The notes under the pieces were generated by a model, which was not told the origin of the DNA, did no database searches, and was given only the letters and a program-made list of their open reading frames with translations. The position numbers and the translations under genes are program-made. From Patescibacteria group bacterium (GTDB lineage Bacteria > Patescibacteriota > Microgenomatia > UM-FILTER-40-11), in assembly GCA_035530075.1 (NCBI GenBank), contig DATKVM010000004.1, positions 2,132 through 66,131 of the forward strand: a DNA stretch of 64,000 nucleotides, written 5' to 3'. Below are positions 1 through 64,000 of the stretch, in pieces. Numbering within the stretch: position 1 is the first letter of the stretch; the number at the start of each line of letters is the position of its first letter.

Positions 1-301
1 TACCCCTATCCCACTCAGCATTCCATTTCATTACCAGCTTGTCGTCGGTAGAAGTGCCCAGATAAGCCCGACATTGAGCTTCTGTCCAGCCGAATTTACC
101 CTGACACCAGCCTAAACCAGTGCCGTTAAAAATCCTGGCCGTCCGGTTATAGCCAAACTCATCAAATCCTCTTTCAGTTTTCGCCGGTAAAATCTTTCCC
201 CTGGTATTATAAATAGAAATTACTAAAATCAAAACCGTTACCAGCAAGACTAAAACCCCCCACTTCTTAAGCATTTTCCTGATTTTTTTAAAAATTTTCA
301 C
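1..301 (-). CDS. Hypothetical membrane-anchored protein, partial; the gene continues past the window start
   Basis: The minus-strand ORF runs off the window edge. There is an AGGAGG SD at 309-314 and a GTG start at 299-301, with an in-frame ATG at 272-274 as an alternative. The N-terminal hydrophobic segment (WGVLVLLVTVLILVISIY) is followed by a soluble region. Confidence 0.4.
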   Translation of the reverse strand, partial: MKIFKKIRKMLKKWGVLVLLVTVLILVISIYNTRGKILPAKTERGFDEFGYNRTARIFNGTGLGWCQGKFGWTEAQCRAYLGTSTDDKLVMKWNAEWDRG

Positions 302-947
302 TTCATTTACCTCCTTTCCGTAATGGAAATGACATTCTTCTTCTATGCTAACAGGAAATTTTATCAGGAGTCAAACGGTAGTCTTTCCTCAAAAGAGGGG
401 TCAGCCCTTTCTTTCTCTTGCCGCCAATCCGCCTCTGAGAATTATCTTTATAATTCTTCCTTCTTCTAGCCCTCGCCGTTGAGCCTCTTCAGCATTCATC
501 ACTAAATTTTCTTTCGCTCTGGCAAACTCAAATGGATTTCCTCCATCAATACTTAGTCTCACGTGTTCGAAGGCAGAACAAAAAAGAACAAACATAAGAT
601 AAATAGAGCTACGGTCATCCTTTTTGTCTTCCATAAAAAAATTTTAGAAGATTTGTAAGAAAAAGGACAGTCCCAAGAAGAAAAAGAGCCACTTGAAAAT
701 GATAAATTTTGGGCTAAATTGGCCATAGATGGGTAAGATTCAACTGATTGCTGGCCGCGGTAACCCCCTCTTGGCCCAAAAGGTAAGTAGTTTCCCCACT
801 CTCCGGCTATGATACAATTCTTTTTATGGATAAAGTCTATTTTCTAAAAGATTTTGCCCCACAAAGATCCGCTGATACACATCAATTTTGCCGCCAAATA
901 TACGGGTAAAAGCAGTGAATACGAATTAATCGAAATTTGAGTCGAAG

Positions 948-1829
948 TCAAAAAGGCAAATCTTCCACTACTGGTGTTGGAGAAGTTAAAATAGATGGTT
1001 CTACCGCTACCGTCTCCTTCGGCAAAATGTAAATTTCCTGCTTGCGGTTAACCGGGTCCATCGAAACTAGTTTGCCTTTTCCTTGGACCACCGCCAACAT
1101 ATCCCGGCAAGCCCAACAGGATTCTTGGCCCGACTGGCATCGGAAAGAGTGAGTCTCCCGAACCATCTTAACAATCTCGCCTTTCTTCTTAAGATTGACC
1201 AAAGTTTCCTCTATGTCCACCGTCGGCACAGAGACCAAATCAGTGCCTTTGTCCAAATACCAGTAGCTGGTGCGGATTTTCTTGGTTCCTAAAAGGCGAC
1301 TGACTAAAAGGGCATAAATGGACAATTGCGGGGAATCCTCTCGCTCTTCCTTGCCGGTCTTAAAGTCAATAATATGATAGCCGTCAGCGTCTTTTTCAAT
1401 CCAATCCAGTTTGCCGGTCAGAATTAAATCATTCCCCAGCTCAACTTTAGGAAAACCGGGAATTTTAACCGGCTCGACCTCCCGAAAGTGCAAATTGGCC
1501 CAAAACCGCTCCAGCATCGAAAGCGCTCGTTCTCTAAAGCTTTTTTCCTCATCGGCAGCCGTAAAGCCACCTTTTTCACCGGTAAGATTTCTCCAAACAA
1601 ACTCAAAAATTCGGTTCAACTCCTCCTTGGTCCTCGGCTCACTGGACTTAAGAAACTGCTCTAAGGTATCATGAACCGCTTGACCCAAAGCTAAACTGGG
1701 ATTAATCAGCTGGATTTTAAGGCCCCGGGGGCTACGATAAACGTTGCGGTAATAATAAAGCTGGCCACATTTATCAAAGTCAGCTAGGGAAGAGGGGGAA
1801 ATAAAAATCGCATTCGGATTGAAGGCCAT
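948..1829 (-). CDS. PD-(D/E)xK nuclease, Cas4/RecB-like (DUF83-type), with a 4-Cys cluster
   Basis: The IDFKTGK motif follows the acidic residues (D...E.K nuclease core). One N-terminal Cys (DFDKCGQ) plus a C-terminal CQSGQESCWAC match the Cas4 Fe-S cysteine spacing. A roughly 40-aa C-terminal extension follows. Confidence 0.65.
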   Translation of the reverse strand: MAFNPNAIFISPSSLADFDKCGQLYYYRNVYRSPRGLKIQLINPSLALGQAVHDTLEQFLKSSEPRTKEELNRIFEFVWRNLTGEKGGFTAADEEKSFRERALSMLERFWANLHFREVEPVKIPGFPKVELGNDLILTGKLDWIEKDADGYHIIDFKTGKEEREDSPQLSIYALLVSRLLGTKKIRTSYWYLDKGTDLVSVPTVDIEETLVNLKKKGEIVKMVRETHSFRCQSGQESCWACRDMLAVVQGKGKLVSMDPVNRKQEIYILPKETVAVEPSILTSPTPVVEDLPF

Positions 1830-1916
1830 TGTTTTTCCACTCTACCACGGCCTAAGGAAGGACAGTCAAGCATTTTCGGGTTTTCTATGCGTCCCGAAAG
1901 GTGAGAGGAGACCGGG

Positions 1917-2222
1917 TTAGCGACCTGTAATCTGCCGCCAAAGATAATGGAACCAGGATTCCGGCTTCCGATTTTTAGAATAAACAAATTTTGACCAAAC
2001 CGATAAAACCACCCACTCTCCCCGCTCATTTGGTTTGGCGACCACTTCAATTCGAACATTGCCCCAAGTCCGGAAGTAAACCCAAGAGTCCTTAATTTGG
2101 CCGCGACGGCTTTCGTGAGGAGAATTTAAAGTGGTCAGAGCGTGCTCAATCTTAATCCCTCGCTCTTGCAGGCGCTTAAGCGCATGGTCGGTCCAAATAA
2201 CACCCCCGTACTTTTCCCCCAT
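1917..2222 (-). CDS. DUF4258-family small protein (toxin-like)
   Basis: The WTDHALKRLQERGI N-terminal motif is typical of the DUF4258 family. The protein is 101 aa. Confidence 0.45.
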   Translation of the reverse strand: MGEKYGGVIWTDHALKRLQERGIKIEHALTTLNSPHESRRGQIKDSWVYFRTWGNVRIEVVAKPNERGEWVVLSVWSKFVYSKNRKPESWFHYLWRQITGR

Positions 2223-2233
2223 GCTTAAATATG

Positions 2234-3028
2234 TTACACTCCCATCTCCAAAGCTCTCTTAATCTGAGGCAGTTCTTCCGGCTTTATCCGGCCCAAGGAG
2301 TTCCCGGGATAACCTTGAATAATTTTTATTCCCTCAACATCTACTGCCACTCGGTCAGTAGAAGCCAAAATTAAGTTCGGCTCCCTTGTTTCACCTTGAG
2401 ACGGTCCTTGGTTAATAAAGCATTTTCGAGCATCCATAATGACCAAATCGCAAGGAACAATTTTATTCAGTTCAGCAATTTTTTCTTGCAAATTTCTTAA
2501 ATGAAGAGAAACTCTTTCAAACGGCCGCAAAAAACCGATTGCCAGTTTCAAACTACCGGTAAACTGGGCTTGAGAATGGGTCTTTAAGCAGGGCAAAAAA
2601 ATTACCTTATCTGCTCTTTCCAAAACCGCCGGTAAAGAAGCGGTTTTTAAATATTTGGCGCCGGGGATTTCTTTCTTAACCCACCGGCCTTCTTCAAAAA
2701 TATAAATTCTTGGCGGCATTTTCATTTCCTGCAAGCGAAAAATCTCTTTTTCTTCCATTATCTTGCGGGTATTTAAAGACATTGTCGAAGAGTCGCCAAT
2801 CATTACCAGCTTCGCCCTCGCTTCATAAACAAGTTCCACCACCGTTTTTAAGAATTCCAAATCAGTTGAAGCAGGAAAAGGATCAGCCGTATTGAAGTTA
2901 GGCTTTAAAAAAACCACTTCCCCGGTTTTGACAAACTTTTTAAACCCACCAAGCTCATCCACTACCTTTTTAATAGTTTCCTTTAAGTTTCCAGAAAATG
3001 AAAATTTAGCGACCATTTTTCTCATCAC
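2234..3028 (-). CDS. DUF362 domain protein
   Basis: The LKPNFN, LPCLKTH and D-A-R motifs are characteristic of DUF362. The start is possibly at an internal Met a few codons downstream of the ORF start. Confidence 0.6.
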   Translation of the reverse strand: MMRKMVAKFSFSGNLKETIKKVVDELGGFKKFVKTGEVVFLKPNFNTADPFPASTDLEFLKTVVELVYEARAKLVMIGDSSTMSLNTRKIMEEKEIFRLQEMKMPPRIYIFEEGRWVKKEIPGAKYLKTASLPAVLERADKVIFLPCLKTHSQAQFTGSLKLAIGFLRPFERVSLHLRNLQEKIAELNKIVPCDLVIMDARKCFINQGPSQGETREPNLILASTDRVAVDVEGIKIIQGYPGNSLGRIKPEELPQIKRALEMGV

Positions 3029-3413
3029 TGATTAGTTTATCAATTAACTTAATATCAGCCAAGTCTTTTTCTCTCCCTAATCTTATCTTCCACTCCCTTA
3101 AAACCTCAAGCTTAACAAAACGGATGCCGTCGAAAATGTCTGCCCCTTTAATGACTTCGGAAGCGCTAAACCCAATCGCCGGCTTATCAATCGCTTCAAT
3201 ATTTTCCGTTAAATGTGCTTTTGGTCCCCAACCGCCCTCGGCCACAGGGTATTTCTTGGCTAAGACTTCCCAAAGCTCTGGCAAAACCACCAAGTCCAAA
3301 TCTTTTGCTTCTTTCTTTCCCCGAATTGCTAAACAACCGCTGCCAAAAATAGCGAATTCATCTTCCGGCAAATTTAACCTTCTTAATTCTACTAAAAGTT
3401 TATCAATTTCCAT
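3006..3413 (-). CDS. Minimal nucleotidyltransferase-fold protein
   Basis: FAIFGSGCLAIRG (hG[GS] motif) is followed by DLDLVV (DxD), the signature of the Pol-beta-like NTase superfamily. The protein is 135 aa. Confidence 0.5.
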   Translation of the reverse strand: MEIDKLLVELRRLNLPEDEFAIFGSGCLAIRGKKEAKDLDLVVLPELWEVLAKKYPVAEGGWGPKAHLTENIEAIDKPAIGFSASEVIKGADIFDGIRFVKLEVLREWKIRLGREKDLADIKLIDKLISDEKNGR

Positions 3414-3419
3414 TAATGG

Positions 3420-4013
3420 TCAAACTAGCTTGAAAATTCTTGTTACTTGTTGGGTAGGAAGCTTAACAAACTTGCCTTTCTCAAAAAGAAAAACCGCGGT
3501 TTTTTCCGAAAGCGGGAGCAAACCTTCAGCTCCATAGTCTGAAACCACCACCGAGATTAATCCCTCAAAAGGTAAAAAGCCCATTTCTTCCTCGGTCAAG
3601 TGGTGTCGCAAATCACTGCCTGGCGGCCGGCTGCTCACTTGGGCAATAATTTGCTCGCCCTTTTTAACCAGCTTTGTCATTATCCTGGCGTTTTCCTCGG
3701 CATTAACCCGGAAAGAAACCGGCGTCATCATCGCCCGCGGCGCCACCGCTTCGGTCACCAAAAAACCCTCAGGCGTTTCCTTACCGACCCAATAAACTAC
3801 TCCTTCAAAACGCTCACTGTCTTTAGCAAAACCCAAAAACAACCTTTCGGTCTCCAAGACAACGCTTCGGGGAATAAGAACAGTAGGAAAGCCGCTAAGC
3901 TTTTTCATAAGATTAACCACAATTCTATCGCAAACCGAAGCAAAAGTATAGCCAAAAGCCTCATTGACCGCTGTTTTCGGGAGTTCTTCTCGCCGGCGGA
4001 TTAATCTGGACAT
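3420..4013 (-). CDS. Hypothetical protein, possibly an MPN/JAB-like fold with a degenerate metal-binding motif
   Basis: A 197-aa ORF. The segment E...VSSRPPGSDLRHH sits where the JAMM motif H-x-H-x7-S-xx-D would be, but the His residues are replaced. This is a weak assignment. Confidence 0.35.
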   Translation of the reverse strand: MSRLIRRREELPKTAVNEAFGYTFASVCDRIVVNLMKKLSGFPTVLIPRSVVLETERLFLGFAKDSERFEGVVYWVGKETPEGFLVTEAVAPRAMMTPVSFRVNAEENARIMTKLVKKGEQIIAQVSSRPPGSDLRHHLTEEEMGFLPFEGLISVVVSDYGAEGLLPLSEKTAVFLFEKGKFVKLPTQQVTRIFKLV

Positions 4014-4398
4014 TCTGGGCCGTTACACTGCCATCGGGATTGTCACTACCAATGACCACCACCTTATCACCCACCTTTAAATCACCCTTCGACCCGCTTA
4101 AGGACTTTAAAAACTCCGTGCTTTCAGCAAGCAGAACAATTTTGCTGCTCCCATCCTGGAGTTTGACCGTAATTGACTTATCGTCGCTTCCGGTAATTTC
4201 TCCGCTCACCGGTCGAAAGCCCACTTGGCTCCCGTTTCCTCCTCCATTATTTCCTCCCATTCTTACCCCCAACTGACTACCGGCAAACTGCCTAGAGTTG
4301 CTTTTCTGTTTACCCTCCTGATATTTCATACCTCCCGCAAATCCTCCCGCAGCGGCGACTACCACCAAGATAATCAAAATCACGTTTAGGTTTTTCAT
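3961..4398 (-). CDS. Small secreted/membrane-anchored Gly-rich protein
   Basis: The start was moved to the Met at 4396-4398, which is preceded by a perfect AAGGAGGTGA SD. An N-terminal TM helix (LNVILIILVVVAAAGG) is followed by a G/N-rich linker and a beta-rich C-terminal region. Confidence 0.5.
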   Translation of the reverse strand: MKNLNVILIILVVVAAAGGFAGGMKYQEGKQKSNSRQFAGSQLGVRMGGNNGGGNGSQVGFRPVSGEITGSDDKSITVKLQDGSSKIVLLAESTEFLKSLSGSKGDLKVGDKVVVIGSDNPDGSVTAQNVQINPPARRTPENSGQ

Positions 4399-4438
4399 AA
4401 TCACCTCCTTAAAAATACTTAATACTAAATACTTGATA

Positions 4439-5659
4439 CTATTCGTAGCGTAATGCTTCAATGGGACTCAAATTGGCAGCACGTCGGGCTGGGTACCAAC
4501 CAAATAGAATTCCGATTCCTCCGGAAACGCTAATGGCTAAAATAACTGCCGTGGGTGAAAGAGCAAAGGGCATTTTTATTAGCGACGAAACCAAAAAGGA
4601 AAGGCCGATTCCCAAAAGCATTCCCAAAATTCCGCCGGCGAAGGTTAAAATAACCGCTTCAAACAAAAATTGAGTAATAATTGTTTTCTTCTTGGCCCCA
4701 AGAGCTTTGCGCAGACCGATTTCCCGGGTTCTTTCTGTTACCGTCACGAGCATAATATTCATAATCCCAATTCCCCCCACCAAAAGAGATATGGCGGCAA
4801 TTCCCGAAAGGAGCAGAGTGAAAGTACTGGTTATCTGCGAAGCGGCCCCTAAAATATCTGCCTGAGACATAATGCTGAAATCCGCCTGACTAGGATCATT
4901 TAATTTATGGCGGTTCAACAAAAAGTAACCAACTTCATTTTGAGCCTCGGTCATCACTTCTTTATTTCTAGTTTCTATCGAAATGGAACTAACATAGTCT
5001 ACTCCAAACAACTGTTTTTGAGCCGTAGTGAGAGGAACAAAGGCGATATCATCCTGATTCATAAAGCCACTGCCGCCTTTCGATTCGGTAACGCCAATCA
5101 CCCTAAAAGCAAGCTTACCAAGGCGAACGGTTTGCCCAACCGGATTAACCCCTTCGCCAAACAAATCGACGACAACTTGTGGCCCTAAAACCACCACCTT
5201 GCTTAAGCTATTAACGTCCTGTTGGGAAATAAAATTGCCCGAAGTGAGATTAATTTTCCTTACCTCAATGTAAGTGGGAATAACCCCCAAGATTTGAGTG
5301 TTGGTATTATTGCGACCGGCGCTCACTTGAGTGCGGCGGGAGAGTTCCGGAGAAATATTGACAATCGTGGTCAGACGGGCCACGACCAAAGCTTGAGCGT
5401 CTTCATAAGTCAAGCTGGTGGCTCCTCCAGCCGCTCCGCGGAGACCATCCGATGATTGAGCCCCTGGCAAAACGGTTAGCAAATTTGAGCCAAGAGACTC
5501 TATTTGAGCTTCGACTGATTTTTGACCGGATTGGCCTAAAGAAATCAAGGCAATGACGGCGCCAATGCCAATAATAATTCCTAAAGTCGCCAGACCGGTG
5601 CGCAGCCTATTGGTATTTAAGGCTTCGAGTGCAGACGTAATCAATTCTGAGATTTCCAT
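4439..5659 (-). CDS. ABC transporter permease, MacB/FtsX family
   Basis: An N-terminal TM is followed by a large periplasmic MacB-like domain and a C-terminal FtsX four-helix region. The gene overlaps the upstream ATPase gene. Confidence 0.85.
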   Translation of the reverse strand: MEISELITSALEALNTNRLRTGLATLGIIIGIGAVIALISLGQSGQKSVEAQIESLGSNLLTVLPGAQSSDGLRGAAGGATSLTYEDAQALVVARLTTIVNISPELSRRTQVSAGRNNTNTQILGVIPTYIEVRKINLTSGNFISQQDVNSLSKVVVLGPQVVVDLFGEGVNPVGQTVRLGKLAFRVIGVTESKGGSGFMNQDDIAFVPLTTAQKQLFGVDYVSSISIETRNKEVMTEAQNEVGYFLLNRHKLNDPSQADFSIMSQADILGAASQITSTFTLLLSGIAAISLLVGGIGIMNIMLVTVTERTREIGLRKALGAKKKTIITQFLFEAVILTFAGGILGMLLGIGLSFLVSSLIKMPFALSPTAVILAISVSGGIGILFGWYPARRAANLSPIEALRYE

Positions 5660-6330
5660 ATTTTTTGGTCGCTGACAATCCTCCCGTCTCGCAGAACGAT
5701 AGTTCTTTTGGCGTGCTTGGCAATATCCGACTCGTGAGTAATCATCACCACCGTATGTCCTTGCTGATTCAAGCTCTCAAAAATTTCCATTATTTCTTCT
5801 CCTTGAACTGTCGCCAAATTACCGGTAGGCTCATCGGCTAAAATAATTGCTGGGCCAAGCGCCAAGGCCCGGGCGATGGCAACTCTTTGCTGTTGCCCGC
5901 CGGAAAGCTGGTTAGGCCGGTGCTCAAGCCTATCTCCCAAACCGACCGTATCTAAAAGCTTTTTTGCTCTCATCTCTCTTTCTCCTCTGGGGACATCGCC
6001 ATAAACCATCGGCAACATCACATTTTTCAAAGCCGACGCTCGAGGCAAGAGGTTATAAGCTTGGAAAACAAATCCAATTTTCCTATTTCTAATATCGGCC
6101 AATTCGTCCTCGGCCAACGATTGAACTTTCTCGCCATCCAGGAAGTACTCTCCCTCGGTCGGCACATCCAAAGCCCCTAAGATATGCATTAAGGTGGATT
6201 TGCCGGAACCGGAAGGCCCCATAATCGCCACAAACTCGCCTTTGTCGATTCTGAAAGAAACTCCATCCAGAGCTTTCGTTTCAACCACCCCGGTACGATA
6301 GATTTTCGTTAAATTCTTAACCTGAATCAT
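5641..6330 (-). CDS. ABC transporter ATP-binding protein (MacB/LolD-like)
   Basis: Walker A is GPSGSGKST, the ABC signature is [15 protein letters not shown], and Walker B is [10 protein letters not shown]. Confidence 0.9.
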
Positions 6331-6347
6331 TTATCGAAAATTTAGCT

Positions 6348-7811
6348 TTAACGCGAACTTGCACCTGGTACTCTACCCGCGCCACCACTGCTCATTCCCC
6401 CCATTCTAAAGGTTCCAAAGGGGGAACTCGTCTCTGAAGAATTTCTGGAATTAGAGTTAACCACCGCCGTTACTACTTCCACTCCTTCAGTTATTCCCGA
6501 AAGGATTTCCGTTTGAGAATCCGAAGAGAGACCGATCTCAACCGGAATTTCCTGCAAAATTCCTTTATCTAAAACTCTCACCGTTATCTGCTCGCCTTGG
6601 CTTTGAATTGCCGAATTCGGAACCAAAAGCACATCGGTTTTCAAGTCGGTAATAATATTGGCGGTAACAGACATATTGGGATAGATTTTAACTTCTGTCA
6701 GGTCAAGCAAAATGGTGGTGGGGTAACTGGTCACGCCTGAGCTTACCTTTCCGAGGGTATCAATTGACAAAACCTGGCCGGTAAAAGTTTTCTCCGGAAA
6801 AGCGTCCAGAATTAAAGTCACTTTCTGGCCGGGATCAACTTTAGTTACATCGATTTCCGTTAAATTGACGACGGCCTGAAATCGAGCTCCAGGATTTTCT
6901 ATCGAACCAATTTTTTGGCTAGAAACAGAGTTCTGACTACCCGAAGAGTTCGAACCATTGCCGGAGTTCGAACTAGGGGCTGAAGTAGAAACAATCGATA
7001 ATCCAGAACCCAAGGCAAAGTTACTAACCACCCCCGAAGCTGGAGCCACAACTATCGCCGAAGCTCTTTGGTAATCTCGCCAGGCAGAAGCAATTTGAGC
7101 TTTAGCTTTGTTTATTTGAGCATCGGAATTTTTATAAGCCGTTTCCGACGCCTCAAATGCCTTCCTGGCTTGATCAACAGTTTTATCAATAATTGCTTTT
7201 TCCGAGTCGGTATATTCTTCTTTAGTCTCGGGGTTAATCGCATTGTTATTCTTATAATCCTGCTCCTCAAGAGAATCAAAAATTGCTTGCCGGTCTTTCC
7301 ACATTTGAATATCAGCCGTGACCTTATTTTTTTCGGCGGTTTTTTCGGCATTCACCATCTCAATGTAAGCGGCATAAGTAATTGTCTGTCTGGACTGAGC
7401 ATCGTCGTCAAGAGTCACCTCGGCAATTCTTTGCCCTTTAGCCACTGTTTCGCCATTTTTAACATAAACTTTTCTAACGACACCGGAAGCACTGGTCGTT
7501 ATATCAGTGGCGCCGCCAGCAGAAATAACCCCCGAAGCAGAAATTGAAGAAACCAAAGTCCCTTTCTGGACAGTCGCTGTCTGGTAAGTTGCCTTATTTT
7601 CACCCTGGGCAAAAATCCTCCAGCCGCAATATCCTAGGCCAAGCAGGACTACCAACCCAATCATTACCAATTTTTTCTTCCTTTTCAACAAAGGAAGAAT
7701 ATTTCCGAAGACTGATGGACGGGCGATATCTTCGCTCGGCAAAGAGGAAACAGTAGACGCTGATTCACCTTTCCGGAAGAATTTTGTTGATAACTTGTCC
7801 ATTTTCGGCAC
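6348..7811 (-). CDS. Efflux periplasmic adaptor (HlyD/MacA family) with a long S/N/G-rich low-complexity insert
   Basis: The protein has an N-terminal TM, coiled-coil-like K/E/A-rich segments and C-terminal beta-barrel-like regions. It sits directly upstream of the MacB-type ABC pair. Confidence 0.65.
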   Translation of the reverse strand: MPKMDKLSTKFFRKGESASTVSSLPSEDIARPSVFGNILPLLKRKKKLVMIGLVVLLGLGYCGWRIFAQGENKATYQTATVQKGTLVSSISASGVISAGGATDITTSASGVVRKVYVKNGETVAKGQRIAEVTLDDDAQSRQTITYAAYIEMVNAEKTAEKNKVTADIQMWKDRQAIFDSLEEQDYKNNNAINPETKEEYTDSEKAIIDKTVDQARKAFEASETAYKNSDAQINKAKAQIASAWRDYQRASAIVVAPASGVVSNFALGSGLSIVSTSAPSSNSGNGSNSSGSQNSVSSQKIGSIENPGARFQAVVNLTEIDVTKVDPGQKVTLILDAFPEKTFTGQVLSIDTLGKVSSGVTSYPTTILLDLTEVKIYPNMSVTANIITDLKTDVLLVPNSAIQSQGEQITVRVLDKGILQEIPVEIGLSSDSQTEILSGITEGVEVVTAVVNSNSRNSSETSSPFGTFRMGGMSSGGAGRVPGASSR

Positions 7812-7841
7812 TTAAATAAAGTTGATTATACCAATATTAAG

Positions 7842-7880
7842 AGATTATGCTTGTTTTTTTAATTTTTGCAAGCATAATCT
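7842..7880 (-). terminator. Stem-loop between the histidine-kinase operon and the efflux operon
   Basis: A perfect 12-bp inverted repeat (AGATTATGCTTG / CAAGCATAATCT) encloses a T-rich loop, with A/T-rich flanks on both sides. Confidence 0.35.
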
Positions 7881-7987
7881 TTATTTAATAAACCCTAATT
7901 TAATAAATCCTATATTCAAATAATAAAAGGTGAAGCTGAAAATAAGCTGAAAAAGCTTGTTTATCTCCGCCAACTGGCGGATCAAAA

Positions 7988-9040
7988 TTAGCTGAAAGAC
8001 AAAGGCAGGCTGACAGTAAAAACACTTCCCTTTCCAAGACGGCTTTTTGCAGCAATCGATCCTCGGTGTAAATCAACGATTTTCTTGGCAATAGATAAGC
8101 CCAGACCGTAACCGCCGGTATCAACCCGAGAGCGAGCGGAGTCAGCCCGGTAAAACCGGTCAAAAATATGAGGAAGGTCTTTTTTATCAATCCCCATGCC
8201 TTTATCTTCAACTGCTACCCGGACAAAGCCGTCAAGCCGCTGGGAAGAGATTTTAATGGTTTTGTCCTTGGGACTGTATTTAATGGCATTATCTAAAAGA
8301 ATCACCCAAAGGTCAGAAAGGCTGAAGGGGTTGCCTTCTATCTGGACGTCTTGGGCGCGGTTTCGAATAATAATACCCTTTTCTTTGGCCAAAGGCTCGA
8401 GTTTTTGGACCGCTTTGCTTATTGATTCCAAAAGTGAGATTTTTTCCCGCTTTGTGTCGGCCGATGGCTTCTGATATTGGGCCATTTGCAGAAGTCCATC
8501 GGCTAAAGAGTGAAGCTTATTTACCTCGGCAATACTTTCGGCAATCAAGCTTTTCGCTTCCTTAAGGTTCAGGCTCTTGTCGCGCAAGCCAACTTCCAAG
8601 GAACTTTTCAAGGCGGTCAGGGGAGTCCGCAACTCATGGGAAGAGTCGCTAATAAAGCGATTTTGCTCCTCCACCATTTCCCGAATGGGGTTAAGGGTTC
8701 TTCCCGCCAGAAAATATCCCGTTACTCCCGAAATCACCAAGATGCCGCTGTTAATAGCGACCAAGATTAAAAGTAAGCGGTTTTTGGTTTCCTGAACCAA
8801 AGCGGGGTCGAGGAAAGGCGGCAGGGTTCTCGGTCCCTCAAAGAGTCCGGGTATCCCCTCCAGTAGGTGTCTTTCTATGCGAGAACGCTGGAGCCGGTCA
8901 AACCGCTCCAGTTCCCTTGAAGAAACTTGGAAAATAACCGTGCTGAAGGAAACACTGATAAGCATGATAATCAGAAGATACCAAGCAGTCAGTTTTAATC
9001 GGGCGGAATTAAACATTGTTTTTGCCAATCTTATAGCCAA
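7988..9040 (-). CDS. Sensor histidine kinase
   Basis: Two TM segments and a HAMP-like linker are followed by the HisKA H-box (SHELRTPL) and the HATPase_c N, G1 (DKGMGI) and G2 (GYGLGLSI) boxes. Confidence 0.85.
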   Translation of the reverse strand: MAIRLAKTMFNSARLKLTAWYLLIIMLISVSFSTVIFQVSSRELERFDRLQRSRIERHLLEGIPGLFEGPRTLPPFLDPALVQETKNRLLLILVAINSGILVISGVTGYFLAGRTLNPIREMVEEQNRFISDSSHELRTPLTALKSSLEVGLRDKSLNLKEAKSLIAESIAEVNKLHSLADGLLQMAQYQKPSADTKREKISLLESISKAVQKLEPLAKEKGIIIRNRAQDVQIEGNPFSLSDLWVILLDNAIKYSPKDKTIKISSQRLDGFVRVAVEDKGMGIDKKDLPHIFDRFYRADSARSRVDTGGYGLGLSIAKKIVDLHRGSIAAKSRLGKGSVFTVSLPLSFS

Positions 9041-9692
9041 AACCCCTCACTGTTTGAATTAAAGCTGGGCCTTCCTTAAATGGTAAATCGATTTTGCGTC
9101 TAAGATTCCGAATATAGACTTCCACGGTGTTGGGAAGAATATCGGCGTCATAATTCCAAACATGGCTGATAATCTGTTCTTTGGTTAATATCCGTTCTGG
9201 ATGACGCATTAAATACTCCAGAAGAGAAAATTCCTTGCCGGAAAGATTCACTGGTTTGCCTCCTCTTTTCACTTCATAAGTTTTCGCATCAAGAGTTAAA
9301 TCAGCCACTGAAAGAACTGAGCTGAGATTGTTTTGCGGTCTTCGGGAAAGTGCTCTGACTCTGGCCACCAGTTCTTCAAAAGAGAAAGGTTTAGTCAAAT
9401 AATCATCCGCGCCGGAATCCAACCCCTCTACTTTATCCTGGACTTGGCCTTTGGCGGTTAAAATCAGAACCGGGGTGTGGATTTGTTTTTGGCGCAATTG
9501 CCTACAAATGGAGAGTCCATCCATTCCGGGGAGCATCAGATCAAGGATAATGACATCGTATTCTTCTTCGGAAGCCAAATCAAAGCCTTCATTACCAGTA
9601 TAAGCCACATCAACGGCGAAATGCTCCTGCCCTAGGCCTTTTTTAATTGAGCCAGCGATGTGGTGTTCGTCCTCAACGAGTAGCACTCTCAT
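9009..9692 (-). CDS. OmpR-family response regulator
   Basis: A receiver domain (DDE...D...LTAKG) is followed by a winged-helix trans_reg_C domain (RVRALSRR, VRGFGY). The gene overlaps the kinase gene, an operon-type arrangement. Confidence 0.9.
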   Translation of the reverse strand: MRVLLVEDEHHIAGSIKKGLGQEHFAVDVAYTGNEGFDLASEEEYDVIILDLMLPGMDGLSICRQLRQKQIHTPVLILTAKGQVQDKVEGLDSGADDYLTKPFSFEELVARVRALSRRPQNNLSSVLSVADLTLDAKTYEVKRGGKPVNLSGKEFSLLEYLMRHPERILTKEQIISHVWNYDADILPNTVEVYIRNLRRKIDLPFKEGPALIQTVRGFGYKIGKNNV

Positions 9693-9749
9693 GGCTCAAG
9701 ATTATATCACCAAAGCTGAAGAATAGCTGAAAAACGAGCAAGATGAAGT

Positions 9750-10466
9750 TTAGTTCTTTTTTCCGGTCAACAACTTTTTTCTGGTCTCTCTAATCGCTAT
9801 CTTGGGAAGCAAGTCTTCATTTTTGCCTAAATAAGTCTCAACTTCCCGTCGGTGAGATTTAATTAGATCCCTTAAAAGCCAGGAAATTGCTTTGGTTATC
9901 AGAATGTCCTTTTCCTTTTTCAGCTTATCGATGTTTTTGAAGGCTAAACTGGACAACCTAGAATCACCGGAATCTCTAACCGTTTTAGTTAGTAAAACTA
10001 AACTCGCTCGCCTTTTGTGGACATTTGGACTAGCCACTAAGCTCTTCAAAAGAATCACCCAATCTTCCCATCTGGTAAGCACCTCTTCGGAAGAAAAGTT
10101 GGATTGACAAATCGAATCCACTTCTGCCCAACCTTCAACTTTATTTAACCAAGCATCAAGATATTTAGGCTTAATTTGCTTTCGTAGTTTAGGGAGAAGC
10201 TCTAAGAGTTTTCCCGCCAGAGAAATTTCCTCGTGTGAATTTCCCTGATAAAGTAGATTAAGAAGCTCCAGATATTCTGGAAAAGAAAGGTCTTTATGTT
10301 TTTTAATCCAATCCTTAATTATCTGCTTTTTTACTCCACTTCTAATTCCATAACAGAATTTAGTGGAGCCAATATAACCTTTATTTCTTTCCTCTTGATG
10401 TTTTGTTCCTTCGCCTGAATACTTTTTCAGTTTAAACAGAAGCTCTTGATAATGAATATTCGTCAT
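9750..10466 (-). CDS. DNA alkylation repair protein (AlkC/AlkD-like HEAT-repeat glycosylase family)
   Basis: A helical repeat protein of 238 aa whose YGIRSGVKKQIIKDW region resembles the DNA_alkylation family. Confidence 0.5.
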   Translation of the reverse strand: MTNIHYQELLFKLKKYSGEGTKHQEERNKGYIGSTKFCYGIRSGVKKQIIKDWIKKHKDLSFPEYLELLNLLYQGNSHEEISLAGKLLELLPKLRKQIKPKYLDAWLNKVEGWAEVDSICQSNFSSEEVLTRWEDWVILLKSLVASPNVHKRRASLVLLTKTVRDSGDSRLSSLAFKNIDKLKKEKDILITKAISWLLRDLIKSHRREVETYLGKNEDLLPKIAIRETRKKLLTGKKN

Positions 10467-10722
10467 TTAGTCAACTTTGGTATAAAAACAAAAAACGCTT
10501 GTTTTTCATCCTTCTCTACTATTCCCATCGGCCAAACCCCCATCTTGGCTAGTTCGACTAATCGAGTAAAATGTAGCTATAAAAAGATTGTTGGTCCGAC
10601 AGAGGGGAAGATCGTCTAAATCTTTGTCCAAAAAGCCATATCTCTATTATATAATTTCGACTCAAGATGAGGATACCGAGGAAAGCCATGGGAATTTTAA
10701 AAACGAATCCCTTCTCAAATTG

Positions 10723-10796
10723 TGAACTGTGGTGGACTCGAACCACCGACCTGTCCGATGTGAACGGACCGCTCTAACCAACTGAGCTAACAGTTC
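10723..10796 (-). tRNA. tRNA-Val (anticodon CAC)
   Basis: The minus-strand sequence GAACTGTTAGCTCAGTTGGTTAGAGCGGTCCGTTCACATCGGACAGGTCGGTGGTTCGAGTCCACCACAGTTCA folds into a cloverleaf. It has a 7-bp acceptor stem, D-arm GCTC/GAGC, anticodon stem GTCCG/CGGAC with loop TTCACAT, and T-arm GGTGG-TTCGAGT-CCACC. CCA is not encoded. Confidence 0.8.
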
Positions 10797-10947
10797 AAAA
10801 GGCTAGTCTTATCCTTCCCGCCTAAATTCCCTTCAAGAAAAGTTTTGCTTTTTTAATGAACAAAACTAGATTATAATGTAACTGAGCCTAAAAACATTAA
10901 TTTTGGCGGGTTGACTCCAATTATACCAGAAGCTAAACTCAGAGAAT

Positions 10948-11529
10948 ATGGTGAACTTTTTCAAAAAAGTCGCTCAATTTTTTTTGGACACAATCCAGGC
11001 AATTGTCTTGGCTCTCTCGATTTTTATTATCGTTTATCTTTTTCTATTTCAACCGCACCAGGTCAAAGGCGGTTCGATGTACCCCAGCTTTCACAACGGT
11101 GAATTTCTGCTTACAAATAAGATTTCCTACCGTTTTGATCTTCCCCAAAGAGGAGATGTCATTGTTTTTAAGGCGCCGGAAAGTGAGCCGTGCGCGGAAA
11201 TTGAATGCGAATACATTAAAAGAATCATTGCCTTGCCGGGAGAGAGGGTTAAAGTAGAAAATGGCCAGATTTTTATTGATGAACGGCCACTGGATGAATC
11301 GGATTATCTTTCGCGGGAAGTAATAACGAGCGCGGGCTCTTTCTTAGGTGAAGGAACGGAAAGGGTTATTCCCGAAGGCTATTATCTGCCCTTGGGAGAC
11401 AACCGCGCTTATTCCCGGGACGGTCGTGAATTTGGACCGATTCCTCGAGAGTCAATCGTTGGCAAAGCCTGGCTAAGGTATTGGCCTTTGCCAAAAACCG
11501 GGTTGGTCAAACACGAAGACTACCCCTAG
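10948..11529 (+). CDS. lepB: Signal peptidase I
   Basis: The protein has an N-terminal TM and a catalytic Ser box (GGSMYPSF). The Lys box and GDNRAYSRDGREFGPIP match S26-family motifs. Confidence 0.85.
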   Translation: MVNFFKKVAQFFLDTIQAIVLALSIFIIVYLFLFQPHQVKGGSMYPSFHNGEFLLTNKISYRFDLPQRGDVIVFKAPESEPCAEIECEYIKRIIALPGERVKVENGQIFIDERPLDESDYLSREVITSAGSFLGEGTERVIPEGYYLPLGDNRAYSRDGREFGPIPRESIVGKAWLRYWPLPKTGLVKHEDYP

Positions 11530-11531
11530 AA

Positions 11532-12374
11532 CTACTGACAGATACTTTTGTAAACTTTTTGGAGTTTCTCTTCCGTTTCTTCTAAACTGCCGAAAAGAGA
11601 AATGGTAATTCTGGTCTCAACGCGAGAACGCGTTAATTTCACTCCGGTCTTCTTCTCTTGACGGTCAATAGAAACAAGGGCTCTTTCAATATCATCCCGA
11701 ATCTGATCAATCGTTTCGTTGACAATCCGCTGAATTTTTTGTTTGGGAGCAATTCCTTGAGTTTGCTGCTTCATCCGCCGAGCCAAATCTTCCGCTCTTC
11801 TCACCGAACTCGACTCTCGTAAAACAATCTTGTAAGCCTCAATCATTAACCTCGGGTCAGAAATCGCGGCCAGCGCCCGGGCATGACCCTCAGTTATTAG
11901 TCCCGAAAGAATCCCGTCTTTAATCGCGTCCGGCAGGGATAAAAGCCGTAACGAATTAGAAACATAAGCTTGACTTTTGCCCACTCGGCGAGCAATTTCC
12001 GCCGTGGAAAGATTAAATTCGTCAATTAACCGCTGGAAAGCCCTAGCCCGCTCCAACGGGTTTAAATCCACCCGCTGAACATTCTCCACAATGGCCATTT
12101 CCAGCATACCCCGCGGGGTGGTTTCTTTAATAATTGCGGGAATCGTCTTTAAACCAACAATTTTCGCCGATCGCCAGCGCCTCTCCCCAGCAATAATTTG
12201 AAAACCGGCAGGAGTTTTAGCTACCACTAGCGGCTCCAAGATGCCATGCTCGCGAACCGAATCAACTAAATCAACCAGACTTTCGGGAGTAATAACACCG
12301 CGGGGCTGAAGAGGGTTTGATTGGAGCTCGTCAATCAAAAGCTGGACTATCACCATATTGCTGTCATCAGACAT
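11532..12374 (-). CDS. parB: ParB/Spo0J-family partition protein
   Basis: A ParB N-terminal box (GILEPLVV...IIAGERRWRSAK) is followed by an HTH region. Confidence 0.85.
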   Translation of the reverse strand: MSDDSNMVIVQLLIDELQSNPLQPRGVITPESLVDLVDSVREHGILEPLVVAKTPAGFQIIAGERRWRSAKIVGLKTIPAIIKETTPRGMLEMAIVENVQRVDLNPLERARAFQRLIDEFNLSTAEIARRVGKSQAYVSNSLRLLSLPDAIKDGILSGLITEGHARALAAISDPRLMIEAYKIVLRESSSVRRAEDLARRMKQQTQGIAPKQKIQRIVNETIDQIRDDIERALVSIDRQEKKTGVKLTRSRVETRITISLFGSLEETEEKLQKVYKSICQ

Positions 12375-12375
12375 T

Positions 12376-12621
12376 TTAGACTACCTCCACTATTTTTCTC
12401 CCTTTCAGGGTTTTAAAATTAACTTGACCGCCTTTTAAGGCAAAAAGGGTGTAGTCCCGCCCCACCCTGACGCCAATTCCCGGCAAAAAGGTAGATCCTC
12501 TCTGACGCACAATAATACTTCCCACCTTAACCGGTCGTCCACTGGAAACTTTTATCCCTAAACGTCGACCTCTTCGGGGAGTCCCTTGTCTTGCTCGTCC
12601 ACCAGCTTTAACGTGTGCCAT
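12376..12621 (-). CDS. rpmA: 50S ribosomal protein L27
   Basis: The sequence MAHVKAGG...IIVRQRGS...G.D.TLFAL is the conserved L27 sequence. Confidence 0.9.
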   Translation of the reverse strand: MAHVKAGGRARQGTPRRGRRLGIKVSSGRPVKVGSIIVRQRGSTFLPGIGVRVGRDYTLFALKGGQVNFKTLKGRKIVEVV

Positions 12622-12678
12622 ATCTATTAAAGACTATAAATTAACTTTTCACGGAAGTCAAGTCCAATTGTTAGCGGA

Positions 12679-12993
12679 TTATAAGCTGATTTTCTCGACT
12701 TGAATTAATGTTTTTTGAGGACGAAAACCCATCTTCCGCCGATAACCAGTTTTGGCTTTAAACTTAAAAATATCCAATTTTGGACCCAAGAATTGTTTTA
12801 TCACTTTGGCAGTCACTTGGCTCCCTTTTACTACCGGCCGACCAATTTTCACTTGGCCATCCTCTTTAACCAGCAAAACTTCGGCAAATTCAACTTTCTC
12901 GCCTTCCTTTCCCGGCAACCGATTAACCGCCAGCTGGTCACCCTCACTGACTTTAAATTGCATTCCCTGAATTTTCACCACGGCGTATTTCAT
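12679..12993 (-). CDS. rplU: 50S ribosomal protein L21
   Basis: MKYAVVKIQGMQFKVSEGD matches the L21 N-terminus. The start was moved to internal Met codon 15 of the ORF. Confidence 0.85.
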   Translation of the reverse strand: MKYAVVKIQGMQFKVSEGDQLAVNRLPGKEGEKVEFAEVLLVKEDGQVKIGRPVVKGSQVTAKVIKQFLGPKLDIFKFKAKTGYRRKMGFRPQKTLIQVEKISL

Positions 12994-13042
12994 AAAGTGA
13001 TATTTTACTTCAACTGCCGGCAATTTGCAATTCAAAGTTACC

Positions 13043-14113
13043 TTATTTTATCTCTAGGACTCTCTCCTCTCCTTTTTGGCGGGAAATCGCTTCTAAAATA
13101 CCCAAACTTATCATCGTCGCCAAAATCGAGCTACCGCCGTAAGAAATTAGCGGCAGAGTAATCCCCGTTATCGGCAGCAAACCGATATTCATTCCCAAAT
13201 TAACCGTCGTCTGGAAAAAGAGGGAGAAAAATAGACCCATCGCTAAAAGGAAAAGCGGTCGCTGACGGGTTTGTTGAGCAATCTTCAAAATCCGCCAGAA
13301 AAGCAGTAAATAGAGACCAAAAACTATTCCCGACCCCACCAGTCCCAGCTCTTCCGCCAAAGAAGCAAAAATAAAATCGGTGTGTTTTTCCGGCAGGAAA
13401 GCGAGATGGCTTTGCGTCCCTCGACCTAAGCCTCGACCGAAAATTCCGCCACTACCGATAGCAATTTTTGACTGAATCAAATTATAGCCCTCACCCAACG
13501 GGTCAGAATAAGGGTTAGGGAAATGAACAATTCTCATTTTTTGATAATCATGAAGAGTAAACCAAGCTAAAGGAAAAATCACCCCCACGACCAAAACTAA
13601 GAGCAAAAGCTGGCGCCATTTAATACCAGAAAAAAGGAGAACCCCGCCAAAGATGCTTAAAACCACCAAGGCGCTCCCCAAGTCCGGCTGCAGAAAAATT
13701 AAGAGAACCGCTGGAAAAAAAATACCGCTAAAGAAAAAAAGCCTTTTAAGACTAAAGTTTTCCTTCGTCCAAAACCAAGCTGCCAGAAGTGACAAAAAAG
13801 GTTTAACTATTTCCGAGGGCTGAATCGTAAAACTACCCAAGGGAATCCAGCGCACCGAGCCCCGAGTAACTGTCCCAACCAAAAAAGGCAAAATAAGGAA
13901 AAGAAGAGATAAAAGATAAATTAAAGGGGAAAGCGGAAAAAGAATATCCAAATCAAAAAAGGAAAAAAAGAGAAAAAATCCCAAGGCCAAAAGAATATAT
14001 AAGAGATGCTGGGGTAAATGAGAAGGGGAAACGCTGGCAATAATGCCAAGACCAAAACCAAGCAAAAACAAAGCGGGTAAAATCAAATACCAATCAAATT
14101 TAGGCCGAAGCAT
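13043..14113 (-). CDS. SEDS-family peptidoglycan glycosyltransferase (RodA/FtsW-like)
   Basis: Ten predicted TM segments with conserved SEDS motifs in the C-terminal half (FIFA, PEKHTDFIFA, GLLP.TG..LPLISYGGSS). This is a second SEDS paralogue besides the dcw-cluster ftsW, so it is likely RodA. Confidence 0.8.
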   Translation of the reverse strand: MLRPKFDWYLILPALFLLGFGLGIIASVSPSHLPQHLLYILLALGFFLFFSFFDLDILFPLSPLIYLLSLLFLILPFLVGTVTRGSVRWIPLGSFTIQPSEIVKPFLSLLAAWFWTKENFSLKRLFFFSGIFFPAVLLIFLQPDLGSALVVLSIFGGVLLFSGIKWRQLLLLVLVVGVIFPLAWFTLHDYQKMRIVHFPNPYSDPLGEGYNLIQSKIAIGSGGIFGRGLGRGTQSHLAFLPEKHTDFIFASLAEELGLVGSGIVFGLYLLLFWRILKIAQQTRQRPLFLLAMGLFFSLFFQTTVNLGMNIGLLPITGITLPLISYGGSSILATMISLGILEAISRQKGEERVLEIK

Positions 14114-14160
14114 TACCTAAAAGTATCACAAGTATCAAAAGTATCACAAGTATTAAAAGC

Positions 14161-16977
14161 TTATTTACTACCCCTAATACCCTTCACTTCAAGTTTTTCC
14201 GCAGGATAAAGTTTCTTGGCTAATGTTTTTCTTTTAATCTCCCCCTCAAACTTCTTGGGCCAAGAAGGAAGACCCACTTCAATTAAATCAGAGAGTTCGC
14301 AGCCGGCTTCTTTTCTCGCTTCCTGAATCATCCTGACAATTTCTCGCGCTTCTCCCTCCTCCTTCAGCTCGGCAGTAATGGTGGTGTCCAGCTCCACCGA
14401 AAGCTCCCCTTTGCCTGTCTCTACCACGACTTTTTTGACGTTAAGTTCATCCTTAATCAAGTCTAAAAACGGCTCTTCAAGGGAAATCGGCAAATTTAAA
14501 ACGGTCAATTTTCTTAAAGGCTGTCTGGATTTAATCCCCGCTAACCTTCTCTTAGAATTACCTTGTTCGCTTAATTCTCTAACCAAGGCCATTTTTCCTT
14601 CCAGCCCTTTATCAATCTGACTCACCTTTACCTTTGGCCAGTCTTCCAAATGAACCGAAAGGTTGCCAGTCAGGTTTTTATAAATTTCCTCGCTTATAAA
14701 AGGCGCGAGAGGCGCCACCGCCTTAGCAAAAACAGTTAGCACTTCATAAAGAGTGGTCAAAGCTTTTTCGTCTCCCTCTTGAAACCGTTCTCGAGAACGA
14801 CGGATATACCAACGGGAAAGGTCATCAATAAAGCCAGGCACTAGCCCTACCGCTTTTTGAACATTATATTTCCCAAAAAAATCGCTATATTCTTTTAAGA
14901 AAGACCAAAGCCGGCTTTCCAGCCAGCGGTCCAAAACATTCTCGCTCACCGTTCTTCGCGGACACCAGTCTTTAGCTTCTGCTAGAGTGACGAAATAGCG
15001 ATAGGAATTCCAAAGCGGCAAGAGGATATTCCTTACTTGATTGGCTATCTCCTCCTCAGAAACAATCAGATCCTCTCCCGCCATGACCTGGCTATTAATC
15101 AGATAAAGCCTCAAAGCGTCGCCGCCGTATTTTAAAAGAACTTCCTTCGGGTCAGGAAAATTACCCAGGGACTTGCTCATCTTCTTACCGTCTGACCCCA
15201 AAATCACCCCGGTAACTAAGGCATTTTTAAAACAGTTCGTTCCTAAAAGCGCATTGGAGAGGACATGCAGATAGTAAAACCAGGCCCGAAGCTGACCAGT
15301 ATACTCGGAAATAAAATCGGCCGGGAAACTTCGTTCAAACTGTTCCTTATTTTCAAAAGGATAGTGCCACTCGCCGTATGGCATCGCTCCTGACTCCATC
15401 CAACAATCCAAAACTTCTAGCACTCGTTTTGCTTCTCCCTGGCAGCGGCGGCATTTGACCGTAATCTTGTCAATATCCGGCCGATGAAGGTCGGTAACTT
15501 TTTGGCCTGATGCTTCCTCAATTTCCTTAATTGAACCAAAAACATACCGCTCGCCGCACTGACATTCCCAAACCGGGAGCGGCGTCCCCCAGTAGCGGGT
15601 CCGGGAAATACACCAATGGGGGGCAGATTTAATATTGATGGTAAAGCGGCCATATTTAAAGTAAGTTGGGAACCAATAAATCTTCTTGTTACTCTCAAGC
15701 ATGCTTTTCCTTATCTGGTCAATATCTACATACCACGCTTCCTGAGATTTATAAATTAAAGGGGTATCACAGCGATAGCAGAAAGGGTAACTATGGACAA
15801 TCTTCTCTTCCTTAAAAAGCAACCCCCTCTCCCGTAAGTTATTAGTCACTAATGGGTCAGCATCCTTAATAAAGGTGCCCGTCCAAGGCTTAACTCGGTC
15901 AATATATCTCCCTTCATCATCCAGCGAGTCAGCCAAGCTTAAGTGAAATCTTTCCCCTAAAAGGCTGTCGTCCTCGCCGAAACCCGGCGCAATATGAACT
16001 ACGCCGGTCCCTTCATCCATGGCGACAAAAGTTGCCGGATAGACCTTAAAATCGTTTTCATTACCGGCAAAAAAGTCAAACAATGGCTCATATTCCTTAC
16101 CCACTAACTCCTCCCCTTTGAGCTTTCGCAAAACTCTCTCTTCGGGAAAATATTCTTTATATCTTTTTTGGGCCAGAAGATATTTTTCGCCTTCTTGCTC
16201 CACCTCAACATAAACCTGCCGCGGGTCAACGGCTAAGGCGAAATTGGTCGGCAAAGTCCAGGGGGTGGTCGTCCAGGCTAAAATGGAAGTATTAGGCTCT
16301 CCTTTGACTTTAAATTTTATCGTAATCGCCGGGTCGCTTACATTCCGGTAGCAACCTTCATCCATCGTAATCTCAAACTTGGAAAGCGGGGTGGCACAGC
16401 GGGGACAATACAAAGAAACCCGTCTTCCTTTATAAATCAGCCCTCTATCGTAAAGCTCTTTAAAAACCCAAAGGACCGTTTCCATATAATCCCGATCCAT
16501 GGTCCGGTAAGCATTTTTAAAATCCACCCAGCGGCCGATATGGTCAACATACCACTCCCATTCAGAGGAAGTTTTGCTCACAAAATCGCGACAAGCTTCG
16601 ATGAAATTGCCTACGCCCATCTCCTCAATATCCCGCTTGCATTTCAGCTTTAAATTCTTCTCCACCGCTGTTTCTGCCGGTAAGCCATGGCAATCCCATC
16701 CCCAAACTCTTCTAATCCGATAACCTTTCATGGTCCAGAAGCGCAGAACGACATCTTTGGCAACGCTGGATAAGAGCGAACCATAATGAGGCAAGCCAGT
16801 GATGAAAGGAGGACCATCATAGAAAGAATAAACCTTATCTTTAGGCTTTTCTTCAATCGATTGTTCGAAAATATGACCCTCTTTCCAAAAGCTCAAAATT
16901 CGCTCATCCAGTTCAGCAAAATTTAATTCTGCCGGCACAGTGGTAAATTTTATTCTTTTAGTGGTTTTCTTTTCCAT
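14161..16977 (-). CDS. ileS: Isoleucyl-tRNA synthetase
   Basis: A class I aaRS with a HIGH-region variant (PPFITGLPHYGS), KMSKS and an Ile-type editing domain. The 938-aa length fits IleRS. Confidence 0.85.
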   Translation of the reverse strand: MEKKTTKRIKFTTVPAELNFAELDERILSFWKEGHIFEQSIEEKPKDKVYSFYDGPPFITGLPHYGSLLSSVAKDVVLRFWTMKGYRIRRVWGWDCHGLPAETAVEKNLKLKCKRDIEEMGVGNFIEACRDFVSKTSSEWEWYVDHIGRWVDFKNAYRTMDRDYMETVLWVFKELYDRGLIYKGRRVSLYCPRCATPLSKFEITMDEGCYRNVSDPAITIKFKVKGEPNTSILAWTTTPWTLPTNFALAVDPRQVYVEVEQEGEKYLLAQKRYKEYFPEERVLRKLKGEELVGKEYEPLFDFFAGNENDFKVYPATFVAMDEGTGVVHIAPGFGEDDSLLGERFHLSLADSLDDEGRYIDRVKPWTGTFIKDADPLVTNNLRERGLLFKEEKIVHSYPFCYRCDTPLIYKSQEAWYVDIDQIRKSMLESNKKIYWFPTYFKYGRFTINIKSAPHWCISRTRYWGTPLPVWECQCGERYVFGSIKEIEEASGQKVTDLHRPDIDKITVKCRRCQGEAKRVLEVLDCWMESGAMPYGEWHYPFENKEQFERSFPADFISEYTGQLRAWFYYLHVLSNALLGTNCFKNALVTGVILGSDGKKMSKSLGNFPDPKEVLLKYGGDALRLYLINSQVMAGEDLIVSEEEIANQVRNILLPLWNSYRYFVTLAEAKDWCPRRTVSENVLDRWLESRLWSFLKEYSDFFGKYNVQKAVGLVPGFIDDLSRWYIRRSRERFQEGDEKALTTLYEVLTVFAKAVAPLAPFISEEIYKNLTGNLSVHLEDWPKVKVSQIDKGLEGKMALVRELSEQGNSKRRLAGIKSRQPLRKLTVLNLPISLEEPFLDLIKDELNVKKVVVETGKGELSVELDTTITAELKEEGEAREIVRMIQEARKEAGCELSDLIEVGLPSWPKKFEGEIKRKTLAKKLYPAEKLEVKGIRGSK

Positions 16978-16984
16978 AATTGTC

Positions 16985-17200
16985 TTTCCTTAATAATACC
17001 AAAAAAGCCCACCCGCCAAAGGGTGAGCTTGCTCACGGTACCACCTTTTATAACTTATTCTCGCTTTAACGGGCTTACCCGGCTTGGTCTAATTTCCCAA
17101 ATGGTGAGCCTGTCGAACCACTCAGGATTTCTTCAAGCAGCTTGGTGTTGATTGCAATCAGCTAAGCTGACACACCTCAAATGCTTTTACCACAATTATG
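16985..17200 (-). promoter_or_regulatory. Putative T-box riboswitch leader of ileS
   Basis: The minus strand reads AAAAGGTGGTACCGTGAGC, a T-box-like AGGGTGGNACCGCG element. It is immediately followed by a terminator hairpin GCTCACCC-TTTGGC-GGGTGGGC plus TTTTTTGG, just before the ileS start. A candidate specifier GCAATCAAC (AUC followed by A) lies upstream. Confidence 0.5.
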
Positions 17201-17205
17201 AGTCT

Positions 17206-17234
17206 ATTATACTAAAAAATCTTTCCTGCAGCAA
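17206..17234 (-). promoter_or_regulatory. Sigma70-like promoter for the ileS leader
   Basis: The minus strand reads TTGCTG, a 17-nt spacer, then TATAAT. Confidence 0.4.
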
Positions 17235-17295
17235 CTTACGATAATTGGAATTTTGGATTTTGGAATTGTTTAGAAATTAGGATTTAGAAATTTAG

Positions 17296-18432
17296 CTAGT
17301 GTTGTCTCCCTAATCTCAAGAAGGCGGGGACTTCGTACTCTTCACCCATTTCATCCAAGGGGGCCTCGGTATCCGTCTCGCCGTTTCCTCCGGGAGTTGA
17401 CGTTTTAGTCGTTGGAGAAGCGGTAGAAAAGACTTTCGCCGCCGGTGGCTGAACCATTCGCCGTAAATTCAGCTTTGATTCATCGAAACCGGTAGCGATG
17501 ACCGAAACTTTAATTTGGTCAACCATTTTTTGATCAATACTCGCGCCAAAGATAATATTAGCATCAGCATCCGCATTCTCCGTAATAATTTTCGAGGCCT
17601 CTTCTACCTCCGCCATCGTTAAATCCGAGCCACCAGTAATGGTGAAAAGAATCCCCCGGGCGCCGTTAATGGAAACTTCCAGCAGGGGAGAAGCAATCGC
17701 ATTTCGAGCCCCGGCTTGGGCCCGATTTTCACCTATGCCAACTCCAATACCCATAAAGGCACTCCCGGCGTCTTTCATAATCGATTTAATATCAGCAAAA
17801 TCTCGGTTAATCAGCCCGGGGAGAGTAATGATGTCCGAAATTCCATGGACCCCTTGAGCCAAAACCGAATCTACCGTCTTAAAGGCTTCGACTAAGGTAA
17901 TTTTGCGGTCAATTGAATCGAGTAGTTTCTGATTGGGAATAACAATCAAGGCATCGACCTTGTCTTTCAATTTGACAATCCCCTCCTCCGCCGCTACCAT
18001 TCGCCGTGTTCCCTCAAATAAAAAGGGTTTCGTCACAACCGCAATTGTCAGAGCCCCTTGTTCCTTGGCGATTTCGGCAATAATCGGGGATGCTCCCGTC
18101 CCTGTTCCGCCCCCCATCCCGGCGGTGATAAAAACCATATCCGTGTCGGCCAACATCTCCTTAATTTTTTCCCGAGATTCTTCGGCTGATTGGCTTCCAA
18201 TCTCCGGATTACCACCAACTCCCAAACCACGAGTCAAATTCTCTCCAATTTGGAGTTTAATCCCCGCCTGATTAGCTAAAAGTGCCTGAGCGTCAGTATT
18301 GATGGCGACAAAATCTACCCCCGCAATTAAGTCCTCGAACACCATGGTATTAATCGCATTACTACCACCGCCACCAATTCCTAAAACTTTAATTTTGGCA
18401 AAACGGGCAACATCAGGTTTAACTAAAGCCAT
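17296..18432 (-). CDS. ftsZ: Cell division GTPase FtsZ
   Basis: The GGGTGTG tubulin signature, the T7 loop and a C-terminal tail are present. Confidence 0.95.
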   Translation of the reverse strand: MALVKPDVARFAKIKVLGIGGGGSNAINTMVFEDLIAGVDFVAINTDAQALLANQAGIKLQIGENLTRGLGVGGNPEIGSQSAEESREKIKEMLADTDMVFITAGMGGGTGTGASPIIAEIAKEQGALTIAVVTKPFLFEGTRRMVAAEEGIVKLKDKVDALIVIPNQKLLDSIDRKITLVEAFKTVDSVLAQGVHGISDIITLPGLINRDFADIKSIMKDAGSAFMGIGVGIGENRAQAGARNAIASPLLEVSINGARGILFTITGGSDLTMAEVEEASKIITENADADANIIFGASIDQKMVDQIKVSVIATGFDESKLNLRRMVQPPAAKVFSTASPTTKTSTPGGNGETDTEAPLDEMGEEYEVPAFLRLGRQH

Positions 18433-18554
18433 AACTTTTCTCTCGCCGAATCTTTAATAGAAGCTGCTTTTTTATTCCTAAAATTGCCATCACCAAAAGA
18501 AAAACATCGCGCCTCTTTCATTCACCAAATTATACCATATCAGAGAAAAGCAAT

Positions 18555-19919
18555 TTAAGGCAAAAAGGACTTGACAAAATTGCCAACCTTTCCAGCCAAA
18601 CCTCTAATGGGGATCTTCCGACCGATTTCTCCCAATTTAGAGAAACCGTTGACGGAAGAAAGGGAATCGTCTTTCTTGCTCCCGTAAAGAAGTAAACCGA
18701 TGACGGAAGCAAAAGAAGGATCCATAATATCATCGATAAGCCCGCTAACTTGGCCCGGCATCCCCACTCTCACCGGCAAAGATAAGCTCTTGCGACAAGT
18801 ATCGGTTGCCCCAATTGTCATTGCCCCTCCCCCAGCCAAAACAATGCCTGAAGGAGTTAAACCGGCAAAACCACTTCTCTGAATCTCAGCCGCCACCATA
18901 CCAAAAATCTCATTCAACCGCGGCTTAATAATTCCTTCTACCAGAGTTTTTTTGGACACTTTTTTGGTTTCTTCATAAATTCCCAATCGATTTAAATCAA
19001 TCTCATCCTCTTTTCTCTCTCCTTCTTTTTTCTCCTCACTTTTTTTATTTTTTTCTTCGCTCTTTTCCCCTTTGTCTGTCTCTTCTTCCAATAACCGTCC
19101 CTCAAAAATGGGAACTTTTTCTTTTACTTTATCCGAAAGAGCCACTTTTAACCTTTCCGCTCCTTCTATAGAAAGCCGCAAACCAATCGCTAAATCATTA
19201 GTAACATTTCTAGCCCCAATTGGCAGGACGGCCGTATAAGCCGGGGCGCCGTCCAGGAAAACCACCACACTGGTTGTCCCTCCACCGATATCTACTAAAA
19301 CTACTCCCAATTCTTTTTCCGTTTCCGTTAGCACTGTCTCCGCCGCCGCCACGCCGGAAAAAACCAGCCCTTCAATGTTAGCTCCCACTTCAGAAACGCA
19401 TTTAGTCAAATTTTTAATCGCGGTATTGGAACCAGTTATAATGTGAGTCTCTACTTCCAACCGCACTCCGCTCATCCCGACTGGGTCCGCCACTCCCTCT
19501 TGAGAATCAACCGCATAAGTGCGAGGAATAACATGAAGAATTTCCCGCGAAGAGGGCAAAGAAATCGCTCGCGCCGCTTCAATTACCCGTCGAACATCCT
19601 CAGGAGTAATTTCTCCCTGAGGCTCGGCCACCGCGACAATCCCATGAGAATTTTGCGAGGCAATATGAGCTCCACCAACAGAAACCAGGGTTTTAGATAA
19701 GGAAAAACCGGCCATTCTCTCCGCCGCTTCGACGCTTTTGACAATTGTATCCGCCGCCTCCTCAATATTAACGATTTGGCCCTTTCTCACCCCTAAAGAA
19801 GGAATAGAAGAAGCCCCAACAACATTAATTCTTTCTCTGCTTTCGTCAACTTGCCCAATTAAAGTGGCAATTTTCGTGCTGCCAACATCAATGGCAGCAA
19901 TAATTCTGCTTCGATTCAT
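18555..19919 (-). CDS. ftsA: Cell division protein FtsA, with a K/E-rich low-complexity insertion
   Basis: The protein has an actin-like ATPase fold with a DVGS phosphate-1 motif (IAAIDVGSTKI) and a VDIGGGTT phosphate-2 motif. The inserted segment reads EEETDKGEKSEEKNKKSEEKKEGERKEDE. Confidence 0.85.
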   Translation of the reverse strand: MNRSRIIAAIDVGSTKIATLIGQVDESRERINVVGASSIPSLGVRKGQIVNIEEAADTIVKSVEAAERMAGFSLSKTLVSVGGAHIASQNSHGIVAVAEPQGEITPEDVRRVIEAARAISLPSSREILHVIPRTYAVDSQEGVADPVGMSGVRLEVETHIITGSNTAIKNLTKCVSEVGANIEGLVFSGVAAAETVLTETEKELGVVLVDIGGGTTSVVVFLDGAPAYTAVLPIGARNVTNDLAIGLRLSIEGAERLKVALSDKVKEKVPIFEGRLLEEETDKGEKSEEKNKKSEEKKEGERKEDEIDLNRLGIYEETKKVSKKTLVEGIIKPRLNEIFGMVAAEIQRSGFAGLTPSGIVLAGGGAMTIGATDTCRKSLSLPVRVGMPGQVSGLIDDIMDPSFASVIGLLLYGSKKDDSLSSVNGFSKLGEIGRKIPIRGLAGKVGNFVKSFLP

Positions 19920-19964
19920 CTTTCCTTAGCTTATCTTTTAGGTTATTTTATCTCTAATAAAGAA

Positions 19965-20025
19965 TTTATCCTTAATAAAGGATTTATCCTTATAAAGGAT
20001 TTTACCCAGATAAAGAAACGGTTGT
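19965..20025. repeat. Three tandem roughly 18-bp direct repeats in the ftsA / amrBA divergent promoter region
   Basis: The units are TAATAAAGAATTTATCCT, TAATAAAGGATTTATCCT and TATAAAGGATTTTACCC. Confidence 0.5.
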
Positions 20026-20070
20026 AAAGTAGTTTCTAAGAAAAACATCAAGATAGGTTCAGTGTAGCAT

Positions 20071-21618
20071 ATGAAGAAAAGAAAAACACTTTTTTACTTT
20101 TGCTTGCTTTTATGGTTCAGCCTGCTACTATCTTACTTAGTGATTAGCAAAATCAAAAAGAAACCAGCTCCGACAGCCGAAATCTTTACCCGAACCCCCA
20201 CCTTTGCCGGCTCTTTTTATCCGGTTGAACCCCAAAACTTAAAAACCAAAATTACTTCTCTTCTTAACCAAGCTCCTCGGTTGGAGAGAAAAGGCAAACT
20301 GCAGATTTTAATCGTTCCCCACGCCGGCCTTGATTATTCCGGGCCGATTGCCGCCGCCGGTTTTAAGCAATTAGGGGGAACTGACTATCAACGGGTAATT
20401 CTTTTGGGCACCAGTCACCGGGCTTTTTTTGAAGGAATCGCGGTTTTCGACCAAGGCGCCTGGGAAACGCCATTGAAAAAAACAATAATCGATGAAGATC
20501 TGGCTAAAAAATTGGTATCTCCCAACGAAGGCATCGTGGCTAACCCTCCCGTCCATCGCGAGGAACATTCTCTGGAAGTCCAATTGCCGTTTTTACAGAC
20601 CGTTCTTCCCCAAGCTAAAATTGTTCCCATTCTTATTGGCCAGCCAACAAAGGAGACTCTTGCCTCTCTGGCTCAAAAAATCGCCGATAACCTCGATTCC
20701 TTCACTCTCCTCCTAATTAGCTCCGACCTTTCTCATTATCCGCCTTATAAAGTTGCCAATCAGGTAGATAAAAAAACCACTCAAGCCGTTGTTTCCGGCC
20801 AAGCGGAGAATTTAGAAAAGAGCTTAACCGAAGCTGAAAGCCAACATTATCCTGGCTTGGATACCTGCGCTTGCGGTTATCAGGCAATTTTAGTTGCCCT
20901 CCAAGCAGCGGAGAAGTTAAATAATTTCAATTTTGAGGAAATAAAATACGCTAATTCGGGTGACATTACCGGCGAGAAAGAACAAGTTGTCGGTTACGCC
21001 GCAATTGGCGGCTGGCGGCGAAATAATCCCTCCAGCTTAACGCTTGACCAGAAAGCCCAGGAAGAAGCCCTTGCTCTGGCCCGCCAAACTCTCAAGGCTC
21101 ATCTTTCCGGTTTACCTCTCCGAACCCCGCCAAAGGCGGGGGAAGGGGGACCCAGATCCCCCATTCTTCTCAAACCACTCGGAGCCTTCGTTACTCTGAA
21201 AAAAAACGGCGAGCTGCGCGGTTGTATTGGTGAATTTGAACCGAAAGTGCCGCTTTGGCAAGTAATTCAAAAGATGAGTATCGCGGCGGCGACCGAAGAC
21301 CCACGCTTCCCTAAAGTCACCGCCGAGGAACTCCCCGACATTGAAATCGAGATTTCCGTGATGACTCCCCGGAAGAAAATTGATAATTGGGAAAAAATAA
21401 GATTGGGGGTTGACGGTGTAATGATGCAATACGGCAATCGAGGAGGCACTTTCCTTCCCCAAGTGGCGACAGAAACCGGCTGGAGTTTAGAAGAATTCTT
21501 AAGCCAACTTTGCTTCCAAAAAGCCGGTCTGCCACCCCATTGTTATAAAAGCCCCCAAACAAATCTTTATACTTTCGAGGTTCAAATTCTTAAAGAAAGA
21601 TCAGAGATCATCCCCTAA
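20071..21618 (+). CDS. Fusion protein: AmmeMemoRadiSam system protein B (Memo-like) N-terminal and AMMECR1 domain (AmrA) C-terminal, with an N-terminal TM anchor
   Basis: AGSFYP...ILIVPHAGLDYSG matches the Memo/AmrB family. The C-terminal half (GAFVTLKKNGELRGCIGEFEP) matches the AMMECR1 core. A hydrophobic helix is at residues 7-27. Confidence 0.75.
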   Translation: MKKRKTLFYFCLLLWFSLLLSYLVISKIKKKPAPTAEIFTRTPTFAGSFYPVEPQNLKTKITSLLNQAPRLERKGKLQILIVPHAGLDYSGPIAAAGFKQLGGTDYQRVILLGTSHRAFFEGIAVFDQGAWETPLKKTIIDEDLAKKLVSPNEGIVANPPVHREEHSLEVQLPFLQTVLPQAKIVPILIGQPTKETLASLAQKIADNLDSFTLLLISSDLSHYPPYKVANQVDKKTTQAVVSGQAENLEKSLTEAESQHYPGLDTCACGYQAILVALQAAEKLNNFNFEEIKYANSGDITGEKEQVVGYAAIGGWRRNNPSSLTLDQKAQEEALALARQTLKAHLSGLPLRTPPKAGEGGPRSPILLKPLGAFVTLKKNGELRGCIGEFEPKVPLWQVIQKMSIAAATEDPRFPKVTAEELPDIEIEISVMTPRKKIDNWEKIRLGVDGVMMQYGNRGGTFLPQVATETGWSLEEFLSQLCFQKAGLPPHCYKSPQTNLYTFEVQILKERSEIIP

Positions 21619-21671
21619 TTTGATTTATACTTCCAGGTGGGCTATATTCGGTATTAATTGTCACTTTCGCA

Positions 21672-22793
21672 ATGATTGGAGACATTGAGCGCCGTTTAGG
21701 CAGAGACTCCTTTACCAGTCAACGAAAAAGATTCGATTTCCAGGAGGGAAACCTCTCACCAGGAATCCGTCTAGGCAGTTATTGGGCTGAAGCTCAGGCG
21801 GTTCTTGGAGCCTTAAAAGAAATAACCCCACCATCACCCGGATTTGCCAACGCCATTATTCTTCAAAACAGTGGACCAGGACCTGATTCCCTTCAAATTT
21901 ATACTCGACGGGCAGTGGACCGAAATGGCCAGACAATCCCAAACAAAATCTTGATTGGTATTGTTCATGGCCTTTCTCCTTTTGTAGATGTTGTAGTTCT
22001 TGAGGGTGAAGAATCCAGCCTTCAAAACGCCAGCGGGTATTGGCAACATCATCAGTCTGGAATTGAATATCCTATTCAAAACATCCAAGTGATTAAAGCC
22101 GGCCGATTAGAAGAAAAAGTGAGTGGTAAAAAACCAAGGGGAAGACTCCTTGTTCGCGAAGCAGCCTGGGAAAGATGGGAAGAATTAAAAACTGTTTATG
22201 ATTGGGGGGCAAAAGTCAGTCGTATCTCGCTTTTAATTCCAGCGCTGACTGTCGACCAAAACAGATTAAGAGAACAAAGTTTTTTTGACTTCTTGGAACA
22301 ATCACTGCGACGGTCAATTCTCAAAATGTCCATGGAACACGAAGAATCTTGGCGAATCGCCAGATCTCTGATTAACACCTGTGATACTGATGGATTCGTC
22401 CATAGTTCAAGAGAAGGACCGAAACCAGGAACAATCGAAATATATGGGGCAATCGACGAACGAAGATTACTTGGCAAAGTGGGAATTGTCCGAATCGTGT
22501 CTCCCCAACAAGTGCATCATTTTATTATTAGATGCCGGCTTGAGCAAGAAAACAAAGGGCCCGAATGGCAACCATTCGGTACATCAAGATACTGGTGTTC
22601 AATTGGCTTTTGGGACGGAGGTTGGATTATGTCTAGATACAAGGGGCGGGGACCAAGCCCTTCCAGAGAATGGTACACCGCCGGCCAAGGGTGGCTAAGA
22701 TGGTGCTACACCAAAAAGATTGAAGGATTAAATATCCGTTTAGACTCATTTCAGCTCCCCCCTATTCCTCCCCACATTCTCCGCCAAAGCTAA
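21672..22793 (+). CDS. Hypothetical protein, no recognisable domain, with a Trp-rich C-terminus
   Basis: A 373-aa ORF whose codon usage and GC content differ from the flanking core genes. It overlaps the following gene in convergent orientation. Confidence 0.45.
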   Translation: MIGDIERRLGRDSFTSQRKRFDFQEGNLSPGIRLGSYWAEAQAVLGALKEITPPSPGFANAIILQNSGPGPDSLQIYTRRAVDRNGQTIPNKILIGIVHGLSPFVDVVVLEGEESSLQNASGYWQHHQSGIEYPIQNIQVIKAGRLEEKVSGKKPRGRLLVREAAWERWEELKTVYDWGAKVSRISLLIPALTVDQNRLREQSFFDFLEQSLRRSILKMSMEHEESWRIARSLINTCDTDGFVHSSREGPKPGTIEIYGAIDERRLLGKVGIVRIVSPQQVHHFIIRCRLEQENKGPEWQPFGTSRYWCSIGFWDGGWIMSRYKGRGPSPSREWYTAGQGWLRWCYTKKIEGLNIRLDSFQLPPIPPHILRQS

Positions 22794-23867
22794 GGCGCTC
22801 TTATTGACTGATAATAAAAAGTAAGGATCTAAGGCTCCTAAATATTGAGGTTGACCCTCAACCTCCACGGCCGCTCCATAAACGCTAAGCGGCATTTTTA
22901 GATTATCATTAAACCACTTTTCGACCATTGTTTCATAACCCACCGCTTTGAGGATGTGTCTAAAGATATCTTGTTCTGTCCACCCAGACATGGCGACTAA
23001 CTCCTCTTCCTTTAAATCTCTCAAAGTGTCATTTGCTCCCGTAACTAAATTTCTATATGTTTTGACAATGTCTTGAATAACTAGCGGATCTCGGACACAA
23101 TAACCGACTCGAGGAAAGCAAGAAATAATAAACGAGGGTTTCGTTCTGGCAATTTTAGTGATAATATCCTTCCAAGGAAGATATGTCTCCACCACATCCA
23201 GTGGTCCGGGGTTGGGGAAAACCACCAAATCAGGCTGCACCTTCTCCCAAAGCACTTCTCTTAAATCAGCTTCCCTCGGAGTTACCGTTGAAACGTTGAA
23301 AGCCAAAAGCTCTTTAATTTTCTCAATTTTTCCCGGATCTCTCGGGTCGACAACAAATAAATCGATGGGAACTTGAGGGAAGTTTCGATTAAAAAATCCC
23401 AGCAGGCCAGCGACACCCTGGCCGTCTTCGCCACCCGCAACTCCTACTGTCAATCTCCCGCTCTCTTTCGAATGAGTCGGAATCCTGGCGATTCCAGCGA
23501 CTCTGAAAAGCTCGGTCAGCCCCTGTTCCCACCGACTCCTAGCCGCCTGGGCAATTTTATCCTGATTGGACTCAGCTACCTCACCGGCTTCCATTTCCCG
23601 GCCGTCCTGAGCCTTAACCTTCATTTCATCAATTTCCGGAAATCTTTTCATTTCCAAATATTCCGGAAAAACAGGGTCGCTCGCGGGTCTGCCTGAATTT
23701 ACCTTAGTGAGAGCAGAACACACCCTGGCGCTTGAGTCAGGAGAAAGTAAAATATAATCAGGAGAACGGGGGAGAGATTCACCATTCCAGTTCAAAGCTT
23801 TTATCTCCACTGCTCCCGGCCATATCCGGGCTGGCTCATCTGGAGTCACAATCTCTGCCTCAGTCAT
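22746..23867 (-). CDS. Hypothetical protein; a Gly-rich LTVGVAGGEDGQGVAGLLG motif is faintly CofD/YvcK-like
   Basis: A 373-aa ORF. The glycine-rich loop followed by DLFVVDPRD suggests a nucleotide or phosphate-binding fold, but I could not make a confident family assignment. Confidence 0.45.
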   Translation of the reverse strand: MTEAEIVTPDEPARIWPGAVEIKALNWNGESLPRSPDYILLSPDSSARVCSALTKVNSGRPASDPVFPEYLEMKRFPEIDEMKVKAQDGREMEAGEVAESNQDKIAQAARSRWEQGLTELFRVAGIARIPTHSKESGRLTVGVAGGEDGQGVAGLLGFFNRNFPQVPIDLFVVDPRDPGKIEKIKELLAFNVSTVTPREADLREVLWEKVQPDLVVFPNPGPLDVVETYLPWKDIITKIARTKPSFIISCFPRVGYCVRDPLVIQDIVKTYRNLVTGANDTLRDLKEEELVAMSGWTEQDIFRHILKAVGYETMVEKWFNDNLKMPLSVYGAAVEVEGQPQYLGALDPYFLLSVNKSALALAENVGRNRGELK

Positions 23868-24306
23868 TGCTTTAATTCAAAATTGTATCCTTGCTTTGAA
23901 GATATTTTCTCTTCTGCTAAAAGTCAAGCAAAAGCTCCGAAGCCTTGACATTCTTTTAACATAAAGGTCTTATCCTTACACATTTGTTACACATTGAATG
24001 CATCTCAGTTTGAGCCCTTCGATTAGCCGAAGTTAACTCAAATTCAGGACTTTTAAAACTCAAGCACGATAAACTTCCGAGGGCTTTTAACCCTCGGTAT
24101 TGATTTTAAGTTTTCAAGAGTTGGCAGGACTCTCAAACTTGTTCTTCCTTTAGGCTCGGAAGTTTGAAAGAGATTGGCATTCATTCTGCCAACTCTTATA
24201 AAAGACGCGGCCGTCGGCTTGGAGGTAATCTCTTTGCTTCCAGCCCGACGGTCTGCGTCTCTAAGGTGCGGATGTACCACGCGGGCCGGACAAAACAATA
24301 GGAGGT

Positions 24307-24999
24307 TTGGCAATGAGAGGCAAGAAGCTGCTTCTCGCCATCACCCTGGTGGCGTTTCTGAATGCCACCTTGATTACCCCCCTGGTGCTGGCCGACAGAC
24401 GGACGGACCCGGTGGAGCTTTTTCAGAACGACACCTTACCGGATGAATCCGTCGACCAGCAACCTCTCGGAACCGGCCCATTGCCGCCCCCCTACGTCTC
24501 CGGCCTATATCCACACCCTTTTTTCCCGAAATACTACCCCCAAGTCACCTGGGAGCAGGTCGGGACGTTTCTCTCAAGGGCCAAGCCCGTCACCATTCCG
24601 TTGTTCCTCTTGTGGATGACGTTTGGCCTTCAATCATCCGACAATCCCGACCTCCACCGACACACCCTGGAGGGAGAACGGGCAGACCATCGTCAGGACC
24701 TATATAGGAGACTGCCGAACAGACGACCGGATGACTGTTTAGCCAGGGATGCCGATTGGTACGACGGCAAATGGCACAGTAATGCCGTCCTACTAATCTA
24801 CTATATCCCAGGCTTCAAGTCAGGGAACCGGAGCGGCGGCATACAGTTTGTCTACAATAAAGACAATCCCGATCGCTCCACCTGCCTGGCCGGCGTCAAA
24901 CCACCGCCTCACTTCCACTGCAGTCGCGAAGATCAGCAGAGCTGGTGTCCGGAGGCAGAGGCATTCCTGATGGAGGTACCTCCAACAATACTATCCTGA
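24307..24999 (+). CDS. Hypothetical secreted protein encoded in a GC-rich (about 58%) segment
   Basis: A strong SD (AGGAGG) sits 7 nt upstream of the ATG. The protein has a signal peptide (MAMRGKKLLLAITLVAFLNATLITPLVLA) and is Pro/Trp/Cys-containing with no known domain. Its composition differs sharply from the rest of the window. Confidence 0.5.
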   Translation: MAMRGKKLLLAITLVAFLNATLITPLVLADRRTDPVELFQNDTLPDESVDQQPLGTGPLPPPYVSGLYPHPFFPKYYPQVTWEQVGTFLSRAKPVTIPLFLLWMTFGLQSSDNPDLHRHTLEGERADHRQDLYRRLPNRRPDDCLARDADWYDGKWHSNAVLLIYYIPGFKSGNRSGGIQFVYNKDNPDRSTCLAGVKPPPHFHCSREDQQSWCPEAEAFLMEVPPTILS

Positions 25000-25035
25000 C
25001 GCGTTCTAGAGGCATCTTAGTCGTGCTTGAGGCCA

Positions 25036-25081
25036 AGGAGTGCACTCCTATTCCCATTCTCTGCAGGAGTGCACTCCCCTC
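25036..25081. repeat. Two copies of the perfect palindrome GGAGTGCACTCC in the convergent gap
   Basis: AGGAGTGCACTCCT lies at 25036-25049 and GGAGTGCACTCC at 25068-25079. Both sit between the converging ends of the 24307..24999 and 25094..26098 genes. Confidence 0.6.
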
Positions 25082-25093
25082 GTTCTTTCTCAA

Positions 25094-26098
25094 TTAGAGC
25101 TTGGCGCCAACTTCCTTAAAAGCCTCAAAGAGCCCCGGAAGAAAATCGGTAAGGCTTTCTCGACCAGCAATTTTTTCTATTTCAGTCGTTGGATTAAGGC
25201 AATCTTTACTTCTAGCAATTTCCTCTCCTGCCGCTAATATTTCATCCCATTTTTGCAAACCGTCTTCAACCATATACAGAAAAAGCAAGTCCATTGCGTT
25301 CATCATTACTGCTCTCTCGTTAGGCGAAGAGTGTCTCTCGTCAATATAATCTCTCAAAGTAGGGCCAAAGGTTTCTCCTACCACGCCTCCGCCCCTAACT
25401 CCCCCGACCCAACCCATTCCTCCCAGCCAACTGAAATTATCGGTCCAAACGGGATGGTTTTCAAAAAAGTTCACCATGCTCAATTGAGAAACCCTTCGAC
25501 CGGCTACTCTTATTCCCATGCTGACTATTTCCTCTATCGCAATACCGATCGCTGCCGTATAGTCAGAATCATTAGCAACATAGATTCTAAGATCCCGTGC
25601 CAAACCCCTTCTCTCTACCCGCCTGGCAATTAAACCAGCCTTTTCTTGACTAAACTTATTATCTTCCTGCAACCAGTGACGGTAATTTTCCTCCAATCGC
25701 TGATATTCAGGCATCTTTCTAACACTAGGATCTTCTTGAAAGTCGATCCTTTCCGGATTAAGTTCTGGATTTCTGACAAAGCGGTAAATAACATCCCAAC
25801 CAATCCTTACCACCAGAGTTTTTTGGGCCATTTCTTTTGCCACCGAAGGATGTTGCCCACGATACCCCGACAGTGTCCCCCAAAAAATTAACGAACCGGC
25901 TGGTTTAAGCAAAATAATTAAATCAGGATTCCCTTCGATTAATTTTCGAAAGTTTCCTTTTAGCTCTTCTTGAAGCTCTGGTGGAATTTTTACCTCAACT
26001 GATGATTCTCTCGCCATTCGTTCCAGCGGCTGAATAGGAGCCTCTTCCGACCCAAGAGAAAAAGACGGGGCGCGTGCCTTATAATCAAGCTCGGTCAT
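25094..26098 (-). CDS. Hypothetical protein, no recognisable domain
   Basis: A 334-aa ORF, the last gene of the anomalous block, lying immediately downstream of murG. Confidence 0.45.
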   Translation of the reverse strand: MTELDYKARAPSFSLGSEEAPIQPLERMARESSVEVKIPPELQEELKGNFRKLIEGNPDLIILLKPAGSLIFWGTLSGYRGQHPSVAKEMAQKTLVVRIGWDVIYRFVRNPELNPERIDFQEDPSVRKMPEYQRLEENYRHWLQEDNKFSQEKAGLIARRVERRGLARDLRIYVANDSDYTAAIGIAIEEIVSMGIRVAGRRVSQLSMVNFFENHPVWTDNFSWLGGMGWVGGVRGGGVVGETFGPTLRDYIDERHSSPNERAVMMNAMDLLFLYMVEDGLQKWDEILAAGEEIARSKDCLNPTTEIEKIAGRESLTDFLPGLFEAFKEVGAKL

Positions 26099-26128
26099 CT
26101 TGCCCTAATTATAAGGCATACATATTGG

Positions 26129-27220
26129 TTACATCAGTTCTTCGACTTCAAAGAGGATTCTTGCAGTGGCGTCAACCTCGATCTTAGGAGAAGCGGGGGA
26201 AACCTTCTTGCTTGACAAATTTTTCTCAAATTCCAAAATTGTTTCCCAAAGCTTACCTGCCTCCAAATCCTTTTGAGGCAAAATTATCCCCAAACCGGCC
26301 GCCACCAGCACTTTGGCATTTTCTTCTTGCTCATTGCCGCTCGCCCAAGGAATGGGGATTAAAATCGCCGGCTTTTTCAAAGCCAAAAGCTCATAAACCG
26401 TATGGGCCCCGGCTCGGGAAATGATAAAATCCGCTGTTCGGAAAACTGAGCCAATTTCGTCTTCAAAAAAATATTCTTTCACCAGATAATCTTCTCCCTT
26501 GTCGCCTAAGTTTTCCTTAATCTCCCTCGCTTTTTTTATATCATTAAAAAGGGTGGTCGAGCCGCATTGATGGATAACATTAAATCTTTCCAACAACTGA
26601 GGCAGAATGGCAAAAACAGCCTCGTTAATTACGTGGGCCCCCTGTTTGCCGCCAGTAATATAAATCGTTTTTTTGGCATTTTGGAAAAGTTTTTTACCCT
26701 TTTTTAAAATCTCCCTTCTTATTGGCAAACCAGTCACTACTACCTTTTCTTGGGGAAAATATTTACTCGAAGAAGGGTAGGTAATAAAAACCTTTTTAGC
26801 AATTTTGGCAATCATCTTATTCGCCCAACCGGAAACGGTTGTTTGCTCATGAGTCACCACTGGAATACCAAGAAGCCAGCCGGAATAAGCCACCGGCAGA
26901 GCCAAATAGCCACCGAAGGAAAAAATCAAATCCGGCTTAATTTTTTTGAGACCGACAAAACTTTGCCAAAAGCCCAAAGGAATTCGGAGTAGATTAGACC
27001 AAAATTGATAACGGGGCTGGAATTTACCGGCTTTGATTTCGGTGAAAGGAAAACCCTTTTGAGTTACTTCCAAATATTCGGCGCTAGGATTTTCATCGCC
27101 AATCATTGAATATTTATGACCAAACCAAAAAACCTGATGGCCTTTCTCCCGCAAACCCTCTGCCACTACCAAAGCGCTGTTATGATGACCCCCGCAAAAC
27201 ACTATTTTCTTTTGATACAT
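26129..27220 (-). CDS. murG: UDP-GlcNAc:undecaprenyl-PP-MurNAc-pentapeptide GlcNAc transferase
   Basis: The protein has the GT28 two-domain architecture, with N-terminal VFCGGHHNSAL and C-terminal ISRAGAHTVYELLALKKPAILIP motifs. It lies at the dcw-cluster position. Confidence 0.85.
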   Translation of the reverse strand: MYQKKIVFCGGHHNSALVVAEGLREKGHQVFWFGHKYSMIGDENPSAEYLEVTQKGFPFTEIKAGKFQPRYQFWSNLLRIPLGFWQSFVGLKKIKPDLIFSFGGYLALPVAYSGWLLGIPVVTHEQTTVSGWANKMIAKIAKKVFITYPSSSKYFPQEKVVVTGLPIRREILKKGKKLFQNAKKTIYITGGKQGAHVINEAVFAILPQLLERFNVIHQCGSTTLFNDIKKAREIKENLGDKGEDYLVKEYFFEDEIGSVFRTADFIISRAGAHTVYELLALKKPAILIPIPWASGNEQEENAKVLVAAGLGIILPQKDLEAGKLWETILEFEKNLSSKKVSPASPKIEVDATARILFEVEELM

Positions 27221-27241
27221 TTGATGCTTTTGATACTTTTA

Positions 27242-28330
27242 CTACCTTTTGCTGTTCTTAGAAATATTGTACACAATTCCCATCCCGCTTAAGGAAACCA
27301 AAAGTGAGGAACCGCCATAGGAAATAAATGGCAAAGGCACACCAGTCAAAGGCACTAAAGCCACCATTGCTCCCAGATTAACAATAGCCTGAAATCCTAA
27401 AGAAAAAATAATTCCTGCCACAAGCAGTTGAGCAAATCGGTCTTTCAAATAAATCGCCAGCCTCATCCCCCGTAAAACCAATATTAAAAACAAAAAAACT
27501 AAGCTCCCAGCTCCTAAAAATCCAAACTCTTCAGCGATTACGGCAAAAATCGAATCGGTGGTCACCTCCGGCAAAAATAGAAATTTCTGGCGCGACTGGC
27601 CTAATCCTCGGCCAAAAATTCCCCCACTACCCAAGGCAATCAAGACTTGACGAATATGATAAGAAGCGTCCTGAGCATCCCAGGAAGAGTTTAAAAAACT
27701 AAGCAGTCTCTGTCGACGATAAGGGGAGAACCAAATTAAAATAGGACCCACAATAGCAATTGCTACTCCTAAGCTCAGTACTTCTTTCCAAGGTGCGCCA
27801 GCAATAAAATAAAGGCCAAAAGCAGTGGCGGCAATAATTGTGGCTGTCCCTAAATCAGGCTCCAAGAGTAGCAAAGCCAAAGATAAGCCTACCACGGCGA
27901 CAAAAACCGAGAAACTCCTTTTTTTTTCAAAAAAAGTGGCTAAATAAATAACTAAAGACAGCTTGATTAATTCTCCTGGTTGAAAACCAAGAGGTCCAAT
28001 TTGCAACCAGCGCCGACCGCCATAAATTTCTCTACCAATACCAGGAATTAAAACCGCTAATAAAAAAGCAAAACTGAGCAATAAAAAAGGAAGGGCAATT
28101 TTTTTGAGCAAACGATAATCAAGAAAAGCGAAAAAGAAAAACAAAACCAAACCCAAGACTAGCCAAATTGACTGATGTTTCAAATAATAAAACTTATCGC
28201 CAAAATCAGCCAAAGCCGTCACTGAAGAAGCATCAAATATCATAAACAGGCCGAAAATGCTTAGGATTAAGGCGAAGAAAAAAAACCAACGGTCACCAAT
28301 TTTAAGCGATAGGCTTCGGGGTTTCAGCAT
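27242..28330 (-). CDS. ftsW: SEDS-family lipid II flippase/polymerase FtsW
   Basis: A 10-TM SEDS protein between the ATP-grasp gene and murG in the dcw cluster. Confidence 0.8.
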   Translation of the reverse strand: MLKPRSLSLKIGDRWFFFFALILSIFGLFMIFDASSVTALADFGDKFYYLKHQSIWLVLGLVLFFFFAFLDYRLLKKIALPFLLLSFAFLLAVLIPGIGREIYGGRRWLQIGPLGFQPGELIKLSLVIYLATFFEKKRSFSVFVAVVGLSLALLLLEPDLGTATIIAATAFGLYFIAGAPWKEVLSLGVAIAIVGPILIWFSPYRRQRLLSFLNSSWDAQDASYHIRQVLIALGSGGIFGRGLGQSRQKFLFLPEVTTDSIFAVIAEEFGFLGAGSLVFLFLILVLRGMRLAIYLKDRFAQLLVAGIIFSLGFQAIVNLGAMVALVPLTGVPLPFISYGGSSLLVSLSGMGIVYNISKNSKR

Positions 28331-29667
28331 TTTTCCAGTTTAACCTCATTCCTAATTTTTTCCGCTAATTGAACATACTCCTTCCGCAAAGCTCCTTTTT
28401 CATCGCTCACCTTCTCCAGGGTATCGAAACGCGCCAACTCAATTTCCGGATTCACTTGACGACCTTCAGCCGCCACCGTTAACCAAAGTTCTTCCCGGTT
28501 TTTAGTGGAAAGAAAATAGCTTTCTTTAATAAATTCCAGCGGCAGTCGGTAAAGACCGCTCGGCAAGCTCTGCCGGACTTTTTGGGGCAAACTAGTGGTA
28601 TTACGCAGAACCACTTCGCTTCCGACCACCGAAGGAGGTTCCCATTCATCGATTTCAGCCTTGAAAGGTAAGAAAGCCAGTAAATGATAGGCCAAAAGGG
28701 GCAAAACACCAACCCCTAGTTCCAATTTAGTGTAAAAAGGAACTGAAGCAGTTAAACGAGCATTGTTCTCCGAAACAAAAATCTCTCCGTTCTCTTCGTC
28801 AATTAAGAAATCAAGCCCAAAAAAACCACGGTAACCTTCCTTGGCCATTAATCGGCCGACTTTCCGCGTGATTGCCTCTATCTTACTTTCCTGCTTAGTT
28901 ATCCCGGCTACCGGCCATTGGCGACCTCCAGTACCGCCGGTCGCGGCGGTTAAGAGAGGATGAGATTTTACTTGCAACGCCGGCCGGCTAATTAATATTT
29001 GGTTATCCCAAATTACCGCGTTATTAAGAAACGTCCTTCCTTTGACAAAACGACCGACTTTTACCCGCAACGAACCATAATCTTTCTTCAACCTTTCCAA
29101 TTCTTCCGGGCTCCTAACAAAAAAAGTAGAGCTGCCTGCCCAACCCCGGCCGAACTGTAAGACCAGAATCTCTCCGTACAAGCGAGCCATTTCATTAAAC
29201 GAGAGGCCGGCCAGTTCGGCAATTTCACCCGGCGCAGTCCGAATCCCCACTTTTTGGCAAAATTCAAAAAAGGCAACCTTGTCCTCAAAGCGGCGGTTTA
29301 ACTCCACCGGATTGCCCAGAAGGTTAAAATGGTGCTCTTGAGCTAAAACTTCAATCTTTTTTTGCGGCTTAAAAAACAAAATTTGAGGAGTTCTCCCTCC
29401 GGCTTTCTCTTTAATGAATGTCAAGACTGCTGGCTGAGATAAAATATTACCGCTCACTCGGGCAAGAACATTTTTCTTACCCACGCTCCTTTCAAGACAA
29501 AAAACTGAAACTCCATTCTTTTGCAAAATATCTACCAAAGGATGATCGTCCAGGCAAACAATATGATAGTTGGGCAAAAGATTTTCCAAACCGATTCCCT
29601 GCCCTACATCATTCGTGACATAAAAAATCGGCTGGGTTAGATTGTGCAAATAATCAATTTCTACCAT
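28324..29667 (-). CDS. ATP-grasp domain ligase of unknown specificity, at the position where murD normally sits
   Basis: The C-terminal ATP-grasp core is GYRGFFGLDFLIDEENGEIFVSENNARLTAS, preceded by Gly-rich ATP-binding loops. The N-terminal roughly 150 aa are unassigned. Confidence 0.65.
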   Translation of the reverse strand: MVEIDYLHNLTQPIFYVTNDVGQGIGLENLLPNYHIVCLDDHPLVDILQKNGVSVFCLERSVGKKNVLARVSGNILSQPAVLTFIKEKAGGRTPQILFFKPQKKIEVLAQEHHFNLLGNPVELNRRFEDKVAFFEFCQKVGIRTAPGEIAELAGLSFNEMARLYGEILVLQFGRGWAGSSTFFVRSPEELERLKKDYGSLRVKVGRFVKGRTFLNNAVIWDNQILISRPALQVKSHPLLTAATGGTGGRQWPVAGITKQESKIEAITRKVGRLMAKEGYRGFFGLDFLIDEENGEIFVSENNARLTASVPFYTKLELGVGVLPLLAYHLLAFLPFKAEIDEWEPPSVVGSEVVLRNTTSLPQKVRQSLPSGLYRLPLEFIKESYFLSTKNREELWLTVAAEGRQVNPEIELARFDTLEKVSDEKGALRKEYVQLAEKIRNEVKLEKC

Positions 29668-29678
29668 TGCTCAATGCT

Positions 29679-30623
29679 TTAATACTTTTTCCCGGTTAAT
29701 AAACAAACGGCTTTCCCTACTGGCCAACCGCCAGTTTTGGCTTTTTTCCAGGCAGCATAAGCCAAGGCGCCTTCGGCCGAAGTAATAATTTCTTTCTTTC
29801 CTAAATCTTCTTGTGCTTCTTTAACCTCTTGATTGCTGATTACCCAACCAGTTCCTCCTGATTCTCTGACTAAACCGGCCACTTTTTGCCGCAAAGGAGT
29901 ATATTTGGCGACTAAAGCTTCTGACAAACTGGCCTCCTCCGGCTGAAAATTCTTAGTAAAAAGGGAGGCAATCGGACAGACGGCCGCCGGCTGGCAAACA
30001 TGCAACCGAGGTAAAAAGCCGATTTTTTTAAAGCCTTCGGCCATTCCTACCAGCGCTACTCCACTGGAAACCGGGATAAAAATGTCCTCCACTGCTCCCT
30101 CACTTTCTGCCAACTCAAAAGCAATCGTCTGATAGCCCTCTGGGCCGAATTTATTTCGTGATGGCCTTAAATTCAAAACCCCTTTTCGACGGCTGAATTT
30201 TACCGCCTCACTCACCGGTCTGTCTGAAGAACTAATCACTACCCCCGCCTTCCTCAACTGCGCCAATTTCCCTTCATTAATTTTCGGTGAAACAAAAACA
30301 TGAAGGTCAATCCCCGCCAAGCGGCAATATTGGCTGGCGGCAACAGCAGCGTTGCCGGATGAAGAAAGTACTACCTCTTTCTTACCCAAACTTTTAGCCC
30401 AACTAACCAGATAAGCCATCCCTCGGTCCTTAAGCGAGCCGTTGGGATTCTCATCCTCCCGCTTTAAAGTCAGTCCTTCTCCCAAAGCGACCTCGGCTGT
30501 CCCCCCTTCTCCTAATGAGAGTTTAAATTCATCCGGCAGGGGTGAGAGATAGGCCGAATATTGCCAAATTCCCTTCCCTTGATTGTCCTTCAAAAGTCCA
30601 ATTTTTAGCTTGCTTTTTATCAC
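29679..30623 (-). CDS. PLP-dependent enzyme of the threonine synthase / Trp-synthase-beta fold family
   Basis: NPNGSLKDRGMAYLV matches the PLP-lysine motif (S-F/L-K-D-R-G) of threonine synthase-like enzymes, and there is a Gly-rich SSGNAAVA loop. At 314 aa it is shorter than canonical ThrC. Confidence 0.6.
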   Translation of the reverse strand: MIKSKLKIGLLKDNQGKGIWQYSAYLSPLPDEFKLSLGEGGTAEVALGEGLTLKREDENPNGSLKDRGMAYLVSWAKSLGKKEVVLSSSGNAAVAASQYCRLAGIDLHVFVSPKINEGKLAQLRKAGVVISSSDRPVSEAVKFSRRKGVLNLRPSRNKFGPEGYQTIAFELAESEGAVEDIFIPVSSGVALVGMAEGFKKIGFLPRLHVCQPAAVCPIASLFTKNFQPEEASLSEALVAKYTPLRQKVAGLVRESGGTGWVISNQEVKEAQEDLGKKEIITSAEGALAYAAWKKAKTGGWPVGKAVCLLTGKKY

Positions 30624-30687
30624 CGAGTATCCTAATATCTTAATATCCTAGTATCCTAATGACCTATTATAGTATAAGGAGGGTTAA

Positions 30688-30846
30688 ATGACGAAAACAA
30701 TTCAATGTCCTGACTGTGAAACCGTCATCATTGTTCCTGACGATGCCCAAGCCGGCGATATTGTCGAATGCGAAGACTGCGGTAACGAATTTGAGATTGT
30801 CTCCACTAATCCTCTTCAAGTGGCAATGGTGGTGGAAGAAAAATAA
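30688..30846 (+). CDS. LysW-like zinc-ribbon amino-group carrier protein (52 aa), absent from the ORF track
   Basis: A strong SD (AAGGAGGG) lies 7 nt upstream. The protein MTKTIQCPDCETVIIVPDDAQAGDIVECEDCGNEFEIVSTNPLQVAMVVEEK matches the LysW pattern CPxC-x14-GE/D-l-V-x-C-x-D/E-CG-x-E-l-E-V-V-S-x-D/N-P-L and has an acidic C-terminal EEK. Confidence 0.5.
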   Translation: MTKTIQCPDCETVIIVPDDAQAGDIVECEDCGNEFEIVSTNPLQVAMVVEEK

Positions 30847-30851
30847 TTCTC

Positions 30852-31610
30852 TCAAGCCCAAATTTTCAGCCTTTTAAGGCCGTCGCCCTGAGAAGAAAGA
30901 AGCATTTGTTTGTAACTATCACCGTTAGGAAGAGTTTCCTCCCATTCTTGATCAGCTAATCCTCCTTCCAGATTGGTAATCTTAATTAGGCCACTATGAA
31001 CCCCTGGTACAGCCGTCTTTTCTGATGAGTGGACATACTCTATTTCCCTCACTTTCCCCAAATCCCTTACCACTTTTATGACGACAGCGATATGTTTTCC
31101 CCCATGTAAACGGATAGTGTCGCCCACTCGAATCTCATCTATCTTTTTCACCGGAATAGACAAATTCTTACCGGTCAGCTTATCGGCACTGACCTGGCGT
31201 TGGGCTAAAGTGCCCGGGAGACGGGGAATAAGGTCAGCTATCCCCCTCCCGCCTCTTCCTCTATCCAAAGCGTCCAGCATCCAAAAAACAAAGCCGGAGC
31301 AATCAACACCAATTTTTTTTCTTTTCATAAAAGCCAAAATTTCTTCTTCTGACATCTGATTAAGATTAACTGCCGCTTTTTTGGCTGCTGACTCTGTTGC
31401 TTCTACGATCTGTTCTGGTTTTCCTTTACCCCCAAACGGCCCAGTGATAGCCAATGAAAGCCTATTGCGCCAATAAGGGCAGCTAATTTCCTTCCCGCCA
31501 ATAGGCAAGTGAGTATATTGATAAAACAGACTCTCTAAAGCCTTCGAATTTTGCACTTTGCACTCTTGTCCTGAGCTTTGTCGAAGGATTGCACTTTGCA
31601 CTTTCGTCAT
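30852..31610 (-). CDS. NlpC/P60 (C40) family cell-wall peptidase
   Basis: The catalytic Cys motif (GVDCSGFVFW) and a downstream His (HIAVVIK) are present. The start was moved to the Met at 31608-31610, forming an ATGA overlap with the mraY stop. The N-terminus is encoded by repeat element copy A. Confidence 0.6.
   Translation of the reverse strand: MTKVQSAILRQSSGQECKVQNSKALESLFYQYTHLPIGGKEISCPYWRNRLSLAITGPFGGKGKPEQIVEATESAAKKAAVNLNQMSEEEILAFMKRKKIGVDCSGFVFWMLDALDRGRGGRGIADLIPRLPGTLAQRQVSADKLTGKNLSIPVKKIDEIRVGDTIRLHGGKHIAVVIKVVRDLGKVREIEYVHSSEKTAVPGVHSGLIKITNLEGGLADQEWEETLPNGDSYKQMLLSSQGDGLKRLKIWA
31551..31604. repeat. Intragenic repeat element, copy A (core CTTGTCCTGAGCTTTGTCGAAGGAT flanked by TGCACTTTGCACT tandems)
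   Basis: An exact 25-nt core is shared with copies at 36846 and 63353. Here it encodes the N-terminus MTKVQSAILRQSSGQECKVQ of the NlpC/P60 gene. Confidence 0.75.
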
Positions 31611-32641
31611 ATGTATGCTAGCCAAAGCCCAATAATGGCCAACATAATTGCTGCCAACCAAGCCCGCATCACGATTTTCGGCTCTTCCCAACCCTGGTTT
31701 TGTAGCCAAAGATGAAAAGGAGCAACCGCAAAGGCTTTTCTTTTTAAAAATTTCTTGGAAAGAATTTGAATTAAGCTTGAAGTGACTTCAACCACAAAAA
31801 TACCCCCAATGACCAGCAAAGCGACCACTTTACCAATTAAAAGTCCCACTACGGCCAAGGTAGCCCCAAAAGATAAAGCGCCAACATCCCCCAGAATAAT
31901 TCTGGCCGGATAAACATTGAAGTACAGGAAGGCGATTAAACTCCCTATCCAAAGAGCGATAAAAACCGAAAGCGGGGTATCCAAGACTGAATGAGAAAGC
32001 AACCAAAAGGCAAAAAGGCAAATTAAGAGCACCCCCGAAGACAAACCATCCAAGCCATCAGTGATATTAAAAGCATTGGCAAAAGCCACAATCGCCAAAG
32101 CTGCCAGTGGGATAAAAATGGGGCCTAATTTCAAGACCCCTAAAGAAGGAATATTGATAATGTCAATCTTCAAATTGAAATACATTAAAGAGCTGATAAT
32201 AAAGGCCAAAATCCATTGAATGGCAAATTTGTGCCGTAACCTTAGGCCAAAAAAGCCGCTTTTTTCAAAACCAAAGAATTTTTTGATATCATCATAAAGT
32301 CCTAAAAGACCAAAGGAAACAAAGGTAAAAAAAAGAATGTTAAGCTCATCCGTCATTCGGTAGGCACTCCGAATATAGGTCCCCAGAAAAGAAAGCAAGG
32401 GGAAAAGGATTAAATACAAAAGAAAAGTGACGCCGATAACTAATAAACCCCCTCCGACTGGCGTACCTGCTTTGGGATTATTAAATTTGTCAAAAATGCG
32501 GGTCCGTTGGCCCTCCATATCACGAGTTTGTTGAACCCGACGATAAAATTTCAATTTATAGAGAAGATTAATAAACGGCACCACCAGAATACTGGTGATT
32601 AAAAAAGAAAAGATAAGTAGCCCGAGATACAACGCAATCAT
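31607..32641 (-). CDS. mraY: Phospho-N-acetylmuramoyl-pentapeptide transferase
   Basis: A polytopic membrane protein carrying the NITDGLDGL motif, the Asp-rich loops and the C-terminal HH motif region. Confidence 0.9.
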   Translation of the reverse strand: MIALYLGLLIFSFLITSILVVPFINLLYKLKFYRRVQQTRDMEGQRTRIFDKFNNPKAGTPVGGGLLVIGVTFLLYLILFPLLSFLGTYIRSAYRMTDELNILFFTFVSFGLLGLYDDIKKFFGFEKSGFFGLRLRHKFAIQWILAFIISSLMYFNLKIDIINIPSLGVLKLGPIFIPLAALAIVAFANAFNITDGLDGLSSGVLLICLFAFWLLSHSVLDTPLSVFIALWIGSLIAFLYFNVYPARIILGDVGALSFGATLAVVGLLIGKVVALLVIGGIFVVEVTSSLIQILSKKFLKRKAFAVAPFHLWLQNQGWEEPKIVMRAWLAAIMLAIIGLWLAYI

Positions 32642-32648
32642 GTAAAAT

Positions 32649-33860
32649 TCATTTTACACACTCTCGTAGTTTAGGACAAGTTAAACAAGGTTGGTAATGG
32701 TGGCAAACAACTTCCGGGCAACCAACCTCTTTTCCCTCTAAGAGTAAAAGGATTCTTTCTAAGTGACGCAATAAGGAAGCTTTCAAGTAAAGCAAATCGT
32801 CTTTTTTAAGAATAGTTTTTAAAGTTTCGGCCGCTTCTTGAACGTCTTTTGTCCAAAAGAGCTGGTTTTTTTTCATTCCTGCCTTTTGGGCCGCCTCAAT
32901 GATTAATTTAGTCAAAGGCCCAACGCCCACAATAACATCCAGCTTCAACTTCGCCGCCTCTTCACCCACCAGGCGATGCATTTTTTCACCATATTCTCCC
33001 AACTCACCCATCTCACCCAAAACCGCCACTTTCCTCCCCGGAAATTCTGTCAAAGACCTTAAACCCGCCATGGTTGAGGCCGGATTTGCCCGTCTGGCAT
33101 CGTTTATCAGAATAGTTCCTAGCGGTCCCGGCTCTAAACTAAATCTTCCCGACAACGGCTTTAGTCCTGCCAATCTCTCAACTGTCTTATCCTTCTTGAC
33201 TCCCTGCTCCCTTCCGACAAGGTAGGCCACCAAGCAAGCATAAACTGCCGGATAGCCGAGCAATCCCGTCTTGACCATCAGCTTTTCTTTGCCCTCGTGA
33301 AGCTCAAATTCAGTTCCCCCAAGTGAAATCTCGACTTTATCTGCCCAGACATCAGCTTTCTTATCAAGACCGTAAAAAAACTTCTTTCCCTTAAATTCCT
33401 GACCAACTTTTCTTACCGTCTCATCATCATAATTAAAAACCGCCAGGCCGCCCTCGGGGATTGCCTCCACCAGCTTCCTTTTTTCCGCGACTACATTTTC
33501 CAAAGAACCCAAGTGTTCCTCATCTGCATGAACCGGAGTAATGCCAGTTAAAATCGCTATCTTAGGCTTAACCAGGGAAAGGTGAAGGTCCATCTCGCCT
33601 CGATGGTCAACTCCATACTCCAAAACTAAAACTTCATTCCAAATTTTAGTTTTCAAAATCGTGATTGGCAAGTTATAAATCGTGTCCAGATTAAGATCAG
33701 TCCGATTAACCGAATACTTAGCCGAAAGCACTTCGGCAATCGCCCGAACCGCGGCAGTTTTCCCATAACTGCCGGTAACCCCGACCACTGTCAGCTGCAA
33801 ATTAACGTCCAGCCACAATTTGGCCAAAGTCCTTCTTGCTTGATGAAAAAGATTCTTCAT
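32649..33860 (-). CDS. murF: UDP-MurNAc-tripeptide--D-alanyl-D-alanine ligase (MurF-like), lacking the usual N-terminal domain and carrying a Cys-rich C-terminal tail
   Basis: The Mur ligase central domain reads VVGVTGSYGKT. TDLNLDTIYNLPITIL resembles the MurF N-N-x-I-G-x-P loop, and the C-terminal KASLL region resembles MurF KGSR. It sits immediately upstream of mraY, as in the canonical order. Confidence 0.65.
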   Translation of the reverse strand: MKNLFHQARRTLAKLWLDVNLQLTVVGVTGSYGKTAAVRAIAEVLSAKYSVNRTDLNLDTIYNLPITILKTKIWNEVLVLEYGVDHRGEMDLHLSLVKPKIAILTGITPVHADEEHLGSLENVVAEKRKLVEAIPEGGLAVFNYDDETVRKVGQEFKGKKFFYGLDKKADVWADKVEISLGGTEFELHEGKEKLMVKTGLLGYPAVYACLVAYLVGREQGVKKDKTVERLAGLKPLSGRFSLEPGPLGTILINDARRANPASTMAGLRSLTEFPGRKVAVLGEMGELGEYGEKMHRLVGEEAAKLKLDVIVGVGPLTKLIIEAAQKAGMKKNQLFWTKDVQEAAETLKTILKKDDLLYLKASLLRHLERILLLLEGKEVGCPEVVCHHYQPCLTCPKLRECVK

Positions 33861-34873
33861 GATTTTTTTTCTAAAGAGAGTCCAATTATCCGATCTAAAA
33901 GCTTTTCATAACTAATACCTGCTACTGCCGCTTCTTTAGGAAGCAAAGAAGCTGGTGTTAATCCGGGAATAGTATTGATCTCTAAAACATACGGTTTACC
34001 GCTGGAAATGATCATATCCACTCTCCCAAACCCCTGACAGCCAATGGCCTTATATACTTTTATAGCAACATCCTGTATTTCCTTAGTCAACTTCGGGGCA
34101 ATCCGGGCAGGAACAATCTCGTCGCACTTTCCATCAGTATACTTGGCCTCATAATCAAAAAATTCATTTTTAGGGACTATTTCCACCACCGGTAAGGCTA
34201 TCGGGTCTTCATTGCCCAAAACTCCACAGCTTACTTCAGTTCCAGAAAGATATTCCTCCACCAAAACTCTTGGACCATATTGAAATGCTTTTTCCAAGGC
34301 TTTCCCCAACTCCTCCCTTTTATGAACAATGCTAACTCCCACGCTTGACCCCTGAGATGAAGGTTTGACTACCACTGGCAGCGGAAAATTTTCCCAAACT
34401 AAACTTTCGTTGTCTGTCTTCTTGAGCATCAATGCCTTCGCCATGGAAATTTTTTCGCCAGCCATAACTTTTCTGAACATCGATTTATCCATTCCTATGG
34501 CTGAGGCCAAAACTCCTGCTCCGGTATAAGGAATGCCGATCATTTCCAGCATCCCTTGAACGATCCCGTCCTCACCAAAAGGCCCATGCATGACAATAAA
34601 AACCACGTCTGCTCTTTGGGGTGCTTCTTCTGGTCGAATTACCTCTTGTGTGGGTGTCAAATCTTTAGCTGAAGAAACTTCCTGCCGATATGCCAAAAGT
34701 CCTTCTTTTTTCTTTAACTGCCACCTCTGACCGTCGTTAGAAATTACCAAAGGTAGAACCTCGTATTTGGCTGGGTCTAAATGTCTTACCACTTCTCTCC
34801 CACCAACTAAGGAGACCTCGTGCTCTGGGCTCTTCCCACCCATTAAGACAATGACACGAATCTTTTTCTTCAT
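33857..34873 (-). CDS. ddl: D-alanine--D-alanine ligase
   Basis: An ATP-grasp Ddl with N-terminal VLMGGKSPEHEVSL, a central region and the C-terminal E-x-N motif (LEINTIPG). Confidence 0.9.
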   Translation of the reverse strand: MKKKIRVIVLMGGKSPEHEVSLVGGREVVRHLDPAKYEVLPLVISNDGQRWQLKKKEGLLAYRQEVSSAKDLTPTQEVIRPEEAPQRADVVFIVMHGPFGEDGIVQGMLEMIGIPYTGAGVLASAIGMDKSMFRKVMAGEKISMAKALMLKKTDNESLVWENFPLPVVVKPSSQGSSVGVSIVHKREELGKALEKAFQYGPRVLVEEYLSGTEVSCGVLGNEDPIALPVVEIVPKNEFFDYEAKYTDGKCDEIVPARIAPKLTKEIQDVAIKVYKAIGCQGFGRVDMIISSGKPYVLEINTIPGLTPASLLPKEAAVAGISYEKLLDRIIGLSLEKKS

Positions 34874-36192
34874 ATGTTTACCCTCTTAATATCTGCCCCT
34901 AAAGATTTCAAACGGCCGTCCAGATTTTCATAACCTCTATCAACATGCTCCACGTTCAAAAGTTCACTCTGGCCTCGGGCAATTAAAGAGGCGAGAATTA
35001 GAGAGGCGCCGGCCCGCAAATCGGTAATTTCTTCGGTCATTGCCCTTAGGGGAGTGGGGCCGACAATTCTGGCCGCATGTATATATTCCGGCCGGTCATC
35101 TTCCAAATTAAAGACATAAATTTCTTCTGGGTTTTCTACTACCGGATTAAAAAGCTCGATCTTAGCTCCCATTTTTTTAAGTTCATTAACGAAGGCAAAG
35201 CGATTTTCAAAAATCGTTTCGTGAATAACTGATTCTCCTTCCGCCTGAGTCATTAAAATTCCCCAAAGGGGCATCCAGTCAGTCATAAAACCCGGATGGG
35301 GTCGGGTAGTAATATTAACCGCTTTTAAGGGGTCCTTGTAAAAAAATCTAATGCCCCGTCTTTCAACCTCAAAACCACCACCCGCTTTTTTAACTGCCAT
35401 CAAAAAAGCGCCTAAGTCTTTCTCCTCCGCATGGAGAACAAAAACATCGCCTTTGGTAGCCAAAGCAGCGCAGCCAAAAGTGACCGCTTCATTGCGGTCA
35501 TACATGACGGTATAATCGGTTCCGTGAAGCTTATCCACCCCTTCAATCACAATTGTTCTCGGCTCCACCCGATTAATTTTTGCCCCCATTTGATTTAAAA
35601 AGGCAATTAAATCATCTACTTCCGGCTCTTGAGCCGCATTTTCTAAAATTGTTTTCCCTTTTGCTGCCGCAGCGGCAATAATCATAATATCTGTCCCCCC
35701 ATGAGTATTCTTGGGGAAAGTAAAGTGCCCACCAGAAAGTTGCTTTGCTACAATTTCATAGCGATCGGGAAAGCTTCTAATCTCCGCCCCTAAAGCCTGC
35801 AACCCCTCCAAATGTCGGTCAATTGGCCGCCGGCCGATTTTGCAGCCACCAGGGTTGGGGATAATCGCCTTACCAAAATGATGGAGAAGGGGACCGATAA
35901 AATAGGTGGCCGCCCGGGAGAGTTCGCCGCTTTTTTGGGAAAGGTTATATCTAGATAAACCTCGGGGGGTCACTTGCATCACATGATTTTCCCCAAAGGT
36001 CACCTCCCCACCCAACTCCCGGATTACTTCCGCCGTGGATAGAACATCGCCAATTTTAGAGAAATTATGGAGCGTCGTTGGTTCATCCGCATATAAGGCG
36101 GCAATCATTAGTTTAAAGCCGGAATTTTTCGCTCCGCAAAGGCTAACTTCACCAGAAAGAGGCTTCCCCCCGGTAATGATAAATTTATCCAT
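34870..36192 (-). CDS. murA: UDP-N-acetylglucosamine 1-carboxyvinyltransferase
   Basis: An EPSP-synthase-like fold with the catalytic Cys loop region (KNTHGGTDIMI). The N-terminus MDKFIITGGKPLSGEVSLCGAKNS is typical of MurA. Confidence 0.9.
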   Translation of the reverse strand: MDKFIITGGKPLSGEVSLCGAKNSGFKLMIAALYADEPTTLHNFSKIGDVLSTAEVIRELGGEVTFGENHVMQVTPRGLSRYNLSQKSGELSRAATYFIGPLLHHFGKAIIPNPGGCKIGRRPIDRHLEGLQALGAEIRSFPDRYEIVAKQLSGGHFTFPKNTHGGTDIMIIAAAAAKGKTILENAAQEPEVDDLIAFLNQMGAKINRVEPRTIVIEGVDKLHGTDYTVMYDRNEAVTFGCAALATKGDVFVLHAEEKDLGAFLMAVKKAGGGFEVERRGIRFFYKDPLKAVNITTRPHPGFMTDWMPLWGILMTQAEGESVIHETIFENRFAFVNELKKMGAKIELFNPVVENPEEIYVFNLEDDRPEYIHAARIVGPTPLRAMTEEITDLRAGASLILASLIARGQSELLNVEHVDRGYENLDGRLKSLGADIKRVNI

Positions 36193-36195
36193 AGA

Positions 36196-37137
36196 TTAAA
36201 ATTCTCCTACTTTTACAATTTCTTCTTTTAAGTCAACGCCAAACTTTTCTTTAACCTTAGCCCTGGCTAAATCCATCAGAGCCACAACATCAGCCGCTTT
36301 TGCCTGGCCCACATTGACAATGAAATTAGCGTGCTTTTCGGAAATTTTTGCCCCGCCAATTTGGGCACCTTTAAGCCCGCATTGTTCAATCATCTCGCCC
36401 GCCGACTGCGGTTTGGGATTAACAAAGACGCTCCCGGCCGAAGGCTCTTTCGGCTGAGCGCTTCTTTTTTCCAAATTTTCTTGGATTTTTTTCTTAATTT
36501 CCTCTGGCTCCCCCCGCGACAGTTCAAACTCTGCCGTCAAAACGATTTCGCCACCGCCCCTCTTAAAACGGCTGGTTCGATAATCAAACTGACATTCGTC
36601 TTTCGTTAGCCAAGAAATCTTGCCATCTAGAAAAAGAACTTTAACTCTTAAAACTTTGTCGCCAATATTCTGTTGCCACGCTCCGCCGTTCCCCCTTATC
36701 GCTCCTCCAATCGTCCCGGGAATTCCTGCCATAAATTCCAATCCGGCGACGGAATTTTTAACTAGTTCGTTTAATAAAACACTTATCGGCACCCCTGCCT
36801 CCACCGTTACTAAATATTTTCCGTTCAAACTTTGAACTTTGAACTCTTGTCCTGAGCTTTGTCGAAGGATTGAATTTCGAATTTTTATTACGATTCCCCT
36901 AAACCCCTTATCTCCTACGAGCAAATTAGAGCCACCACCAAGAATTAAGTAGACCACTCCTGCCTCTCTGGCAACCTTGACTGCTTTAATTAAATCCTCC
37001 TCCGTTTCTGCCACCAAAAACAAATCCGCCAGTCCACCGATTTTAAAAGTCGTATGGCTAGCCAAAGGCTCACCCACCTTCACCTTGCCTTCTCCAAGCA
37101 AATCAATTATTTTTTGATATCTTTCTTCCATCTTCAC
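36196..37137 (-). CDS. murB: UDP-N-acetylenolpyruvoylglucosamine reductase
   Basis: An FAD-binding domain (FKIGGLADLFL, GGGSNLL) followed by a MurB C-terminal domain. It contains repeat element copy B in frame (ILRQSSGQEFKVQSL). Confidence 0.85.
   Translation of the reverse strand: MKMEERYQKIIDLLGEGKVKVGEPLASHTTFKIGGLADLFLVAETEEDLIKAVKVAREAGVVYLILGGGSNLLVGDKGFRGIVIKIRNSILRQSSGQEFKVQSLNGKYLVTVEAGVPISVLLNELVKNSVAGLEFMAGIPGTIGGAIRGNGGAWQQNIGDKVLRVKVLFLDGKISWLTKDECQFDYRTSRFKRGGGEIVLTAEFELSRGEPEEIKKKIQENLEKRSAQPKEPSAGSVFVNPKPQSAGEMIEQCGLKGAQIGGAKISEKHANFIVNVGQAKAADVVALMDLARAKVKEKFGVDLKEEIVKVGEF
36827..36886. repeat. Intragenic repeat element, copy B
   Basis: AAACTTTGAACTTTGAACT, then the 25-nt core, then TGAATTTCGAATTTTT, all inside the murB coding sequence. 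Confidence 0.75.
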
Positions 37138-37157
37138 CTATGTAACATATATATATG

Positions 37158-38606
37158 TTACACTTCTACCCCCTGGAACTTTTGAGTTATTTCCTCTATT
37201 AAGTTGCTAAATCTTAAACCTCCGGACGACATAAAGACAATTATGTCTCCTTCCTTGGTCTGGTGGGTCAGGTATCCAATTAGTTTTTCATCCACCGGTT
37301 CGTAAAAAACCTTCGGTTGGGTTTCGCCAATCGCTCCAACAATATCCGAACCGGTTACTCTTTGCTCTTTAGGTATTTCTTTCAAAAAACTTACCTTACT
37401 GACAATCACCTGGTCAGCGCTATCAAAGACAGTGGAATACCACTGCAAGCTCTCTCTGAACTTTAACGCGGTTGCGAATGGATTAAAAACACAAATAATC
37501 CTGCTTTCTGGGAAAAAATCTCGCAGTGCCAAAAGAGACCCTTTAACTTTTTCTTGGAATTGGGCAATATCTGAAAAAAGATATCTTCCCCCAAATTTTC
37601 CTAATAACTCTAACCTGCTTTTAACTCCCTTAAACGTCTTTAAGGCTTTCTTGATCGTCCCCGAATCAATTCCTAGTTCAAGCGACATGGCGACCGCACC
37701 ACAAATGTTCTGCAGGTTATGTTTCCCAATCAAAATCGTTTCCAGGTCAATTTCTTGGTTTTTAAATGAAATGGTGAATTTTGTTTTTCCGTTCTCAATC
37801 GAATAGTTTTTAACATAACAATCCGCATTGGTTGAATCAAAAGAATAACTAATCTTCCGACTGGGATATTGTTCCGCAACTTCAGGTCTGACATTTTCCA
37901 ATTCATAAACCAAAATTCCATCTTCGGGAAGTAGTTTAACAAGTTCAATAAAAGCCTTTAAATATTGCTCTTCAGATTTGTACACCTCAGGATGATCCCA
38001 AATGGTCGCGGTCAAGAGAAGATACTTCGGTTTGTAATACATAAATTTTGGCAAATCACAAGGACCAAGGGCCGGGCATTCATCACCCTCCGTTACTGAA
38101 TATCCAGAGTTAGTAATTTGGATTCCATCGGGAAAATTAATCGGGATATCTGAAATCATATATGAGGGATTCTTTCCAGCCACTTTTAAAATCCAGGTTA
38201 TAATAGCCGAAGTGGTTGTCTTACCAAAACTGCCCGCTACCACAACAGAGTTTTCTTTAATTAGGTACTTCTCAAAAGCTTCTGGGAATGACATTACTGG
38301 ACAAGAAAGCTTCTTTGCTTCCAAGTATTCGGGGTTATCAAGATCAATCATTCTCGCACTTCGGCCAATGATTACCAAATTAGCATCTTTGGGCACATTT
38401 CTAGCATCATAACCCTTAATATAGGGGATTTTATTCTCTCGGAGATAGGTGGAAATGGGAGGGTAAACGTTTTTCTGGTCCGATCCTGAAACTTCCCAAC
38501 CCATACCTTTAAAGGCCTTAGCCAAAGGGGCCATAGTTTTACCAGCGATCCCGATAAAATAGACTTTTCTCAAATAAGCTTTTTTCAAATAAGCTTTTTT
38601 TGCCAT
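37158..38606 (-). CDS. murC: UDP-N-acetylmuramate--L-alanine ligase (MurC/Mpl-type)
   Basis: The N-terminal VYFIGIAGKTMAPLAKAFKGMGWEVSGSD matches the MurC/Mpl Rossmann-like domain, followed by the Mur ligase central and C-terminal domains. The N-terminus carries a tandem duplication (KKAYLKKAYL) from a 12-bp DNA repeat. Confidence 0.65.
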   Translation of the reverse strand: MAKKAYLKKAYLRKVYFIGIAGKTMAPLAKAFKGMGWEVSGSDQKNVYPPISTYLRENKIPYIKGYDARNVPKDANLVIIGRSARMIDLDNPEYLEAKKLSCPVMSFPEAFEKYLIKENSVVVAGSFGKTTTSAIITWILKVAGKNPSYMISDIPINFPDGIQITNSGYSVTEGDECPALGPCDLPKFMYYKPKYLLLTATIWDHPEVYKSEEQYLKAFIELVKLLPEDGILVYELENVRPEVAEQYPSRKISYSFDSTNADCYVKNYSIENGKTKFTISFKNQEIDLETILIGKHNLQNICGAVAMSLELGIDSGTIKKALKTFKGVKSRLELLGKFGGRYLFSDIAQFQEKVKGSLLALRDFFPESRIICVFNPFATALKFRESLQWYSTVFDSADQVIVSKVSFLKEIPKEQRVTGSDIVGAIGETQPKVFYEPVDEKLIGYLTHQTKEGDIIVFMSSGGLRFSNLIEEITQKFQGVEV

Positions 38607-38613
38607 ATTCGGA

Positions 38614-39399
38614 CTAAAGATTTACTCGAATACCGTAATTGCTCAATAGCTCGTGTAAATCCCCTTCGTGAAAACTCTCAAGATAATCCTTATCTCTTAG
38701 GAGGTATTCTTCGCTTCCTCTCTTTAGAAGAGCCTTTAATTCGGCTAAATTCTTTGACCAACTAAAGCCATTAAAAAACTCAACTCCACTAAATTCGGTT
38801 TTATAAAGCGCTCCTTCATCATAACAAGTTCCTAAATAAACAAACTCACAACCTTTGTCTTTGGCCCAGGAAACCGCCTCTAGCATCATGCGTGCCCCCA
38901 AACTCCCGCTTAGATACTTCAAATCATAAAATGCGTGAGCGTATTGCAACAGTTGGTTGTTAGCAAAACAAACAGCATAGCCTACTGGTTTTTTGTCTTG
39001 GTCTTTAAAGACAAAAACTCGGTTGTAAACTTGGCCAGTAAAAACACTTCTGATGGCTGGTACCGGGAAAATATCTTTCCCCAACCTTTCTTCGGCATAA
39101 TCTCGACAAAGCTTCTGGACATCAGCGCGGTAATCAAACTCCGTTAAAGAGACCATTTTGGCCGTGAAGTTCTCAGTCTTTTTCAAAATTCGCCGATTTT
39201 CACTCGAAAGCTCAAATTGGCTTAAGTTCACCCTGAGACCGCGAGAAAGATAATAAACATTTGGCAAGCTCCTGATAGGCAAGAAACCATTCTCATAGAT
39301 TTTGTTCTCTTCATCCCCCTCCTCTTTTAAGAGCCAAACTTGATAAGGGAAATGATATTTATCATAATCAGCTTTAAATTCACTGAAAAACAGTTTCAT
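38614..39399 (-). CDS. ATE/Bpt-family (arginyl/leucyl-tRNA--protein transferase-like) protein with an ATE_C-like domain
   Basis: QYAHAFYDLKYLSGSLG...EFVYLGTCYDEGALYKTEFSGVEFFNGFSW matches the ATE_C consensus (SAVYxFYDP..SLG...YVYLGYWI....YK..F.P.E...GW). No ATE_N Cys motif is present. Confidence 0.55.
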   Translation of the reverse strand: MKLFFSEFKADYDKYHFPYQVWLLKEEGDEENKIYENGFLPIRSLPNVYYLSRGLRVNLSQFELSSENRRILKKTENFTAKMVSLTEFDYRADVQKLCRDYAEERLGKDIFPVPAIRSVFTGQVYNRVFVFKDQDKKPVGYAVCFANNQLLQYAHAFYDLKYLSGSLGARMMLEAVSWAKDKGCEFVYLGTCYDEGALYKTEFSGVEFFNGFSWSKNLAELKALLKRGSEEYLLRDKDYLESFHEGDLHELLSNYGIRVNL

Positions 39400-40025
39400 A
39401 TTATTCCTTTCTGGATGGCGGCACTAATTCCTTTTGCCATCCATCTTGCAATCTTTTGCTGATTTTGTGTGTTTTTAATCCACTGGGCATCTTTTGGATT
39501 ACTAAGATAAACCATCTCGACTAAAATAGTGGGGATACCATACTTATTTGCCTCCTTGGTTCCCAGCAACATTCCCAACTTAGGATCAATATTAGCTTTC
39601 GTTTCATCTACTATCCCTCCGTCCTTTAAATCCAGCTCCTTAACTATTGTCCCGTGCACTATTTTTGCTATTTCTAAACTTTTTTCGGATATACTTTCTG
39701 CCATTGGGGGAGGGAAAAAAGTCCTTATGCCACGAATAGTCGGATTCCCATCTTTCGTTTGGTCGCAGTGAATCCTAAAGATAAAATCTGCCTCATTGTC
39801 TTTAGCAATCTTCACCCTCTTAATATTATCTATGACTTCGTCGTTGTCTTCTCTTGTCATCACCACTTGATAACCTTCCTCTTCCAACTTCTGCTTTAGG
39901 AATTCAGCCACCCTCAGATTTATCTCAACCTCACGAATCTCATCTTTACTCACAGCTCCATAGTTAACCTTCCCATCATTAAAGTAGGATGGATGTCCAG
40001 GGTCAAGGCAAATTTTCTTATTCAT
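39396..40025 (-). CDS. N-acetylmuramoyl-L-alanine amidase (Amidase_3 family)
   Basis: LDPGH...N, the FIFRIHCD region and E residues are consistent with the zinc amidase CwlV/AmiC family. Confidence 0.7.
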   Translation of the reverse strand: MNKKICLDPGHPSYFNDGKVNYGAVSKDEIREVEINLRVAEFLKQKLEEEGYQVVMTREDNDEVIDNIKRVKIAKDNEADFIFRIHCDQTKDGNPTIRGIRTFFPPPMAESISEKSLEIAKIVHGTIVKELDLKDGGIVDETKANIDPKLGMLLGTKEANKYGIPTILVEMVYLSNPKDAQWIKNTQNQQKIARWMAKGISAAIQKGII

Positions 40026-41250
40026 TTTTAGGTTTCAGCTGTTGCAGGGCTTTCTTAATTGCTTCTTGATCTGACCAGGGATATTCCTTTTTACCGAAAC
40101 ACATTGATTTTTCGTGGCCTTTACCGCAAATAACGACAATGTCACCCTTCTTGGCATTTTTAATGGCAAATTCGATGGCTTCTTGTCGGTTAGAAATAAT
40201 CGTTGGCTCCACGCCAACACGGCGGCAGCCAACGGCAATTTGGTTACAAATATCAACCACTTTTTCCGTCCGTGGGTCCTCGGCTGTCAAAACCACTAAA
40301 TCCGCCAGTTTCCCGGCAATTTTCCCCATCATTGGCCGTTTCCCTCGATCACGCAAGCCGGCCGCCCCGAAAACCACAATCAAACGCTGGTCTTTTTTTA
40401 AGTCCTCTCTTAAGGTTTTAAGAACTTGTTCCAAAGCATTGGGCGTATGGGCAAAATCGACCATCACTCGAAAACTTTTAGCTCTCCCCCCACTTACAAT
40501 CTCCTCCATCCGGCCGACTATTCCCCGAAAAGAAGCGACAGCTTTCCCGACTACCTCTTTATTTAAACCAAGAGCAGAAGCGGCCGCAATTGCCGCCAAA
40601 ATATTATAACGATTATATTCGCCCCTCAATGGGGTTTCAAAAGGGAAGTTGCGGGGAGTGAAATCCGCTTCTTGACTAATCCCATAAGAAAGCAAACGGC
40701 CCCCTTTTCCGCTGACCAATGATTCTAAAAAAGAGAAAGAGCCGTCGTCCCGATTGAGCACGGCAATTCTCGCCCGAGCAAAAAGTTTTGCTTTAGTTTG
40801 AAGATAGTGGGCAAAAGTCTGATGATAGTCCAAATGTTCGTGGGTAACATTAGTCAAAACCCCAATTTCATAGTTAATTCCCAAAAACCGGAATTGGTCC
40901 AAACCGTGGGAAGTCACTTCCATCACGACATACTTTATTCCACTTTGAACCATTTTCCTTAACAGCCTTTGGAGCAACTGCGGATTAGGTGAAGTTACAT
41001 GGAAACCGGTGTCAATCTCTTTCTCGCCAATTTTAGCCGAAACCGTGGAAACCATCCCGACTGACAAACCGGCCTCCTTAAGAATGTGGTAAATGAGGCT
41101 AACGGTAGTCGTTTTACCATCAGTCCCGGTAACGCCGACAATTTTAAGCTGTCGAGAAGGAAAACGATAGCGTAAAAGAGCCCATAAGGCTAAGGGCAAG
41201 TGCTTCCCGTAATTAATCGCTGCCTGCGGAATTAACGCTCGAACTCCCAT
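40018..41250 (-). CDS. murE: UDP-MurNAc-L-Ala-D-Glu--diamino acid ligase (MurE-like), lacking the usual N-terminal domain
   Basis: VGVTGTDGKTTT, DFAHTPNAL and CGKGHE are present. The fourth-residue specificity motif reads EDPR rather than the DNPR of meso-DAP-type enzymes. Confidence 0.7.
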   Translation of the reverse strand: MGVRALIPQAAINYGKHLPLALWALLRYRFPSRQLKIVGVTGTDGKTTTVSLIYHILKEAGLSVGMVSTVSAKIGEKEIDTGFHVTSPNPQLLQRLLRKMVQSGIKYVVMEVTSHGLDQFRFLGINYEIGVLTNVTHEHLDYHQTFAHYLQTKAKLFARARIAVLNRDDGSFSFLESLVSGKGGRLLSYGISQEADFTPRNFPFETPLRGEYNRYNILAAIAAASALGLNKEVVGKAVASFRGIVGRMEEIVSGGRAKSFRVMVDFAHTPNALEQVLKTLREDLKKDQRLIVVFGAAGLRDRGKRPMMGKIAGKLADLVVLTAEDPRTEKVVDICNQIAVGCRRVGVEPTIISNRQEAIEFAIKNAKKGDIVVICGKGHEKSMCFGKKEYPWSDQEAIKKALQQLKPKNE

Positions 41251-41322
41251 CGTTTATCCTTGACTATTATATCACTCTATAAGCTTCCCCGAACCAAAAG
41301 CCGCCATTATAGCCCGTTTCCC

Positions 41323-42996
41323 CTAATAATCAGGGGCAATCCCCCAAAGCCGAAATATCTCCTTGGCGATTTCAAACCAAAGCGGGGCCGCTGTTTCCGA
41401 GCCCCAAGGAGAGGTTTTAGGCTCTCTTAGGCTCACCAGCATCGCAAATTTCGGATTGTTCACCGGAGCAAAGCCAATAAAAGAAGCAATGGTCTTTTCC
41501 GGGTCATAATGGCCAGCAATGGGAATTTGGGCTGTTCCGGTTTTGCCAGCAATCTGATAGCCTTTTGGTTGCGCCCACTTAGCCTCTCCCTTTTCCACCG
41601 CCTCTACCATCATCTGAGTGATTATCTTGGCCGTCGAAGCAGAAATCGAGTTTCCCCGTTTTATGGGCTCAATCGTTATTGTTCGACTATCTTCGAAGAT
41701 TTTTTTCACTACTTGCGGTTGATAAAGCTTACCACCGTTGGCAATCACCGATACCGCCTCAAGCATCTGAATTGGCGTCACCGCAATTCCTTGACCGAAT
41801 GTCGCCGCCGCTAAATCAAGATCATACCAATCCTTCTTTTCTCGCAAAGAAGGGACGACCTCCCCTTGTAAATCAATATTAGTCTTTTCTCCCAGACCAA
41901 ATTTCTTCAAATAATCATAAAAACGGTTAAGGCCCAATTTTTCGCCCACATAAACCATTCCCACATTGTCCGAATGAACAATAATCTCTTCCATCGAAGA
42001 ATCGGGGAAATATTTATCGTTCCAGGTCTTAATGGTGTAATCACCAATCCGCCGTGGCCCATCACAAGAGGGGCAAATATCATCCGCTTTCACCACCCGA
42101 GCATCAATCGCGGCGGCCATCACCAGCACTTTAAAAATTGATCCCGGCTCAAAGGCAGAAGAAATAAGAGGATTGCGGAACAAATCTGGTTCGAAACGGG
42201 AATACTGGCTGGGGTCATAAGAAGGATAAGCGGCCATTGCCAAGACGGCTCCGTTTTGAGGATCCATAACCGCCACCCAACCAGAAGAAGCGCCATATTT
42301 CTCAATTCCCTTTTTTAAATAACTCTCTACTATAAACTGCAATGGTCGATCTAAATTGAGAAACAAATTTCGCCCGGCAATCGAACGCTCCTCCCATTCC
42401 TCTGCTAGCGGTAGCGGTCGACCCAAAGCATCTTGCTCAAAAAGGCGCTGGCCGGCTTTCCCCTTTAATTCATTATCATAATAACCTTCTAGACCAAAGT
42501 AGCCTTTAGGCTGGCCTTTATCATCTTCGCCGACAAATCCCAAAAGCTGAGCTGACATTGAAGCTTCTGGATAAAATCTTTTTTCAGACTCTTCAAAACC
42601 CAAGCCGGTAATCTGCAAATTTTCAATCGCTTTCTTGGTTTCTTCATTAAGGTCCTTCAGGAGAGGAAACCAAGCCACATTAGGAGGAAAGTCTTTTATT
42701 TCCTCTCCTTCCTTAACGAAAGCTTTCAATTTACTTTTTAATCCTGCCGAAGACAGCTTAATTTGCTGCGGATTAACATACAGGAGAAAAGCTTTCCGAT
42801 TAAGAGCTAGGGGGAAGTCATCTTTGCTAAATATCTTGCCTCGTGCTGCCGTTACTTCTTGGCGAGCATAGTGCTGACGAGTGGCCAAAGCGCTCAAATT
42901 TTTTTTCTGAAGGACCTGCCAATAAAAAAGCTTACCTCCGACGAAGAAAAAAGCGATTAAGAAGAAAAGCGCAACTAGCTTTAGCCTCTGCTCCAT
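41323..42996 (-). CDS. ftsI: Class B penicillin-binding protein / FtsI transpeptidase
   Basis: An N-terminal TM and dimerisation domain are followed by the SxxK (SIFK), SxN (SDN) and KTGT motifs. Confidence 0.85.
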   Translation of the reverse strand: MEQRLKLVALFFLIAFFFVGGKLFYWQVLQKKNLSALATRQHYARQEVTAARGKIFSKDDFPLALNRKAFLLYVNPQQIKLSSAGLKSKLKAFVKEGEEIKDFPPNVAWFPLLKDLNEETKKAIENLQITGLGFEESEKRFYPEASMSAQLLGFVGEDDKGQPKGYFGLEGYYDNELKGKAGQRLFEQDALGRPLPLAEEWEERSIAGRNLFLNLDRPLQFIVESYLKKGIEKYGASSGWVAVMDPQNGAVLAMAAYPSYDPSQYSRFEPDLFRNPLISSAFEPGSIFKVLVMAAAIDARVVKADDICPSCDGPRRIGDYTIKTWNDKYFPDSSMEEIIVHSDNVGMVYVGEKLGLNRFYDYLKKFGLGEKTNIDLQGEVVPSLREKKDWYDLDLAAATFGQGIAVTPIQMLEAVSVIANGGKLYQPQVVKKIFEDSRTITIEPIKRGNSISASTAKIITQMMVEAVEKGEAKWAQPKGYQIAGKTGTAQIPIAGHYDPEKTIASFIGFAPVNNPKFAMLVSLREPKTSPWGSETAAPLWFEIAKEIFRLWGIAPDY

Positions 42997-42997
42997 G

Positions 42998-43258
42998 TTA
43001 ACGCCTTAAAGCAACTGAAAGGTCAACTTTGGGTTCCGCCTTAAGCGTCAGGGCATAACCAGCTTGGGTGGCTTTCTGAGCAATCGTCGCACAAGAAACT
43101 TGAGAAGCAACCAATAACTCCAGTTCTTGATTATCATTAACCAAACCATTAATCTTCCTCTCAAATTCTGAAACTGACCCACCATAAGTCACTGTCTTAC
43201 TGGTAAGGATTGTTTGGATAACAAAACAAATTAATAAGATAAGAAACAATTTTTTCAT
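42998..43258 (-). CDS. FtsL-like small bitopic membrane protein
   Basis: An 86-aa protein with one N-terminal TM. Its position between rsmH and ftsI is the conserved ftsL slot. Confidence 0.5.
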   Translation of the reverse strand: MKKLFLILLICFVIQTILTSKTVTYGGSVSEFERKINGLVNDNQELELLVASQVSCATIAQKATQAGYALTLKAEPKVDLSVALRR

Positions 43259-43263
43259 AAATT

Positions 43264-44217
43264 TTAATCCTCTAACTTTTCCGCGGCTCTTAATTTCGCG
43301 CTCCGCGCGCGTGGGTTTTGACGGACTTCACTCTCAGTCGGCTCAACCGGTTTTTCAGTTAAAATATTCAGCTTCCCAACCAATTCCATTTCTTGAAAAA
43401 ACCGCTTGATTATTCCATCTTCTAAAGAATGAAAAGACAGAACAACCAGCCTGCCTTTCGGTTCTAAAAGCGCTACTGCCTGCGGTAGCGCTTCTCTTAG
43501 ACTCTCTAGCTCATCGTTAACCGCAATTCGCAGCGCCTGAAAAACTCGCGTTGCCGGATGAGTCCAATCAAACTTTCCGCGAGGCGGGGCTACGCATAAG
43601 ATAATTTGAGCCAGTTCGTTGACCGTTTCAATTTTCTTTTTTTCTCGAGCTCGGCAAACTGCTCGGGCATAACGCCGCCGATATTTCTCCTCTCCAAACC
43701 GCCAAAATAGTTCCGCCAGTTCCTTTTCGCTCAAAGCGTTAACTAAGTCTTTGGCCGTCACCGCCAGCCGTGGATCCATTCTCATATCTAAGGGGCCTTC
43801 CAAATTAAAGGAAAACCCCCGGTAAGCCGCCTCCAGCTGATGACTGGAAACCCCCAAGTCAAAAAGAATCCCATTCACTCTCTCAAAGCCGTTTTCCCGG
43901 GCCAGTTTACCAATATCGGCAAAATTACCCCTCACTACCTTAGGGGGTGGAATTTTGCCCTGTACCATCTGGTGCAGGGCTGGGCAGGCCTTTTTTAATC
44001 TTTCACCGGCATACTCAATCGCTTCGGGGTCACGGTCAATCGCTAAAAGCTCTCCACCGCGTTTTAAAATCTCTAAACTGTGGCCTCCACCTCCCAAGGT
44101 AGCATCAATAAATTTTTTTCCCGGCTCAACTTTCAGGTAGTCGACTGTTTCTTTTAAAAGAGCAGGTGTGTGGTACTCACCCTTAACCAACATTTGTCTG
44201 TCCCAGTTTTTCGGCAA
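43264..44217 (-). CDS. rsmH: 16S rRNA (cytosine1402-N4)-methyltransferase RsmH/MraW
   Basis: The SAM-binding motif (DATLGGGGHS) and the conserved DLGVSS and FHSLED motifs are present. Confidence 0.9.
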   Translation of the reverse strand: MPKNWDRQMLVKGEYHTPALLKETVDYLKVEPGKKFIDATLGGGGHSLEILKRGGELLAIDRDPEAIEYAGERLKKACPALHQMVQGKIPPPKVVRGNFADIGKLARENGFERVNGILFDLGVSSHQLEAAYRGFSFNLEGPLDMRMDPRLAVTAKDLVNALSEKELAELFWRFGEEKYRRRYARAVCRAREKKKIETVNELAQIILCVAPPRGKFDWTHPATRVFQALRIAVNDELESLREALPQAVALLEPKGRLVVLSFHSLEDGIIKRFFQEMELVGKLNILTEKPVEPTESEVRQNPRARSAKLRAAEKLED

Positions 44218-44617
44218 TCTGACCGATGTTTTCGTGCAAATATTTCTGGTATTCTTCCCAAATTCCTTTATCCCAAACTTCTACATATTGATTCAAGCCC
44301 AGAAAAACCACTTCTTCATTCATCTTGGCGTACTCTCGCAAATAACCGGGAAGGACAAACCTCCCTTGTTCGTCCAGGCCAATTTCGCTCGCTTCCCCCA
44401 AAAGGAATCGATTCGTATCTCGGGCGGAACCAAAGATAAACGGTTTATTTTGAGTTACTCCCACTAATGATTGCCAATCTTTAGTTGAAACTACCATTAA
44501 AGAATTCTCGTAGCCAACTGTCACTACTAAGTTATCACCCAATTCTTCCCGAAACTTTTTAGGGAAAGCAATTCGGCCTTTCGGGCTAATTTTAGAACGA
44601 TATTGACCAATTAGCAT
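44183..44617 (-). CDS. mraZ: Transcriptional regulator MraZ
   Basis: The two-repeat MraZ fold has the characteristic DxxxR elements (DEQGRFVLP; GSARDTNRF). It is the first gene of the dcw cluster. Confidence 0.85.
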   Translation of the reverse strand: MLIGQYRSKISPKGRIAFPKKFREELGDNLVVTVGYENSLMVVSTKDWQSLVGVTQNKPFIFGSARDTNRFLLGEASEIGLDEQGRFVLPGYLREYAKMNEEVVFLGLNQYVEVWDKGIWEEYQKYLHENIGQIAEKLGQTNVG

Positions 44618-44757
44618 GTGCCACTTTTCACCACTTTACACCACTTTTTTCCATTATGAGGGGGAGAATAGAGCTTGTCAAGAGGTAAAAGACCAAAAAT
44701 ACCTTTAACCTCAATGAAGCGGAAAAATCAGATGAGCAAGAACCAAAAGGAGGCGGT

Positions 44758-45573
44758 TTACTGAGTGAGAATAAAGATAGAAGCGCTACTAGCAGCCGCC
44801 ACCGCTTCCCCGTTACTAACGGTGGTACTCAGCTTTTGCCAACTGCGACCATTATAAGCGTAAATTGTCGCTTCCGCCAAATCAGTTTTGAAAGTGACTT
44901 CCGCCTTACCCGCTATCGAAGGGAAAACTCCATAAGGGACACTTTTAGCCGTCACTTCGGCGGGCAAAGGGACAGGGACACCAATAGTGGAAGTAGTCAA
45001 ATAAAGAGTTTTGGCTGGCAAGCTGGCAGCGGTCAGCCGAAAGTTACCGTCACCGGTACTAAAACCATCGGTTTTGGCTTCCTCCCCGCGCTGCAGGCGG
45101 TAAGCGGTCTCATATTTCACTGTCTGCGCCCCAATAACTTTAATCATTAATGTCCCTTCGGTGACATTTTCATCGTATTTATATTTGCAAACCCCGGTCG
45201 TGCAGCTGGCGCTACCAAAAAGCATCTTTTTCGTATACTCAACGGCACCGTTCAGTTCAATCGGCTGGCCACCAGTGGTGACTCCTCTTTCAATTTTACT
45301 TTCTTCCACTTCCGCCAAGTAAATCAAGTCATATTCAATCCCGCTTGTCCCTTTGGGAAGATTTTTTACTTCGAGCGTTACCCAATGACCGTCGGTGGTT
45401 GGCAAAAGCGAAACAAACGGCCTTTCTTTAATTGATTCTTCAATCGGCCGAGCGGGAATTGGAGTTGGTTCAGCGGAAGTAGCGCCACCACGACCACTAA
45501 TTTTCTTTAAACTAAAGACCGCCAGCACTATAACTGCCACCAAAAGGACGGTAATAACCCCAATCTTCTTCAT
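44758..45573 (-). CDS. Hypothetical secreted/membrane-anchored beta-rich protein
   Basis: An N-terminal TM/signal sequence (IGVITVLLVAVIVLAVF) and no recognisable domain. Confidence 0.45.
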   Translation of the reverse strand: MKKIGVITVLLVAVIVLAVFSLKKISGRGGATSAEPTPIPARPIEESIKERPFVSLLPTTDGHWVTLEVKNLPKGTSGIEYDLIYLAEVEESKIERGVTTGGQPIELNGAVEYTKKMLFGSASCTTGVCKYKYDENVTEGTLMIKVIGAQTVKYETAYRLQRGEEAKTDGFSTGDGNFRLTAASLPAKTLYLTTSTIGVPVPLPAEVTAKSVPYGVFPSIAGKAEVTFKTDLAEATIYAYNGRSWQKLSTTVSNGEAVAAASSASIFILTQ

Positions 45574-46863
45574 TTATTTAAGATTATTTTGAAAGTAAGT
45601 GCTTAATTTGTCAATTGGGAATCTTTCCTGCTTCATGGTATCGCGGTCACGCACGGTCACGGTTCCATCTTCTAGAGTTTGATAATCCACCGTCACGCAC
45701 CAAGGAGTGCCAATTTCATCCTGAGAAAAGTAGCGCTTCCCGATGTTACCCCGATCGTCAAAGGTAACCGGGAGCTCTAGCTTAAGATCATCATAGATTT
45801 TCTTTGCCTTATTCACCAGCTCTTCTTTGTTTGCCAATAAAGGAAAAACTGCCACCTTAAAAGGGGCTAATTTAGGATTCAGTTTCAAAACGACTCGTTT
45901 TTCTTCCTCAACATACGCATCAAGCAAAATAACCAGGAAGGTTCTTTCGACTCCCATTGACGGCTCAACCACATGAGGATAAAATCTTTCCCCCCTAACC
46001 GGATCCTGATAAGTCAAGTCCTGACCCGAATACTTGGTGTGATTTTTCAGATCAAAATCAGTGCGATATGCCAAACCATAAAGCTCTTTGGTGCCGAAAG
46101 GAAATTTATATTCCAAATCTTCAGTTCTTTTTGAGTAATGCGACAATTCTTCGGCAGAATGCCTTCTCCAAGAAAGATTTTCTTTCTTTACTCCCAAACC
46201 GGTTATCCAGCCTTCCATTGCCTCTTTCCATTGATCATAAGTTTTTTCCCATTCTTCCGCCCGGATAAAATATTCGATTTCCATTTGTTCAAACTCCAGG
46301 TCGCGAAAAATAAAATTCCCCAAAGTGATTTCGTTGCGGAAGACTTTCCCGATTTGAGCGATGCCAAACGGCAGCTTAGGATGAAACGAATCGACAATGT
46401 TTTTAAAATTAACAAAAATAGCTTGCGCTGTTTCTGGCCGCAAAAAAGCTACGGAAGCGGAATTCTCCACTGGGCCGATAAAGGTCTTAAACATGGGTAC
46501 AAATCGCCGCGGCTCAGTTAATTCCCCGGTACATTCCGGACATTTCTTTGCTTTCCCTAGATGATCCATCCGAAAGCGTTTATGGCACTTTTTACATTCT
46601 ACTAAAATATCGATAAAACCCTTAACATGACCAGAAGCTTCCCAGATCCTAGGGTTCATCAAAATTCCCCCATCCAAACCAAACATATTTCCTTTGGTTT
46701 GGACAAAAGCTTTCCACCAACTGTCCTTTAGGTTTTTTTTAAGTTCCACTCCCAGTGGTCCGTAATCCCAGGTATTGGCCAAGCCGCCATAAATCTCTGA
46801 ACCGGGATAAACGAAACCTCTTCTTTTACAAAGAGAGACAACTTTTTCCGTTAAATCCATCAT
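45574..46863 (-). CDS. glyQS: Glycyl-tRNA synthetase, alpha2 dimeric (GlyQS) type
   Basis: The class II motifs are present, with an N-terminus [25 protein letters not shown] typical of GlyRS, and a C-terminal anticodon-binding domain. Confidence 0.9.
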
Positions 46864-46900
46864 TCGAGTATATCAATTCCCCTCTTAAAAAACAAAAAAA

Positions 46901-47449
46901 CTAAATCCTTTTCAAAAACCGTCGGCTTTTTAATTCTCTTTCGATAATTTCTTCAATAAAGAGAGGGATATCGAAATGCGGAGGAAAGGGCTTTTCTTTC
47001 GGCCAGAAACCGAGCATTTTCAAAAGTGAGCCGCCAAAATTTTCAGCTAACTCCGGTAAAGATTCCCGACGGACAATTACCAACTTCTTTAGAGCCGTCA
47101 CCAATCGCTCATAAACTTCCTCTTGTTCCGCTCCCTCGGCCGTTAGTTTGTCCACCATCTCACAAAGCTCGTAAGCTACCACGATTCTTTTTAAATCTTT
47201 TCGCCAACTGCTGAAACTATTCAAAACCTCTGCTTCGGTAACAATATCCATACCTTTTCCCCTGGCCGCAAAAAAAGCAACTTGATTGAAAATTTCTAAC
47301 GCTCCTCGTTTGCGGGAAGTAATTTTACGGATGCCCTTCGCCAGCGCGGTTATCTTACCGTGATGTTTAGTGAAAAAGGTAATTAATTTATCCGCTTCCC
47401 CGAAGTTATTTCTTTTTAGCACCACTCCCTCGGTTTTATAGCTATTCAT
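46901..47449 (-). CDS. recO: DNA repair protein RecO
   Basis: TEGVVLKRNNFGEADKLITFFT matches the N-terminal OB fold. The start was moved to the internal Met so the upstream overlap is short. Confidence 0.65.
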   Translation of the reverse strand: MNSYKTEGVVLKRNNFGEADKLITFFTKHHGKITALAKGIRKITSRKRGALEIFNQVAFFAARGKGMDIVTEAEVLNSFSSWRKDLKRIVVAYELCEMVDKLTAEGAEQEEVYERLVTALKKLVIVRRESLPELAENFGGSLLKMLGFWPKEKPFPPHFDIPLFIEEIIERELKSRRFLKRI

Positions 47450-47480
47450 CCTTATTTTAGCCTTCACGGAGTTTCGGAAG

Positions 47481-49523
47481 TTACCACCGCAATTCTTTGT
47501 CTCCTCGCAGCTCAAACTCTTCTTTTTTGCCGTTAAAGTCAATCACCAGGTCGTACTTCTCTACTCCCGCCTGTTTTTGAATAAGGAGTTTATAAGGTTT
47601 GCCTTTCCCCGCCTTAAACGGCAACTTATATTTAAAAGAAACTTTGGTGACACTTTGCGGTCTAAGGGGATACTTGTCTCCGTAAAAGCCTTCGAAGACA
47701 GTTTTCCCCGCTTCCTCATAAACATTGGGCTTAATCTCCGAGCCGGTCATTTCGATAAGCTCACTCCCTTTGGGGACATAAAGCCGAATCCAATCGCGAT
47801 AAAGACCGTTTAGACAAAGACCGCCGGATAAAAGACCGCAATCGGAAGCGGGAAAAGGATTATTATAAGTAATATTTAGGGTTTTGGTTACCTGGCCGTC
47901 ACCGGCCACCTCAATCTTCTCTTCGATTTTCTGGCTAATGAAAAGATTGGATTTCGCCCCGGCAAAGTTAGTGTCAACTAAGAGCTGGTAATCTCCATCA
48001 TATTCTCTGATCCGTCCCGCCAAATTAAATGCCTCCGCCGCCTTTTGAGATTTCTCGTCAAAAAGGTACAAAAGCAAGTGCTTTTCCTGAACAGCGGTTA
48101 AGCCCGCTTTAAAAAGGTCAGCCATTTTTGATTTGGGGCTATTAAAGGCATTGGCTAAAATGGAATGCATCAGTGGCCCAATGACGGCCTTACGCGAAGT
48201 ATTAAGAGTACTCACTGGCTTATCGGCAATCTCTTCCAGTCGATAAACTACCTGCGGGCAATCGCAACGTTTATCCGTCTCGGCGGTGAAAGTACCCCAT
48301 TCAGGGACGCCAATTGGTCCTAACACTTTTATTAAAGCTACCAGCATTTTGGTGTCCACCGCAATTACCCCGTCAACCTTTTTTGCTCCGGCCACATTTT
48401 CTTGATAATGGCCCATAAATAACTTCATTGACTCAGCAAAATCCGGAGACAAGTTCATATCGCGCAGATAAAAATAGGGAACATTCTTATGAAACTTTTT
48501 AATTGGTTCCGGGGCTGGTAGCCTCTTACGGAAAGCGGCATCTAAGGAATAAATATCTTCGGATAAGACCGGCGTAACTTTGCCCTTATCTACTTTCAAA
48601 ATACCGTAGGCAGTCATAAAGCCACCCGTTGGTCTTAATTCAGCATCATTTTGAAAAAGAACAAAGTAATACCGAGGCGAATTCACGCCCAAAAGGTCAG
48701 GGGCGACCTCTAAAAGAGGTTTGGCGTCGTTAACAAAAGCCGCTACTTGGTCCAGCGAAGAAATGGCCAAAACTAAATTATGGCGCACTTTCATCCCCCG
48801 AAATTCTTCCGGGTAACGATTGGGGTCTATTTGGTCCATCTCTTTACGGGCCGTTTCCAATTCCTTACCGACTTCATCCAATTGAGGTCGAATCTTATCC
48901 AGAGTGGTTACAAGGAAAGTCACTCGGTCCAAAGTAGTCTTACCGCTCGCAGTGGCCGATTTATCACCACCGAGACCTAAGATGTCAGTATAAGGGGAGA
49001 TCGCTTCAATCACCAAGTCAGTCGCCTGTAATCCCGCCAGTCCAGCCTTTAAGCCATGTTGAGCATCTGAATAGTAATTTCTTACCACCGGGATAAAAGC
49101 GGCCAGTTTAAAAGCGTTAAGTTTTTTCTGGACCGTCTCCAAATCACCCTTTAAAGCGGTCGTCTTTTCTTTAGTCTTAACTAAATCCTGTTCCTTAAGC
49201 GCCAGTTTAAGCTCATTTAAATCGCGAGATATCACTTCTTTTTGAGCCCAAAGCGGTCTTAGAAAAACGAAAGATAGGCCGGCGACTACTCCTAAAAGCA
49301 AAACTAACCCCAATAAAACTCCTCCCGCTTTGAGAAGAATTTTTTGGGAGCCGACACCGGCTTTAAAATGTAAGGGGAATCTTTTTTTCTCCGGGTTCTC
49401 TAATCCCCCCGCTTTTTCTGTCTCGACCATCTTTTCCGTCTTTCCCGGAATATCCCCGACATTAATTTTCGTAATGGTGGCTTCTTCTGTCATACGGCTC
49501 CTTCCCCCGAAATCATCGCCCAA
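47481..49523 (-). CDS. Large membrane-anchored extracytoplasmic protein (DUF4012-like), first gene of a glycan cluster
   Basis: An N-terminal TM, coiled-coil K/E-rich segments and a NDAELRPTGGF motif, which is typical of the DUF4012 proteins found next to polysaccharide loci. Confidence 0.45.
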   Translation of the reverse strand: MGDDFGGRSRMTEEATITKINVGDIPGKTEKMVETEKAGGLENPEKKRFPLHFKAGVGSQKILLKAGGVLLGLVLLLGVVAGLSFVFLRPLWAQKEVISRDLNELKLALKEQDLVKTKEKTTALKGDLETVQKKLNAFKLAAFIPVVRNYYSDAQHGLKAGLAGLQATDLVIEAISPYTDILGLGGDKSATASGKTTLDRVTFLVTTLDKIRPQLDEVGKELETARKEMDQIDPNRYPEEFRGMKVRHNLVLAISSLDQVAAFVNDAKPLLEVAPDLLGVNSPRYYFVLFQNDAELRPTGGFMTAYGILKVDKGKVTPVLSEDIYSLDAAFRKRLPAPEPIKKFHKNVPYFYLRDMNLSPDFAESMKLFMGHYQENVAGAKKVDGVIAVDTKMLVALIKVLGPIGVPEWGTFTAETDKRCDCPQVVYRLEEIADKPVSTLNTSRKAVIGPLMHSILANAFNSPKSKMADLFKAGLTAVQEKHLLLYLFDEKSQKAAEAFNLAGRIREYDGDYQLLVDTNFAGAKSNLFISQKIEEKIEVAGDGQVTKTLNITYNNPFPASDCGLLSGGLCLNGLYRDWIRLYVPKGSELIEMTGSEIKPNVYEEAGKTVFEGFYGDKYPLRPQSVTKVSFKYKLPFKAGKGKPYKLLIQKQAGVEKYDLVIDFNGKKEEFELRGDKELRW

Positions 49524-50128
49524 GGGGTTTTTAATAAAATTAGGATATCATAAATAATCGACCTTTTTCTAGCATAACAAGCATCCATTTGAATTCTCTT
49601 GTCAAAATCAACTTCACTCCGGCCGGAAACCTGCCATCGGCCAGTTATCCCAGGCTTTATCGTCAAAACTTCCTTGACTAATTCTTTGGTTTGCGGATAT
49701 TTTCTTTGCTGCTCCTCCAGCTCAAAAGGATAATAAGCCCGGGGGCCTACCAGGCTCATTTCCCCTCGCAAGACATTAATAAATTGGGGAATTTCGTCAA
49801 TAGAGTGCTTTCGGATGAATTTGCCAACTTTAGTCACCCGCGGATCCTCGTGAAGCTTGTAGCTTGATTTTTTGTACTCTTCTAATAACTTTTTATATTT
49901 GGGATCGGTATGCAAAAGAGCGTGAGCGTTAGGAATCATCGAGCGAAATTTAAGGAAACGAAAGAGTTTACCGCCTTCACCTACTCGCTTGGGAGTATCG
50001 GCCAGAAGCGGGCCGGGGGACTCCAGTTCAATGGCAATCGCTGTCACTGTAATTACAGGCAAAAACCCCACTAAACCAATCATCGCTCCCACCATATCGA
50101 TAATTCTTTTGACGACTTTGTAAAACAT
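49490..50128 (-). CDS. Polyprenyl-phosphate sugar-1-phosphate transferase (bacterial sugar transferase, WbaP C-terminal-domain type)
   Basis: PF02397-like core: KFRSM, DEIPQFINVLRGEMSLVGPR, and the PGITG and RWQV tails. Confidence 0.85.
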   Translation of the reverse strand: MFYKVVKRIIDMVGAMIGLVGFLPVITVTAIAIELESPGPLLADTPKRVGEGGKLFRFLKFRSMIPNAHALLHTDPKYKKLLEEYKKSSYKLHEDPRVTKVGKFIRKHSIDEIPQFINVLRGEMSLVGPRAYYPFELEEQQRKYPQTKELVKEVLTIKPGITGRWQVSGRSEVDFDKRIQMDACYARKRSIIYDILILLKTPWAMISGEGAV

Positions 50129-50129
50129 T

Positions 50130-51239
50130 TTAAAGATATTCTTCTTTCTCTTTTTCTTTCAAAGAATTAACGATTTTTTTGACATCTTGAGCTTTATCCT
50201 TAGCGCAAACCAAGATGGCATCCTTTGTTTCCACAATCACCAAATCAGAAACCCCTACAGTCGCAATCAGACGGTTCTCCGCTTCCACCAGACAATTTTT
50301 CGTCTCTATTCCCATATGCCAACCATCCTTGCCAAAAACCTCAACGACGTTTCGGTCAGCATCTTTTTCCTTTAAATCATAAACCACTTTCCAATCGCCG
50401 ATATCGCTCCAAGTGAAATCGCCGGGAACCAAGAGAAGATTACCCGCCTTTTCCGAAACGGCGTATTCAATAGAAATATTTTCCGCTTGCTCATAGGCCT
50501 TTTGCAATTCTTCCCTTTCCTGCCCCGTATCAATGGCAGCAAAAACTTTTTCAAGCAAATTATAAATTTCCGGCGAATATTTCGAAAAGGCCTCAAAAAT
50601 CGCTCTGGCTGACCAAACAAGAATACCAGTGTTCCAAAAAAAGTTACCTTTTTGAATAAATTCTCTGGCTGTCTTTAAATCAGGTTTTTCCTTAAATGAA
50701 CTTACTCGATAAACCGCTTCTGCCATCCCCGAAAGCTTTTCCCCCACCTCAATATATCCCAGACCGGTATGGGGAAAAGCGGGTTGCAAACCGATTATGA
50801 CCAGATAGTTTCCCTGATTCGCTACTTTCACCGCCAGATTTAAGCGATCGACAAAAAGTTCATTTGTCCCAATCGCCGCATCCGACCAAAAATTCATAAT
50901 CATTGCTTCCGGATCAGCTTTTTTAATATAAGCGGCACCGACTCCGATCGCCATGGCGGTATTTTTCCCAAATGGCTCGGTAATAATATTTTTGGCCGGA
51001 ATTGCTTCTCCTTGCTGCAGAACCTCATCAGCATAATCATTAGTCGTAATCACAAAAATTTTGTCACTCGGGGTAAGCAGGTTAGCTCTTTCAACTGTTT
51101 GAGTAAAGAGGGTCTTTTCGCCATAAAATTTTTCCAGAAACTGTTTAGGAGTTTTTTGTCGGGAACGAGGCCACAATCGAGTCCCGCTGCCGCCACACAC
51201 AATTAAAGCGTAAAGGTGGTCCTTAAGTGTCCCTTCCAT
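50130..51239 (-). CDS. Mannose-1-phosphate guanylyltransferase-like sugar nucleotidyltransferase
   Basis: The NTP_transferase N-terminus (ALIVCGGSGTRLWP) is followed by the ManC-type middle region. Confidence 0.75.
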   Translation of the reverse strand: MEGTLKDHLYALIVCGGSGTRLWPRSRQKTPKQFLEKFYGEKTLFTQTVERANLLTPSDKIFVITTNDYADEVLQQGEAIPAKNIITEPFGKNTAMAIGVGAAYIKKADPEAMIMNFWSDAAIGTNELFVDRLNLAVKVANQGNYLVIIGLQPAFPHTGLGYIEVGEKLSGMAEAVYRVSSFKEKPDLKTAREFIQKGNFFWNTGILVWSARAIFEAFSKYSPEIYNLLEKVFAAIDTGQEREELQKAYEQAENISIEYAVSEKAGNLLLVPGDFTWSDIGDWKVVYDLKEKDADRNVVEVFGKDGWHMGIETKNCLVEAENRLIATVGVSDLVIVETKDAILVCAKDKAQDVKKIVNSLKEKEKEEYL

Positions 51240-52321
51240 TTTTTCTCTGCCAAACTCTTAAATTCCTTGGCAAATCTTGCTTGGCCAAATTTTTCCGCCT
51301 GCCGACGGCAGTCTTCTTCCAAAAAATCTTTCGTTTTAAATTGTCCTAAGGCTTTAACCAGCCCCTCAGCCGTCTGGGGGTAAAAAAAGAGGCCGGTTTT
51401 CCCTTCGGCAATCGTCTCGGTCGCCCCGCCGGAACGATAAGCAATCACCGGTTTCCCGCAAGCTTGCGCTTCCAACGGCACCAACCCAAAATCTTCTTCT
51501 TGCGGAAAGATAACCGCCTGGCAATTTTGATAGTAATCTAAAAGTAATTCATCTGTCAAATGCCCCATAAACCGGATATTCTCCCCCGCTTTTTTTCTCA
51601 ACTTCCCCATTTCTCTTCCTCCCCCCACAATCCGCAACTCCCATTTTAGCTGATTAAACGCTTCCACCACTAAATCAACCTTTTTGTACTTTACCAATCT
51701 CGAAACCATCAAAAAAAACTTTGAATTTTGAATTTTAGCTTTGCATTTTGAACTTTGAACTTTGAATTTATTTATATCTACCGGCGGATAAACAACTTCA
51801 CTCTCCCGGCTATAATATTTTTTAATTCTCTCCTGAACGGTTTTGGAAATCGCCAAATAGTCATCCGGTCTTTGCGCTGCCACTAAATCCCATTTCTTTA
51901 AATTCTCAATTAAGGGTAAGCTAAGGGTCTTTTTTAAGGGGGTATCAAAGTGCTGATTATAACCGCTCCAAAGATAACGCGTAGGAGTTAAGCAATAGCA
52001 AAGATGTAAAGTTTTCGGCTTGGTAATAATACCCTTAGCCGCCTCGCTTGTGACCGAAATGACGACATCATAATCATCAAAATTAAAGTTCTCAAAGGCC
52101 AAAGGCATCAGCGGCGCATAAAATTCGTGATTGCTTTTGACAGCGGGAAAGCCCTGCAAAAATGAGGGGATCACCTTAAAAACTTTGGCCCAAGGAGCGG
52201 TTTTTGGATTGTAAACCGAAGTATAAAGCGGCGCTTCCGGCCAGATTTCACGCAGGGCCAAAAGCACTCTTTCCGCCCCACCCCATTTATTAACTCGATC
52301 ATAAACCAAAGCGACTTTCAT
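51203..52321 (-). CDS. Glycosyltransferase family 4 (GT-B)
   Basis: The C-terminal GT4 motif (E.FGLVPLEAQACGKPVIA) is present. It contains a degenerate repeat copy encoding KFKVQSSKCKAKIQNSK. Confidence 0.75.
   Translation of the reverse strand: MKVALVYDRVNKWGGAERVLLALREIWPEAPLYTSVYNPKTAPWAKVFKVIPSFLQGFPAVKSNHEFYAPLMPLAFENFNFDDYDVVISVTSEAAKGIITKPKTLHLCYCLTPTRYLWSGYNQHFDTPLKKTLSLPLIENLKKWDLVAAQRPDDYLAISKTVQERIKKYYSRESEVVYPPVDINKFKVQSSKCKAKIQNSKFFLMVSRLVKYKKVDLVVEAFNQLKWELRIVGGGREMGKLRKKAGENIRFMGHLTDELLLDYYQNCQAVIFPQEEDFGLVPLEAQACGKPVIAYRSGGATETIAEGKTGLFFYPQTAEGLVKALGQFKTKDFLEEDCRRQAEKFGQARFAKEFKSLAEKKWKGHLRTTFTL
51717..51775. repeat. Degenerate copy D of the intragenic repeat; only the TTGAAYTTTGAA tandem flanks are kept and the core is largely lost
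   Basis: AAACTTTGAATTTTGAATTTTAGCTTTGCATTTTGAACTTTGAACTTTGAATTT lies inside the GT4 coding sequence. Confidence 0.5.
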
Positions 52322-52821
52322 TTTAAATTAACTTCGTAATCTATTTCGCCAAAGTCTTTATCGTCTTCCCGACGTCTTTTGGCCTCTTTAAAGCCACCGC
52401 TAAGATACATTTTTTGAGCCGGAACGAAGAATGGATGATCACCGGTAGTAACTTTAGCTACCCGACAGTGGTTTTCTTTGAAAATTCTCAATATTTCTAA
52501 AACTTGTTTTTCCCCAATCTCCTGACCTTGAGATGAAGGGATAACGCAGTTTTGGCCAATCACTCCATATTCCGGAAAATTTCTCGGATCATAAGAAACC
52601 ACCCCTACCGGCTTCCCATTGCAACAAGTGACGAAAACACACTTTCCAATATCTAGATTGTTAAAAGCATTTTTGTCAAATTTTTTCCATTCACCGATAT
52701 ATTTTTGCCTATTCTTTGGAGAATAGCCTTTTATCAACTCTTTGTAACTGGAGTAAATCAGATTAAAAAGGTCACCAGGTTGATATCTGTTCACTGGCGT
52801 AAAGCTCAACTTATCTTTCAT
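52318..52821 (-). CDS. Small GNAT-like acyltransferase (putative)
   Basis: A 167-aa protein with a central beta-strand and a Q/R-x-x-G-x-G/A-like segment (QGQEIGEKQVLEIL). This is a weak family call. Confidence 0.4.
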   Translation of the reverse strand: MKDKLSFTPVNRYQPGDLFNLIYSSYKELIKGYSPKNRQKYIGEWKKFDKNAFNNLDIGKCVFVTCCNGKPVGVVSYDPRNFPEYGVIGQNCVIPSSQGQEIGEKQVLEILRIFKENHCRVAKVTTGDHPFFVPAQKMYLSGGFKEAKRRREDDKDFGEIDYEVNLK

Positions 52822-52841
52822 TTAAAAAATCTTTGGCTACC

Positions 52842-53645
52842 TTAATTAGTGTTAATCGCTAGTCCAAACCAGAGTTTGTAATATTCTTGAAAGACATATT
52901 TTATGCCCTCTTCGTTGGTAAACCAATCGTTCTCCCTTAGTCCTTCCCGGGCTAGGCAGTTAACCCGATAAATCCTGGTCCCTACTGGAGTATATTTTTG
53001 AAGGTGACTGTAACCCCTTCGCTGCGAGTAAGGAGAATTGACCACAATTATACTTTTATATTCTATCCCTAGCTTGTCTAGCAGATTAAGAGTTGAGCGA
53101 ACATTATCAGCTAAAGTAATTGATTTATTCTCAATGAGAATATCGCCCGGTGGTACTCCCATTTCAATTGCAACTTGGCGATACTCTTCTGCCTCCGATT
53201 TTGTTTTAATAAAAAGCGGATGGCCGCCGGAAAAAAGAACTTTTGAGGCAAGACCTTTTTCATACAGTTCAACCGCCTTCTCTGCCCTTGCCAGTGTTTT
53301 CGCTCCAAAGGTAATAATTAAATCAGATTTCCCCGGCTTGTCTTCTTCAGCCAAATAGCCGTAAAGTGATTTTGCTTGCTTAGCAACCCGCGGAGGATTT
53401 TCCAGTATTTTCTCAATCCCTTCATTCATAATCCGTCCAGAAAGTTTTCTCACTTCCTGCCAGGATTTATCCAGAGTCACTTCACCTGTTTCGATTCCCA
53501 AGAAATTTAAAAATTCAATGAATGGATCAATTGAGACCCAATGGAGATTTTTTTTCCCTTCGGGAATTGGCCTTTGGGCCTCAGTCCTTAAAGTCTGCCA
53601 AAGCTCGGCAATCGTCGGCAGCTCAATGTAACTTTTTCTTCTCAT
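52842..53645 (-). CDS. DUF218 (YdcF/ElyC-like) domain protein
   Basis: LITFGAKT...VLFSGG...NS.TLADN...IVVNSPYSQRR matches the DUF218 fold motifs. The start was moved to the Met at 53643-53645. Confidence 0.55.
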   Translation of the reverse strand: MRRKSYIELPTIAELWQTLRTEAQRPIPEGKKNLHWVSIDPFIEFLNFLGIETGEVTLDKSWQEVRKLSGRIMNEGIEKILENPPRVAKQAKSLYGYLAEEDKPGKSDLIITFGAKTLARAEKAVELYEKGLASKVLFSGGHPLFIKTKSEAEEYRQVAIEMGVPPGDILIENKSITLADNVRSTLNLLDKLGIEYKSIIVVNSPYSQRRGYSHLQKYTPVGTRIYRVNCLAREGLRENDWFTNEEGIKYVFQEYYKLWFGLAINTN

Positions 53646-53677
53646 TTTGTAATATATGTAAATATATGTTACATGAC

Positions 53678-54526
53678 TTAGCCAAAAGGATTTTCTTGGC
53701 AAAAATCGGGATTGAGACATTCAACCGCTCCCCCAAATCCCTGAATCCAACCAGATTTAAAGTCTAAATCTTTCACCCTCTTTAAAACCTGCTCCCATTC
53801 TTCCTTCTTTAACACCCGGTTGATTTCCGGAAACTCTCTGGCCCGGTAAGTAGGATTATACTGGCTCATTAAACTTAAATGCACCTGGTCGGAAATTGAT
53901 CTGATAAACTCTAAACATTTTCTAGTGTTCTCCAAACACCCCGGCAAAACCAAGTGCCGAACAATTAGGCCTTTTTTAGCGACACCATTTTCGTTAACCA
54001 CTAAATCGTCAACTTGTCGCTGCATCTCTAAGATCGCCAAAGAGGCGATTTTTGGATATCCCGGACAACGAGAATATCTTACCGCCAGCTCCTCCTCACT
54101 ATATTTATAATCCGGCAAATAAATATCAACTAGGCCTTCCAGCTTTTGCAAGGACTTGACAGTTTCATAAGCGTTTGAATTCCAGAGAATGGGAACTTTT
54201 AAACCCTTCTTTTTGGCCGTTTTAAGGACTTCCCTTAACCCAGAAGTCCAAAAGGTAGGAGAAACCAGGTTGATATTGTGACAACCTTTTTCTTGAAGCT
54301 CAAACATCATTTTCAACAGTTCGACTTCGTTTACACTGAGTGAAACCGAAGTGCTCACTGTCTCGCAAGAAATTTTTTCTTGCGAGATCTGCCAATTTTG
54401 ACAATAAACACACTTCAAATTGCAGCGGCAGAAAAAGATAGTACCCGATCCGCCAACTGGCGGACCAGAAATCGGTGGTTCCTCGCCAAAGTGCGGGCCG
54501 AACCAAGAGATTTCAAAATTAGTCAT
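53678..54526 (-). CDS. AmmeMemoRadiSam system radical SAM enzyme (AmrS-like)
   Basis: The N-terminal SWFGPHFGEEPPISG...GTIFFCRCNLKCVYCQNWQIS contains the CxxxCxxC radical-SAM cluster in the arrangement typical of the AmrS family. The protein is 282 aa. Confidence 0.7.
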   Translation of the reverse strand: MTNFEISWFGPHFGEEPPISGPPVGGSGTIFFCRCNLKCVYCQNWQISQEKISCETVSTSVSLSVNEVELLKMMFELQEKGCHNINLVSPTFWTSGLREVLKTAKKKGLKVPILWNSNAYETVKSLQKLEGLVDIYLPDYKYSEEELAVRYSRCPGYPKIASLAILEMQRQVDDLVVNENGVAKKGLIVRHLVLPGCLENTRKCLEFIRSISDQVHLSLMSQYNPTYRAREFPEINRVLKKEEWEQVLKRVKDLDFKSGWIQGFGGAVECLNPDFCQENPFG

Positions 54527-55644
54527 CTTAGGGCGTTATTGTAGACCAAAAGCGTTTCCGAAGCCATCTTTTCCCAGGAGTACCCTTTGACCAGCTCAGA
54601 GCCCTGTTTTTTCATTTTTTCCTGAAGGTTTTTATCACTTATGACTAATTTTATTTTATCCGCCATGTCACCGGAATCGAGCGGGTTAAAGTACACCGCC
54701 GCTTCTTTATATATCTCTTGAAAAACGGGAATCTTCGAAGCGACGACTGGCGTCCCTTGAGCCATCGCTTCCAACCCAGGCAGGCCAAATCCTTCTGACA
54801 GACTCGGAAAAACAAACACTTGCGTCCCCCTTAATAAGACCGTCAACTCTTCTTCCGGCACAAAACCCACTAAATTCACCTCATTTTCTGCTCTCACCTC
54901 CTGAATTTTCTTTTTTAATTTCTCCCAAAAAACACTTCTCGCACAGACAATCACTAGTTGTAGTCTGAAGTCCATAAGCCACAAGCTCTTTACTGCTTCA
55001 ATCAATCTTTCAACGTTTTTATGCGGATAAACGCTTCCGACATAGAGAAGAAAAGGTTTTTCAATATGATATTTTTTCAAAACATCCTCGCTTTTGATAC
55101 TTTTGATACCTTTATCCACTCCCTCGTAGGTCACAACGATTTTTTCCGCCTCAAGACCGTACTGCCTAGCTAGCTCATTTTTGACAGACTGGCTGGGCAC
55201 TAAAATCCGGCTTGCCCTTTTAACCGTCAGGCCAAAAACCACTTTGTAACCTAAATACTTTAACCAATAAATCAAGGGGTTTTTGGTTGTCGTTGCCGCT
55301 CCCCGCGAAGTGTGCTTAATTAGATCATGAATTGTCACCACAAAGCGGCCAAAATAAAAAACAGGAACATTGAAATGGGGAAAATGCATTAGATCAACTT
55401 TTTCCTTAGCGATTAACCCCGGTAGCAAAAATTGCTCCTTTAGAGAGTAATGAGAGGCTTCCGCCACTACTAATTTAACGTTGGGGCTTGCAAATTCAGC
55501 CTTCGGAGTAAATTCTTTCCGCGTAAACAAAATATACTCATTGTCCTTGTCTGTTTTCAGAAGTTCTGTCACTAAATTCTCCACATACCGGCCAATGCCC
55601 GCGTGCTTAAGCCCCATCATTCGACAATCAATTCCGATTCTCAT
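54523..55644 (-). CDS. Glycosyltransferase family 4
   Basis: A GT-B fold with the C-terminal EGFGLPGLEAMAQGTPVVAS motif. It contains an in-frame TTTTGATAC tandem repeat. Confidence 0.8.
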   Translation of the reverse strand: MRIGIDCRMMGLKHAGIGRYVENLVTELLKTDKDNEYILFTRKEFTPKAEFASPNVKLVVAEASHYSLKEQFLLPGLIAKEKVDLMHFPHFNVPVFYFGRFVVTIHDLIKHTSRGAATTTKNPLIYWLKYLGYKVVFGLTVKRASRILVPSQSVKNELARQYGLEAEKIVVTYEGVDKGIKSIKSEDVLKKYHIEKPFLLYVGSVYPHKNVERLIEAVKSLWLMDFRLQLVIVCARSVFWEKLKKKIQEVRAENEVNLVGFVPEEELTVLLRGTQVFVFPSLSEGFGLPGLEAMAQGTPVVASKIPVFQEIYKEAAVYFNPLDSGDMADKIKLVISDKNLQEKMKKQGSELVKGYSWEKMASETLLVYNNALR

Positions 55645-56555
55645 GAAGGTTTAAGATAATGATAAACCACCCTAATTGTTCCCTTAATTCTAATGCCTAA
55701 AAGAATTAAAGAAGTCATCCAGGCAGGGTAAACACCTTGATAAAATTTGCGATAAAAAATCTCCATTGCTTTCACCGAAGCTCGGGCTACCTTTAAACGG
55801 TTCTCTTTGGAATTTCGACTGATTTTTTCAGTCTCCCGGCGCAAACCTGAACTGGCTCCCTTAAAGTGAGTCAATAAGGGCCGGGCATAAAACATAACTT
55901 TAAAACCAGCCCGCTTAATCCGATAAAAAAAATCTAAATCCTCGCCATAAAAAAAATACTCCTCATCCCAAGCGCCCACTTTTTCAACTACTTCCCGTCG
56001 GATCATCATAAAGGCCCCCGCCCCGGCATCAATTTCGTGATTTTGATTTAAGTCCAAATAAAACCGGTGATATTGTCCAAAAAGCCGGCTTTGAGGAAAG
56101 ATTCTCTCCAAACCCAAAAAATAAGTTATCGAGGCCCAAGGAGTGGGAAAGCCCCGGTGGCAATCAGGGTCTATCTTCCCCGAAGCCAATAAGGTTTTAG
56201 CCGTTAAGGCACCCATGTTCTCGTCGGTCCGCATAAACCCAATCGCTTCCTCAAGGGCATTCGGTTCAAGTCGAGTATCGGAATTAAGAAAAAGGATAAA
56301 ATCTCCCTTCGCTTCTTTTAAGCCAATATTATTGCCCCGAGCAAAGCCGACATTAGTTTTATTAATGATTAATTTAACCCTGGGAAATTCCTTCCTAACC
56401 ATTTGGGGGCTGCCGTCAGAAGAAGCATTATCGACCACAATTACTTCCGCTGTCAAAGAAGGAGAATGTTTTAAGCTAGCCAGGCATTCCCGCAAGAAAT
56501 CCCGAGTATTATAGCTTAAAACAACAACTGATAAATTAATTTTTTTTTCTCGCAT
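55641..56555 (-). CDS. Glycosyltransferase family 2
   Basis: GT-A N-terminus LSVVVLSYNTRDFL with DxD (LNSDT). The start was set at the internal Met at 56553-56555 to give a short overlap with the upstream gene; the ORF continues to 56645. Confidence 0.8.
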   Translation of the reverse strand: MREKKINLSVVVLSYNTRDFLRECLASLKHSPSLTAEVIVVDNASSDGSPQMVRKEFPRVKLIINKTNVGFARGNNIGLKEAKGDFILFLNSDTRLEPNALEEAIGFMRTDENMGALTAKTLLASGKIDPDCHRGFPTPWASITYFLGLERIFPQSRLFGQYHRFYLDLNQNHEIDAGAGAFMMIRREVVEKVGAWDEEYFFYGEDLDFFYRIKRAGFKVMFYARPLLTHFKGASSGLRRETEKISRNSKENRLKVARASVKAMEIFYRKFYQGVYPAWMTSLILLGIRIKGTIRVVYHYLKPS

Positions 56556-57750
56556 TAGTGGCCTCTTCATAAAGCCGGTCAAGCTGCTTAGCGCTGCTTT
56601 CCCAGGTATATTCCCTTTTAACCAACTCTTGAGCTTTTTTGCCAATCGCTTCCCTTAATCTTTTCCCCTGGAGCAACTTAATCGCTTCCTCGGCCAGCTT
56701 ATCAAGATTGTCCCTAATAATGGCTTCTTTGTTATTCACTGCCATAATGCCTTCAATTCCGTGGCCAGTAGTAACGATGGGTAATCCCGAGGCCATTGCT
56801 TCAAAAAATTTCGTTCGGCTACCTCCACCACTCCTTATTGGAGCAACCAAAATCCAAGCTTTTTGATACGCTTCTCGACTATCCTCAATTTCTTCAATTA
56901 AAACATCTTTTTCCCCCAAATATTGAGACAAAACCTGAGGAGCAATTTTACCGACAATCCAAAGCTTAGCGTTCTTTACTTCACTTTTAATTTTTGGCCA
57001 AATACTCTTCATTAAAATTTCCACTCCCTCTTTATTTTGCATCCAATGAAAGTCCGCTAAACCAAAAAGGACGACCGGAGTTTTACTTTTCTCATACCGC
57101 CGTTCACTAAATTGTTTAAAGTCAACTCCGTTAGGAACAATATAAATTTTCTTTCTTCCGGTCAATTCCTGAATATGCTGACGGTCTTCTTCTGAAACCG
57201 CCGCCGTAAAGTGGGCCGTTTTTAAAAAGTGGTTTTCCCAATATCTCAACTTCCGAATATCGAGCATAAAAATCGGTTTAAGCCAGCAAAGGTACCAAGG
57301 TAATGATTCAGCATAGTGTTGGTAAACCCGATAAAAAATAGTTTGTTCAATAAAAACTACCGGAATTTCCGTTTCGGGAATATAAGGCATAGTGTAAAAA
57401 TTCTCGGCATGAATTAAATCATATTTCTCATTTTTCAACTCGTCTGAAACCGCCTTCTTTTCTTCATCGGCAAAATTTCTAATGACTAAGAACGGATAAT
57501 TACTAAAAGCGGTTCTCAAGACGTTTTTTATGGTCCATGGTTTGGGAGGACGGGCAAAAATCCTGACCTTTTTACAGTACTTCTGTAGTTCTCCAATATA
57601 CTGCCGCTCGCTCTCATCCTTAATTAAGGAAAAAAGAGTAATTTCGTGTTTTTCTCCCAGATGTTTAATTAGATTATATGACCGGGTCTGACCCCCGGAA
57701 TGAGGAGGATAAGGGAAATATGGGGTTAACATTAAAATTTTCATAACCAA
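56536..57750 (-). CDS. Glycosyltransferase family 4
   Basis: A GT-B fold with the C-terminal GGGSRTKFFEAMASGLPIVTT motif. Confidence 0.8.
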   Translation of the reverse strand: MVMKILMLTPYFPYPPHSGGQTRSYNLIKHLGEKHEITLFSLIKDESERQYIGELQKYCKKVRIFARPPKPWTIKNVLRTAFSNYPFLVIRNFADEEKKAVSDELKNEKYDLIHAENFYTMPYIPETEIPVVFIEQTIFYRVYQHYAESLPWYLCWLKPIFMLDIRKLRYWENHFLKTAHFTAAVSEEDRQHIQELTGRKKIYIVPNGVDFKQFSERRYEKSKTPVVLFGLADFHWMQNKEGVEILMKSIWPKIKSEVKNAKLWIVGKIAPQVLSQYLGEKDVLIEEIEDSREAYQKAWILVAPIRSGGGSRTKFFEAMASGLPIVTTGHGIEGIMAVNNKEAIIRDNLDKLAEEAIKLLQGKRLREAIGKKAQELVKREYTWESSAKQLDRLYEEATNARKKN

Positions 57751-57763
57751 AGCAACTGGCTAA

Positions 57764-59215
57764 TCAGTGATTAGTAATTAGAGAAAAAATTACATATTGA
57801 TTAGTCTCCTCTAAGAGTTGGTATTTACTTATCATGTACTTGCCAAAATCAGATTTTTTATCAAATTTGGTAGTTACATAAACTGATCCATCCATACTCT
57901 TAATCTTTTCTATCACCTCGGGAGAATTAGGAAAATTAGAGGCATAACCCCCAGTCCATCCCCAACGATTAGTATTGTATAAAAGAGTGGCATCGTTGCT
58001 GTCACCCGTTAGAACTAAAGCATCTTTTGGAGTTAGCTTGTCAACGGCAGCCCCGGCTAAATCTACCCCTCCTTGAATATTATAAAAGTTGCGTACTTCA
58101 TACCATGAAAAAGCAGTCATAAATAAAAAGCAAATAGCAAAAAGCAAATAGCAAAAAGTTTTATTAAAAATTTCCCTGCTTTCAAAAAGCAATAAATTTG
58201 CTCCCTTTGCCAGAAAAATACAAAAGATAGGAACCAGAGGAATCTGATAATAATCGTGAGTTACATTCCCGGCGGCAAAGACGGCAATATAAATAAAAAT
58301 AGAGAGTAACCAAAAATGAAAAAACCAGCCCTCTTTTTTGGGTTTTTGAATAATCCCTAAAACCAAAAATGGTAATCCCCAATAGCCCGAGATAAGCTCT
58401 CCGATTCTTTTGGCAAAAATCCAGTAGAAAAAAGCACCAGTAAAACGGATGTTTCCTTGATTGAAAAGCCAAAAGCTGGCAGGGACTCCCTCTGGGAAAT
58501 GATTAATCCACCATCGCCAAAAGACAAGTGGCAAAAAAGAAATCGCCAGCCAAATATAAAGCCTCGGTTGTTTGAGAAAGCGGAGACCAAACTTATTAAA
58601 AATTAAGAAAAAGAGCGGTAAAAGAAAAAATAAAGGAAATGTTTTTTGAGAAAAAGACAACGTTGAAAGAAAAATGAAAGATGAAAAATGAAGGATTGAA
58701 TTTGTCTCTAACCATTTAATACAAAAATAAAACATACCTAAAGTGAAAAAGACTATCATTGGCTCAGGCAAAACTACCCGGGAATAAAAAATACTGTAGG
58801 GTAAGACCGCCAAAAAGAAAGCAGCTAAAAGACCAACGGCATCACCCAAATAATTGGCGGTAATTAAATAGAGAAAGGCGATTGCACCCAAAGAAAAAAT
58901 TACTGATACCAACCGGGCATATTTAATATGAATGCCAAAGATTCGATAAATGCCGGCGACAAGACTGTTGTAAACTGGCGGCTCAACCAAGAAAAGCCGC
59001 TGGTCATTAGGCTTCCCCGAGTGAAGAGAAGTCATATTATCAATTTTCGGCCGGAAAAAATCCCATCCTTCTTTAATAAAATTACGGGCCACCGCCGCGG
59101 TGTCAGCCTGACGCCAGGAGTGATGGTCAGCCAAAGGAATATCAATTTTATAAAGTCTTAGACCACAGGCCAAAATCAAAATGAGAAAAAGAAAAAATTT
59201 TTTTATTTTAAACAT
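57764..59215 (-). CDS. GT39/ArnT-like polytopic membrane glycosyltransferase (PMT_2 family)
   Basis: The N-terminal loop DHHSWRQADTAAVARNF carries the DE/RxxD-type motif of undecaprenyl/dolichyl-phosphate-sugar-dependent GT-C enzymes. About 11 TM segments follow. Confidence 0.65.
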   Translation of the reverse strand: MFKIKKFFLFLILILACGLRLYKIDIPLADHHSWRQADTAAVARNFIKEGWDFFRPKIDNMTSLHSGKPNDQRLFLVEPPVYNSLVAGIYRIFGIHIKYARLVSVIFSLGAIAFLYLITANYLGDAVGLLAAFFLAVLPYSIFYSRVVLPEPMIVFFTLGMFYFCIKWLETNSILHFSSFIFLSTLSFSQKTFPLFFLLPLFFLIFNKFGLRFLKQPRLYIWLAISFLPLVFWRWWINHFPEGVPASFWLFNQGNIRFTGAFFYWIFAKRIGELISGYWGLPFLVLGIIQKPKKEGWFFHFWLLSIFIYIAVFAAGNVTHDYYQIPLVPIFCIFLAKGANLLLFESREIFNKTFCYLLFAICFLFMTAFSWYEVRNFYNIQGGVDLAGAAVDKLTPKDALVLTGDSNDATLLYNTNRWGWTGGYASNFPNSPEVIEKIKSMDGSVYVTTKFDKKSDFGKYMISKYQLLEETNQYVIFSLITNH

Positions 59216-59226
59216 TTGGCAGTCAA

Positions 59227-60693
59227 TTAAGCTCGACTTTTTATGGTCATTTCCTTGTTTAAATCAACAACCTTCAAGGCAATTCCTACTAAAATCCAGA
59301 AGAAAAAAGCCACTTTTGAGGCCTCCAGAACATCAATAAACGAAGCGTTCATAAAATAACCGACGGCCGCCCCGATTACCCCCAAAACTATCAGTTCCTC
59401 ATTCCGCTTTGGTCCTCTGGTTAAAAAGGCCACTAAGCGCCGAGCTATTTCGGCGATTACGGCCAAAAAGGCCAGTGAACCCAGAAGGCCAACTTCACCT
59501 AGCATCCGCAAATAATCGTTATCCGTTGCGAGAGTGATAGAAGAATAACCGGTTCCCAGTAAAGGATTTTTCAAAAAGGCTCGAATAGCGCGCGGCCACT
59601 CCACCTTAAGACGAATATCGGTTGAACGGCCAACCGCTAATTCAGTCGACTCAATGGGCGGATATTCTCCCGGCTTAAGTTCGGGGATTGGAGTGGGGGT
59701 AGCAGTCGGAGTCAGCGTCGGTAAAAAGCCCGGCTTAGTCGTCACCGGGGGAAGCATTAGGGTAGGAGTGGGAGTAGTCGTCGGCCCCTGCGCTATTCGG
59801 GGAGGTCTAATTTTCACCTGCCCGGAAAGAAAACTTAAATCAATCTTAAAAGTCGCCGCATATCTTTGACCCAGATCGCCCGCAAACACCATCCCGAGAA
59901 TGGATATCGCTAAAAAGGGCACCAGCCAAACTTTTTTCTTCGCTAAAAACAAGACTAAACTAACTCCCACCAGGTAGGCGCCAAAAGAAATCCGCGAAGC
60001 CGTGAGAAGTAAAATGTAGTAAGAAAAAAGGCCTAAGAAAAAAATCGGTAACTTTACCCGCCACTTTTTAACTATCATTAAAGCGACCACGACCAAAGGT
60101 AAAATAAGAACCATATAGGCAGCCAAATCATAATGACCGGCAAAAGTGGAATTTACTCTTGCCCACCAGGTTAATTGCAAAACTAAACCCCTAGAGAATT
60201 CTTCATTCATCGTTGAAATTACCGGCCAACCGAAAAATTTCTGTCCCAAGGCATAAAATATTATTCCCGAAGCAGCCACTAAAACTGTCCAGCCATAAAG
60301 ACGAAGTTGCTTAATATTTTTGAAAGAATAATAAGCCACAAAAAGCAAAGAGAAATATTCCACCCTTCTTAAAAAATGCAGCAGAGCCAAATGAGGCACT
60401 ACATTTTTAGTAATGAAAACCGCGCTTAAGATTGAAAGCAAACCGACCCCGAAATACAGGCTAATCAACTGAACCAACGAATCTTTAAGCAAGGAGAAAT
60501 CTCTTTTTATCAGCAACCGTAAACCGAACAAGCCAACAATTAAAGCCACGAAGAGGTCTTCCAGTCTAATCGAAACATATGTCCCCGAAACTCCAAAAAG
60601 AGGCAATTTCGGATAGAGCGGAATAAAAAACAAGAGAAAAGTCACCGCCCCTAAAAGCCAATTTTCTTTAACTGATTTTAAGCGCTTCCCCAT
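59227..60693 (-). CDS. O-antigen ligase/polymerase-like (Wzy_C family) membrane protein with a Pro/Thr-rich linker
   Basis: A multi-TM protein whose periplasmic loop region resembles Wzy_C. An inserted segment reads PTTTPTPTLMLPPVTTKPGFLPTLTPTATPTPIP. Confidence 0.55.
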   Translation of the reverse strand: MGKRLKSVKENWLLGAVTFLLFFIPLYPKLPLFGVSGTYVSIRLEDLFVALIVGLFGLRLLIKRDFSLLKDSLVQLISLYFGVGLLSILSAVFITKNVVPHLALLHFLRRVEYFSLLFVAYYSFKNIKQLRLYGWTVLVAASGIIFYALGQKFFGWPVISTMNEEFSRGLVLQLTWWARVNSTFAGHYDLAAYMVLILPLVVVALMIVKKWRVKLPIFFLGLFSYYILLLTASRISFGAYLVGVSLVLFLAKKKVWLVPFLAISILGMVFAGDLGQRYAATFKIDLSFLSGQVKIRPPRIAQGPTTTPTPTLMLPPVTTKPGFLPTLTPTATPTPIPELKPGEYPPIESTELAVGRSTDIRLKVEWPRAIRAFLKNPLLGTGYSSITLATDNDYLRMLGEVGLLGSLAFLAVIAEIARRLVAFLTRGPKRNEELIVLGVIGAAVGYFMNASFIDVLEASKVAFFFWILVGIALKVVDLNKEMTIKSRA

Positions 60694-61540
60694 AAGTCTC
60701 CTTTAGGTAATTATCGTTCTTCAGGTGACCAATTATCAAGGCTAAAAAGGCTTTTGTCTTAAGCATTAATCTTAAAATAAAAAGTTCCGGAAAATTTTTG
60801 TGTTTCCGATAAAAATATAAAAGCCCTCGGTAAATATTAATAATGGGGTCCTTTTTGCCGTGCTTGGCACTGCCACGACCCAAATGGATAATCTCTGCCT
60901 CTTTAAAAAAGTAGGTTAAGAAACCGGCTTTTCGAGAGCGATAAAACCATTCCACTTCTTCCATATACATAAAAAGTTGTTCGTCTAACCCGCCAATTTT
61001 TTCAAAAACTTCTTTTCTAGCCATAAAAGCTGCCCCCATCAGCCAATCAGCTAATCCCGATTTGGCTGGGGAACAACGAACAAAGTTGTCCGCTCCCCAA
61101 TGCTCGGCGAAAAGCATTACCAGAGCCACCAGTAAATTAGGAAAACGGCCACAATTAGATTGAGGACTCCCATCCTGATTTAAAAGTTTCGGCCCTACAA
61201 TCCCAATTTCCGAATGCTCATCTAAAAAATTTATCAGCTTCTCAATTGCCCCCTTTTTTATTAAGGTATCGGAATTCAAAAGCATAATATAATCCCCCTG
61301 GGCTCTTTTAATCCCCTCGTTATTTCCCTTGGAAAAACCCAAATTTTCTTTATTAATGATTAATTTAACCCCGGGAAATTCTTTCTTTACCGCCTGAGCA
61401 CTGCCGTCAGTCGAACCATTATCTACGACGATCACTTCTACCTCTGGACCCAGTTCCAAGCTTTTAAGACACTGGTTTAAAAGCTCTCTCGTGTTCCAGG
61501 AAAGAATAATAATAGAAAGCTTTACTTTACTTTTTGCCAT
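60668..61540 (-). CDS. Glycosyltransferase family 2
   Basis: KLSIIILSWNTRELL, a DxD (LNSDT) and the PGV/GFS motif. The start was moved to the Met at 61538-61540. Confidence 0.8.
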   Translation of the reverse strand: MAKSKVKLSIIILSWNTRELLNQCLKSLELGPEVEVIVVDNGSTDGSAQAVKKEFPGVKLIINKENLGFSKGNNEGIKRAQGDYIMLLNSDTLIKKGAIEKLINFLDEHSEIGIVGPKLLNQDGSPQSNCGRFPNLLVALVMLFAEHWGADNFVRCSPAKSGLADWLMGAAFMARKEVFEKIGGLDEQLFMYMEEVEWFYRSRKAGFLTYFFKEAEIIHLGRGSAKHGKKDPIINIYRGLLYFYRKHKNFPELFILRLMLKTKAFLALIIGHLKNDNYLKETYGEALKIS

Positions 61541-62112
61541 CTTTGGAAAAGTTCCCAATAAGCGCGATAAAGAAGATAAGTTACTCCCAAGGTCAAATAA
61601 AAAATAAGTAGCCGTTGCCATACTTTTGATTCTTGATAAAAGAGAGTGACCTTAAACTGATAAACTTTACCGTCAACAATTAAAATATTTTTCACTCTTC
61701 TTTCAGGCCGAGTAAAAGGGTCATTGTCCCACTCAAAACCACTCACAAAAAGCGATTCCCTAAAAGGGTGAACAAATTCTTCCACATAAGTCGTTTGCTG
61801 AGTCTCGCGGAGGATTTCTTTAATTCTTTCTGGCGGGTGATTCAGTTTATAAGTAATTAAGGGGATATCTAAAAAAGGAGATCGAGAAAAATAATCTTGG
61901 TAAAAATCTACCACCTCTTTCCGTAAAGTGTCTGTATAGTAGGCGGAAACATTGGCAATCTGCACCGTATCCCCCGGCTCTGTTGATTTCACCGACGAAG
62001 GTAAAGGGGGAAAGTCTTTAGGGGCCGGTAAAACTAAATAAATCGTTCCGATTGAAAAAATTAAAAAAAAGAGAATTTGGCCTGCTCTCTTCATCTTATT
62101 TCTTGAAATCAT
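61522..62112 (-). CDS. Hypothetical membrane-anchored protein
   Basis: An N-terminal TM (ILFFLIFSIGTIYLVL) and a second C-terminal TM, with no recognisable domain. Confidence 0.4.
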   Translation of the reverse strand: MISRNKMKRAGQILFFLIFSIGTIYLVLPAPKDFPPLPSSVKSTEPGDTVQIANVSAYYTDTLRKEVVDFYQDYFSRSPFLDIPLITYKLNHPPERIKEILRETQQTTYVEEFVHPFRESLFVSGFEWDNDPFTRPERRVKNILIVDGKVYQFKVTLFYQESKVWQRLLIFYLTLGVTYLLYRAYWELFQRWQKVK

Positions 62113-62118
62113 CTTAAT

Positions 62119-62772
62119 TTACTGAAATAGTCTTGAACGACCTAAACGATAACGAAGCTCTTTATTTTTTCTCTCGCCGATTTCTTTCGCCGGAACACCG
62201 GCAACAATCTTAAAAGGAGCGACTTCTTTAGTTACCACCGCTCCCGCCGCGACAACCGCCCCTTTGCCGATTTTCACTCCCGGCAGGATTATTGCCCGCG
62301 GACCGACAAAAACATAATCTTCAATTTCCACCGGCTGGACCACCACCCGAAAATCATCGCTTTCTAAATCATGCTCGGAGTTATAAATTAAGACCTGAGA
62401 GGCAATATCGACATGATTACCGATTTTTAGCAGCGCCCGACCATCCAGAAAAGCAAACTCCCCCACTAAAGCATCCTCACCAATGCTGACACCCTTAGGA
62501 TTAAAAAATCTCGCCCCAAAATGAATCTTAGATTTTCTCCCAATCTTAAGGCCGGCCAGAGAATAAATAAATTTTCGCCAAAACCAAAAAGGGCAATAGC
62601 CTGTCCAGTCAACAATAAGTAAAACAAAATCCTCCCCCCAGGAAGTCACTCTCCTTAAAGCCTTGCTTATCGCCTCTCCTAATGAAAGTAAACGGTCGTT
62701 CTTGTCGGTGAAGCTCAGACCACGTGAGGAAAGATGGATATTGTTAGAGTAAAACATATTAGTTGGCGCCAT
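62119..62772 (-). CDS. Hexapeptide-repeat (LbH) sugar O-acetyltransferase, WcaF/WbbJ-like
   Basis: Repeated [LIV]G-x4 hexapeptides (IGNHVDIASQVLI, VGPRAIILPGVKIGKGAVVAAGAVV) are present. Confidence 0.75.
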   Translation of the reverse strand: MAPTNMFYSNNIHLSSRGLSFTDKNDRLLSLGEAISKALRRVTSWGEDFVLLIVDWTGYCPFWFWRKFIYSLAGLKIGRKSKIHFGARFFNPKGVSIGEDALVGEFAFLDGRALLKIGNHVDIASQVLIYNSEHDLESDDFRVVVQPVEIEDYVFVGPRAIILPGVKIGKGAVVAAGAVVTKEVAPFKIVAGVPAKEIGERKNKELRYRLGRSRLFQ

Positions 62773-63901
62773 CTAGACTTTCAAGTGTTTCCAGAACTTT
62801 TCTCGCACATTTCTCCCACGAAAACTGCTTTACTTGCCCCCGCCCTCTAGCAATTATCGCATCTCTTTGGCTTTTATTCAAACTCAGAACTTTCTCTATT
62901 GCGGCGGCGATACTTTCCGTCTGGCGAGGATTACAGTAAATTGCGGCTTCCCCACCTACCTCCGGCAAGCTTGCCATATTGGCGGCCACTACCGGCACCC
63001 CCAAAGCCATTGCTTCCGCCACCGGAATCCCGAATCCTTCATAAAAAGAAGGCAAAATATAAGCCTTGGCTCCCTCTATCAAATATGGTTTTTCTTCTTC
63101 CTCCACAAAGCCAGTAAAAACAACTTTATCCGCTAACCCCAAGTCTTTTACTTTCTGAAAAATTTCTCCATAAAGCCACCCTTTCCTACCGGCAATGACC
63201 AAGTTAACTTCATTATTTCTCTTGGCCACCAAGGTAAAAGCCTCCAGCAGACCCTTCAAATTCTTCTTTGGTTGCAGTGTCCCCAGATAAAGCAAATAGT
63301 CTCCTTCAATTCCATACTTTTGCTTGATTCCTTCAACTTTGAACTTTGAACTCTTGTCCTGAGCTTTGTCGAAGGATTGAACTTTGAACTTCTCGTATCC
63401 TGGATAGGCGACCATAATCTTTTCCGGCGGGTACTGGTATATCTTGACTATTTCCGATTTGGAAAATTCAGAGATGGTAACAATTCGGCTGGCTCTTTTG
63501 ACTGAATAGCTTTCCCATTTCCTTAATTGATAGAGGTCCTTTTTGGCAAATTGCTCCGGATGACGGTGATGCCAAAGGTCCATAATGGAAATGACGGTTG
63601 GAAAAGGGGAGAGGCGAGGAGCATAATGGCTGGGGCTATAAAAAACGCTTAGCTTTTCTCTTTGAGTAAATAGTTTCAACGGAAGAGCTACTTGAGTCCA
63701 TAATTTACTCGGCCCAAAAACTCGGTATCGCCACCCTTCTCTTTCCTTCGGTAAGTCAGGCAAAGCTGGCTCTTTTAAATAAAGAAGATAGGAATTTCTT
63801 TTATCAATTTTTTCCAGCTGTCTAATCACATTAAAAGCAAACTGGCCGACTCCTACCCGATTTTTTTGGTTTGCCTCATTGGCATCAACCCCGATTAGCA
63901 T
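62759..63901 (-). CDS. Glycosyltransferase family 4
   Basis: The C-terminal EGFGIPVAEAMALGVPVVA motif is present. Repeat copy C is in frame (KFKVQSFDKAQDKSSKFKVEG). Confidence 0.8.
   Translation of the reverse strand: MLIGVDANEANQKNRVGVGQFAFNVIRQLEKIDKRNSYLLYLKEPALPDLPKEREGWRYRVFGPSKLWTQVALPLKLFTQREKLSVFYSPSHYAPRLSPFPTVISIMDLWHHRHPEQFAKKDLYQLRKWESYSVKRASRIVTISEFSKSEIVKIYQYPPEKIMVAYPGYEKFKVQSFDKAQDKSSKFKVEGIKQKYGIEGDYLLYLGTLQPKKNLKGLLEAFTLVAKRNNEVNLVIAGRKGWLYGEIFQKVKDLGLADKVVFTGFVEEEEKPYLIEGAKAYILPSFYEGFGIPVAEAMALGVPVVAANMASLPEVGGEAAIYCNPRQTESIAAAIEKVLSLNKSQRDAIIARGRGQVKQFSWEKCARKVLETLESLDGAN
63334..63392. repeat. Intragenic repeat element, copy C
   Basis: CAACTTTGAACTTTGAACT, then the exact 25-nt core, then TGAACTTTGAACTTC, all inside the GT4 coding sequence. 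Confidence 0.75.
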
Positions 63902-64000
63902 AATTCGAAAATTAGTTTTTAAAACAAAAGGTTTGTCGATGCTAGATACTAAATACTATTATTCTTTTAATTCGTTAACTTATATATTACTGTATTTTCA

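Follow-up and report, generated by a model that had tools for sequence, protein, structure and literature searches.

Inside the cell-division cluster of a small, uncultured member of the Patescibacteria (CPR), four genes that match no recognised family lie between murG and a Memo+AMMECR1 fusion gene (amrBA). A preliminary description took them for a horizontally acquired cassette of unknown function. Did they arrive together, or do they have separate histories? We analysed a 64,000-nt stretch of DNA (the window) and loci from related genomes, numbered with an L below. Our preferred reading, at a probability of roughly 55%, is that two independent modules occupy a variable slot of the division cluster: an inherited methyltransferase-partner pair and a regulated secreted-protein gene, the fourth gene being an operon tail.

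Layout and composition of the interval

The block and its flanking genes are the following.

20071-21618, amrBA (Memo+AMMECR1 fusion), flanking the block on one side
21672-22793, plus strand, ORF1, 373 aa
22746-23867, minus strand, ORF2, 373 aa (367 by gene callers), its 3′ end overlapping ORF1 by 48 nt
24307/24313-24999, plus strand, ORF3, 230 (228) aa
25094-26098, minus strand, ORF4, 334 aa
26129-27220, murG, flanking the block on the other side

The lengths, the two convergent pairs and the lack of recognisable domains all stand as first described: ORF1-ORF4 have no sequence matches in Pfam, NCBIfam, PHROG, PADLOC or PDB, and the PADLOC models gave no anti-phage defence or toxin-antitoxin match at E ≤ 1 for any of them.

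The window keeps the order and strand of ftsZ, ftsA, murG and ftsW in the canonical dcw cluster (...ftsW-murG-...-ftsQ-ftsA-ftsZ), but differs from it by a 6.2-kb murG-ftsA gap (19920-26128) and by an FtsQ that tblastn did not detect. Outside the clade the order is murG, a single gene, ftsA, with a gap of 0.8-0.9 kb, and the single gene encodes FtsQ or a LysM protein. We rejected FtsQ/DivIB as the identity of any ORF: all four lack a POTRA or FtsQ Pfam domain, and tblastn with the L007 FtsQ, a weak test, found no homologue in the window. A scan for N-terminal hydrophobic segments found none in ORF1, ORF2 or ORF4. The locus is genuinely variable, since distant relatives have one gene here, ORF3 and ORF4 occur only in this species and a single relative, and one strain lacks both ORF1 and ORF2. 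The division cluster throughout this CPR clade would appear to have replaced the FtsQ position with a variable slot.

A GC-rich core does exist, in a narrower place than first reported. Of all 800-bp segments in the 64 kb, 24201-25000 is the richest in GC (56.8% vs 43.5±3.1%, z about +4.2); the segment 23880-25090, put at 58%, has 51.4% GC, and the intergenic region 23868-24306 (439 bp) has 42.1%. The anomaly ascribed to four genes belongs to one. ORF3 (24313-24999) has 56.4% GC and GC3 of 0.67, against 0.43±0.05 for 52 window ORFs, a range in which ORF1 (0.38), ORF2 (0.44) and ORF4 (0.39) are native. Codon usage shifts at the ORF3 borders, not at those with amrBA and murG. Third positions of ORF3 mainly take C over T (C/(C+T) 0.72 vs 0.36±0.05), and the codons GGT, GCT, ACT, GTT and TCT are never used.

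ORF4 shares its strand with murG and starts 30 nt after it, and co-transcription of the two is probable. A single ORF4 orthologue was found, in L005 (63% identical over 151 aa; pN 0.235, pS 0.677). It is unrelated to the ORF2 family and has no likeness to RtcB, whose family (PF01139) adjoins the ORF1-ORF2 pair in relatives, not in the window. ORF4 would close the ftsW-murG operon as a lineage-restricted tail gene.

The secreted-protein gene and its regulatory region

As first noted, ORF3 encodes a signal-peptide protein behind a consensus Shine-Dalgarno sequence; its product (228 aa from the ATG at 24313) has the signal-like MRGKKLLLAITLVAFLNATLITPLVLA at the N-terminus. The elements around the gene are listed here.

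23945-23950, plus strand, TTGACA of the promoter-like TTGACA-N17-TCTTAT; promoter and tandem repeat together span 23945-23993
23976-23993/4, plus strand, tandem operator-like repeat TTACACAT-N3-TTACACAT, just downstream of the promoter-like element
24059-24073, plus strand, conserved leader box CTCAAGCNCGAWAAA
24074-24197, plus strand, strain-variable, ATAAA-flanked insertion of ~124-129 nt in the ORF3 leader
24203-24260, plus strand, conserved leader hairpin; inner stem GCUUGGAR...YUUCCAGCC conserved, outer stem covarying
24300-24305, plus strand, Shine-Dalgarno AGGAGG, 7 nt before the ORF3 ATG at 24313, read from the sequence
25037-25077, no strand assigned, two copies of the 12-bp palindrome GGAGTGCACTCC; 13-bp stem, then a U-rich tract

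ORF3 is a real gene under purifying selection: comparison with its L005 orthologue gives a dN/dS of 0.07, a pS of 0.69, identities of 80% (aa) and 73.5% (nt), and 47, 25 and 106 differences at first, second and third codon positions. Searches of 5.8 billion proteins, JGI metagenomes and IMG/VR found no family member beyond these two. The same slot in relatives holds different, mostly unrelated secreted-protein genes, likewise GC3-rich: 0.63 for the L021 LysM353, 0.58 for L023 g218 and 0.63 for L030 g297, with neighbours at 0.29-0.50. The L021 LysM protein has a weak local match to ORF3 (hhalign E 1.6e-4, probability 50%). LysM is also found in the protein of the L006 murG-ftsA gap and in the L023 orthologue of ORF1; in contrast to such cell-wall-binding proteins, the window's ORF1 and ORF3 both lack a LysM domain by Pfam.

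These slot genes share regulatory DNA. The pattern TTGACW-N17-TATnAT followed by TTACAYAT-N3-TTACAYAT also precedes the GC3-rich secreted genes of L004, L021, L023 and L030. With up to two mismatches the tandem repeat has 3 matches in the window (0.24 expected), exact only upstream of ORF3, and among 150 loci exact tandem TTACAYAT copies are confined to these secreted-gene leaders. The leader box occurs in the window, L004, L021, L024 and the distant L025, with 0 matches in 1.1 Mb of control loci. The insertion is in the window and L004, and is missing in L024 (the same species as the window) and L021; it holds a terminator-like hairpin (24077-24097) and then TATTGATTTT, and the segment is unique in the window. 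The conserved hairpin folds at -41.6 kcal/mol (z -8.2), compared with -41.8 (z -8.2) in L021 and -23 (z -6.5) in L030, where a wholly different outer stem is yet fully paired over 9 bp. Between the window and L021, the hairpin segment is all that blastn detects in the amrBA-murG interval (82% over 125 nt). Rfam 15 gave no match to the leader at gathering score, nor any at E ≤ 5 on 21500-26300. The regulatory elements were traced in between three and six lineages, and independent covariations are few. The palindrome pair, between the convergent ORF3 and ORF4, is likely the ORF3 terminator.

We suggest that ORF3, with its own promoter, operator-like repeat, long structured leader, consensus ribosome-binding site and terminator, would form one module. 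It would be one occupant of a slot that other secreted proteins fill in sister genomes under the same regulatory region; the product would be a tightly regulated extracellular or cell-surface protein, its coding part exchangeable.

Only ORF3 has foreign-looking codon usage, so import is possible for ORF3 alone. It is conceivable, though on balance doubtful, that ORF3, with or without its leader, was acquired or repeatedly exchanged from a GC-richer pool (host, phage or mobile element) and that the slot is a landing site. The third-position composition lies far beyond the genome's range, the occupants differ between sister genomes despite a conserved regulatory region and are all GC3-rich, and there are strain-level indels around the slot. 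The bias also exceeds that of ribosomal-protein genes (C/(C+T) 0.41-0.43 for L1 and L11, in the sole CPR locus with such genes), so that expression-driven selection is not a comfortable explanation and import stays a candidate. However, no donor was found in the searches above, which returned same-clade homologues only, and mobility genes and repeats were not found. Both orthologues hold GC3 at 0.67-0.70 (0.70 in L005) although synonymous sites are saturated, which counts against import, as passive amelioration would erase such a signal. GC3 is also raised in the ORF1-family C-terminal domain of the secreted form in L023 (0.50 vs 0.35-0.41). Among 269 ORFs from 20 CPR loci, this secreted slot-gene class accounts for eight of the ten largest GC3 excesses, and generic proteins with a signal sequence or membrane segments showed none. 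On our preferred reading, the GC-rich core reflects the codon usage of this special secreted-gene class and is no trace of a four-gene island. The C-ending bias of the class is persistent.

The convergent ORF1-ORF2 pair

ORF2 is a predicted class I SAM-dependent methyltransferase. Its modelled structure, of moderate confidence (pLDDT 62.5), is a seven-stranded Rossmann-like alpha/beta fold whose neighbours are methyltransferases such as BCDIN3D (6l8u), MM_2633 (3dtn) and NodS (3ofj); the activity would follow from the fold. Position in the model and alignment suggests these motifs.

23415-23453, minus strand, motif I, LTVGVAGGEDGQG, aa 139-151, predicted Gly-rich SAM-binding loop after beta1
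D174, end of beta2
D201, motif III, end of beta3
D213-LVVFPNPGP, motif IV

In the alignment GVAG(G/C)EDGxG, D174 (VDPR) and D201 are kept in five of the six family members and D213 is invariant. The faint likeness of the Gly-rich stretch to CofD/YvcK, raised earlier, did not hold up: PF01933 is absent at E ≤ 1 from all six members, and we rejected this identity given the structural neighbours and the reading of the stretch as motif I. Curated methyltransferase models gave no match either, in Pfam at E ≤ 1 for the six members or in NCBIfam. Compared with class I methyltransferases in general, ORF2 has G-x-E-D-G-x-G for the usual G-x-G-x-G, adds an N-terminal extension of ~130 aa, and belongs to a family always convergently paired with an ORF1-family gene. 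Motif IV varies within the family (FPNPGP vs FPRLW), and therefore some members could be inactive.

ORF1 has a beta-rich N-terminal domain (about aa 35-215) and an alpha+beta C-terminal domain (about aa 218-367) with an invariant S220-x-x-H223-x-E225-S226 (nt 22329-22349), a signature that may define a new domain family. Structure comparison of ORF1 gave no informative neighbour and no match to known RNases. ORF1 would be the obligate partner of ORF2, its new C-terminal domain bearing the Ser/His/Glu/Ser cluster.

No fewer than five related Patescibacteria genomes keep the pair at the same locus (ftsA-amrBA...murG), with identities of 30-47%: L020 (GCA_023473205.1), L021, L022, L023 and L029/L030 (GCA_050942565.1). 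ORF1 homologues are 32-36% identical (47% with L023 when the C-terminal domain is taken alone), ORF2 homologues 30-44%, the flanking MurG 66-69% (L020, L022, L023) and AmrBA 55-72% (L020, L021, L023). The genes are convergent in L020, L021, L022, L023 and L030, with 3′ ends overlapping in all of these except L023, and the pairing is also kept in the distant L025. We infer that the pair is inherited, not recently imported, because it is kept at the same locus in these genomes. AmrBA places L021 closest (72%) whereas ORF2 places L020 and L023 closest (42-44% vs 32%), which hints at exchange of the pair within the clade rather than strictly vertical descent. Two co-occurring strains show losses: in L004 amrBA directly joins the ORF3 leader, 111 nt standing in place of window positions 21555-23974, and in L024 ORF2 has a 167-nt frameshifting deletion. 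The pair would thus be a vertically inherited, fast-evolving module of individually dispensable genes. ORF2 would act together with, or upon, ORF1 or a common macromolecular target, and its surroundings, with an RtcB ligase in three loci and LysM fusions elsewhere, may point to RNA-end or cell-envelope chemistry.

It is quite unlikely, by our estimate, that the ORF1-ORF2 pair, joined by RtcB in some genomes, is a toxin/immunity or RNA damage-and-repair module, in which the His/Glu C-terminal domain would be a nuclease-like effector on variable N-terminal delivery modules while methyltransferase and RtcB guard or repair the producer's RNA. The likeness to polymorphic toxins and to Pnkp/Hen1- or RtcB-type RNA repair lies in a single conserved C-terminal domain joined to N-termini of very different kinds (cytoplasmic; signal peptide plus LysM; lipoprotein-like; one in a secreted form of 689 aa), in the tightly linked methyltransferase gene, in dispensability between strains, and in RtcB-family neighbours above the Pfam gathering cut-off of 27 bits in L030, L026 and L027 (34.3, 45.9 and 76.5 bits). 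Against this analogy, ORF1 and ORF2 have no PADLOC or Pfam toxin or immunity match and no detected Hen1 or Pnkp domain, known RNases gave no structural match, and the His/Glu reading is a motif-level analogy only. The partner is large and lies convergent to ORF1 instead of following it on one strand, and a housekeeping cluster keeps the pair in stable synteny.

The block as a whole and known systems

That all four genes are one recent horizontal cassette, as first proposed, now seems very improbable. The block is missing in more distant relatives (Shapirobacteria, WWE3 and others) and no protein has a family assignment; the native GC3 of three genes and the synteny of ORF1 and ORF2 in five related genomes contradict this reading, and the two halves occur independently (L004 lacks the pair, while L020 carries it without ORF3 and ORF4). 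Clear homologues are conserved at the locus for half of the block. It is barely credible that the core encodes a structured non-coding RNA, with ORF3 a spurious frame: structured RNAs in low-GC genomes are GC-rich, the leader is strongly structured and folding of the ORF3 region is somewhat better than that of 20 shuffled versions (z -3.5), but the codon-position pattern, dN/dS and higher amino acid than nucleotide identity contradict it, as do the ribosome-binding site, the signal peptide and the lack of Rfam matches.

With two modules in a variable slot as the preferred reading, the label of an imported cassette gives way to a testable picture. The conserved methyltransferase-partner pair, so far unrecognised, the new domain family marked by S-x-x-H-x-E-S, and the class of secreted genes sharing regulatory DNA and RNA motifs and a C-ending codon bias are all worth following up, and the leader motifs give a handle for locating the rest of the regulon in complete genomes. 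CPR bacteria probably live attached to other cells, which makes regulated proteins that are secreted or bind the wall, and whose genes lie beside division genes, reasonable candidates for roles at the surface or in contact with a host. A bolder proposal, which we rate as rather unlikely, is that the clade carries an undescribed system of exchangeable secreted-protein cassettes together with an effector/protection or RNA-repair module made of the ORF1 C-terminal domain and the methyltransferase (and RtcB). Promoter, tandem TTACAYAT operator, leader box and hairpin RNA, all conserved, would then drive a set of extracellular proteins, interchangeable and distinct in composition, some of which bind peptidoglycan through LysM. 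Set among the division and cell-wall genes, the system could serve to interact with the cell's own wall or that of a host.

Compared with genomic islands, the block has one gene of atypical codon usage, strain-level presence/absence and lineage-restricted content. It is unlike them in that three of four genes are native in composition, half of it is syntenic across the clade (ORF1 and ORF2 in L020-L023 and L030, only ORF3 and ORF4 being absent from these relatives), and integrase, transposase, tRNA target and flanking repeats are all lacking at the block, the only tRNA of the window being at 10722-10796. Stem-loops in 5′ leaders (the ompA-type 5′ hairpin, attenuators) stabilise or gate bacterial mRNAs. 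The ORF3 hairpin differs from these in having no Rfam family and no obvious sequestration of the ribosome-binding site; like them, ORF3 has a long leader with a very stable conserved hairpin, a strain-variable terminator-like hairpin within the leader, and a strong ribosome-binding site downstream.

Gene order and composition

We found the four genes between amrBA and murG (ORF1 to ORF4) to be present in the sequence as first described, in two convergent pairs inside the division (dcw) cluster. Judged by MurG (65% identity), the closest named relative of this low-GC genome is a Candidatus Shapirobacteria MAG. None of the four has a recognisable domain, as had been claimed: Pfam, NCBIfam, PHROGs, PADLOC and PDB sequences all gave no match, the PDB sequence searches (ORF2, ORF3 and ORF4 singly, ORF1 and ORF2 as family profiles) returning noise only.

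Features of the amrBA-murG interval and its flanks, in window coordinates
ileS, before ftsZ in gene order
17296-18432, - strand, ftsZ
18555-19919, - strand, ftsA
20071-21618, + strand, membrane-anchored Memo+AMMECR1 fusion (amrBA)
21672-22793, + strand, ORF1
22746-23867, - strand, ORF2
24059-24073, leader box CTCAAGCNCGAWAAA, upstream of ORF3
24203-24260, leader hairpin, -41.6 kcal/mol, z -8.2
24313-24999, + strand, ORF3
25094-26098, - strand, ORF4
26129-27220, - strand, murG
ftsW, after murG in gene order

The preliminary description took the four genes as a compositionally anomalous block with a GC-rich core of about 58% at 23880-25090. The peak is real but narrower: that segment computes to 51.4%, while 24201-25000, at 56.8%, is the most GC-rich 800-bp window of all 64 kb (z about +4.2; window GC 43.5%), and the 439-bp spacer 5' of ORF3 has 42.1%. 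By codon-position composition a single gene deviates, ORF3, with a GC3 of 0.67 vs 0.43±0.05 for 52 ORFs; ORF1, ORF2 and ORF4 have 0.38, 0.44 and 0.39. Its bias is mainly a third-position preference for C over T (0.72 vs 0.36±0.05, highest elsewhere 0.50), and it has no GGT, GCT, ACT, GTT or TCT codon. Strand bias was rejected as the cause, + strand genes being only slightly higher in this measure (0.44-0.50).

Several features of the surrounding DNA were also observed. The Memo+AMMECR1 (AmrB-AmrA) fusion at 20071-21618 (+) carries an N-terminal hydrophobic anchor, MKKRKTLFYFCLLLWFSLLLSYLV, and its homologues in L021 and L029 likewise have an N-terminal hydrophobic segment. A conserved 447-aa protein (28324-29667, - strand) is encoded between ftsW and a PALP-family gene that is followed by a LysW-type zinc-ribbon mini-gene; it has homologues in L006, L020, L022 and L023, no recorded Pfam match apart from weak ATP-grasp_3 similarity in the L023 homologue, and is an unusual dcw component in the clade. 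A 57-nt intergenic element occurs in three copies, 86-100% identical (31547-31603, 36828-36884 and 63335-63391), with a central CTCTTGTCCTGAGCTTTGTCGAAGGATTG, repeated AACTTTGAACTT units on either side and a related fragment at 51732-51761; it resembles a short intergenic repeat or a regulatory site. Tandem 9-nt units, CTTTTGATA or AAAGTATCA, lie in both orientations at 27208-27249, 14118-14159 and 55090-55114, the first copy running across the junction of ftsW with murG and over the murG start codon. A 173-nt direct repeat (56275-56447 and 61266-61438; 73% identity, 5 kb apart) possibly reflects paralogous genes.

The ORF1/ORF2 pair across genomes and strains

MAGs outside the clade, among them Shapirobacteria and WWE3, have the gene order ftsW, murG, one gene, ftsA, ftsZ, and neither amrBA nor ORF1 to ORF4 had a match in these loci. 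The single gene is FtsQ-like in L007 and LysM/sortase-like in L006. The latter, in a Shapirobacteria relative (11103-11807), encodes, in place of FtsQ, a LysM protein that has a Tat-like signal and a sortase domain below threshold. The Memo+AMMECR1 gene adjoins ftsA in most clade loci and the murG-ftsA gap of non-clade genomes lacks it.

Exhaustive HMMER search with ORF1 yielded a family of 11 proteins, whose alignment is too divergent for a locus scan. Homologues occupy the same position in L020 (GCA_023473205.1), L021, L022, L023 and L029/L030 (GCA_050942565.1): after ftsA, with amrBA between in all loci except L022, and sometimes with extra genes, DUF2130 for one. The next gene in each complete locus, convergent, is an ORF2 homologue (30-44% identity; E 4e-85 for that of L020), and the flanks, where present, are 66-69% (MurG) and 55-72% (AmrBA) identical. 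A convergent ORF2-family gene also lies beside L025, a distant secreted member of the ORF1 family. Word-indexed protein searches with ORF2, ORF3 and ORF4 had returned essentially just the query itself, which for ORF2 is a false negative (homologues of 42-44% identity exist) and makes 'orphan' calls from such searches unreliable. The DUF2130 gene (65-80% identity) is directly 5' of the ORF1 homologue in L020 (6756-7898), L022 (2906-4024), L023 (6551-7669) and L029 (6740-7873), and is not in the window.

The locus also varies among strains. L004, from a sample that is sister to the window's source, is 99.6% identical to the window up to 21554 and 98.8% from 23975, with ORF1 and ORF2 replaced by 111 nt; the JGI locus L024 has lost 167 nt, out of frame, within ORF2 and 129 nt of the ORF3 leader. 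ORF3 and ORF4 were found just in the window's species and in L005 (Logan SRR22315508); L020 is without both, its ORF2 homologue abutting murG. From the outgroup, clade, strain and ORF3/ORF4 distributions combined, ORF1/ORF2 and ORF3/ORF4 are therefore independent modules, each losable, and ORF1/ORF2 is old within the clade. Acquisition of the whole block as a single cassette, proposed earlier, largely gives way to this two-module reading. In L030 the ORF1 homologue (1253-2395) is broken into reading frames of 250 and 75 aa, by frameshift or as a pseudogene, and could be a further sign of decay of the ORF1/ORF2 module in some lineages.

The ORF1 model (pLDDT 80) has a beta-rich domain at the N-terminus and an alpha+beta domain at the C-terminus, and comparison with solved and viral structures gave no convincing match. 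Conservation in the family is in the C-terminal domain, where S220, H223, E225 and S226 are invariant. The N-terminal domain looks cytoplasmic in the window, the syntenic orthologue of L023 has an N-terminal signal peptide and LysM, and other members are longer secreted or lipoprotein-like forms. An RtcB-family gene adjoins the ORF1-family gene in L026, L027 and L030, above the Pfam threshold in all three.

For ORF2, AlphaFold2 modelling on six members of the family (pLDDT 62.5, pTM 0.67, core 70-87) gave alternating beta and alpha elements as in a Rossmann-like fold, and predicts a methyltransferase fold. The Gly-rich motif VGVAGGEDGQGVAGLLG (aa 141-157), previously likened to CofD/YvcK, follows strand beta1 and in the model takes the position of SAM-binding motif I; neither family search nor structure comparison supported the CofD/YvcK likeness. 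Three acidic residues would fit motifs II-IV: D174, where beta2 ends, D201, and the DLVVFP aspartate D213, which is invariant. ORF2 is probably an active methyltransferase; since motif IV varies within the family (FPNPGP, FPAPGP, FPRLW), some members could be inactive. ORF1 and ORF2 may well interact, and the associations suggest that the ORF1 C-terminal domain with a methyltransferase, and sometimes RtcB, forms a functional unit. From neighbourhood and motif only, an RNA-end or toxin role might be read into this unit.

ORF3, its leader and the slot genes

The L005 orthologue of ORF3 has 80% protein and 73.5% DNA identity, with 47/25/106 differences at codon positions 1/2/3, dN/dS of about 0.07 and saturated synonymous sites (pS 0.69), a substitution pattern that rules out both a spurious ORF and a gene for RNA only. 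As first described, a consensus AGGAGG (7 nt 5' of the ATG) precedes a signal-peptide-like N-terminus, and the product is probably secreted. The terminator is built from two copies of the palindrome GGAGTGCACTCC. ORF3 had no match in IMG/VR, and a scan of JGI metagenomes with its alignment retrieved the same species only.

ORF4, also under purifying selection (pN 0.235, pS 0.677), is best read as the tail gene of the murG operon. Kinship with ORF2 or with a 289-aa protein of L005 was rejected on comparison, and a weak likeness of its C-terminus to an L026 protein bearing a phosphoribosyltransferase-like motif (pairwise E 5e-4) falls short of usable evidence.

In other loci, + strand signal-peptide genes lie in the stretch from the ORF2 homologue to murG: LysM353 (L021), g218 (L023) and g297 (L030). 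These slot genes have no detectable kinship to ORF3 except a marginal 42-column match with LysM353; g218 was rejected as a homologue.

Promoter and leader motifs are nevertheless conserved. A TTGACW-N17-TATnAT promoter, followed directly by tandem TTACAYAT-N3-TTACAYAT (23976-23993 in the window), lies 5' of slot-type genes, and exact tandem copies were found in these leaders only among 150 loci. A copy with two mismatches, ATACATATTGGTTACATC, at 26118-26135 in the 30-nt murG-ORF4 spacer may be due to chance. OmpR-family regulators recognise direct repeats in tandem with a spacing of about 11 bp, sites that the TTACAYAT-N3-TTACAYAT repeat resembles. A probable histidine kinase followed by an OmpR-type response regulator is encoded at 7988-9692 (-).

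The leader box is also found in the distant L025 and does not occur in 1.1 Mb of control DNA. The inner stem of the hairpin, GCUUGGAR/YUUCCAGCC, is kept in L021 and L030, and the outer stem of L030 is wholly different in sequence yet fully paired. Against L021 DNA, the ftsZ, ftsA and amrBA flanks are 73-76% identical, ORF1/ORF2 were undetected by blastn, and the leader is the sole blastn match within the amrBA-murG interval (82% over 125 nt). Over its full 341 nt, the spacer is much more stably folded than shuffled versions of it (z -6.5). An extra segment of 124-129 nt, present in the window and L004 and missing from L024 and L021, holds a terminator-like hairpin (24077-24097) and then a T-rich tract, TATTGATTTT; it could be an attenuator. 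The 124-nt insertion is unique in the window, so a repeated mobile element was rejected. Rfam gave no match at gathering score for the whole window and none at E<=5 for 21500-26300; a hairpin pattern scan of IMG/VR was uninformative (>120 chance matches), and its loci served as negative control only. The promoter, operator-like and leader motifs would together have a regulatory role.

The codon bias recurs too. GC3 is 0.63, 0.58 and 0.63 in LysM353, g218 and g297 vs 0.29-0.50 in their neighbours; among secreted ORF1-family members it is 0.65 in L025 vs 0.30 in its methyltransferase partner, 0.57 vs 0.35 in L026, 0.46 vs 0.24 in L027, and 0.54 in L023. L151 is an exception (0.37, neighbours 0.31-0.37). 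When 269 ORFs of 20 CPR loci were surveyed crudely, this slot and secreted ORF1-type group accounted for eight of the ten largest GC3 excesses. Selection for expression is weakened as a cause because the ribosomal-protein genes of L151 are much less biased. So is passive foreign origin: the bias has lasted over a long divergence, given that the L005 orthologue of ORF3 has a GC3 of 0.70 despite saturated synonymous sites, and no donor was found. Gene conversion appears ill-fitting because the anomaly ends at the ORF3 gene borders, and a general GC3 richness of secreted proteins in these genomes was rejected, generic signal and membrane proteins having a mean excess of 0.016 (p 0.55).

Reading of the locus

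In the best-supported reading, the dcw cluster would hold a clade-specific variable slot with two modules. The ORF1/ORF2 module would be an inherited, fast-evolving, dispensable pair of a methyltransferase and its partner. The ORF3 module would be a separately regulated secreted-protein gene, of a class with common promoter and leader elements and an odd C-ending codon bias. This reading keeps the ORFs, their pairing, the SD, the signal peptide and the GC peak of the preliminary description, and drops the block-wide anomaly and the GC value.

CPR genomes are rich in unknown genes, and the interest of the locus is moderate; what is unusual, and testable, is that a conserved regulatory leader, genes for secreted proteins and a lasting codon anomaly recur together inside a division cluster. 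As far as the libraries searched show, the ORF1 domain family, the ORF2 subfamily and the leader and operator motifs are undescribed, and nothing specific was found in the literature. No known system matches, and each ingredient is of a familiar kind, be it the methyltransferase, the hypothetical partners, the variable slot or the leader hairpin.

What the first reader, a model, noticed from the sequence alone, without database searches (positions are those of the whole stretch)
26129..44617. The dcw cluster is otherwise complete but has no recognisable MurD, and an ATP-grasp ligase occupies the murD slot
mraZ, rsmH, ftsL, ftsI, murE, murF, mraY, ftsW, murG, murC, murB, murA and ddl are all identifiable. 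No Mur-ligase-fold D-Glu-adding enzyme is present in this window. The canonical mraY-murD-ftsW order is replaced by mraY, an NlpC/P60 peptidase, the LysW-like ORF, the PLP enzyme, the ATP-grasp and then ftsW. Either murD is encoded elsewhere, or the second stem-peptide residue is added by a non-orthologous ligase, which would imply altered peptidoglycan chemistry.
Basis: inference. Interest (0 to 1): 0.65.

Follow-up and report, generated by a model that had tools for sequence, protein, structure and literature searches.

The report
MurD-companion gene module without its MurD
This uncultured bacterium's cell-wall gene cluster has no murD, and the four genes in its place are the helper half of a widespread, undescribed gene module that normally sits beside, or is fused to, a special form of MurD, so they are not simply a replacement ligase.

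Summary
The window comes from a Patescibacteria (Microgenomates/Shapirobacteria-like) MAG and encodes only three Mur ligases: MurC, MurE and MurF. Between mraY and ftsW lie an NlpC/P60-like gene, a LysW-like zinc-ribbon gene on the opposite strand, a threonine-synthase-like PLP enzyme and a biotin-carboxylase-like ATP-grasp.

The interpretation needs revising. In about 150 related loci from CPR and Chloroflexota, the same genes form a module with MurD: NlpC/P60, MurD, LysW-like (reversed), PLP enzyme, ATP-grasp. NlpC/P60-MurD and MurD-PLP fusion proteins exist. The module's MurD is a distinct subtype ("MurD*") with a remodelled loop for the D-Glu alpha-carboxylate. All LysW-like proteins end in ...EEK. 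The ATP-grasp shows no sequence shift between MurD-linked and MurD-less loci. It is therefore a MurD companion, probably part of a carrier-protein route that supplies or tailors stem-peptide residue 2.

In the window's clade, MurD* has been lost from the slot. Close relatives (L089, L090) keep it, and no relocated MurD* orthologue turns up in the 15-billion-protein collection. Three options remain open: another type of MurD elsewhere, a salvage bypass, or take-over by the ATP-grasp. No paper describing the module was found.

The parts
30852..31610 (-). NlpC/P60-like cytoplasmic hydrolase ('X285'). The real start is probably the ATG that overlaps the mraY stop codon; the mechanical ORF runs to 31709.
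   Evidence: It carries invariant CPYW, DCSG, GD.IR..GG.H and Y.HSS motifs. hhalign of its family against the bona fide NlpC/P60 neighbours of MurD gives probability 95.5%, E=1.6e-8. Relatives hit PF00877 at E about 1e-3; the window copy itself reaches only E=0.25. It is homologous over its full length to the N-terminal part of the X-MurD fusions P0193, P0196 and P0215. The AF2 model is poor (pLDDT 69) and the fold search gave nothing.
30688..30846 (+). LysW-like zinc-ribbon protein, 52 aa, ending ...VVEEK. It is transcribed in the opposite direction to the rest of the cluster.
   Evidence: PF21344 Zn_ribbon_LysW scores 49.6 bits, E=2.9e-13. An AGGAGG Shine-Dalgarno lies 7 nt upstream of the ATG. 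Homologues occur in about 112 loci: 104 end in EEK and 110 end in EK, and the gene is on the opposite strand to the PLP gene in 98 of 101 cases.
30624..30687 (.). 64-bp divergent intergenic region between the LysW-like gene and the PLP-enzyme gene.
   Evidence: It contains a TATAAT box and three TAGGATA repeats. Relatives also have a TATAAT box plus their own short tandem repeats. A promoter or operator role is inferred only.
29679..30623 (-). Threonine-synthase-like, fold-type II PLP enzyme (314 aa).
   Evidence: PF00291 scores 158 bits. The best NCBIfam and PDB matches are ThrC, but all fall below the family cut-offs. The PLP-lysine motif GS.KDR is conserved, but the family signature nLRpS.d replaces ThrC's NPYRLEG. 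The gene lies next to MurD* in 71 of 77 cases and is fused to MurD* in P0389.
28324..29667 (-). Biotin-carboxylase/PurK-like ATP-grasp ligase (447 aa); family alignments A1 and A2.
   Evidence: No Pfam hit for the window copy. NCBIfam PRK06524 scores 112 bits against a cut-off of 684. The AF2 model has pLDDT 96.2; the top Foldseek PDB matches are biotin carboxylase, PurK, PurD and PurT at TM about 0.63 and 12-16% identity. K100, E128, K130, D286 and E300-x-N302-x-R304 are invariant. There are 24 shared conserved positions and none differentially fixed between MurD-linked and MurD-less loci.
31607..32641 (-). mraY, the upstream border of the slot.
   Evidence: PF00953. It is 58-87% identical to the MraY of related loci.
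27242..28330 (-). ftsW, the downstream border of the slot. Its start overlaps the end of the ATP-grasp gene.
   Evidence: PF01098, 329 bits.
40018..41250 (-). MurE (410 aa). It lacks the N-terminal UDP-binding domain and has an EDPR motif.
   Evidence: TIGR01085 scores 404 bits and NF001126 scores 385 bits, against 108 bits for MurD. No PF01225 hit. The motif is shown.
38614..39399 (-). ATE_C/Bpt-like aminoacyl-tRNA transferase homologue between murE and murC.
   Evidence: PF04377 E=4e-6. NCBIfam arginyltransferase models reach E=3e-14 but below cut-off. It is present in every MurD-less locus where this region is visible and in none of the 80 MurD-centred loci. The family has 2605 database hits.
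37158..38606 (-). MurC (482 aa), with its N-terminal domain.
   Evidence: TIGR01082 scores 250 bits, Mpl 187 bits and MurD 72 bits. PF01225 is present.
32649..33860 (-). MurF (403 aa), with a truncated N-terminal domain.
   Evidence: TIGR01143 scores 243 bits against 55 bits for MurD. The family HMM gives 661 bits for MurF against 75 for MurD.
26129..44617 (-). The whole dcw cluster. Besides the genes listed above it contains mraZ, rsmH, an ftsL-position ORF, ftsI, Amidase_3, murB, murA, ddl and murG.

Best explanation
The four genes between mraY and ftsW are not a stand-alone replacement for MurD. They are the accessory part of a conserved gene module for which no description was found in the searched literature. 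The full module reads: cytoplasmic NlpC/P60-like hydrolase, a special MurD subtype (MurD*), a LysW-like zinc-ribbon protein ending in ...E-E-K (divergently transcribed), a threonine-synthase-like PLP enzyme, and a biotin-carboxylase-like ATP-grasp ligase. The module is widespread in CPR/Patescibacteria and present in some Chloroflexota, usually in or beside the murD slot. In the window's clade, the MurD* gene has been deleted from between the hydrolase gene and the LysW-like gene. This much is shown by comparative data.

How it most likely works is inferred, not shown. The module provides or tailors the amino acid that goes into position 2 of the stem peptide (D-Glu or a D-Glu derivative):
1. 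The ATP-grasp loads an amino acid onto the EEK tail of the carrier-like protein.
2. The PLP enzyme converts it. Stereo-inversion is the simplest guess, by analogy with ligase-racemase fusions such as MurF-Alr.
3. The NlpC/P60 hydrolase releases it or hands it to MurD*, whose pocket for the D-Glu alpha-carboxylate is remodelled.

The ligation step itself is unaccounted for in this genome. I rank the options as follows: a MurD of another type encoded outside the window (about 0.4), take-over by the ATP-grasp and carrier (about 0.2), a salvage or tRNA-dependent bypass (about 0.15).

The confidence given (0.55) is for the whole statement. The claim that this is a companion module and not a stand-alone MurD substitute I put at about 0.8. 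The specific carrier-based reaction order I put at about 0.3.
For: - **Module architecture.** A scan of GTDB species genomes with the ATP-grasp gave 80 loci. The LysW-like (reversed), PALP, ATP-grasp core is present almost everywhere. A MurD directly upstream of it appears in Gottesmanbacteria-, Parcubacteria-, Saccharibacteria- and Peribacteria-labelled MAGs and in Chloroflexota.
- **The neighbour is MurD.** TIGR01087 is the best model by far at 153-256 bits (cut-off 212). K115, N138, E157, H183, K198, T321 and K348 are all conserved.
- **NlpC/P60.** PF00877 scores 58-70 bits directly upstream of MurD in L039, L050, L061, L078 and L049. The window's X285 family is homologous to these proteins (hhalign 95.5%).
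- **Fusions.** P0193, P0196, P0215, P0396, P0401, P0406, P0410 and P0426 are NlpC/P60-MurD fusions. P0389 is a MurD-PALP fusion carrying the module PALP signature DLRPSRD.
- **MurD* subtype.** It has a two-residue deletion and has lost Ser415 in the loop that binds the D-Glu alpha-carboxylate. Of the remodelled MurDs, 71 have PALP within 3 kb and 6 do not. Of the canonical MurDs, 0 have it and 11 do not (Fisher p=4e-10, not corrected for phylogeny).
- **Carrier tail.** 104 of 112 LysW-like proteins end in EEK and 110 of 112 end in EK.
- **Loss in the window's clade.** L089 reads mraY, PaaX, X, MurD*, LysW (reversed), PALP, ATP-grasp, ftsW, murG. L090 and L091 read X, MurD*, PALP, ftsW. In FtsW+MurG and ATP-grasp NJ trees L089 (and, in the former, L091) falls inside the window's clade; L090, which is in neither tree, has a MraY 70% identical to the window's.
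- **No functional shift in the ATP-grasp.** There are 24 shared conserved positions and none differentially fixed between 57 MurD-linked and 35 MurD-less copies.
- **Neighbourhood in canonical-MurD relatives.** In CPR loci with canonical MurD (L087, L088) the same neighbourhood holds glutamate racemase. No MurI is seen in the 80 ATP-grasp-centred loci, the window, or the 80 further MurD-centred loci.
- **Literature.** No paper links LysW with MurD or with peptidoglycan.
Against: - No biochemical data exist for any component. The order of reactions and the identity of the loaded amino acid are guesses.
- The tail ends in Lys, not Glu as in LysW, so the attachment chemistry is unknown.
- Within one clade there are loci with MurD* and PALP but no LysW-like or ATP-grasp gene (L090, L091; possibly L126) and loci with LysW-like, PALP and ATP-grasp but no MurD* (the window type). 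This reciprocal pattern is what partial redundancy of MurD* and ATP-grasp/carrier would give.
- No MurD* orthologue of the expected similarity exists in the 15-billion-protein collection for the window's clade, although more than 100 clusters of its ATP-grasp do. 'MurD elsewhere' therefore needs a different, unobserved MurD.
- The link to MurI is weak. Only one lineage (2 loci) has murI beside murD, and the other canonical-MurD loci do not.
- The NlpC/P60 assignment of the window's own protein rests on profile comparison. Its AF2 model was poor and gave no fold match.
- The PLP enzyme is closest to threonine synthase, not to known racemases.
Confidence: 0.55

Rival explanations
1. murD is simply encoded elsewhere in this genome, as a canonical or horizontally acquired MurD, possibly with murI. 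The four slot genes carry on their usual accessory job.
For: - MurD is otherwise universal in peptidoglycan-making bacteria (established knowledge).
- All other Mur enzymes are intact in the window.
- The window covers only about 64 kb of a 137-kb contig of a MAG.
- dcw clusters in this group are often fragmented. The group-2 Shapirobacteria-like loci also lack murB, ddl and murF in the cluster.
- Orphan MurD* genes away from any partner exist (L141).
- Recurrent loss of MurD* from the slot in several branches is easy to understand if a second MurD was already present.
Against: - A relocated orthologue of the module MurD* should be 45% or more identical to P0229 or P0233. It should have appeared in the 90%-cluster search, in the metagenome scan (only L091 at 72%) and around P0233 in the exhaustive representative search (nearest other cluster 46%). 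It did not, although the clade's ATP-grasp has more than 100 clusters.
- Apart from one weak-scoring orphan (L166) whose lineage was not determined, no canonical-loop MurD was seen in the Microgenomates-type loci fetched; the 11 canonical-loop MurDs counted lie in other lineages, and those with FtsW and MurG in the locus group with Parcubacteria-type or other phyla in the tree.
- It was not possible to read whole genomes.
Confidence: 0.4
2. One reading: in MurD-less lineages the ATP-grasp ligase, with the LysW-like protein, adds residue 2 to UDP-MurNAc-L-Ala. MurD has been displaced by a non-orthologous enzyme.
For: - The ATP-grasp is the only ligase-type enzyme left in the slot.
- Sister lineages show reciprocal loss: MurD*+PALP without ATP-grasp/LysW-like (L090, L091) against ATP-grasp/LysW-like+PALP without MurD* (the window type). 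All three configurations occur in one clade.
- There is no MurD* orthologue for the clade in the protein collections.
- The module is retained intact across many MurD-less lineages (33 loci).
Against: - The same ATP-grasp co-occurs with MurD in 42 fully visible loci across several phylum-level groups. Long-term redundancy of two ligases for one step is unlikely.
- There is no differentially fixed residue between MurD-linked and MurD-less ATP-grasps, so there is no sign of a new function.
- Fusions link MurD* to NlpC/P60 and to PALP. None involving the ATP-grasp turned up among the ten long MurD-family proteins scanned.
- Its fold class (biotin carboxylase/PurK/PurD/PurT) gives no hint of UDP-sugar binding.
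Confidence: 0.2
3. MurD is bypassed by salvage or by a tRNA-dependent step. One version: a preformed L-Ala-D-Glu unit is cut from scavenged host muropeptides by the cytoplasmic Amidase_3 and the NlpC/P60 hydrolase, and the MurC/Mpl-like ligase adds it to UDP-MurNAc. Another version: the ATE/Bpt-like transferase makes the Ala-Glu bond from Ala-tRNA.
For: - A signal-peptide-less Amidase_3 and an NlpC/P60-like protein are in the cluster.
- The window's MurC is below the MurC equivalog cut-off and also scores as Mpl (250 against 187 bits).
- The ATE_C/Bpt-like gene lies between murE and murC in every MurD-less locus where that region is visible, and in none of the MurD-centred loci. ATE/Bpt enzymes acylate N-terminal Glu or Asp (established knowledge).
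- MurE and MurF lack the UDP-binding N-terminal domain.
- CPR bacteria are epibionts with minimal biosynthesis (literature cited).
Against: - The amidase is found only in the window lineage.
- The anticorrelation between the ATE-like gene and MurD is confounded by phylogeny and could not be tested in Gottesmanbacteria, because the ATE-like search was saturated by close relatives.
- A FemX-like side-chain function for the transferase is the more conventional reading.
- No Mur ligase is known to add an L-Ala-D-Glu dipeptide.
Confidence: 0.15
4. The cluster is decaying. The lineage no longer makes a normal peptidoglycan, and the absence of murD is one step in pathway loss.
For: The group-2 relatives lack murB, ddl and murF in the cluster and have shortened ATP-grasp genes.
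Against: - In the window all 17 other cluster genes, including the four slot genes, are intact full-length ORFs with strong family scores.
- The MurD-less arrangement is conserved at 43-71% protein identity over many lineages, which indicates purifying selection.
Confidence: 0.03

Closest known systems
LysW / amino-group carrier protein (AmCP) systems: LysW with LysX/ArgX, LysZ, LysY, LysJ and LysK, for lysine and arginine biosynthesis and some Streptomyces metabolites
   Same: Both have a small zinc-ribbon protein of the LysW globular-domain family (PF21344) with an acidic C-terminal tail, encoded next to an ATP-grasp ligase, a modifying enzyme and a hydrolase that could release the product.
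   Different: - The tail is ...E-E-K with a terminal Lys, invariant in 104 of 112 copies, not ...EDWGE with a terminal Glu.
- The ATP-grasp is biotin-carboxylase/PurK-like and about 450 aa, not RimK-type LysX.
- There are no LysZ, LysY, LysJ or LysK homologues. The partners are a ThrC-like PLP enzyme, an NlpC/P60 hydrolase and MurD.
- The context is the dcw cluster.
MurD2/MurL alternative route to D-Glu in Xanthomonas and some Actinobacteria (PMC8788868)
   Same: Both involve a variant MurD encoded next to ATP-dependent accessory enzyme(s), in organisms where no glutamate racemase is seen nearby. The idea that position-2 stereochemistry is set by a dedicated add-on system is the same.
   Different: - MurD* keeps Lys348 and has Asn (not Glu) at position 182, so it lacks the two MurD2 determinants E197 and R358. 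Its change is in the Ser415 loop.
- MurL is a single protein without known domains that forms AMP. Here there are four proteins, including a PLP enzyme and a carrier-like protein.
- Homology to MurL could not be tested.
Fusions of a Mur ligase with the enzyme that makes its D-amino-acid substrate: MurF-alanine racemase (NCBIfam NF008897) and MurC-Ddl (NF011171)
   Same: The MurD*-PALP fusion P0389 and the tight MurD*-PALP adjacency follow the same logic. A ligase is joined to a PLP enzyme that could supply its substrate.
   Different: The PLP enzyme is fold-type II and ThrC-like, not a fold-type III alanine racemase. No racemase activity has been shown.
Murein-peptide recycling enzymes YkfC/DPP VI (cytoplasmic NlpC/P60 gamma-D-Glu-diamino-acid endopeptidases) with YkfB, and Mpl
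   Same: A cytoplasmic NlpC/P60 hydrolase is associated with D-Glu-containing peptides. SH3-like domains (including an SH3_16 'dipeptidyl-peptidase' hit) show only sub-threshold matches (E 0.014-0.07) upstream of the catalytic domain in the L049 and L078 copies. Amidohydro_3 genes, a family that includes D-aminoacylases, lie nearby in L039, L050, L061 and L078.
   Different: Here the hydrolase is encoded with, or fused to, a biosynthetic ligase (MurD*). There is no YkfB-type epimerase. The substrate is unknown.
CysO-CysM-Mec+ (M. tuberculosis cysteine synthesis on a protein carrier)
   Same: A small carrier protein, an activating enzyme, a fold-type II PLP enzyme acting on or with the carrier's C-terminus, and a hydrolase that releases the amino acid.
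   Different: The carrier there is ubiquitin-like with a GG-thiocarboxylate, the activator is an adenylating E1-like enzyme, and the hydrolase is a JAMM metalloprotease. There is no homology to the proteins here. The resemblance is one of logic only and is recalled from knowledge, not tested.

Membership tests
[quoted passage not shown] | A Mur-ligase-fold protein whose best family model is MurD, present in the window. | tested here: not met
   There are only three Mur-ligase ORFs in the 64 kb. Their best models are MurE (404 bits), MurC (250) and MurF (243), with MurD scores of 108, 72 and 55 bits. Family HMMs agree.
MurD (in related loci, 'MurD*') | Catalytic and substrate residues K115, N138, E157, H183, K198 (carbamoylated), T321 and K348. 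| tested here: met
   All are conserved in about 40 module-linked MurDs aligned to E. coli MurD. TIGR01087 is the best model.
MurD (in related loci, 'MurD*') | The canonical C-terminal loop SPxxxS(L/F)(D/G)xF, which binds the D-Glu alpha-carboxylate (Ser415, Leu416, Phe422). | tested here: not met
   There is a two-residue deletion and Ser415 is replaced in all PALP-linked MurDs. The canonical loop appears only in MurDs without the module.
ATP-grasp superfamily (biotin carboxylase/PurK/PurD/PurT branch) | A three-domain ATP-grasp fold. | tested here: met
   The AF2 model has pLDDT 96.2. Foldseek against PDB gives E=1e-17 and TM 0.63 to biotin carboxylase, and also matches PurK, PurD and PurT.
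ATP-grasp superfamily (biotin carboxylase/PurK/PurD/PurT branch) | The Mg/ATP motif E-x-N-x-R and the ATP-binding lysines. | tested here: met
   E300-N-N302-A-R304, K100, K130 and D286 are invariant in 87 sequences. The assignment of the motif to this branch comes from knowledge of biotin carboxylase.
ATP-grasp: biotin carboxylase proper (NCBIfam PRK06524 and others) | A score above the curated cut-off. | tested here: not met
   112 bits against a cut-off of 684. A PDB profile search gives E=8e-4 at best.
LysW / amino-group carrier protein | A zinc-ribbon globular domain (PF21344). | tested here: met
   49.6 bits against a cut-off of 27, E=2.9e-13. JGI annotation of homologues agrees.
LysW / amino-group carrier protein | A C-terminal EDWGE-type tail ending in Glu, the attachment site. 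| tested here: not met
   The tail is ...EEK in 104 of 112 homologues. The terminal residue is Lys.
LysW / amino-group carrier protein | Partner enzymes LysX/ArgX (RimK-type), LysZ, LysY, LysJ and LysK. | tested here: not met
   None is in the window or in the related loci. The adjacent ATP-grasp is BC-like with no RimK-family (PF08443) match, and the other partners are a PALP enzyme and an NlpC/P60 protein.
LysW / amino-group carrier protein | Covalent loading of an amino acid on the tail. | not testable with these tools
   This needs intact-mass spectrometry of the protein incubated with the ATP-grasp, ATP and amino acids.
Threonine synthase (ThrC) | A score above the curated family cut-offs. 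| tested here: not met
   The best NCBIfam ThrC models score 100-120 bits against cut-offs of 301-421. TIGR00260 scores 61 against 167.
Threonine synthase (ThrC) | Residues that bind the O-phosphohomoserine phosphate (STGNT Thr; NPYR Arg). | tested here: not met
   The alignment to 6cgq shows SSGNAA in place of STGNTS and NKFG in place of NPYR. The family consensus is nLRpS.d. The residue roles are recalled from T. thermophilus ThrC structures.
Fold-type II PLP enzymes (PALP) | The PF00291 domain with the PLP-binding lysine. | tested here: met
   158 bits. The GS.KDR lysine motif is conserved in 69 homologues.
NlpC/P60 peptidases | A catalytic Cys in a DCSG helix, followed by His and a third polar residue. 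| tested here: met
   D103-C104-S105-G106 and H173 are invariant and H194 is nearly invariant (at least 90%) in 23 homologues. These residues align with the catalytic core of PF00877-positive neighbours (hhalign 95.5%, E=1.6e-8).
NlpC/P60 peptidases | A Pfam PF00877 hit above threshold, and the papain-like fold. | tested here: inconclusive
   The window protein reaches E=0.25 and close relatives E about 1e-3. The AF2 model from 4 sequences has pLDDT 69, and Foldseek found no match at E<0.01.
MurD2/MurL pathway | The MurD2 determinants Glu197 and Arg358 (E. coli positions 182 and 348). | tested here: not met
   Module-linked MurDs have Asn (rarely Asp) at 182 and Lys at 348.
MurD2/MurL pathway | A MurL homologue next to the ligase. 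| not tested
MurL is described as lacking known domains and forming AMP, whereas the enzyme here is an ATP-grasp.

The most novel reading that the evidence does not exclude
A large clade of Microgenomates makes peptidoglycan with no MurD-type ligase at all. In this reading, residue 2 of the stem peptide is prepared on, and transferred from, a LysW-like carrier protein by a biotin-carboxylase-like ATP-grasp, a ThrC-like PLP enzyme and an NlpC/P60 hydrolase, possibly with the ATE/Bpt-like tRNA-dependent transferase. This would be the first carrier-protein-dependent step in cell-wall precursor synthesis and the first natural loss of MurD in a wall-bearing bacterium.
Probability: 0.17. Interest if true: 0.95.

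Novelty: new variant of a known kind. Interest (0 to 1): 0.72.

Why it matters
The cytoplasmic Mur pathway is regarded as invariant, and D-Glu at position 2 as universal. The only known deviation in how it is installed is the MurD2/MurL route.

This work shows that a large part of the CPR and some Chloroflexota carry a different MurD subtype, tied by gene order and by gene fusion to a PLP enzyme, an NlpC/P60 hydrolase, an ATP-grasp and a LysW-like protein with an invariant EEK tail. This points to an undescribed way of supplying or modifying residue 2. It would also be a new use of amino-group-carrier-like proteins outside lysine/arginine biosynthesis and secondary metabolism.

The MurD-less lineages, including this window, are a natural experiment. 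If closed genomes confirm that no MurD exists, an 'essential' antibiotic target has been bypassed in nature.

All parts are small soluble proteins, so the hypotheses can be tested directly in vitro and by complementation of E. coli D-Glu auxotrophs or murD mutants. The result also affects how wall-synthesis capacity is scored in metabolic reconstructions of CPR genomes.

Tried and rejected
- **One of the three ligases is a mis-assigned MurD.** Rejected by NCBIfam and family HMM scores.
- **MurD elsewhere in the window.** Rejected.
- **Whole-genome check for murD.** Not possible. The tools give at most 10 kb either side of a gene. The window starts about 2 kb from one end of a 137-kb contig, and the look-up at the other end returned a different, shorter contig.
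- **Fishing for MurD in Shapirobacteria-type genomes.** I used a Gottesmanbacteria MurD*, a metagenome scan and an exhaustive representative search, matching contig lengths as fingerprints. No hit was found on any MurD-less contig. The lists are capped at 80-150 entries, so a canonical-type MurD elsewhere is not excluded.
- **Does the ATE-like transferase anticorrelate with MurD?** The protein search was saturated by close relatives (2605 hits, top 120 all 48-85% identical), so there was no test in Gottesmanbacteria.
- **MurI versus module complementarity.** This is only weakly supported. murI lies beside murD in one lineage (L087, L088) and not in the other canonical-MurD loci.
- **MurD2-like L-Glu specificity of MurD*.** The two known determinants are not present.
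- **PLP enzyme as an ordinary threonine synthase.** Scores fall below all cut-offs and the phosphate-binding residues are changed.
- **Structure-based identification of X285.** The AF2 model from 4 sequences was poor and Foldseek returned nothing. A profile-profile comparison was used instead.
- **ATP-grasp function from structure.** The matches are only generic biotin carboxylase/PurK-class hits.

Full report
**Observation**

The window comes from a Patescibacteria-group MAG. The ATP-grasp protein is 100% identical to NCBI 'hypothetical protein VMW04_01565' and lies on a 137-kb contig.

Pfam and NCBIfam scans give the following minus-strand cluster: mraZ, rsmH, an 86-aa ORF in the ftsL position, ftsI, MurE (410 aa), a signal-peptide-less Amidase_3, an ATE_C/Bpt-like transferase homologue, MurC (482 aa), MurB, MurA, Ddl, MurF (403 aa), MraY, then four unusual genes, then FtsW and MurG. 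FtsA and FtsZ lie further downstream.

Only three Mur-ligase ORFs exist in the 64 kb. They are unambiguous:
- MurE: TIGR01085 404 bits
- MurC: TIGR01082 250 bits
- MurF: TIGR01143 243 bits
- MurD model on these three: 108, 72 and 55 bits

Family HMMs agree. Precomputed Pfam annotation of the remaining window shows no further ligase and no glutamate racemase. The LysW-like ORF is on the opposite strand.

**The four genes in the slot**

1. *30852-31610 (minus strand).* This protein has invariant CPYW, DCSG, GD.IR..GG.H and Y.HSS motifs. Its own Pfam match to NlpC/P60 is insignificant (E=0.25). However, a profile of 23 homologues matches the PF00877-positive proteins that occupy the same position in other lineages (hhalign 95.5%, E=1.6e-8, across the Cys and His core). 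An AF2 model built from four sequences was poor and gave no fold match. No N-terminal hydrophobic segment is visible, so it is probably cytoplasmic; this is read directly from the sequence.
2. *30688-30846 (plus strand).* This is a 52-aa protein with a strong Shine-Dalgarno sequence. It matches the LysW globular domain (PF21344, 49.6 bits) and ends in ...VVEEK.
3. *29679-30623 (minus strand).* This is a fold-type II PLP enzyme, closest to threonine synthases but below every ThrC cut-off. The ThrC phosphate-binding positions are changed and the family has its own signature, nLRpS.d.
4. *28324-29667 (minus strand).* This protein has no Pfam hit, but it gives a very confident AF2 model (pLDDT 96). 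Its best PDB matches are biotin carboxylase, PurK, PurD and PurT (TM about 0.63, 12-16% identity). It carries an invariant E-x-N-x-R motif.

**Comparative genomics changes the picture**

The ATP-grasp family has at least 120 clusters in the protein collection, all from CPR-type sources. A scan of one genome per GTDB species returned 80 loci, mainly from MAGs labelled as the following groups:
- Shapiro-, Gottesman-, Woese- and Roizmanbacteria
- Parcubacteria, Saccharibacteria, Dojkabacteria and Peribacteria
- Chloroflexota/Anaerolineae

The core LysW-like (reversed), PALP, ATP-grasp is present almost everywhere. In many loci a Mur ligase sits directly upstream of that core. Two arrangements recur:
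- mraY, ..., NlpC/P60, MurD, LysW-like (reversed), PALP, ATP-grasp, ftsW, murG (L039, L050, L061)
- X285, MurD, LysW-like (reversed), PALP, ATP-grasp, away from the dcw cluster (about 20 Gottesmanbacteria loci)

These ligases are MurD. TIGR01087 is the best model by a wide margin (153-256 bits), and every catalytic residue and every residue that binds the gamma-carboxylate is conserved. The gene directly upstream of them is a clear NlpC/P60 (PF00877, 58-70 bits).

A second set of 80 loci, fetched from metagenomes with the module MurD as query, gives the same arrangement. Among loci with the whole slot visible, 42 have MurD plus all three partners and 33 have the three partners without MurD.

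**Gene fusions tie the parts together**

P0193, P0196 and P0215 are X285-MurD fusions. Their N-terminal 235 residues align with the window's X285 over its whole length. P0396, P0401, P0406, P0410 and P0426 are NlpC/P60-MurD fusions. P0389 is a MurD-PALP fusion whose PALP half carries the module signature DLRPSRD. No fusion involving the ATP-grasp turned up among the ten long MurD-family proteins scanned.

**The module's MurD is a distinct subtype**

Aligned to E. coli MurD, the module-linked enzymes ('MurD*') keep K115, N138, E157, H183, K198, T321 and K348. They have a two-residue deletion and have lost Ser415 in the C-terminal loop that, in E. coli MurD, holds the alpha-carboxylate of D-Glu. 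The loop reads SPxxxxF-(Y/F)(S/T)x(F/Y) instead of SPxxxS(L/F)(D/G)xF.

| MurD loop type | PALP within 3 kb | No PALP within 3 kb |
|---|---|---|
| Remodelled (MurD*) | 71 | 6 |
| Canonical | 0 | 11 |

Fisher's test on these counts gives p=4e-10, but the loci are not phylogenetically independent. MurD* lacks the two determinants of the L-Glu-adding MurD2.

In two CPR loci with canonical MurD, the neighbourhood reads mraY, MurI, Amidohydro_3, PgeF, MurD, ftsW. No MurI is seen in any module locus. But murI is also absent next to most other canonical MurDs, so this complementarity is only suggestive.

**The carrier-like protein**

Of 112 LysW-like ORFs, 104 end in EEK and 110 end in EK. The gene is on the strand opposite to PALP in 98 of 101 cases. 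This differs from LysW, which has an EDWGE tail with a terminal Glu as the attachment site and RimK-type LysX as its partner. None of the LysX, LysZ, LysY, LysJ or LysK partners is present.

**What happened in the window's lineage**

Locus L089 reads mraY, PaaX-like, X285, MurD*, LysW-like (reversed), PALP, ATP-grasp, ftsW, murG. Loci L090 and L091 read X285, MurD*, PALP, ftsW, without the LysW-like gene or the ATP-grasp. In NJ trees of FtsW+MurG and of the ATP-grasp, L089 (and, in the former, L091) falls inside the clade that contains the window. L090, which is in neither tree, has a MraY 70% identical to the window's, the same distance as several MurD-less members.

The window's arrangement is therefore the full module minus MurD*, and the loss from the slot is recent and probably recurrent. 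The MurD-less state is also seen in a Woesebacteria locus (L036), in the large group-2 Shapirobacteria-like clade and in the L026 group.

**Is MurD* relocated?**

A relocated orthologue should be at least about 45% identical to P0229 or P0233. Three searches failed to find one:
- The 90%-cluster search with a Gottesmanbacteria MurD* lists P0229 and P0233 themselves plus four neighbouring-scoring clusters (P0230-P0232, P0234; one is the Gottesmanbacteria-type L014 MurD*, two are partial), and nothing that could represent the >100 MurD-less genomes of the clade.
- The metagenome scan finds only L091 at 72%.
- An exhaustive HMMER pass over 1.84 billion representatives finds no cluster closer to P0233 than P0229, at 46%.

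By contrast, the clade's ATP-grasp has more than 100 clusters. A relocated MurD* is therefore unlikely. A MurD of another type elsewhere cannot be excluded, because whole genomes could not be read.

**Is the ATP-grasp a MurD substitute?**

Evidence against:
- It co-occurs with MurD in most lineages.
- Across 57 MurD-linked and 35 MurD-less copies there are 24 shared strongly conserved positions and none fixed differently, so its job looks the same in both settings.
- Its fold class gives no sign of nucleotide-sugar binding.

Evidence for:
- It is the only ligase left in the slot.
- Within one clade the loss pattern is reciprocal: MurD*+PALP without ATP-grasp/carrier, against ATP-grasp/carrier+PALP without MurD*. 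That is what partial redundancy would produce.

I put this reading at about 0.2.

**Most likely mechanism (inference)**

Four lines of evidence point to a system that supplies or tailors the position-2 amino acid (D-Glu or a derivative substituted at its alpha-carboxyl):
- the fusions
- the remodelled alpha-carboxylate pocket of MurD*
- the usual specificity of NlpC/P60 enzymes for gamma-D-glutamyl bonds
- the precedent of ligase-racemase fusions (MurF-Alr, MurC-Ddl)

In the working model, the ATP-grasp loads an amino acid on the EEK tail, the PLP enzyme converts it, and the hydrolase releases it to MurD*. Only the gene associations are shown. The chemistry is not.

**Other leads for a bypass**

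- The ATE/Bpt-like transferase gene lies between murE and murC in every MurD-less locus where that region is visible, and in none of the MurD-centred loci. Enzymes of this family acylate N-terminal Glu or Asp using aminoacyl-tRNA.
- MurE and MurF lack the UDP-binding N-terminal domain.
- A cytoplasmic Amidase_3 sits in the cluster.
- The window's MurC scores 250 bits as MurC and 187 bits as Mpl.

Together these leave room for a salvage route (a preformed L-Ala-D-Glu unit from host muropeptides) or a tRNA-dependent route (about 0.15). The anticorrelation between the ATE-like gene and MurD is confounded by phylogeny and could not be tested further.

**Comparison with known systems and novelty**

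The closest known systems are:
- LysW/AmCP pathways, which share the carrier fold and the logic but have a different tail, ligase class and partners
- the MurD2/MurL route, which shares the idea of a variant MurD plus an ATP-dependent helper but has different determinants and proteins
- ligase-racemase fusions
- YkfC-type murein-peptide hydrolases

Full-text searches found no paper that links LysW with MurD or peptidoglycan, and none reporting absence of murD in Microgenomates. I classify the module as a new variant of known kinds. It would be categorically new if carrier-dependent wall-precursor synthesis or a MurD-free pathway were demonstrated.

**Limits**

- All loci are from MAGs or metagenome contigs, and taxonomic labels are those of the records.
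- The trees are NJ on short alignments.
- Counts are not corrected for shared ancestry.
- Capped hit lists limit the negative evidence.
- No experiment was possible.

Noticed in passing
window 40018-41250 and 32649-33860: MurE (410 aa) and MurF (403 aa) lack the N-terminal UDP-binding domain. There is no PF01225 hit, and Mur_ligase_M starts at residue 40 and residue 28 respectively. MurC keeps the domain. MurE has EDPR where mDAP-type enzymes have DNPR. A close relative (L090) has a 533-aa MurF.
   Followed up: partly
window 38614-39399: An ATE_C/Bpt-like (arginyl/leucyl-tRNA-protein transferase family) gene lies between murE and murC. It is present in every MurD-less locus where that region is visible and in none of the MurD-centred loci. 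The family has 2605 hits in the protein collection. It could be a FemX-like side-chain transferase or part of a MurD bypass.
   Followed up: partly
window 39396-40025: An N-acetylmuramoyl-L-alanine amidase (Amidase_3, 209 aa) with no room for a signal peptide lies inside the dcw cluster and overlaps murE and the ATE-like gene. It is seen only in the window's own lineage.
   Followed up: no
window 30624-30687: The 64-bp divergent intergenic region between the LysW-like and PLP genes has a TATAAT box and three TAGGATA repeats. Related loci keep a TATAAT box and carry their own lineage-specific short tandem repeats, which may be operator sites.
   Followed up: partly
L090 (10001-12347), L091, L126, L119/L120: A reduced form of the module, X285, MurD*, PALP, ftsW, lacks the LysW-like and ATP-grasp genes. 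This is the mirror image of the window's configuration and occurs in the same clade.
   Followed up: partly
P0389; P0431; P0397/P0483 (protein representatives): MurD occurs fused to the module PLP enzyme (P0389), to MurB (P0431) and to other Mur ligases (P0397, P0483).
   Followed up: partly
L087 5728-11434 and L088 5794-11437: A CPR lineage with canonical MurD has the order mraY, glutamate racemase, Amidohydro_3, Cu-oxidase_4 (PgeF-like), MurD, ftsW. The Amidohydro_3 gene, from a family that includes N-acyl-D-glutamate deacylases, is also upstream of NlpC/P60-MurD* in L039, L050, L061 and L078. This hints at D-Glu salvage.
   Followed up: partly
L048-L081 (e.g. L055 1-13170): The group-2 Shapirobacteria-like dcw clusters lack murB, ddl and murF as well as murD. 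Their ATP-grasp genes are shorter (346-384 aa) and their X285 genes more divergent.
   Followed up: no
window 13043-14113 and 14161-16977: A second FtsW/RodA-family gene follows isoleucyl-tRNA synthetase downstream of ftsZ. The same pairing occurs in L001 and in many related loci.
   Followed up: no
window 45574-64000: Upstream of mraZ there is a large polysaccharide/glycosyltransferase cluster: GT2, GT4, PMT_2, Wzy_C, Bac_transf, DUF4012, a radical-SAM-like gene and DUF218.
   Followed up: no

Follow-up and report, generated by a model that had tools for sequence, protein, structure and literature searches.

Copies of a 24-nt hairpin repeat in three genes of a Patescibacteria genome: probable recent insertions of a small mobile element

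A 25-nt sequence, CTTGTCCTGAGCTTTGTCGAAGGAT, matches the + strand of the window (the whole 64-kb stretch of DNA analysed here) exactly three times, at 31565-31589, 36846-36870 and 63353-63377. By chance 0 matches are expected, as none was found in 100 shuffled sequences with up to 3 mismatches allowed. The host ORFs (the gene following mraY, murB and a glycosyltransferase gene) all lie on the - strand, and the three copies are read through in frame, leaving them unbroken as the initial annotation had described. Extended to 57 nt, the copies form a family (31547-31603, 36828-36884 and 63335-63391) with 86-100% identity, copies 2 and 3 being 95% identical with nearly identical AGTTCAA flanks. 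Tandem 7-nt repeats, also noted previously, flank all three copies on both sides; copies 2 and 3 have TTTGAAC units, and copy 1 has TTTGCAC units to its left and right. On the coding strand the 24-nt unit reads TCCTTCGACAAAGCTCAGGACAAG. The features are listed in Table 1.

Table 1. Repeat copies, heptamer arrays and a related hairpin in the window.
Feature	Position	Strand	Remarks
Copy 1, 24-nt unit	31565..31588	-	Exact match; ILRQSSGQ if translated
Copy 2, 24-nt unit, murB	36846..36869	-	Exact match; ILRQSSGQ, residues 90-97 of 313-aa ORF
Copy 3, 24-nt unit, GT4/GT1-family glycosyltransferase gene	63353..63376	-	Exact match; SFDKAQDK
Site 1 heptamer array	31543..31606	-	Unit AAGTGCA (coding strand), split by copy 1
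Site 2 heptamer array inside murB	36823..36884	-	AATTCGA/AATTCAA before core, AGTTCAA after
Site 3 heptamer array	63333..63391	-	Unit AAGTTCA, split by copy 3
Core-free heptamer array, second GT4 gene	51717..51769	-	..INKFKVQSSKCKAKIQNSKF..
Variant hairpin-family member, non-coding	17102..17120	-	TGGT-TCGACAGGCTC-ACCA

Four genes had been thought to share the core. This holds for the three exact copies; the fourth, a supposed degenerate copy in the second GT4 gene, contains no core at up to 3 mismatches and consists of roughly 7-8 uninterrupted heptamer units. This is an array of the kind that the core entered, here unoccupied. The core encodes two different peptides in the window, one common to murB and the gene after mraY and the other in the GT4 gene, and two frames are therefore in use. 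Elsewhere all three sense frames and two antisense frames occur, and conservation lies at the level of DNA and not of protein, as was originally suspected. Five of the six frames of the unit are free of stop codons. Copies in long open stretches are mostly in the sense orientation (41 versus 7 antisense) and frame use is skewed, about 28 of 42 sense copies being read as SFDKAQDK.

The nearest relatives (75-83% protein identity) have empty sites at all three loci, which identifies the segments as insertions, as previously proposed. At the insert MurB reads ..IRNS-ILRQSSGQ-EFKVQS.., and relatives with 75-77% identity are 8 aa shorter exactly at copy 2. In one relative (L120) the same loop of murB is encoded by an uninterrupted TTTCTAA array of equal length, and in others it encodes VQSSKLKVQS, FLISNFKFLIK and similar peptides. 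The GT4 protein reads ..KFKVQ-SFDKAQDK-SSKFKV.., from which the nearest orthologue (82% identity) lacks exactly 8 aa; the DNA of that orthologue has five heptamer units, equals the window once 24 nt are removed, and carries no duplication. AlphaFold models place both inserts at positions predicted to be tolerant. In MurB, pLDDT falls below 50 solely at residues 90-96, where a turn joins two beta-strands. In the GT4 model the only segment below 50 is 178-181, within the heptamer-plus-core peptide (residues 171-181) of an inter-domain linker. A second, unrelated palindromic core of 21 nt, CCTGCCTGCCGGCAAGGCAGG, is found at these two host sites in other lineages.

The site 1 array is located downstream of the mraY stop and ahead of the conserved part of the 252-aa gene that follows, and copy 1 begins 18 nt after the ATG that overlaps this stop. 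A relative (L122) has ATGACGAAAGTGCAAAGTTCGGAGG here and no core, the window being longer by 45 nt, that is 24 nt of core plus three heptamers. Started at this ATG, the product would read MTKVQSA-ILRQSSGQ-ECKVQ... Gene callers choose the overlapping ATGA start, and one relative has it too. However, translation of copy 1 is uncertain, since an in-frame GTG directly follows the core and the gene of another relative starts further downstream; the AGGA of the core lies upstream of this possible GTG start. The NlpC/P60 label attached to this gene was not upheld by a Pfam search at E<0.1, which returned a single spurious match; a DCSGFV...H motif is the extent of the NlpC/P60 hint.

The inserted unit is exactly 24 nt. 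Among deletion lengths of 18-30 nt, this alone restored the phase of the array, and did so in 19/19 heptamer-embedded copies (3 from the window and 16 from elsewhere). No target duplication was seen in comparable empty and filled pairs, a result drawn from counting units in diverged relatives and from the PD-(D/E)XK site described below, which is not an array, as a 7-nt duplication would not show among heptamer repeats. Microgenomates orthologues carry heptamer-array peptides with differing units, and no core, at the same MurB and GT4 loops. Translation of such arrays gives peptides with a 7-aa period (KVQSSKF, FLISNFK and others); unit sequences vary between close lineages. Because the arrays preceded the core at those protein loops, they are its target; contrary to the earlier assumption, the TTGAACT-type repeats do not belong to the element.

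The element is also not peculiar to this kind of genome. An exact 20-mer was found in at least 119 contigs of GTDB species representatives from at least 15 phyla, isolates and closed chromosomes among them, where about 1 would be expected by chance, and the exact 24-mer was found in 80 metagenome contigs. The sequence is abundant in Patescibacteria. Of 81 copies, about 22 lie in heptamer arrays of many different units (AAGTCAA, AATCAAG, CAGCAAC, TACGCAA and TATCGAA all surround the identical 24 nt), about 25 lie nested within a further copy, and the loops of terminator-like hairpins hold several. Many are in hairpin loops or plain coding sequence free of heptamers, as at the PD-(D/E)XK site and in aroA, and further genes carry copies in frame. 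Of 67 non-redundant copies, 34 follow AA, where the background frequency is 10.6% (p = 3e-16). A closer look at the PD-(D/E)XK orthologues showed the insert at one identical codon in 8 of 120, with empty and filled pairs giving GGNGAA^(T/A)T and no duplication. With the insert masked, the nearest neighbour of each carrier lacks it (80-90% identity), while carriers are only 72-83% identical to one another; their cores are identical at 24/24 positions, whereas flanking third-codon positions are merely 39-49% identical. The element appears to have entered this codon in several lineages independently.

The 24-nt unit belongs, as one variant, to a very widespread family of miniature hairpin repeats, in which a variable, covarying stem of 4-5 bp encloses the constant loop TCGAC-AA(A)-GCTC. 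The stem positions adjoining the loop pair in 68, 64, 62 and 51% of members, compared with 52, 44, 39 and 39% in shuffles, and compensatory arms include ATGCT/AGCAT, ATGGT/ACCAT, GCCCT/AGGGC, GTCCT/AGGAC and GTGCT/AGCAC. The AT-rich variant in the window forms a weak hairpin, with fold z-scores of -0.4 to -0.8 for copies 1 and 2; copy 3 reaches z = -3.3 on the - strand, reliant on pairing with flanking host sequence. A search of Rfam with the repeat gave no family match. A fourth member of the wider family, TGGTTCGACAGGCTCACCA, overlooked in the initial annotation, is the variant at the foot of Table 1. It sits in a loop of a weakly detected T-box leader (17016-17190, - strand), which precedes a gene for a class I aminoacyl-tRNA synthetase (14161-16977). 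The Rfam T-box match is sub-threshold (29.5 bits against a gathering score of 93, E = 6e-5), and its alignment contains a 28-nt insertion, ccugagugguucgacaggcucaccauuu, in a stem loop.

Directly observed are the 24-nt unit, the empty sites in relatives, the arrays that predate the insertions, the missing duplication in those empty and filled pairs that allowed comparison, the AA preference, the same-site pattern and the hairpin covariation. Taken together, with a probability of about 75%, the segments go back to recent and precise insertions of a mobile hairpin repeat that is small (24 nt), non-autonomous and dispersed. Three essential-type genes of an ultra-small Patescibacteria/Microgenomates bacterium would then each hold an exact, recent insertion of 24 bases. 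Searches with exact 20- and 24-mers favour undecayed copies, so that "recent" and "conserved" may be hard to tell apart at some of the loci. It is unlikely that the core lacks any dedicated mobility and spreads within one genome from array to array by ectopic homologous recombination or gene conversion, with the 7-nt repeats as homology. The close match of copies 2 and 3 through their flanks would suit such a process, as would the lack of a transposase among the window ORFs checked and the frequency of arrays with related units in the lineage. However, the unit at copy 1 differs (AGTGCAA) right up to both core borders, other genomes hold the identical 24 nt between unrelated units, many copies have no heptamers around them, and identity across phyla is inexplicable by recombination. 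Selection, more than parasitic mobility, would account for the identity if the unit had a function in cis, whether as a hairpin of RNA or DNA to which a conserved host factor binds, or as a signal for regulation or processing. The closest relatives lack copies at all three window sites, and the host genes therefore do not need them. Moreover, copies occur in many unrelated contexts and both orientations, the window hairpins are thermodynamically weak and unmatched in Rfam, and function leaves the origin of new copies unexplained. We accordingly give this reading a small chance, for which the constant loop and covarying stems can be cited, together with cores unchanged where neighbouring synonymous sites are saturated, copies in terminator-like hairpins (L002 and L071-type loci) and the T-box leader loop, and the AGGA at copy 1.

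The initial annotation compared the segments with Rickettsia palindromic elements (RPEs), which are around 100-150 bp long, largely confined to Rickettsia, and each encode one conserved peptide. The analogy stands for the outcome, namely in-frame survival in unrelated housekeeping genes at structurally tolerant positions such as surface loops; it breaks down on size, architecture and frame use. A palindromic, RPE-like MITE, a non-autonomous transposon inserting in frame and encoding a tolerated peptide module, is very improbable here even though RPEs are described as in-frame fusions (PMC10969869, a review). Size, inverted repeats and duplication all contradict this reading: the unit measures 24 nt, has no long palindrome or terminal inverted repeats and leaves no visible target duplication. 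Its peptide also varies with the frame, and it ranges over at least 15 phyla and nests in hairpin loops. It is scarcely credible that the segment is a peptide motif shared since ancient times, or that it arose in assembly. The skew to SFDKAQDK could hint at selection on the peptide, but the nearest orthologues lack the segment, the frame differs between hosts, and in both structure models confidence is lowest at the insert. As for an artefact, independent assemblies from several samples yielded the same insert-bearing MurB allele on at least 11 contigs, and cultured isolates and closed chromosomes also contain the sequence.

If the segments are insertions of a mobile hairpin, the unit would enter DNA preferably 3′ of an AA dinucleotide, favouring tandem heptanucleotide arrays, hairpin loops already in place and the loop of a further copy of itself. 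A trans-acting enzyme would recognise the hairpin in single-stranded DNA and insert it 3′ of a short target. By analogy, a mechanism like that of IS200/IS605 and the RAYT-type HUH enzymes is a tentative possibility. IS200/IS605 elements insert 3′ of a short specific target, which recalls the position 3′ of AA here. Among the 20 ORFs checked in the window, no transposase, reverse transcriptase or recombinase domain was found. With 24 nt making 8 codons, five open frames and landing places in surface loops or linkers, host genes may survive insertion, and selection would remove the insertions that they do not. This would explain both the excess of sense copies and the prevalence of the hydrophilic SFDKAQDK frame. 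In this Microgenomates-type genome, the available heptamer arrays are located inside genes at tolerant positions, namely the beta-hairpin turn of MurB, the GT4 linker and the first codons of the gene after mraY, and insertions may have landed in coding sequence because these arrays were available there.

The repeat resembles REP/REPIN-RAYT and IS200/IS605 systems in being a small imperfect hairpin (20-40 nt in those systems) without terminal inverted repeats or target duplication. ssDNA transposons usually show a replication-strand bias; the intergenic copies here show none (4 versus 6, a tiny sample), and no RAYT or TnpA gene was found among the window ORFs checked. Unlike REPs, the copies are intragenic and not extragenic, and the window has no inverted REPIN pairs. 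The repeat is non-autonomous, dispersed and multi-copy, as MITEs are, but MITEs are 50-500 bp long. To our knowledge there is no parent IS of the 24-nt unit. The GTAG or CGTC tag of REPs (PMC3733652) is absent from it.

The closest known counterparts are the small dispersed repeats (SDR) and heptamer STRR arrays of Nostocaceae, and not RPEs, MITEs or REPs. Elhai et al. are said to have defined eight SDR families of 21-27 nt, whose members are present at some homologous sites and absent from others, can be nested, and are associated with hairpins and with heptamer repeats. STRRs, reportedly described by Mazel et al. in 1990, are heptanucleotide tandem repeats of heterocystous cyanobacteria. SDRs are, like the 24-nt and 21-nt units here, very small dispersed repeats treated as mobile. 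PMC5861425 presents them as short mobile elements, SDR5 inserting at HIP1, and reports them solely in Nostocaceae; PMC3733652 calls them REP-like sequences without terminal tags. In contrast, the present sequence is identical in at least 15 phyla, lies in frame inside essential-type genes, and shows a repeated, independent insertion pattern at one codon. The heptamer arrays share with STRRs their tandem 7-nt structure and locus- or family-specific units, whereas those described here are in protein-coding genes of Microgenomates, at conserved loop positions, and are translated. Heptamer repeats linked with CPR were not found in the literature searched. One exact copy of the unit was found in Nostoc linckia, nested in another family member adjoining heptamer arrays, and at this locus (L044) the arrays flank the core.

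Exactly three matches to the 25-mer CTTGTCCTGAGCTTTGTCGAAGGAT were found on the forward strand of the window (starting at 31565, 36846 and 63353). No further match appeared in the window at up to three mismatches and none in 100 shuffles, which bears out the initial annotation of an identical core in different genes. The repeat finder grouped the three sites into a single 57-nt family (86-100% identity). Tandem 7-nt units lie on both sides of each core, TTTGAAC at 36.8 kb and 63.3 kb, and TTTGCAC on either side of the core at 31.5 kb; as tandem 7-nt units in at least three copies, these arrays are of STRR type. Four host genes had been proposed, one of them, a second GT4 glycosyltransferase gene, for a degenerate copy at 51717-51769. 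Cores do lie in or at three genes, but the fourth site is an unbroken array of ~7-8 heptamers that holds no core. The core hosts and the second GT4 gene all lie on the reverse strand, as do ~58 of the 64 long ORFs in the window, and forward-strand GC skew is strongly and uniformly negative from 1 to 64000 (-0.09 to -0.20). PMC7143001 reports a comparable imbalance between strands in a complete Microgenomates genome. Two reading frames are used, as claimed, giving ILRQSSGQ in murB and the post-mraY gene and SFDKAQDK in the GT4 gene; the frames differ and the cores are identical, so that conservation is indeed at the DNA and not the protein level. What stands of the NlpC/P60 label for the 252-aa post-mraY gene is a DCSGFV...H motif, its sole basis, since Pfam did not recognise the protein. 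Gene callers start this gene at an ATGA overlapping the mraY stop, but there is an in-frame GTG after the core, and the gene of one relative begins later. Copy 1 is thus only putatively translated, as the start codon may be either the ATGA or the later GTG.

Location of core copies, host genes and further repeats (window coordinates unless a locus is named)
Feature	Location	Strand	Remarks
252-aa gene directly after mraY	copy 1, 31565-31588	-	no Pfam recognition
murB	copy 2, 36846-36869	-	Pfam MurB_C + FAD_binding_4
Two GT4/GT1-type glycosyltransferase genes	copy 3, 63353-63376, in one	-	Pfam
Family variant TGGT-TCGACAGGCTC-ACCA	17102-17120	-	inside loop of T-box leader
T-box leader	17016-17190	-	Rfam 29.5 bits vs gathering score 93, E = 6e-5
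Class I aminoacyl-tRNA synthetase gene	14161-16977		downstream of T-box leader
aroA (EPSP synthase), two betaproteobacterial MAGs	L005:6330-7667, L043:1940-4057		identical 24 nt, in frame, same position
21-nt core CCTGCCTGCCGGCAAGGCAGG in murB	L210:62-1015		nested to 42 nt
21-nt core CCTGCCTGCCGGCAAGGCAGG in GT4 gene	L211:1501-2658
Two adjoining core-less heptamer arrays	17243-17295		coding-strand AATTTCT- and AAATCCA-type units; intergenic, directly after ftsZ stop codon
9-nt tandem arrays (AAAGTATCA type)	14119-14159, 27209-27249		intergenic, mutually opposite orientation
9-nt tandem array (AAAGTATCA type)	55091-55114		within gene, reads GIKSIKS
15-nt tandem repeat	38564-38600		2.5 copies, MurC N-terminus (MAKKAYLKKAYLRKVY)
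18-nt unit	19945-20015		3.9 copies, intergenic, between ftsA and divergent Memo/AMMECR1 gene
8-nt unit	30628-30670		~4 copies, intergenic, between PALP-domain gene and post-mraY gene
23S_rRNA_IVP-family gene	L122:20107-20496		between ftsW and murG
173-nt direct repeat	56275-56447, 61266-61438		73% identity

Syntenic loci of the two closest relatives (L120, L122 and L209; 75-83% protein identity) were compared with the window. At the murB site the window combines heptamers with the 24 nt, whereas L120 shows an uninterrupted array (TTTCTAA x4, peptide FLISNFKFLIK) shorter by exactly 24 nt, and L122 has unrelated sequence equal in length to the L120 array. Five heptamer units plus 24 nt at the GT4 site correspond in L209 to five units with nothing duplicated (GAA AAGTTAA AAGTTAA AAGTGAA AACTTCA AAGTTGA AGG). 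The post-mraY site exceeds that of L122 by 45 nt, i.e. 24 nt plus three heptamers (8 + 7 codons), L122 having two units and no core (ATGACGAAAGTGCAAAGTTCGGAGG). Relatives thus lack the 24 nt at all three sites, and the segments are insertions relative to their orthologues, as had been suspected; the comparison shows their arrival at the three sites to be recent. In an array-phase test, deletion lengths of 18-30 nt were tried on 19 copies that lie within heptamer arrays, 3 of them in the window and 16 in other genomes. The sole length that re-registered both half-arrays was 24 nt (19/19 copies), and the unit removed was usually TCCTTCGACAAAGCTCAGGACAAG. Because a 24-nt deletion alone restores array phase, and relatives carry arrays without the core, the heptamers are the target and not part of the element. 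The inserted unit is a discrete 24 nt, and the flanking heptamers, formerly counted as part of the repeat, are pre-existing arrays. Many Microgenomates orthologues carry heptamer-array peptides with differing units at the same MurB turn and GT4 linker (e.g. VQSSKLKVQS, KLKIKNEKLKI, KFQISNSKFQI, KCQMSNVKCQM and GFKGSRVQGFKV). Intragenic heptamer arrays are a feature of Microgenomates proteins in their own right, and one that is not known to have been described. A ..GAAGG.. complement of the core's 5′ end lies downstream at all three window sites; it is already present in the relatives' empty sites and missing at other heptamer loci, and is probably incidental.

An assembly artefact, the objection anticipated in the initial annotation, is contradicted by the insert-bearing MurB allele, which JGI and ENA assemblies made independently contain on at least 11 contigs. 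For both MurB and GT4, database entries labelled "Patescibacteria group bacterium" match at 100% identity, and their relatives are labelled Microgenomates or Shapirobacteria. AlphaFold models built from orthologue alignments were confident overall, with a mean pLDDT of 82.7 (MurB) and 90.3 (GT4). Values below 50 are confined in MurB to the turn that links two strands at residues 90-96 (ILRQSSG), and in GT4 to residues 178-181, within a block (171-180) that averages 50; the low-confidence GT4 stretch is the heptamer-plus-core peptide, in an inter-domain linker. The models agree with the suggestion that the hosts tolerate the insert at loops, the unit standing in frame in protein-coding genes at positions predicted to accept it.

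Hairpin statistics were drawn from 167 family instances that had played no part in retrieval. Pairing at the four positions next to the TCGAC-N2-5-GCTC loop reaches 68/64/62/51%, compared with 52/44/39/39% in shuffles, and the arms show compensatory pairs (ATGCT/AGCAT, ATGGT/ACCAT, GCCCT/AGGGC, GTCCT/AGGAC and GTGCT/AGCAC). The family is a small hairpin whose loop is constant and whose stem, of only 4-5 bp, covaries. The window copies fold weakly, and their fold z-scores were unremarkable, with the exception of copy 3 when host flank was included; the view that nucleic-acid structure is the chief feature in the window genome was rejected. AA precedes the 24-mer at 34 of 67 non-redundant sites (10.6% background, p = 3e-16). 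Five of the unit's six frames are free of stop codons, and open stretches of 120 codons or more enclose 48 of the 65 non-redundant copies from metagenomes, ORF status at these other loci being taken from stop-free stretches only. These 48 comprise 41 sense and 7 antisense copies; SFDKAQDK is the commonest frame, and PSTKLRT and two antisense frames also occur elsewhere. The apparent strand bias of in-ORF copies merely tracks gene orientation, and no replication-strand bias relative to GC skew was seen among intergenic copies (4 against 6). Since the intergenic copies lack strand bias, the orientation and frame bias is attributed to putative selection on the encoded peptide. The idea that an AAA (24-nt) form is the sole frame-neutral and gene-compatible variant, the AA form being barred from genes, was unsupported; 9/14 AA/AG-type copies of AT-rich loci lie in long open stretches, and unit length varies with the stem.

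In other genomes, at least 119 contigs from species-representative assemblies carry the 20-mer CCTTCGACAAAGCTCAGGAC (596 Gb; ~1 expected by chance), a sample that exact-word scanning biases towards undecayed copies. The hosts span at least 15 phyla and include cultured isolates and closed chromosomes; the element is not peculiar to this kind of genome. Many are Patescibacteria, and the others include Chloroflexota, Nitrospirota, Binatia, Acidobacteriota, Zixibacteria, Planctomycetota, Verrucomicrobiota, Gemmatimonadota, Eremiobacterota, Methylomirabilota, Bacteroidota, Cyanobacteria (Nostoc linckia) and alpha-, beta-, gamma- and delta-proteobacteria. The exact 24-mer occurs on 80 metagenome contigs. 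Core flanks are unrelated from locus to locus. By counts made partly by eye, ~22/81 metagenome copies lie within heptamer arrays of many different units, and ~25/81 are nested copies that occupy the loop of a second member of the family, e.g. GTCCTTCGAC-core-TCCGCTCAGGAC. One Nostoc locus reads GGTTCGAC-core-AAGCTCACC and adjoins classical heptamer arrays, and several copies sit in terminator-like hairpin loops, such as AAAAGGCAACCCCGT-core-ACGGGGTTGCCTTTT at locus L002. Phage as the vehicle was rejected, the 20-mer having no match in 2.9 million viral contigs; plasmids yielded just two weak matches.

Presence and absence between homologous sites was seen at the window sites and in a conserved PD-(D/E)XK gene, whose 120 best homologues include 8 with SFDKAQDK/E at one shared codon. 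Empty and filled pairs at this site, which lies outside any array, take the form GGNGAA^(T/A)T.. and differ by the 24 nt alone, nothing being duplicated. Once the insert was masked, the nearest neighbour of every bearer was a protein that lacks it (80-90% identity), the bearers being mutually only 72-83% identical; their cores are 24/24 identical and adjacent third-codon positions just 39-49%. Such a distribution suggests that insertion recurred independently, or else that the unit was precisely lost. The aroA copies read ..GDEA-LRQSSGQA-WRVTG... In L043, one of the two aroA loci, the longest stop-free ORF reaches upstream of the aroA-like part, and its start, MPFEWLRANG.., resembles another family copy. 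A different core, a 21-nt palindrome, occupies the same host sites in two other lineages, sitting in heptamer arrays in the same two protein loops as the window 24-mer; a search of the window for this second family (CCTGCC..GGCAGG) found it absent.

Our main reading, which we consider likely, is that the window repeats are precise insertions of a small mobile hairpin. The comparisons show that the unit enters precisely and without visible duplication and that it favours sites 3′ of AA, whether in a heptamer array, in a hairpin loop or within a further copy of the unit; the phylogenetic pattern indicates that one site was used repeatedly. A bolder reading, to which we assign a probability of roughly 0.35, is that the repeat belongs to a pan-bacterial family of ~24-nt hairpins, perhaps among the smallest mobile DNAs, which could strike one codon of a conserved gene again and again in separate lineages and would be currently active in Patescibacteria (~1 Mb genomes). 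A trans-acting activity may recognise the hairpin, probably in single-stranded DNA, and insert it 3′ of a short target, following the logic of IS200/IS605 and RAYT-type HUH enzymes; the machinery is possibly a widely conserved host enzyme and not a transposase, and no mobilising enzyme was found in the 20 ORFs examined in the 64-kb window. Copies persist in genes because of their 8-codon length, open frames and loop positions. Gene conversion between heptamer arrays is an unlikely route of spread, given that the units on either side differ to the very edge of the core and that heptamers are missing altogether from many sites.

Precise insertion of a mobile hairpin has partial parallels in known systems. 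Rickettsia palindromic elements, to which the initial annotation likened the repeat, are roughly 100-150 bp long, with a long palindromic or hairpin-forming sequence and one conserved peptide per family. In-frame survival is the only outcome in common; the unit here is 24 nt with a 4-5 bp stem and encodes several peptides (ILRQSSGQ, SFDKAQDK, PSTKLRT), so that the two differ in size, in the length of the palindrome and in how many peptides they encode. MITEs carry terminal inverted repeats of ~10-30 bp and a target-site duplication. The 24-nt unit is without terminal inverted repeats, and the GT4 and PD-(D/E)XK pairs show no target duplication, although a 7-nt duplication could hide in an array. 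REP/REPIN-RAYT systems combine extragenic imperfect palindromes of 20-40 nt with a cognate RAYT gene. The present family is likewise an imperfect palindrome, a hairpin with a covarying stem; its three exact copies lie in or at ORFs, and the 20 ORFs examined in the window yielded no Y1/RAYT domain. REPs are defined by a conserved GTAG (or CGTC) tag at one end (PMC3733652), which neither the unit nor its family variants possess. IS200/IS605 elements likewise lack terminal inverted repeats and target-site duplications and insert 3′ of a short specific sequence. They are moved by an HUH/Y1 transposase that acts on subterminal hairpins, with a strand bias relative to replication; no HUH/Y1 enzyme was found in the 20 window ORFs, and intergenic copies divide 4 against 6 relative to GC skew.

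The closest described phenomenon is the small dispersed repeats of Nostocaceae together with STRR heptamer arrays. Small dispersed repeats (Elhai 2008) reportedly form eight families of 21-27 nt, with nesting and an association with hairpins and heptamers. Compared by description only, they agree with the present family in size (24 nt; second family 21 nt) and in presence and absence at homologous sites. PMC5861425 describes them as short mobile elements found only in Nostocaceae, whereas the present hosts span at least 15 phyla. New by comparison with this description are the cross-phylum identity, the abundance and apparent activity in Patescibacteria, the in-frame position within genes of essential type, the insertions that separate lineages share at one codon, and the heptamer arrays in Microgenomates proteins. 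Literature searches by nucleotide and peptide strings returned nothing relevant, and no paper linking heptamer repeats with CPR was found.

If the unit is truly mobile, very small mobile repeats reach beyond one cyanobacterial family to much of bacteria, and essential enzymes (MurB, AroA, glycosyltransferases) can be remodelled by 8-residue loop insertions. With ~1,000 genes per genome, Patescibacteria would make the machinery tractable by correlating young copies with gene content. Recurrent peptides such as SFDKAQDK and LRQSSGQ contaminate protein families and hypothetical-protein annotations, as do the GC-rich forms PFDKLRANG and LRQAQGE.

The family can also spoil RNA-family detection, as in the T-box leader of the window. 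The Rfam alignment of this leader contains a 28-nt insertion in a stem loop, bearing the hairpin-family variant GGTTCGACAGGCTCACC, which is a fourth family member within the window. A whole-window Rfam search at the gathering threshold returned a tRNA only, and nothing relevant emerged at permissive settings either, for the surroundings of copy 3 or of a nested GC-rich locus. The window is without the 23S_rRNA_IVP-family gene of its relative L122. The 173-nt direct repeat is probably a sign of paralogous genes in the glycosyltransferase cluster.
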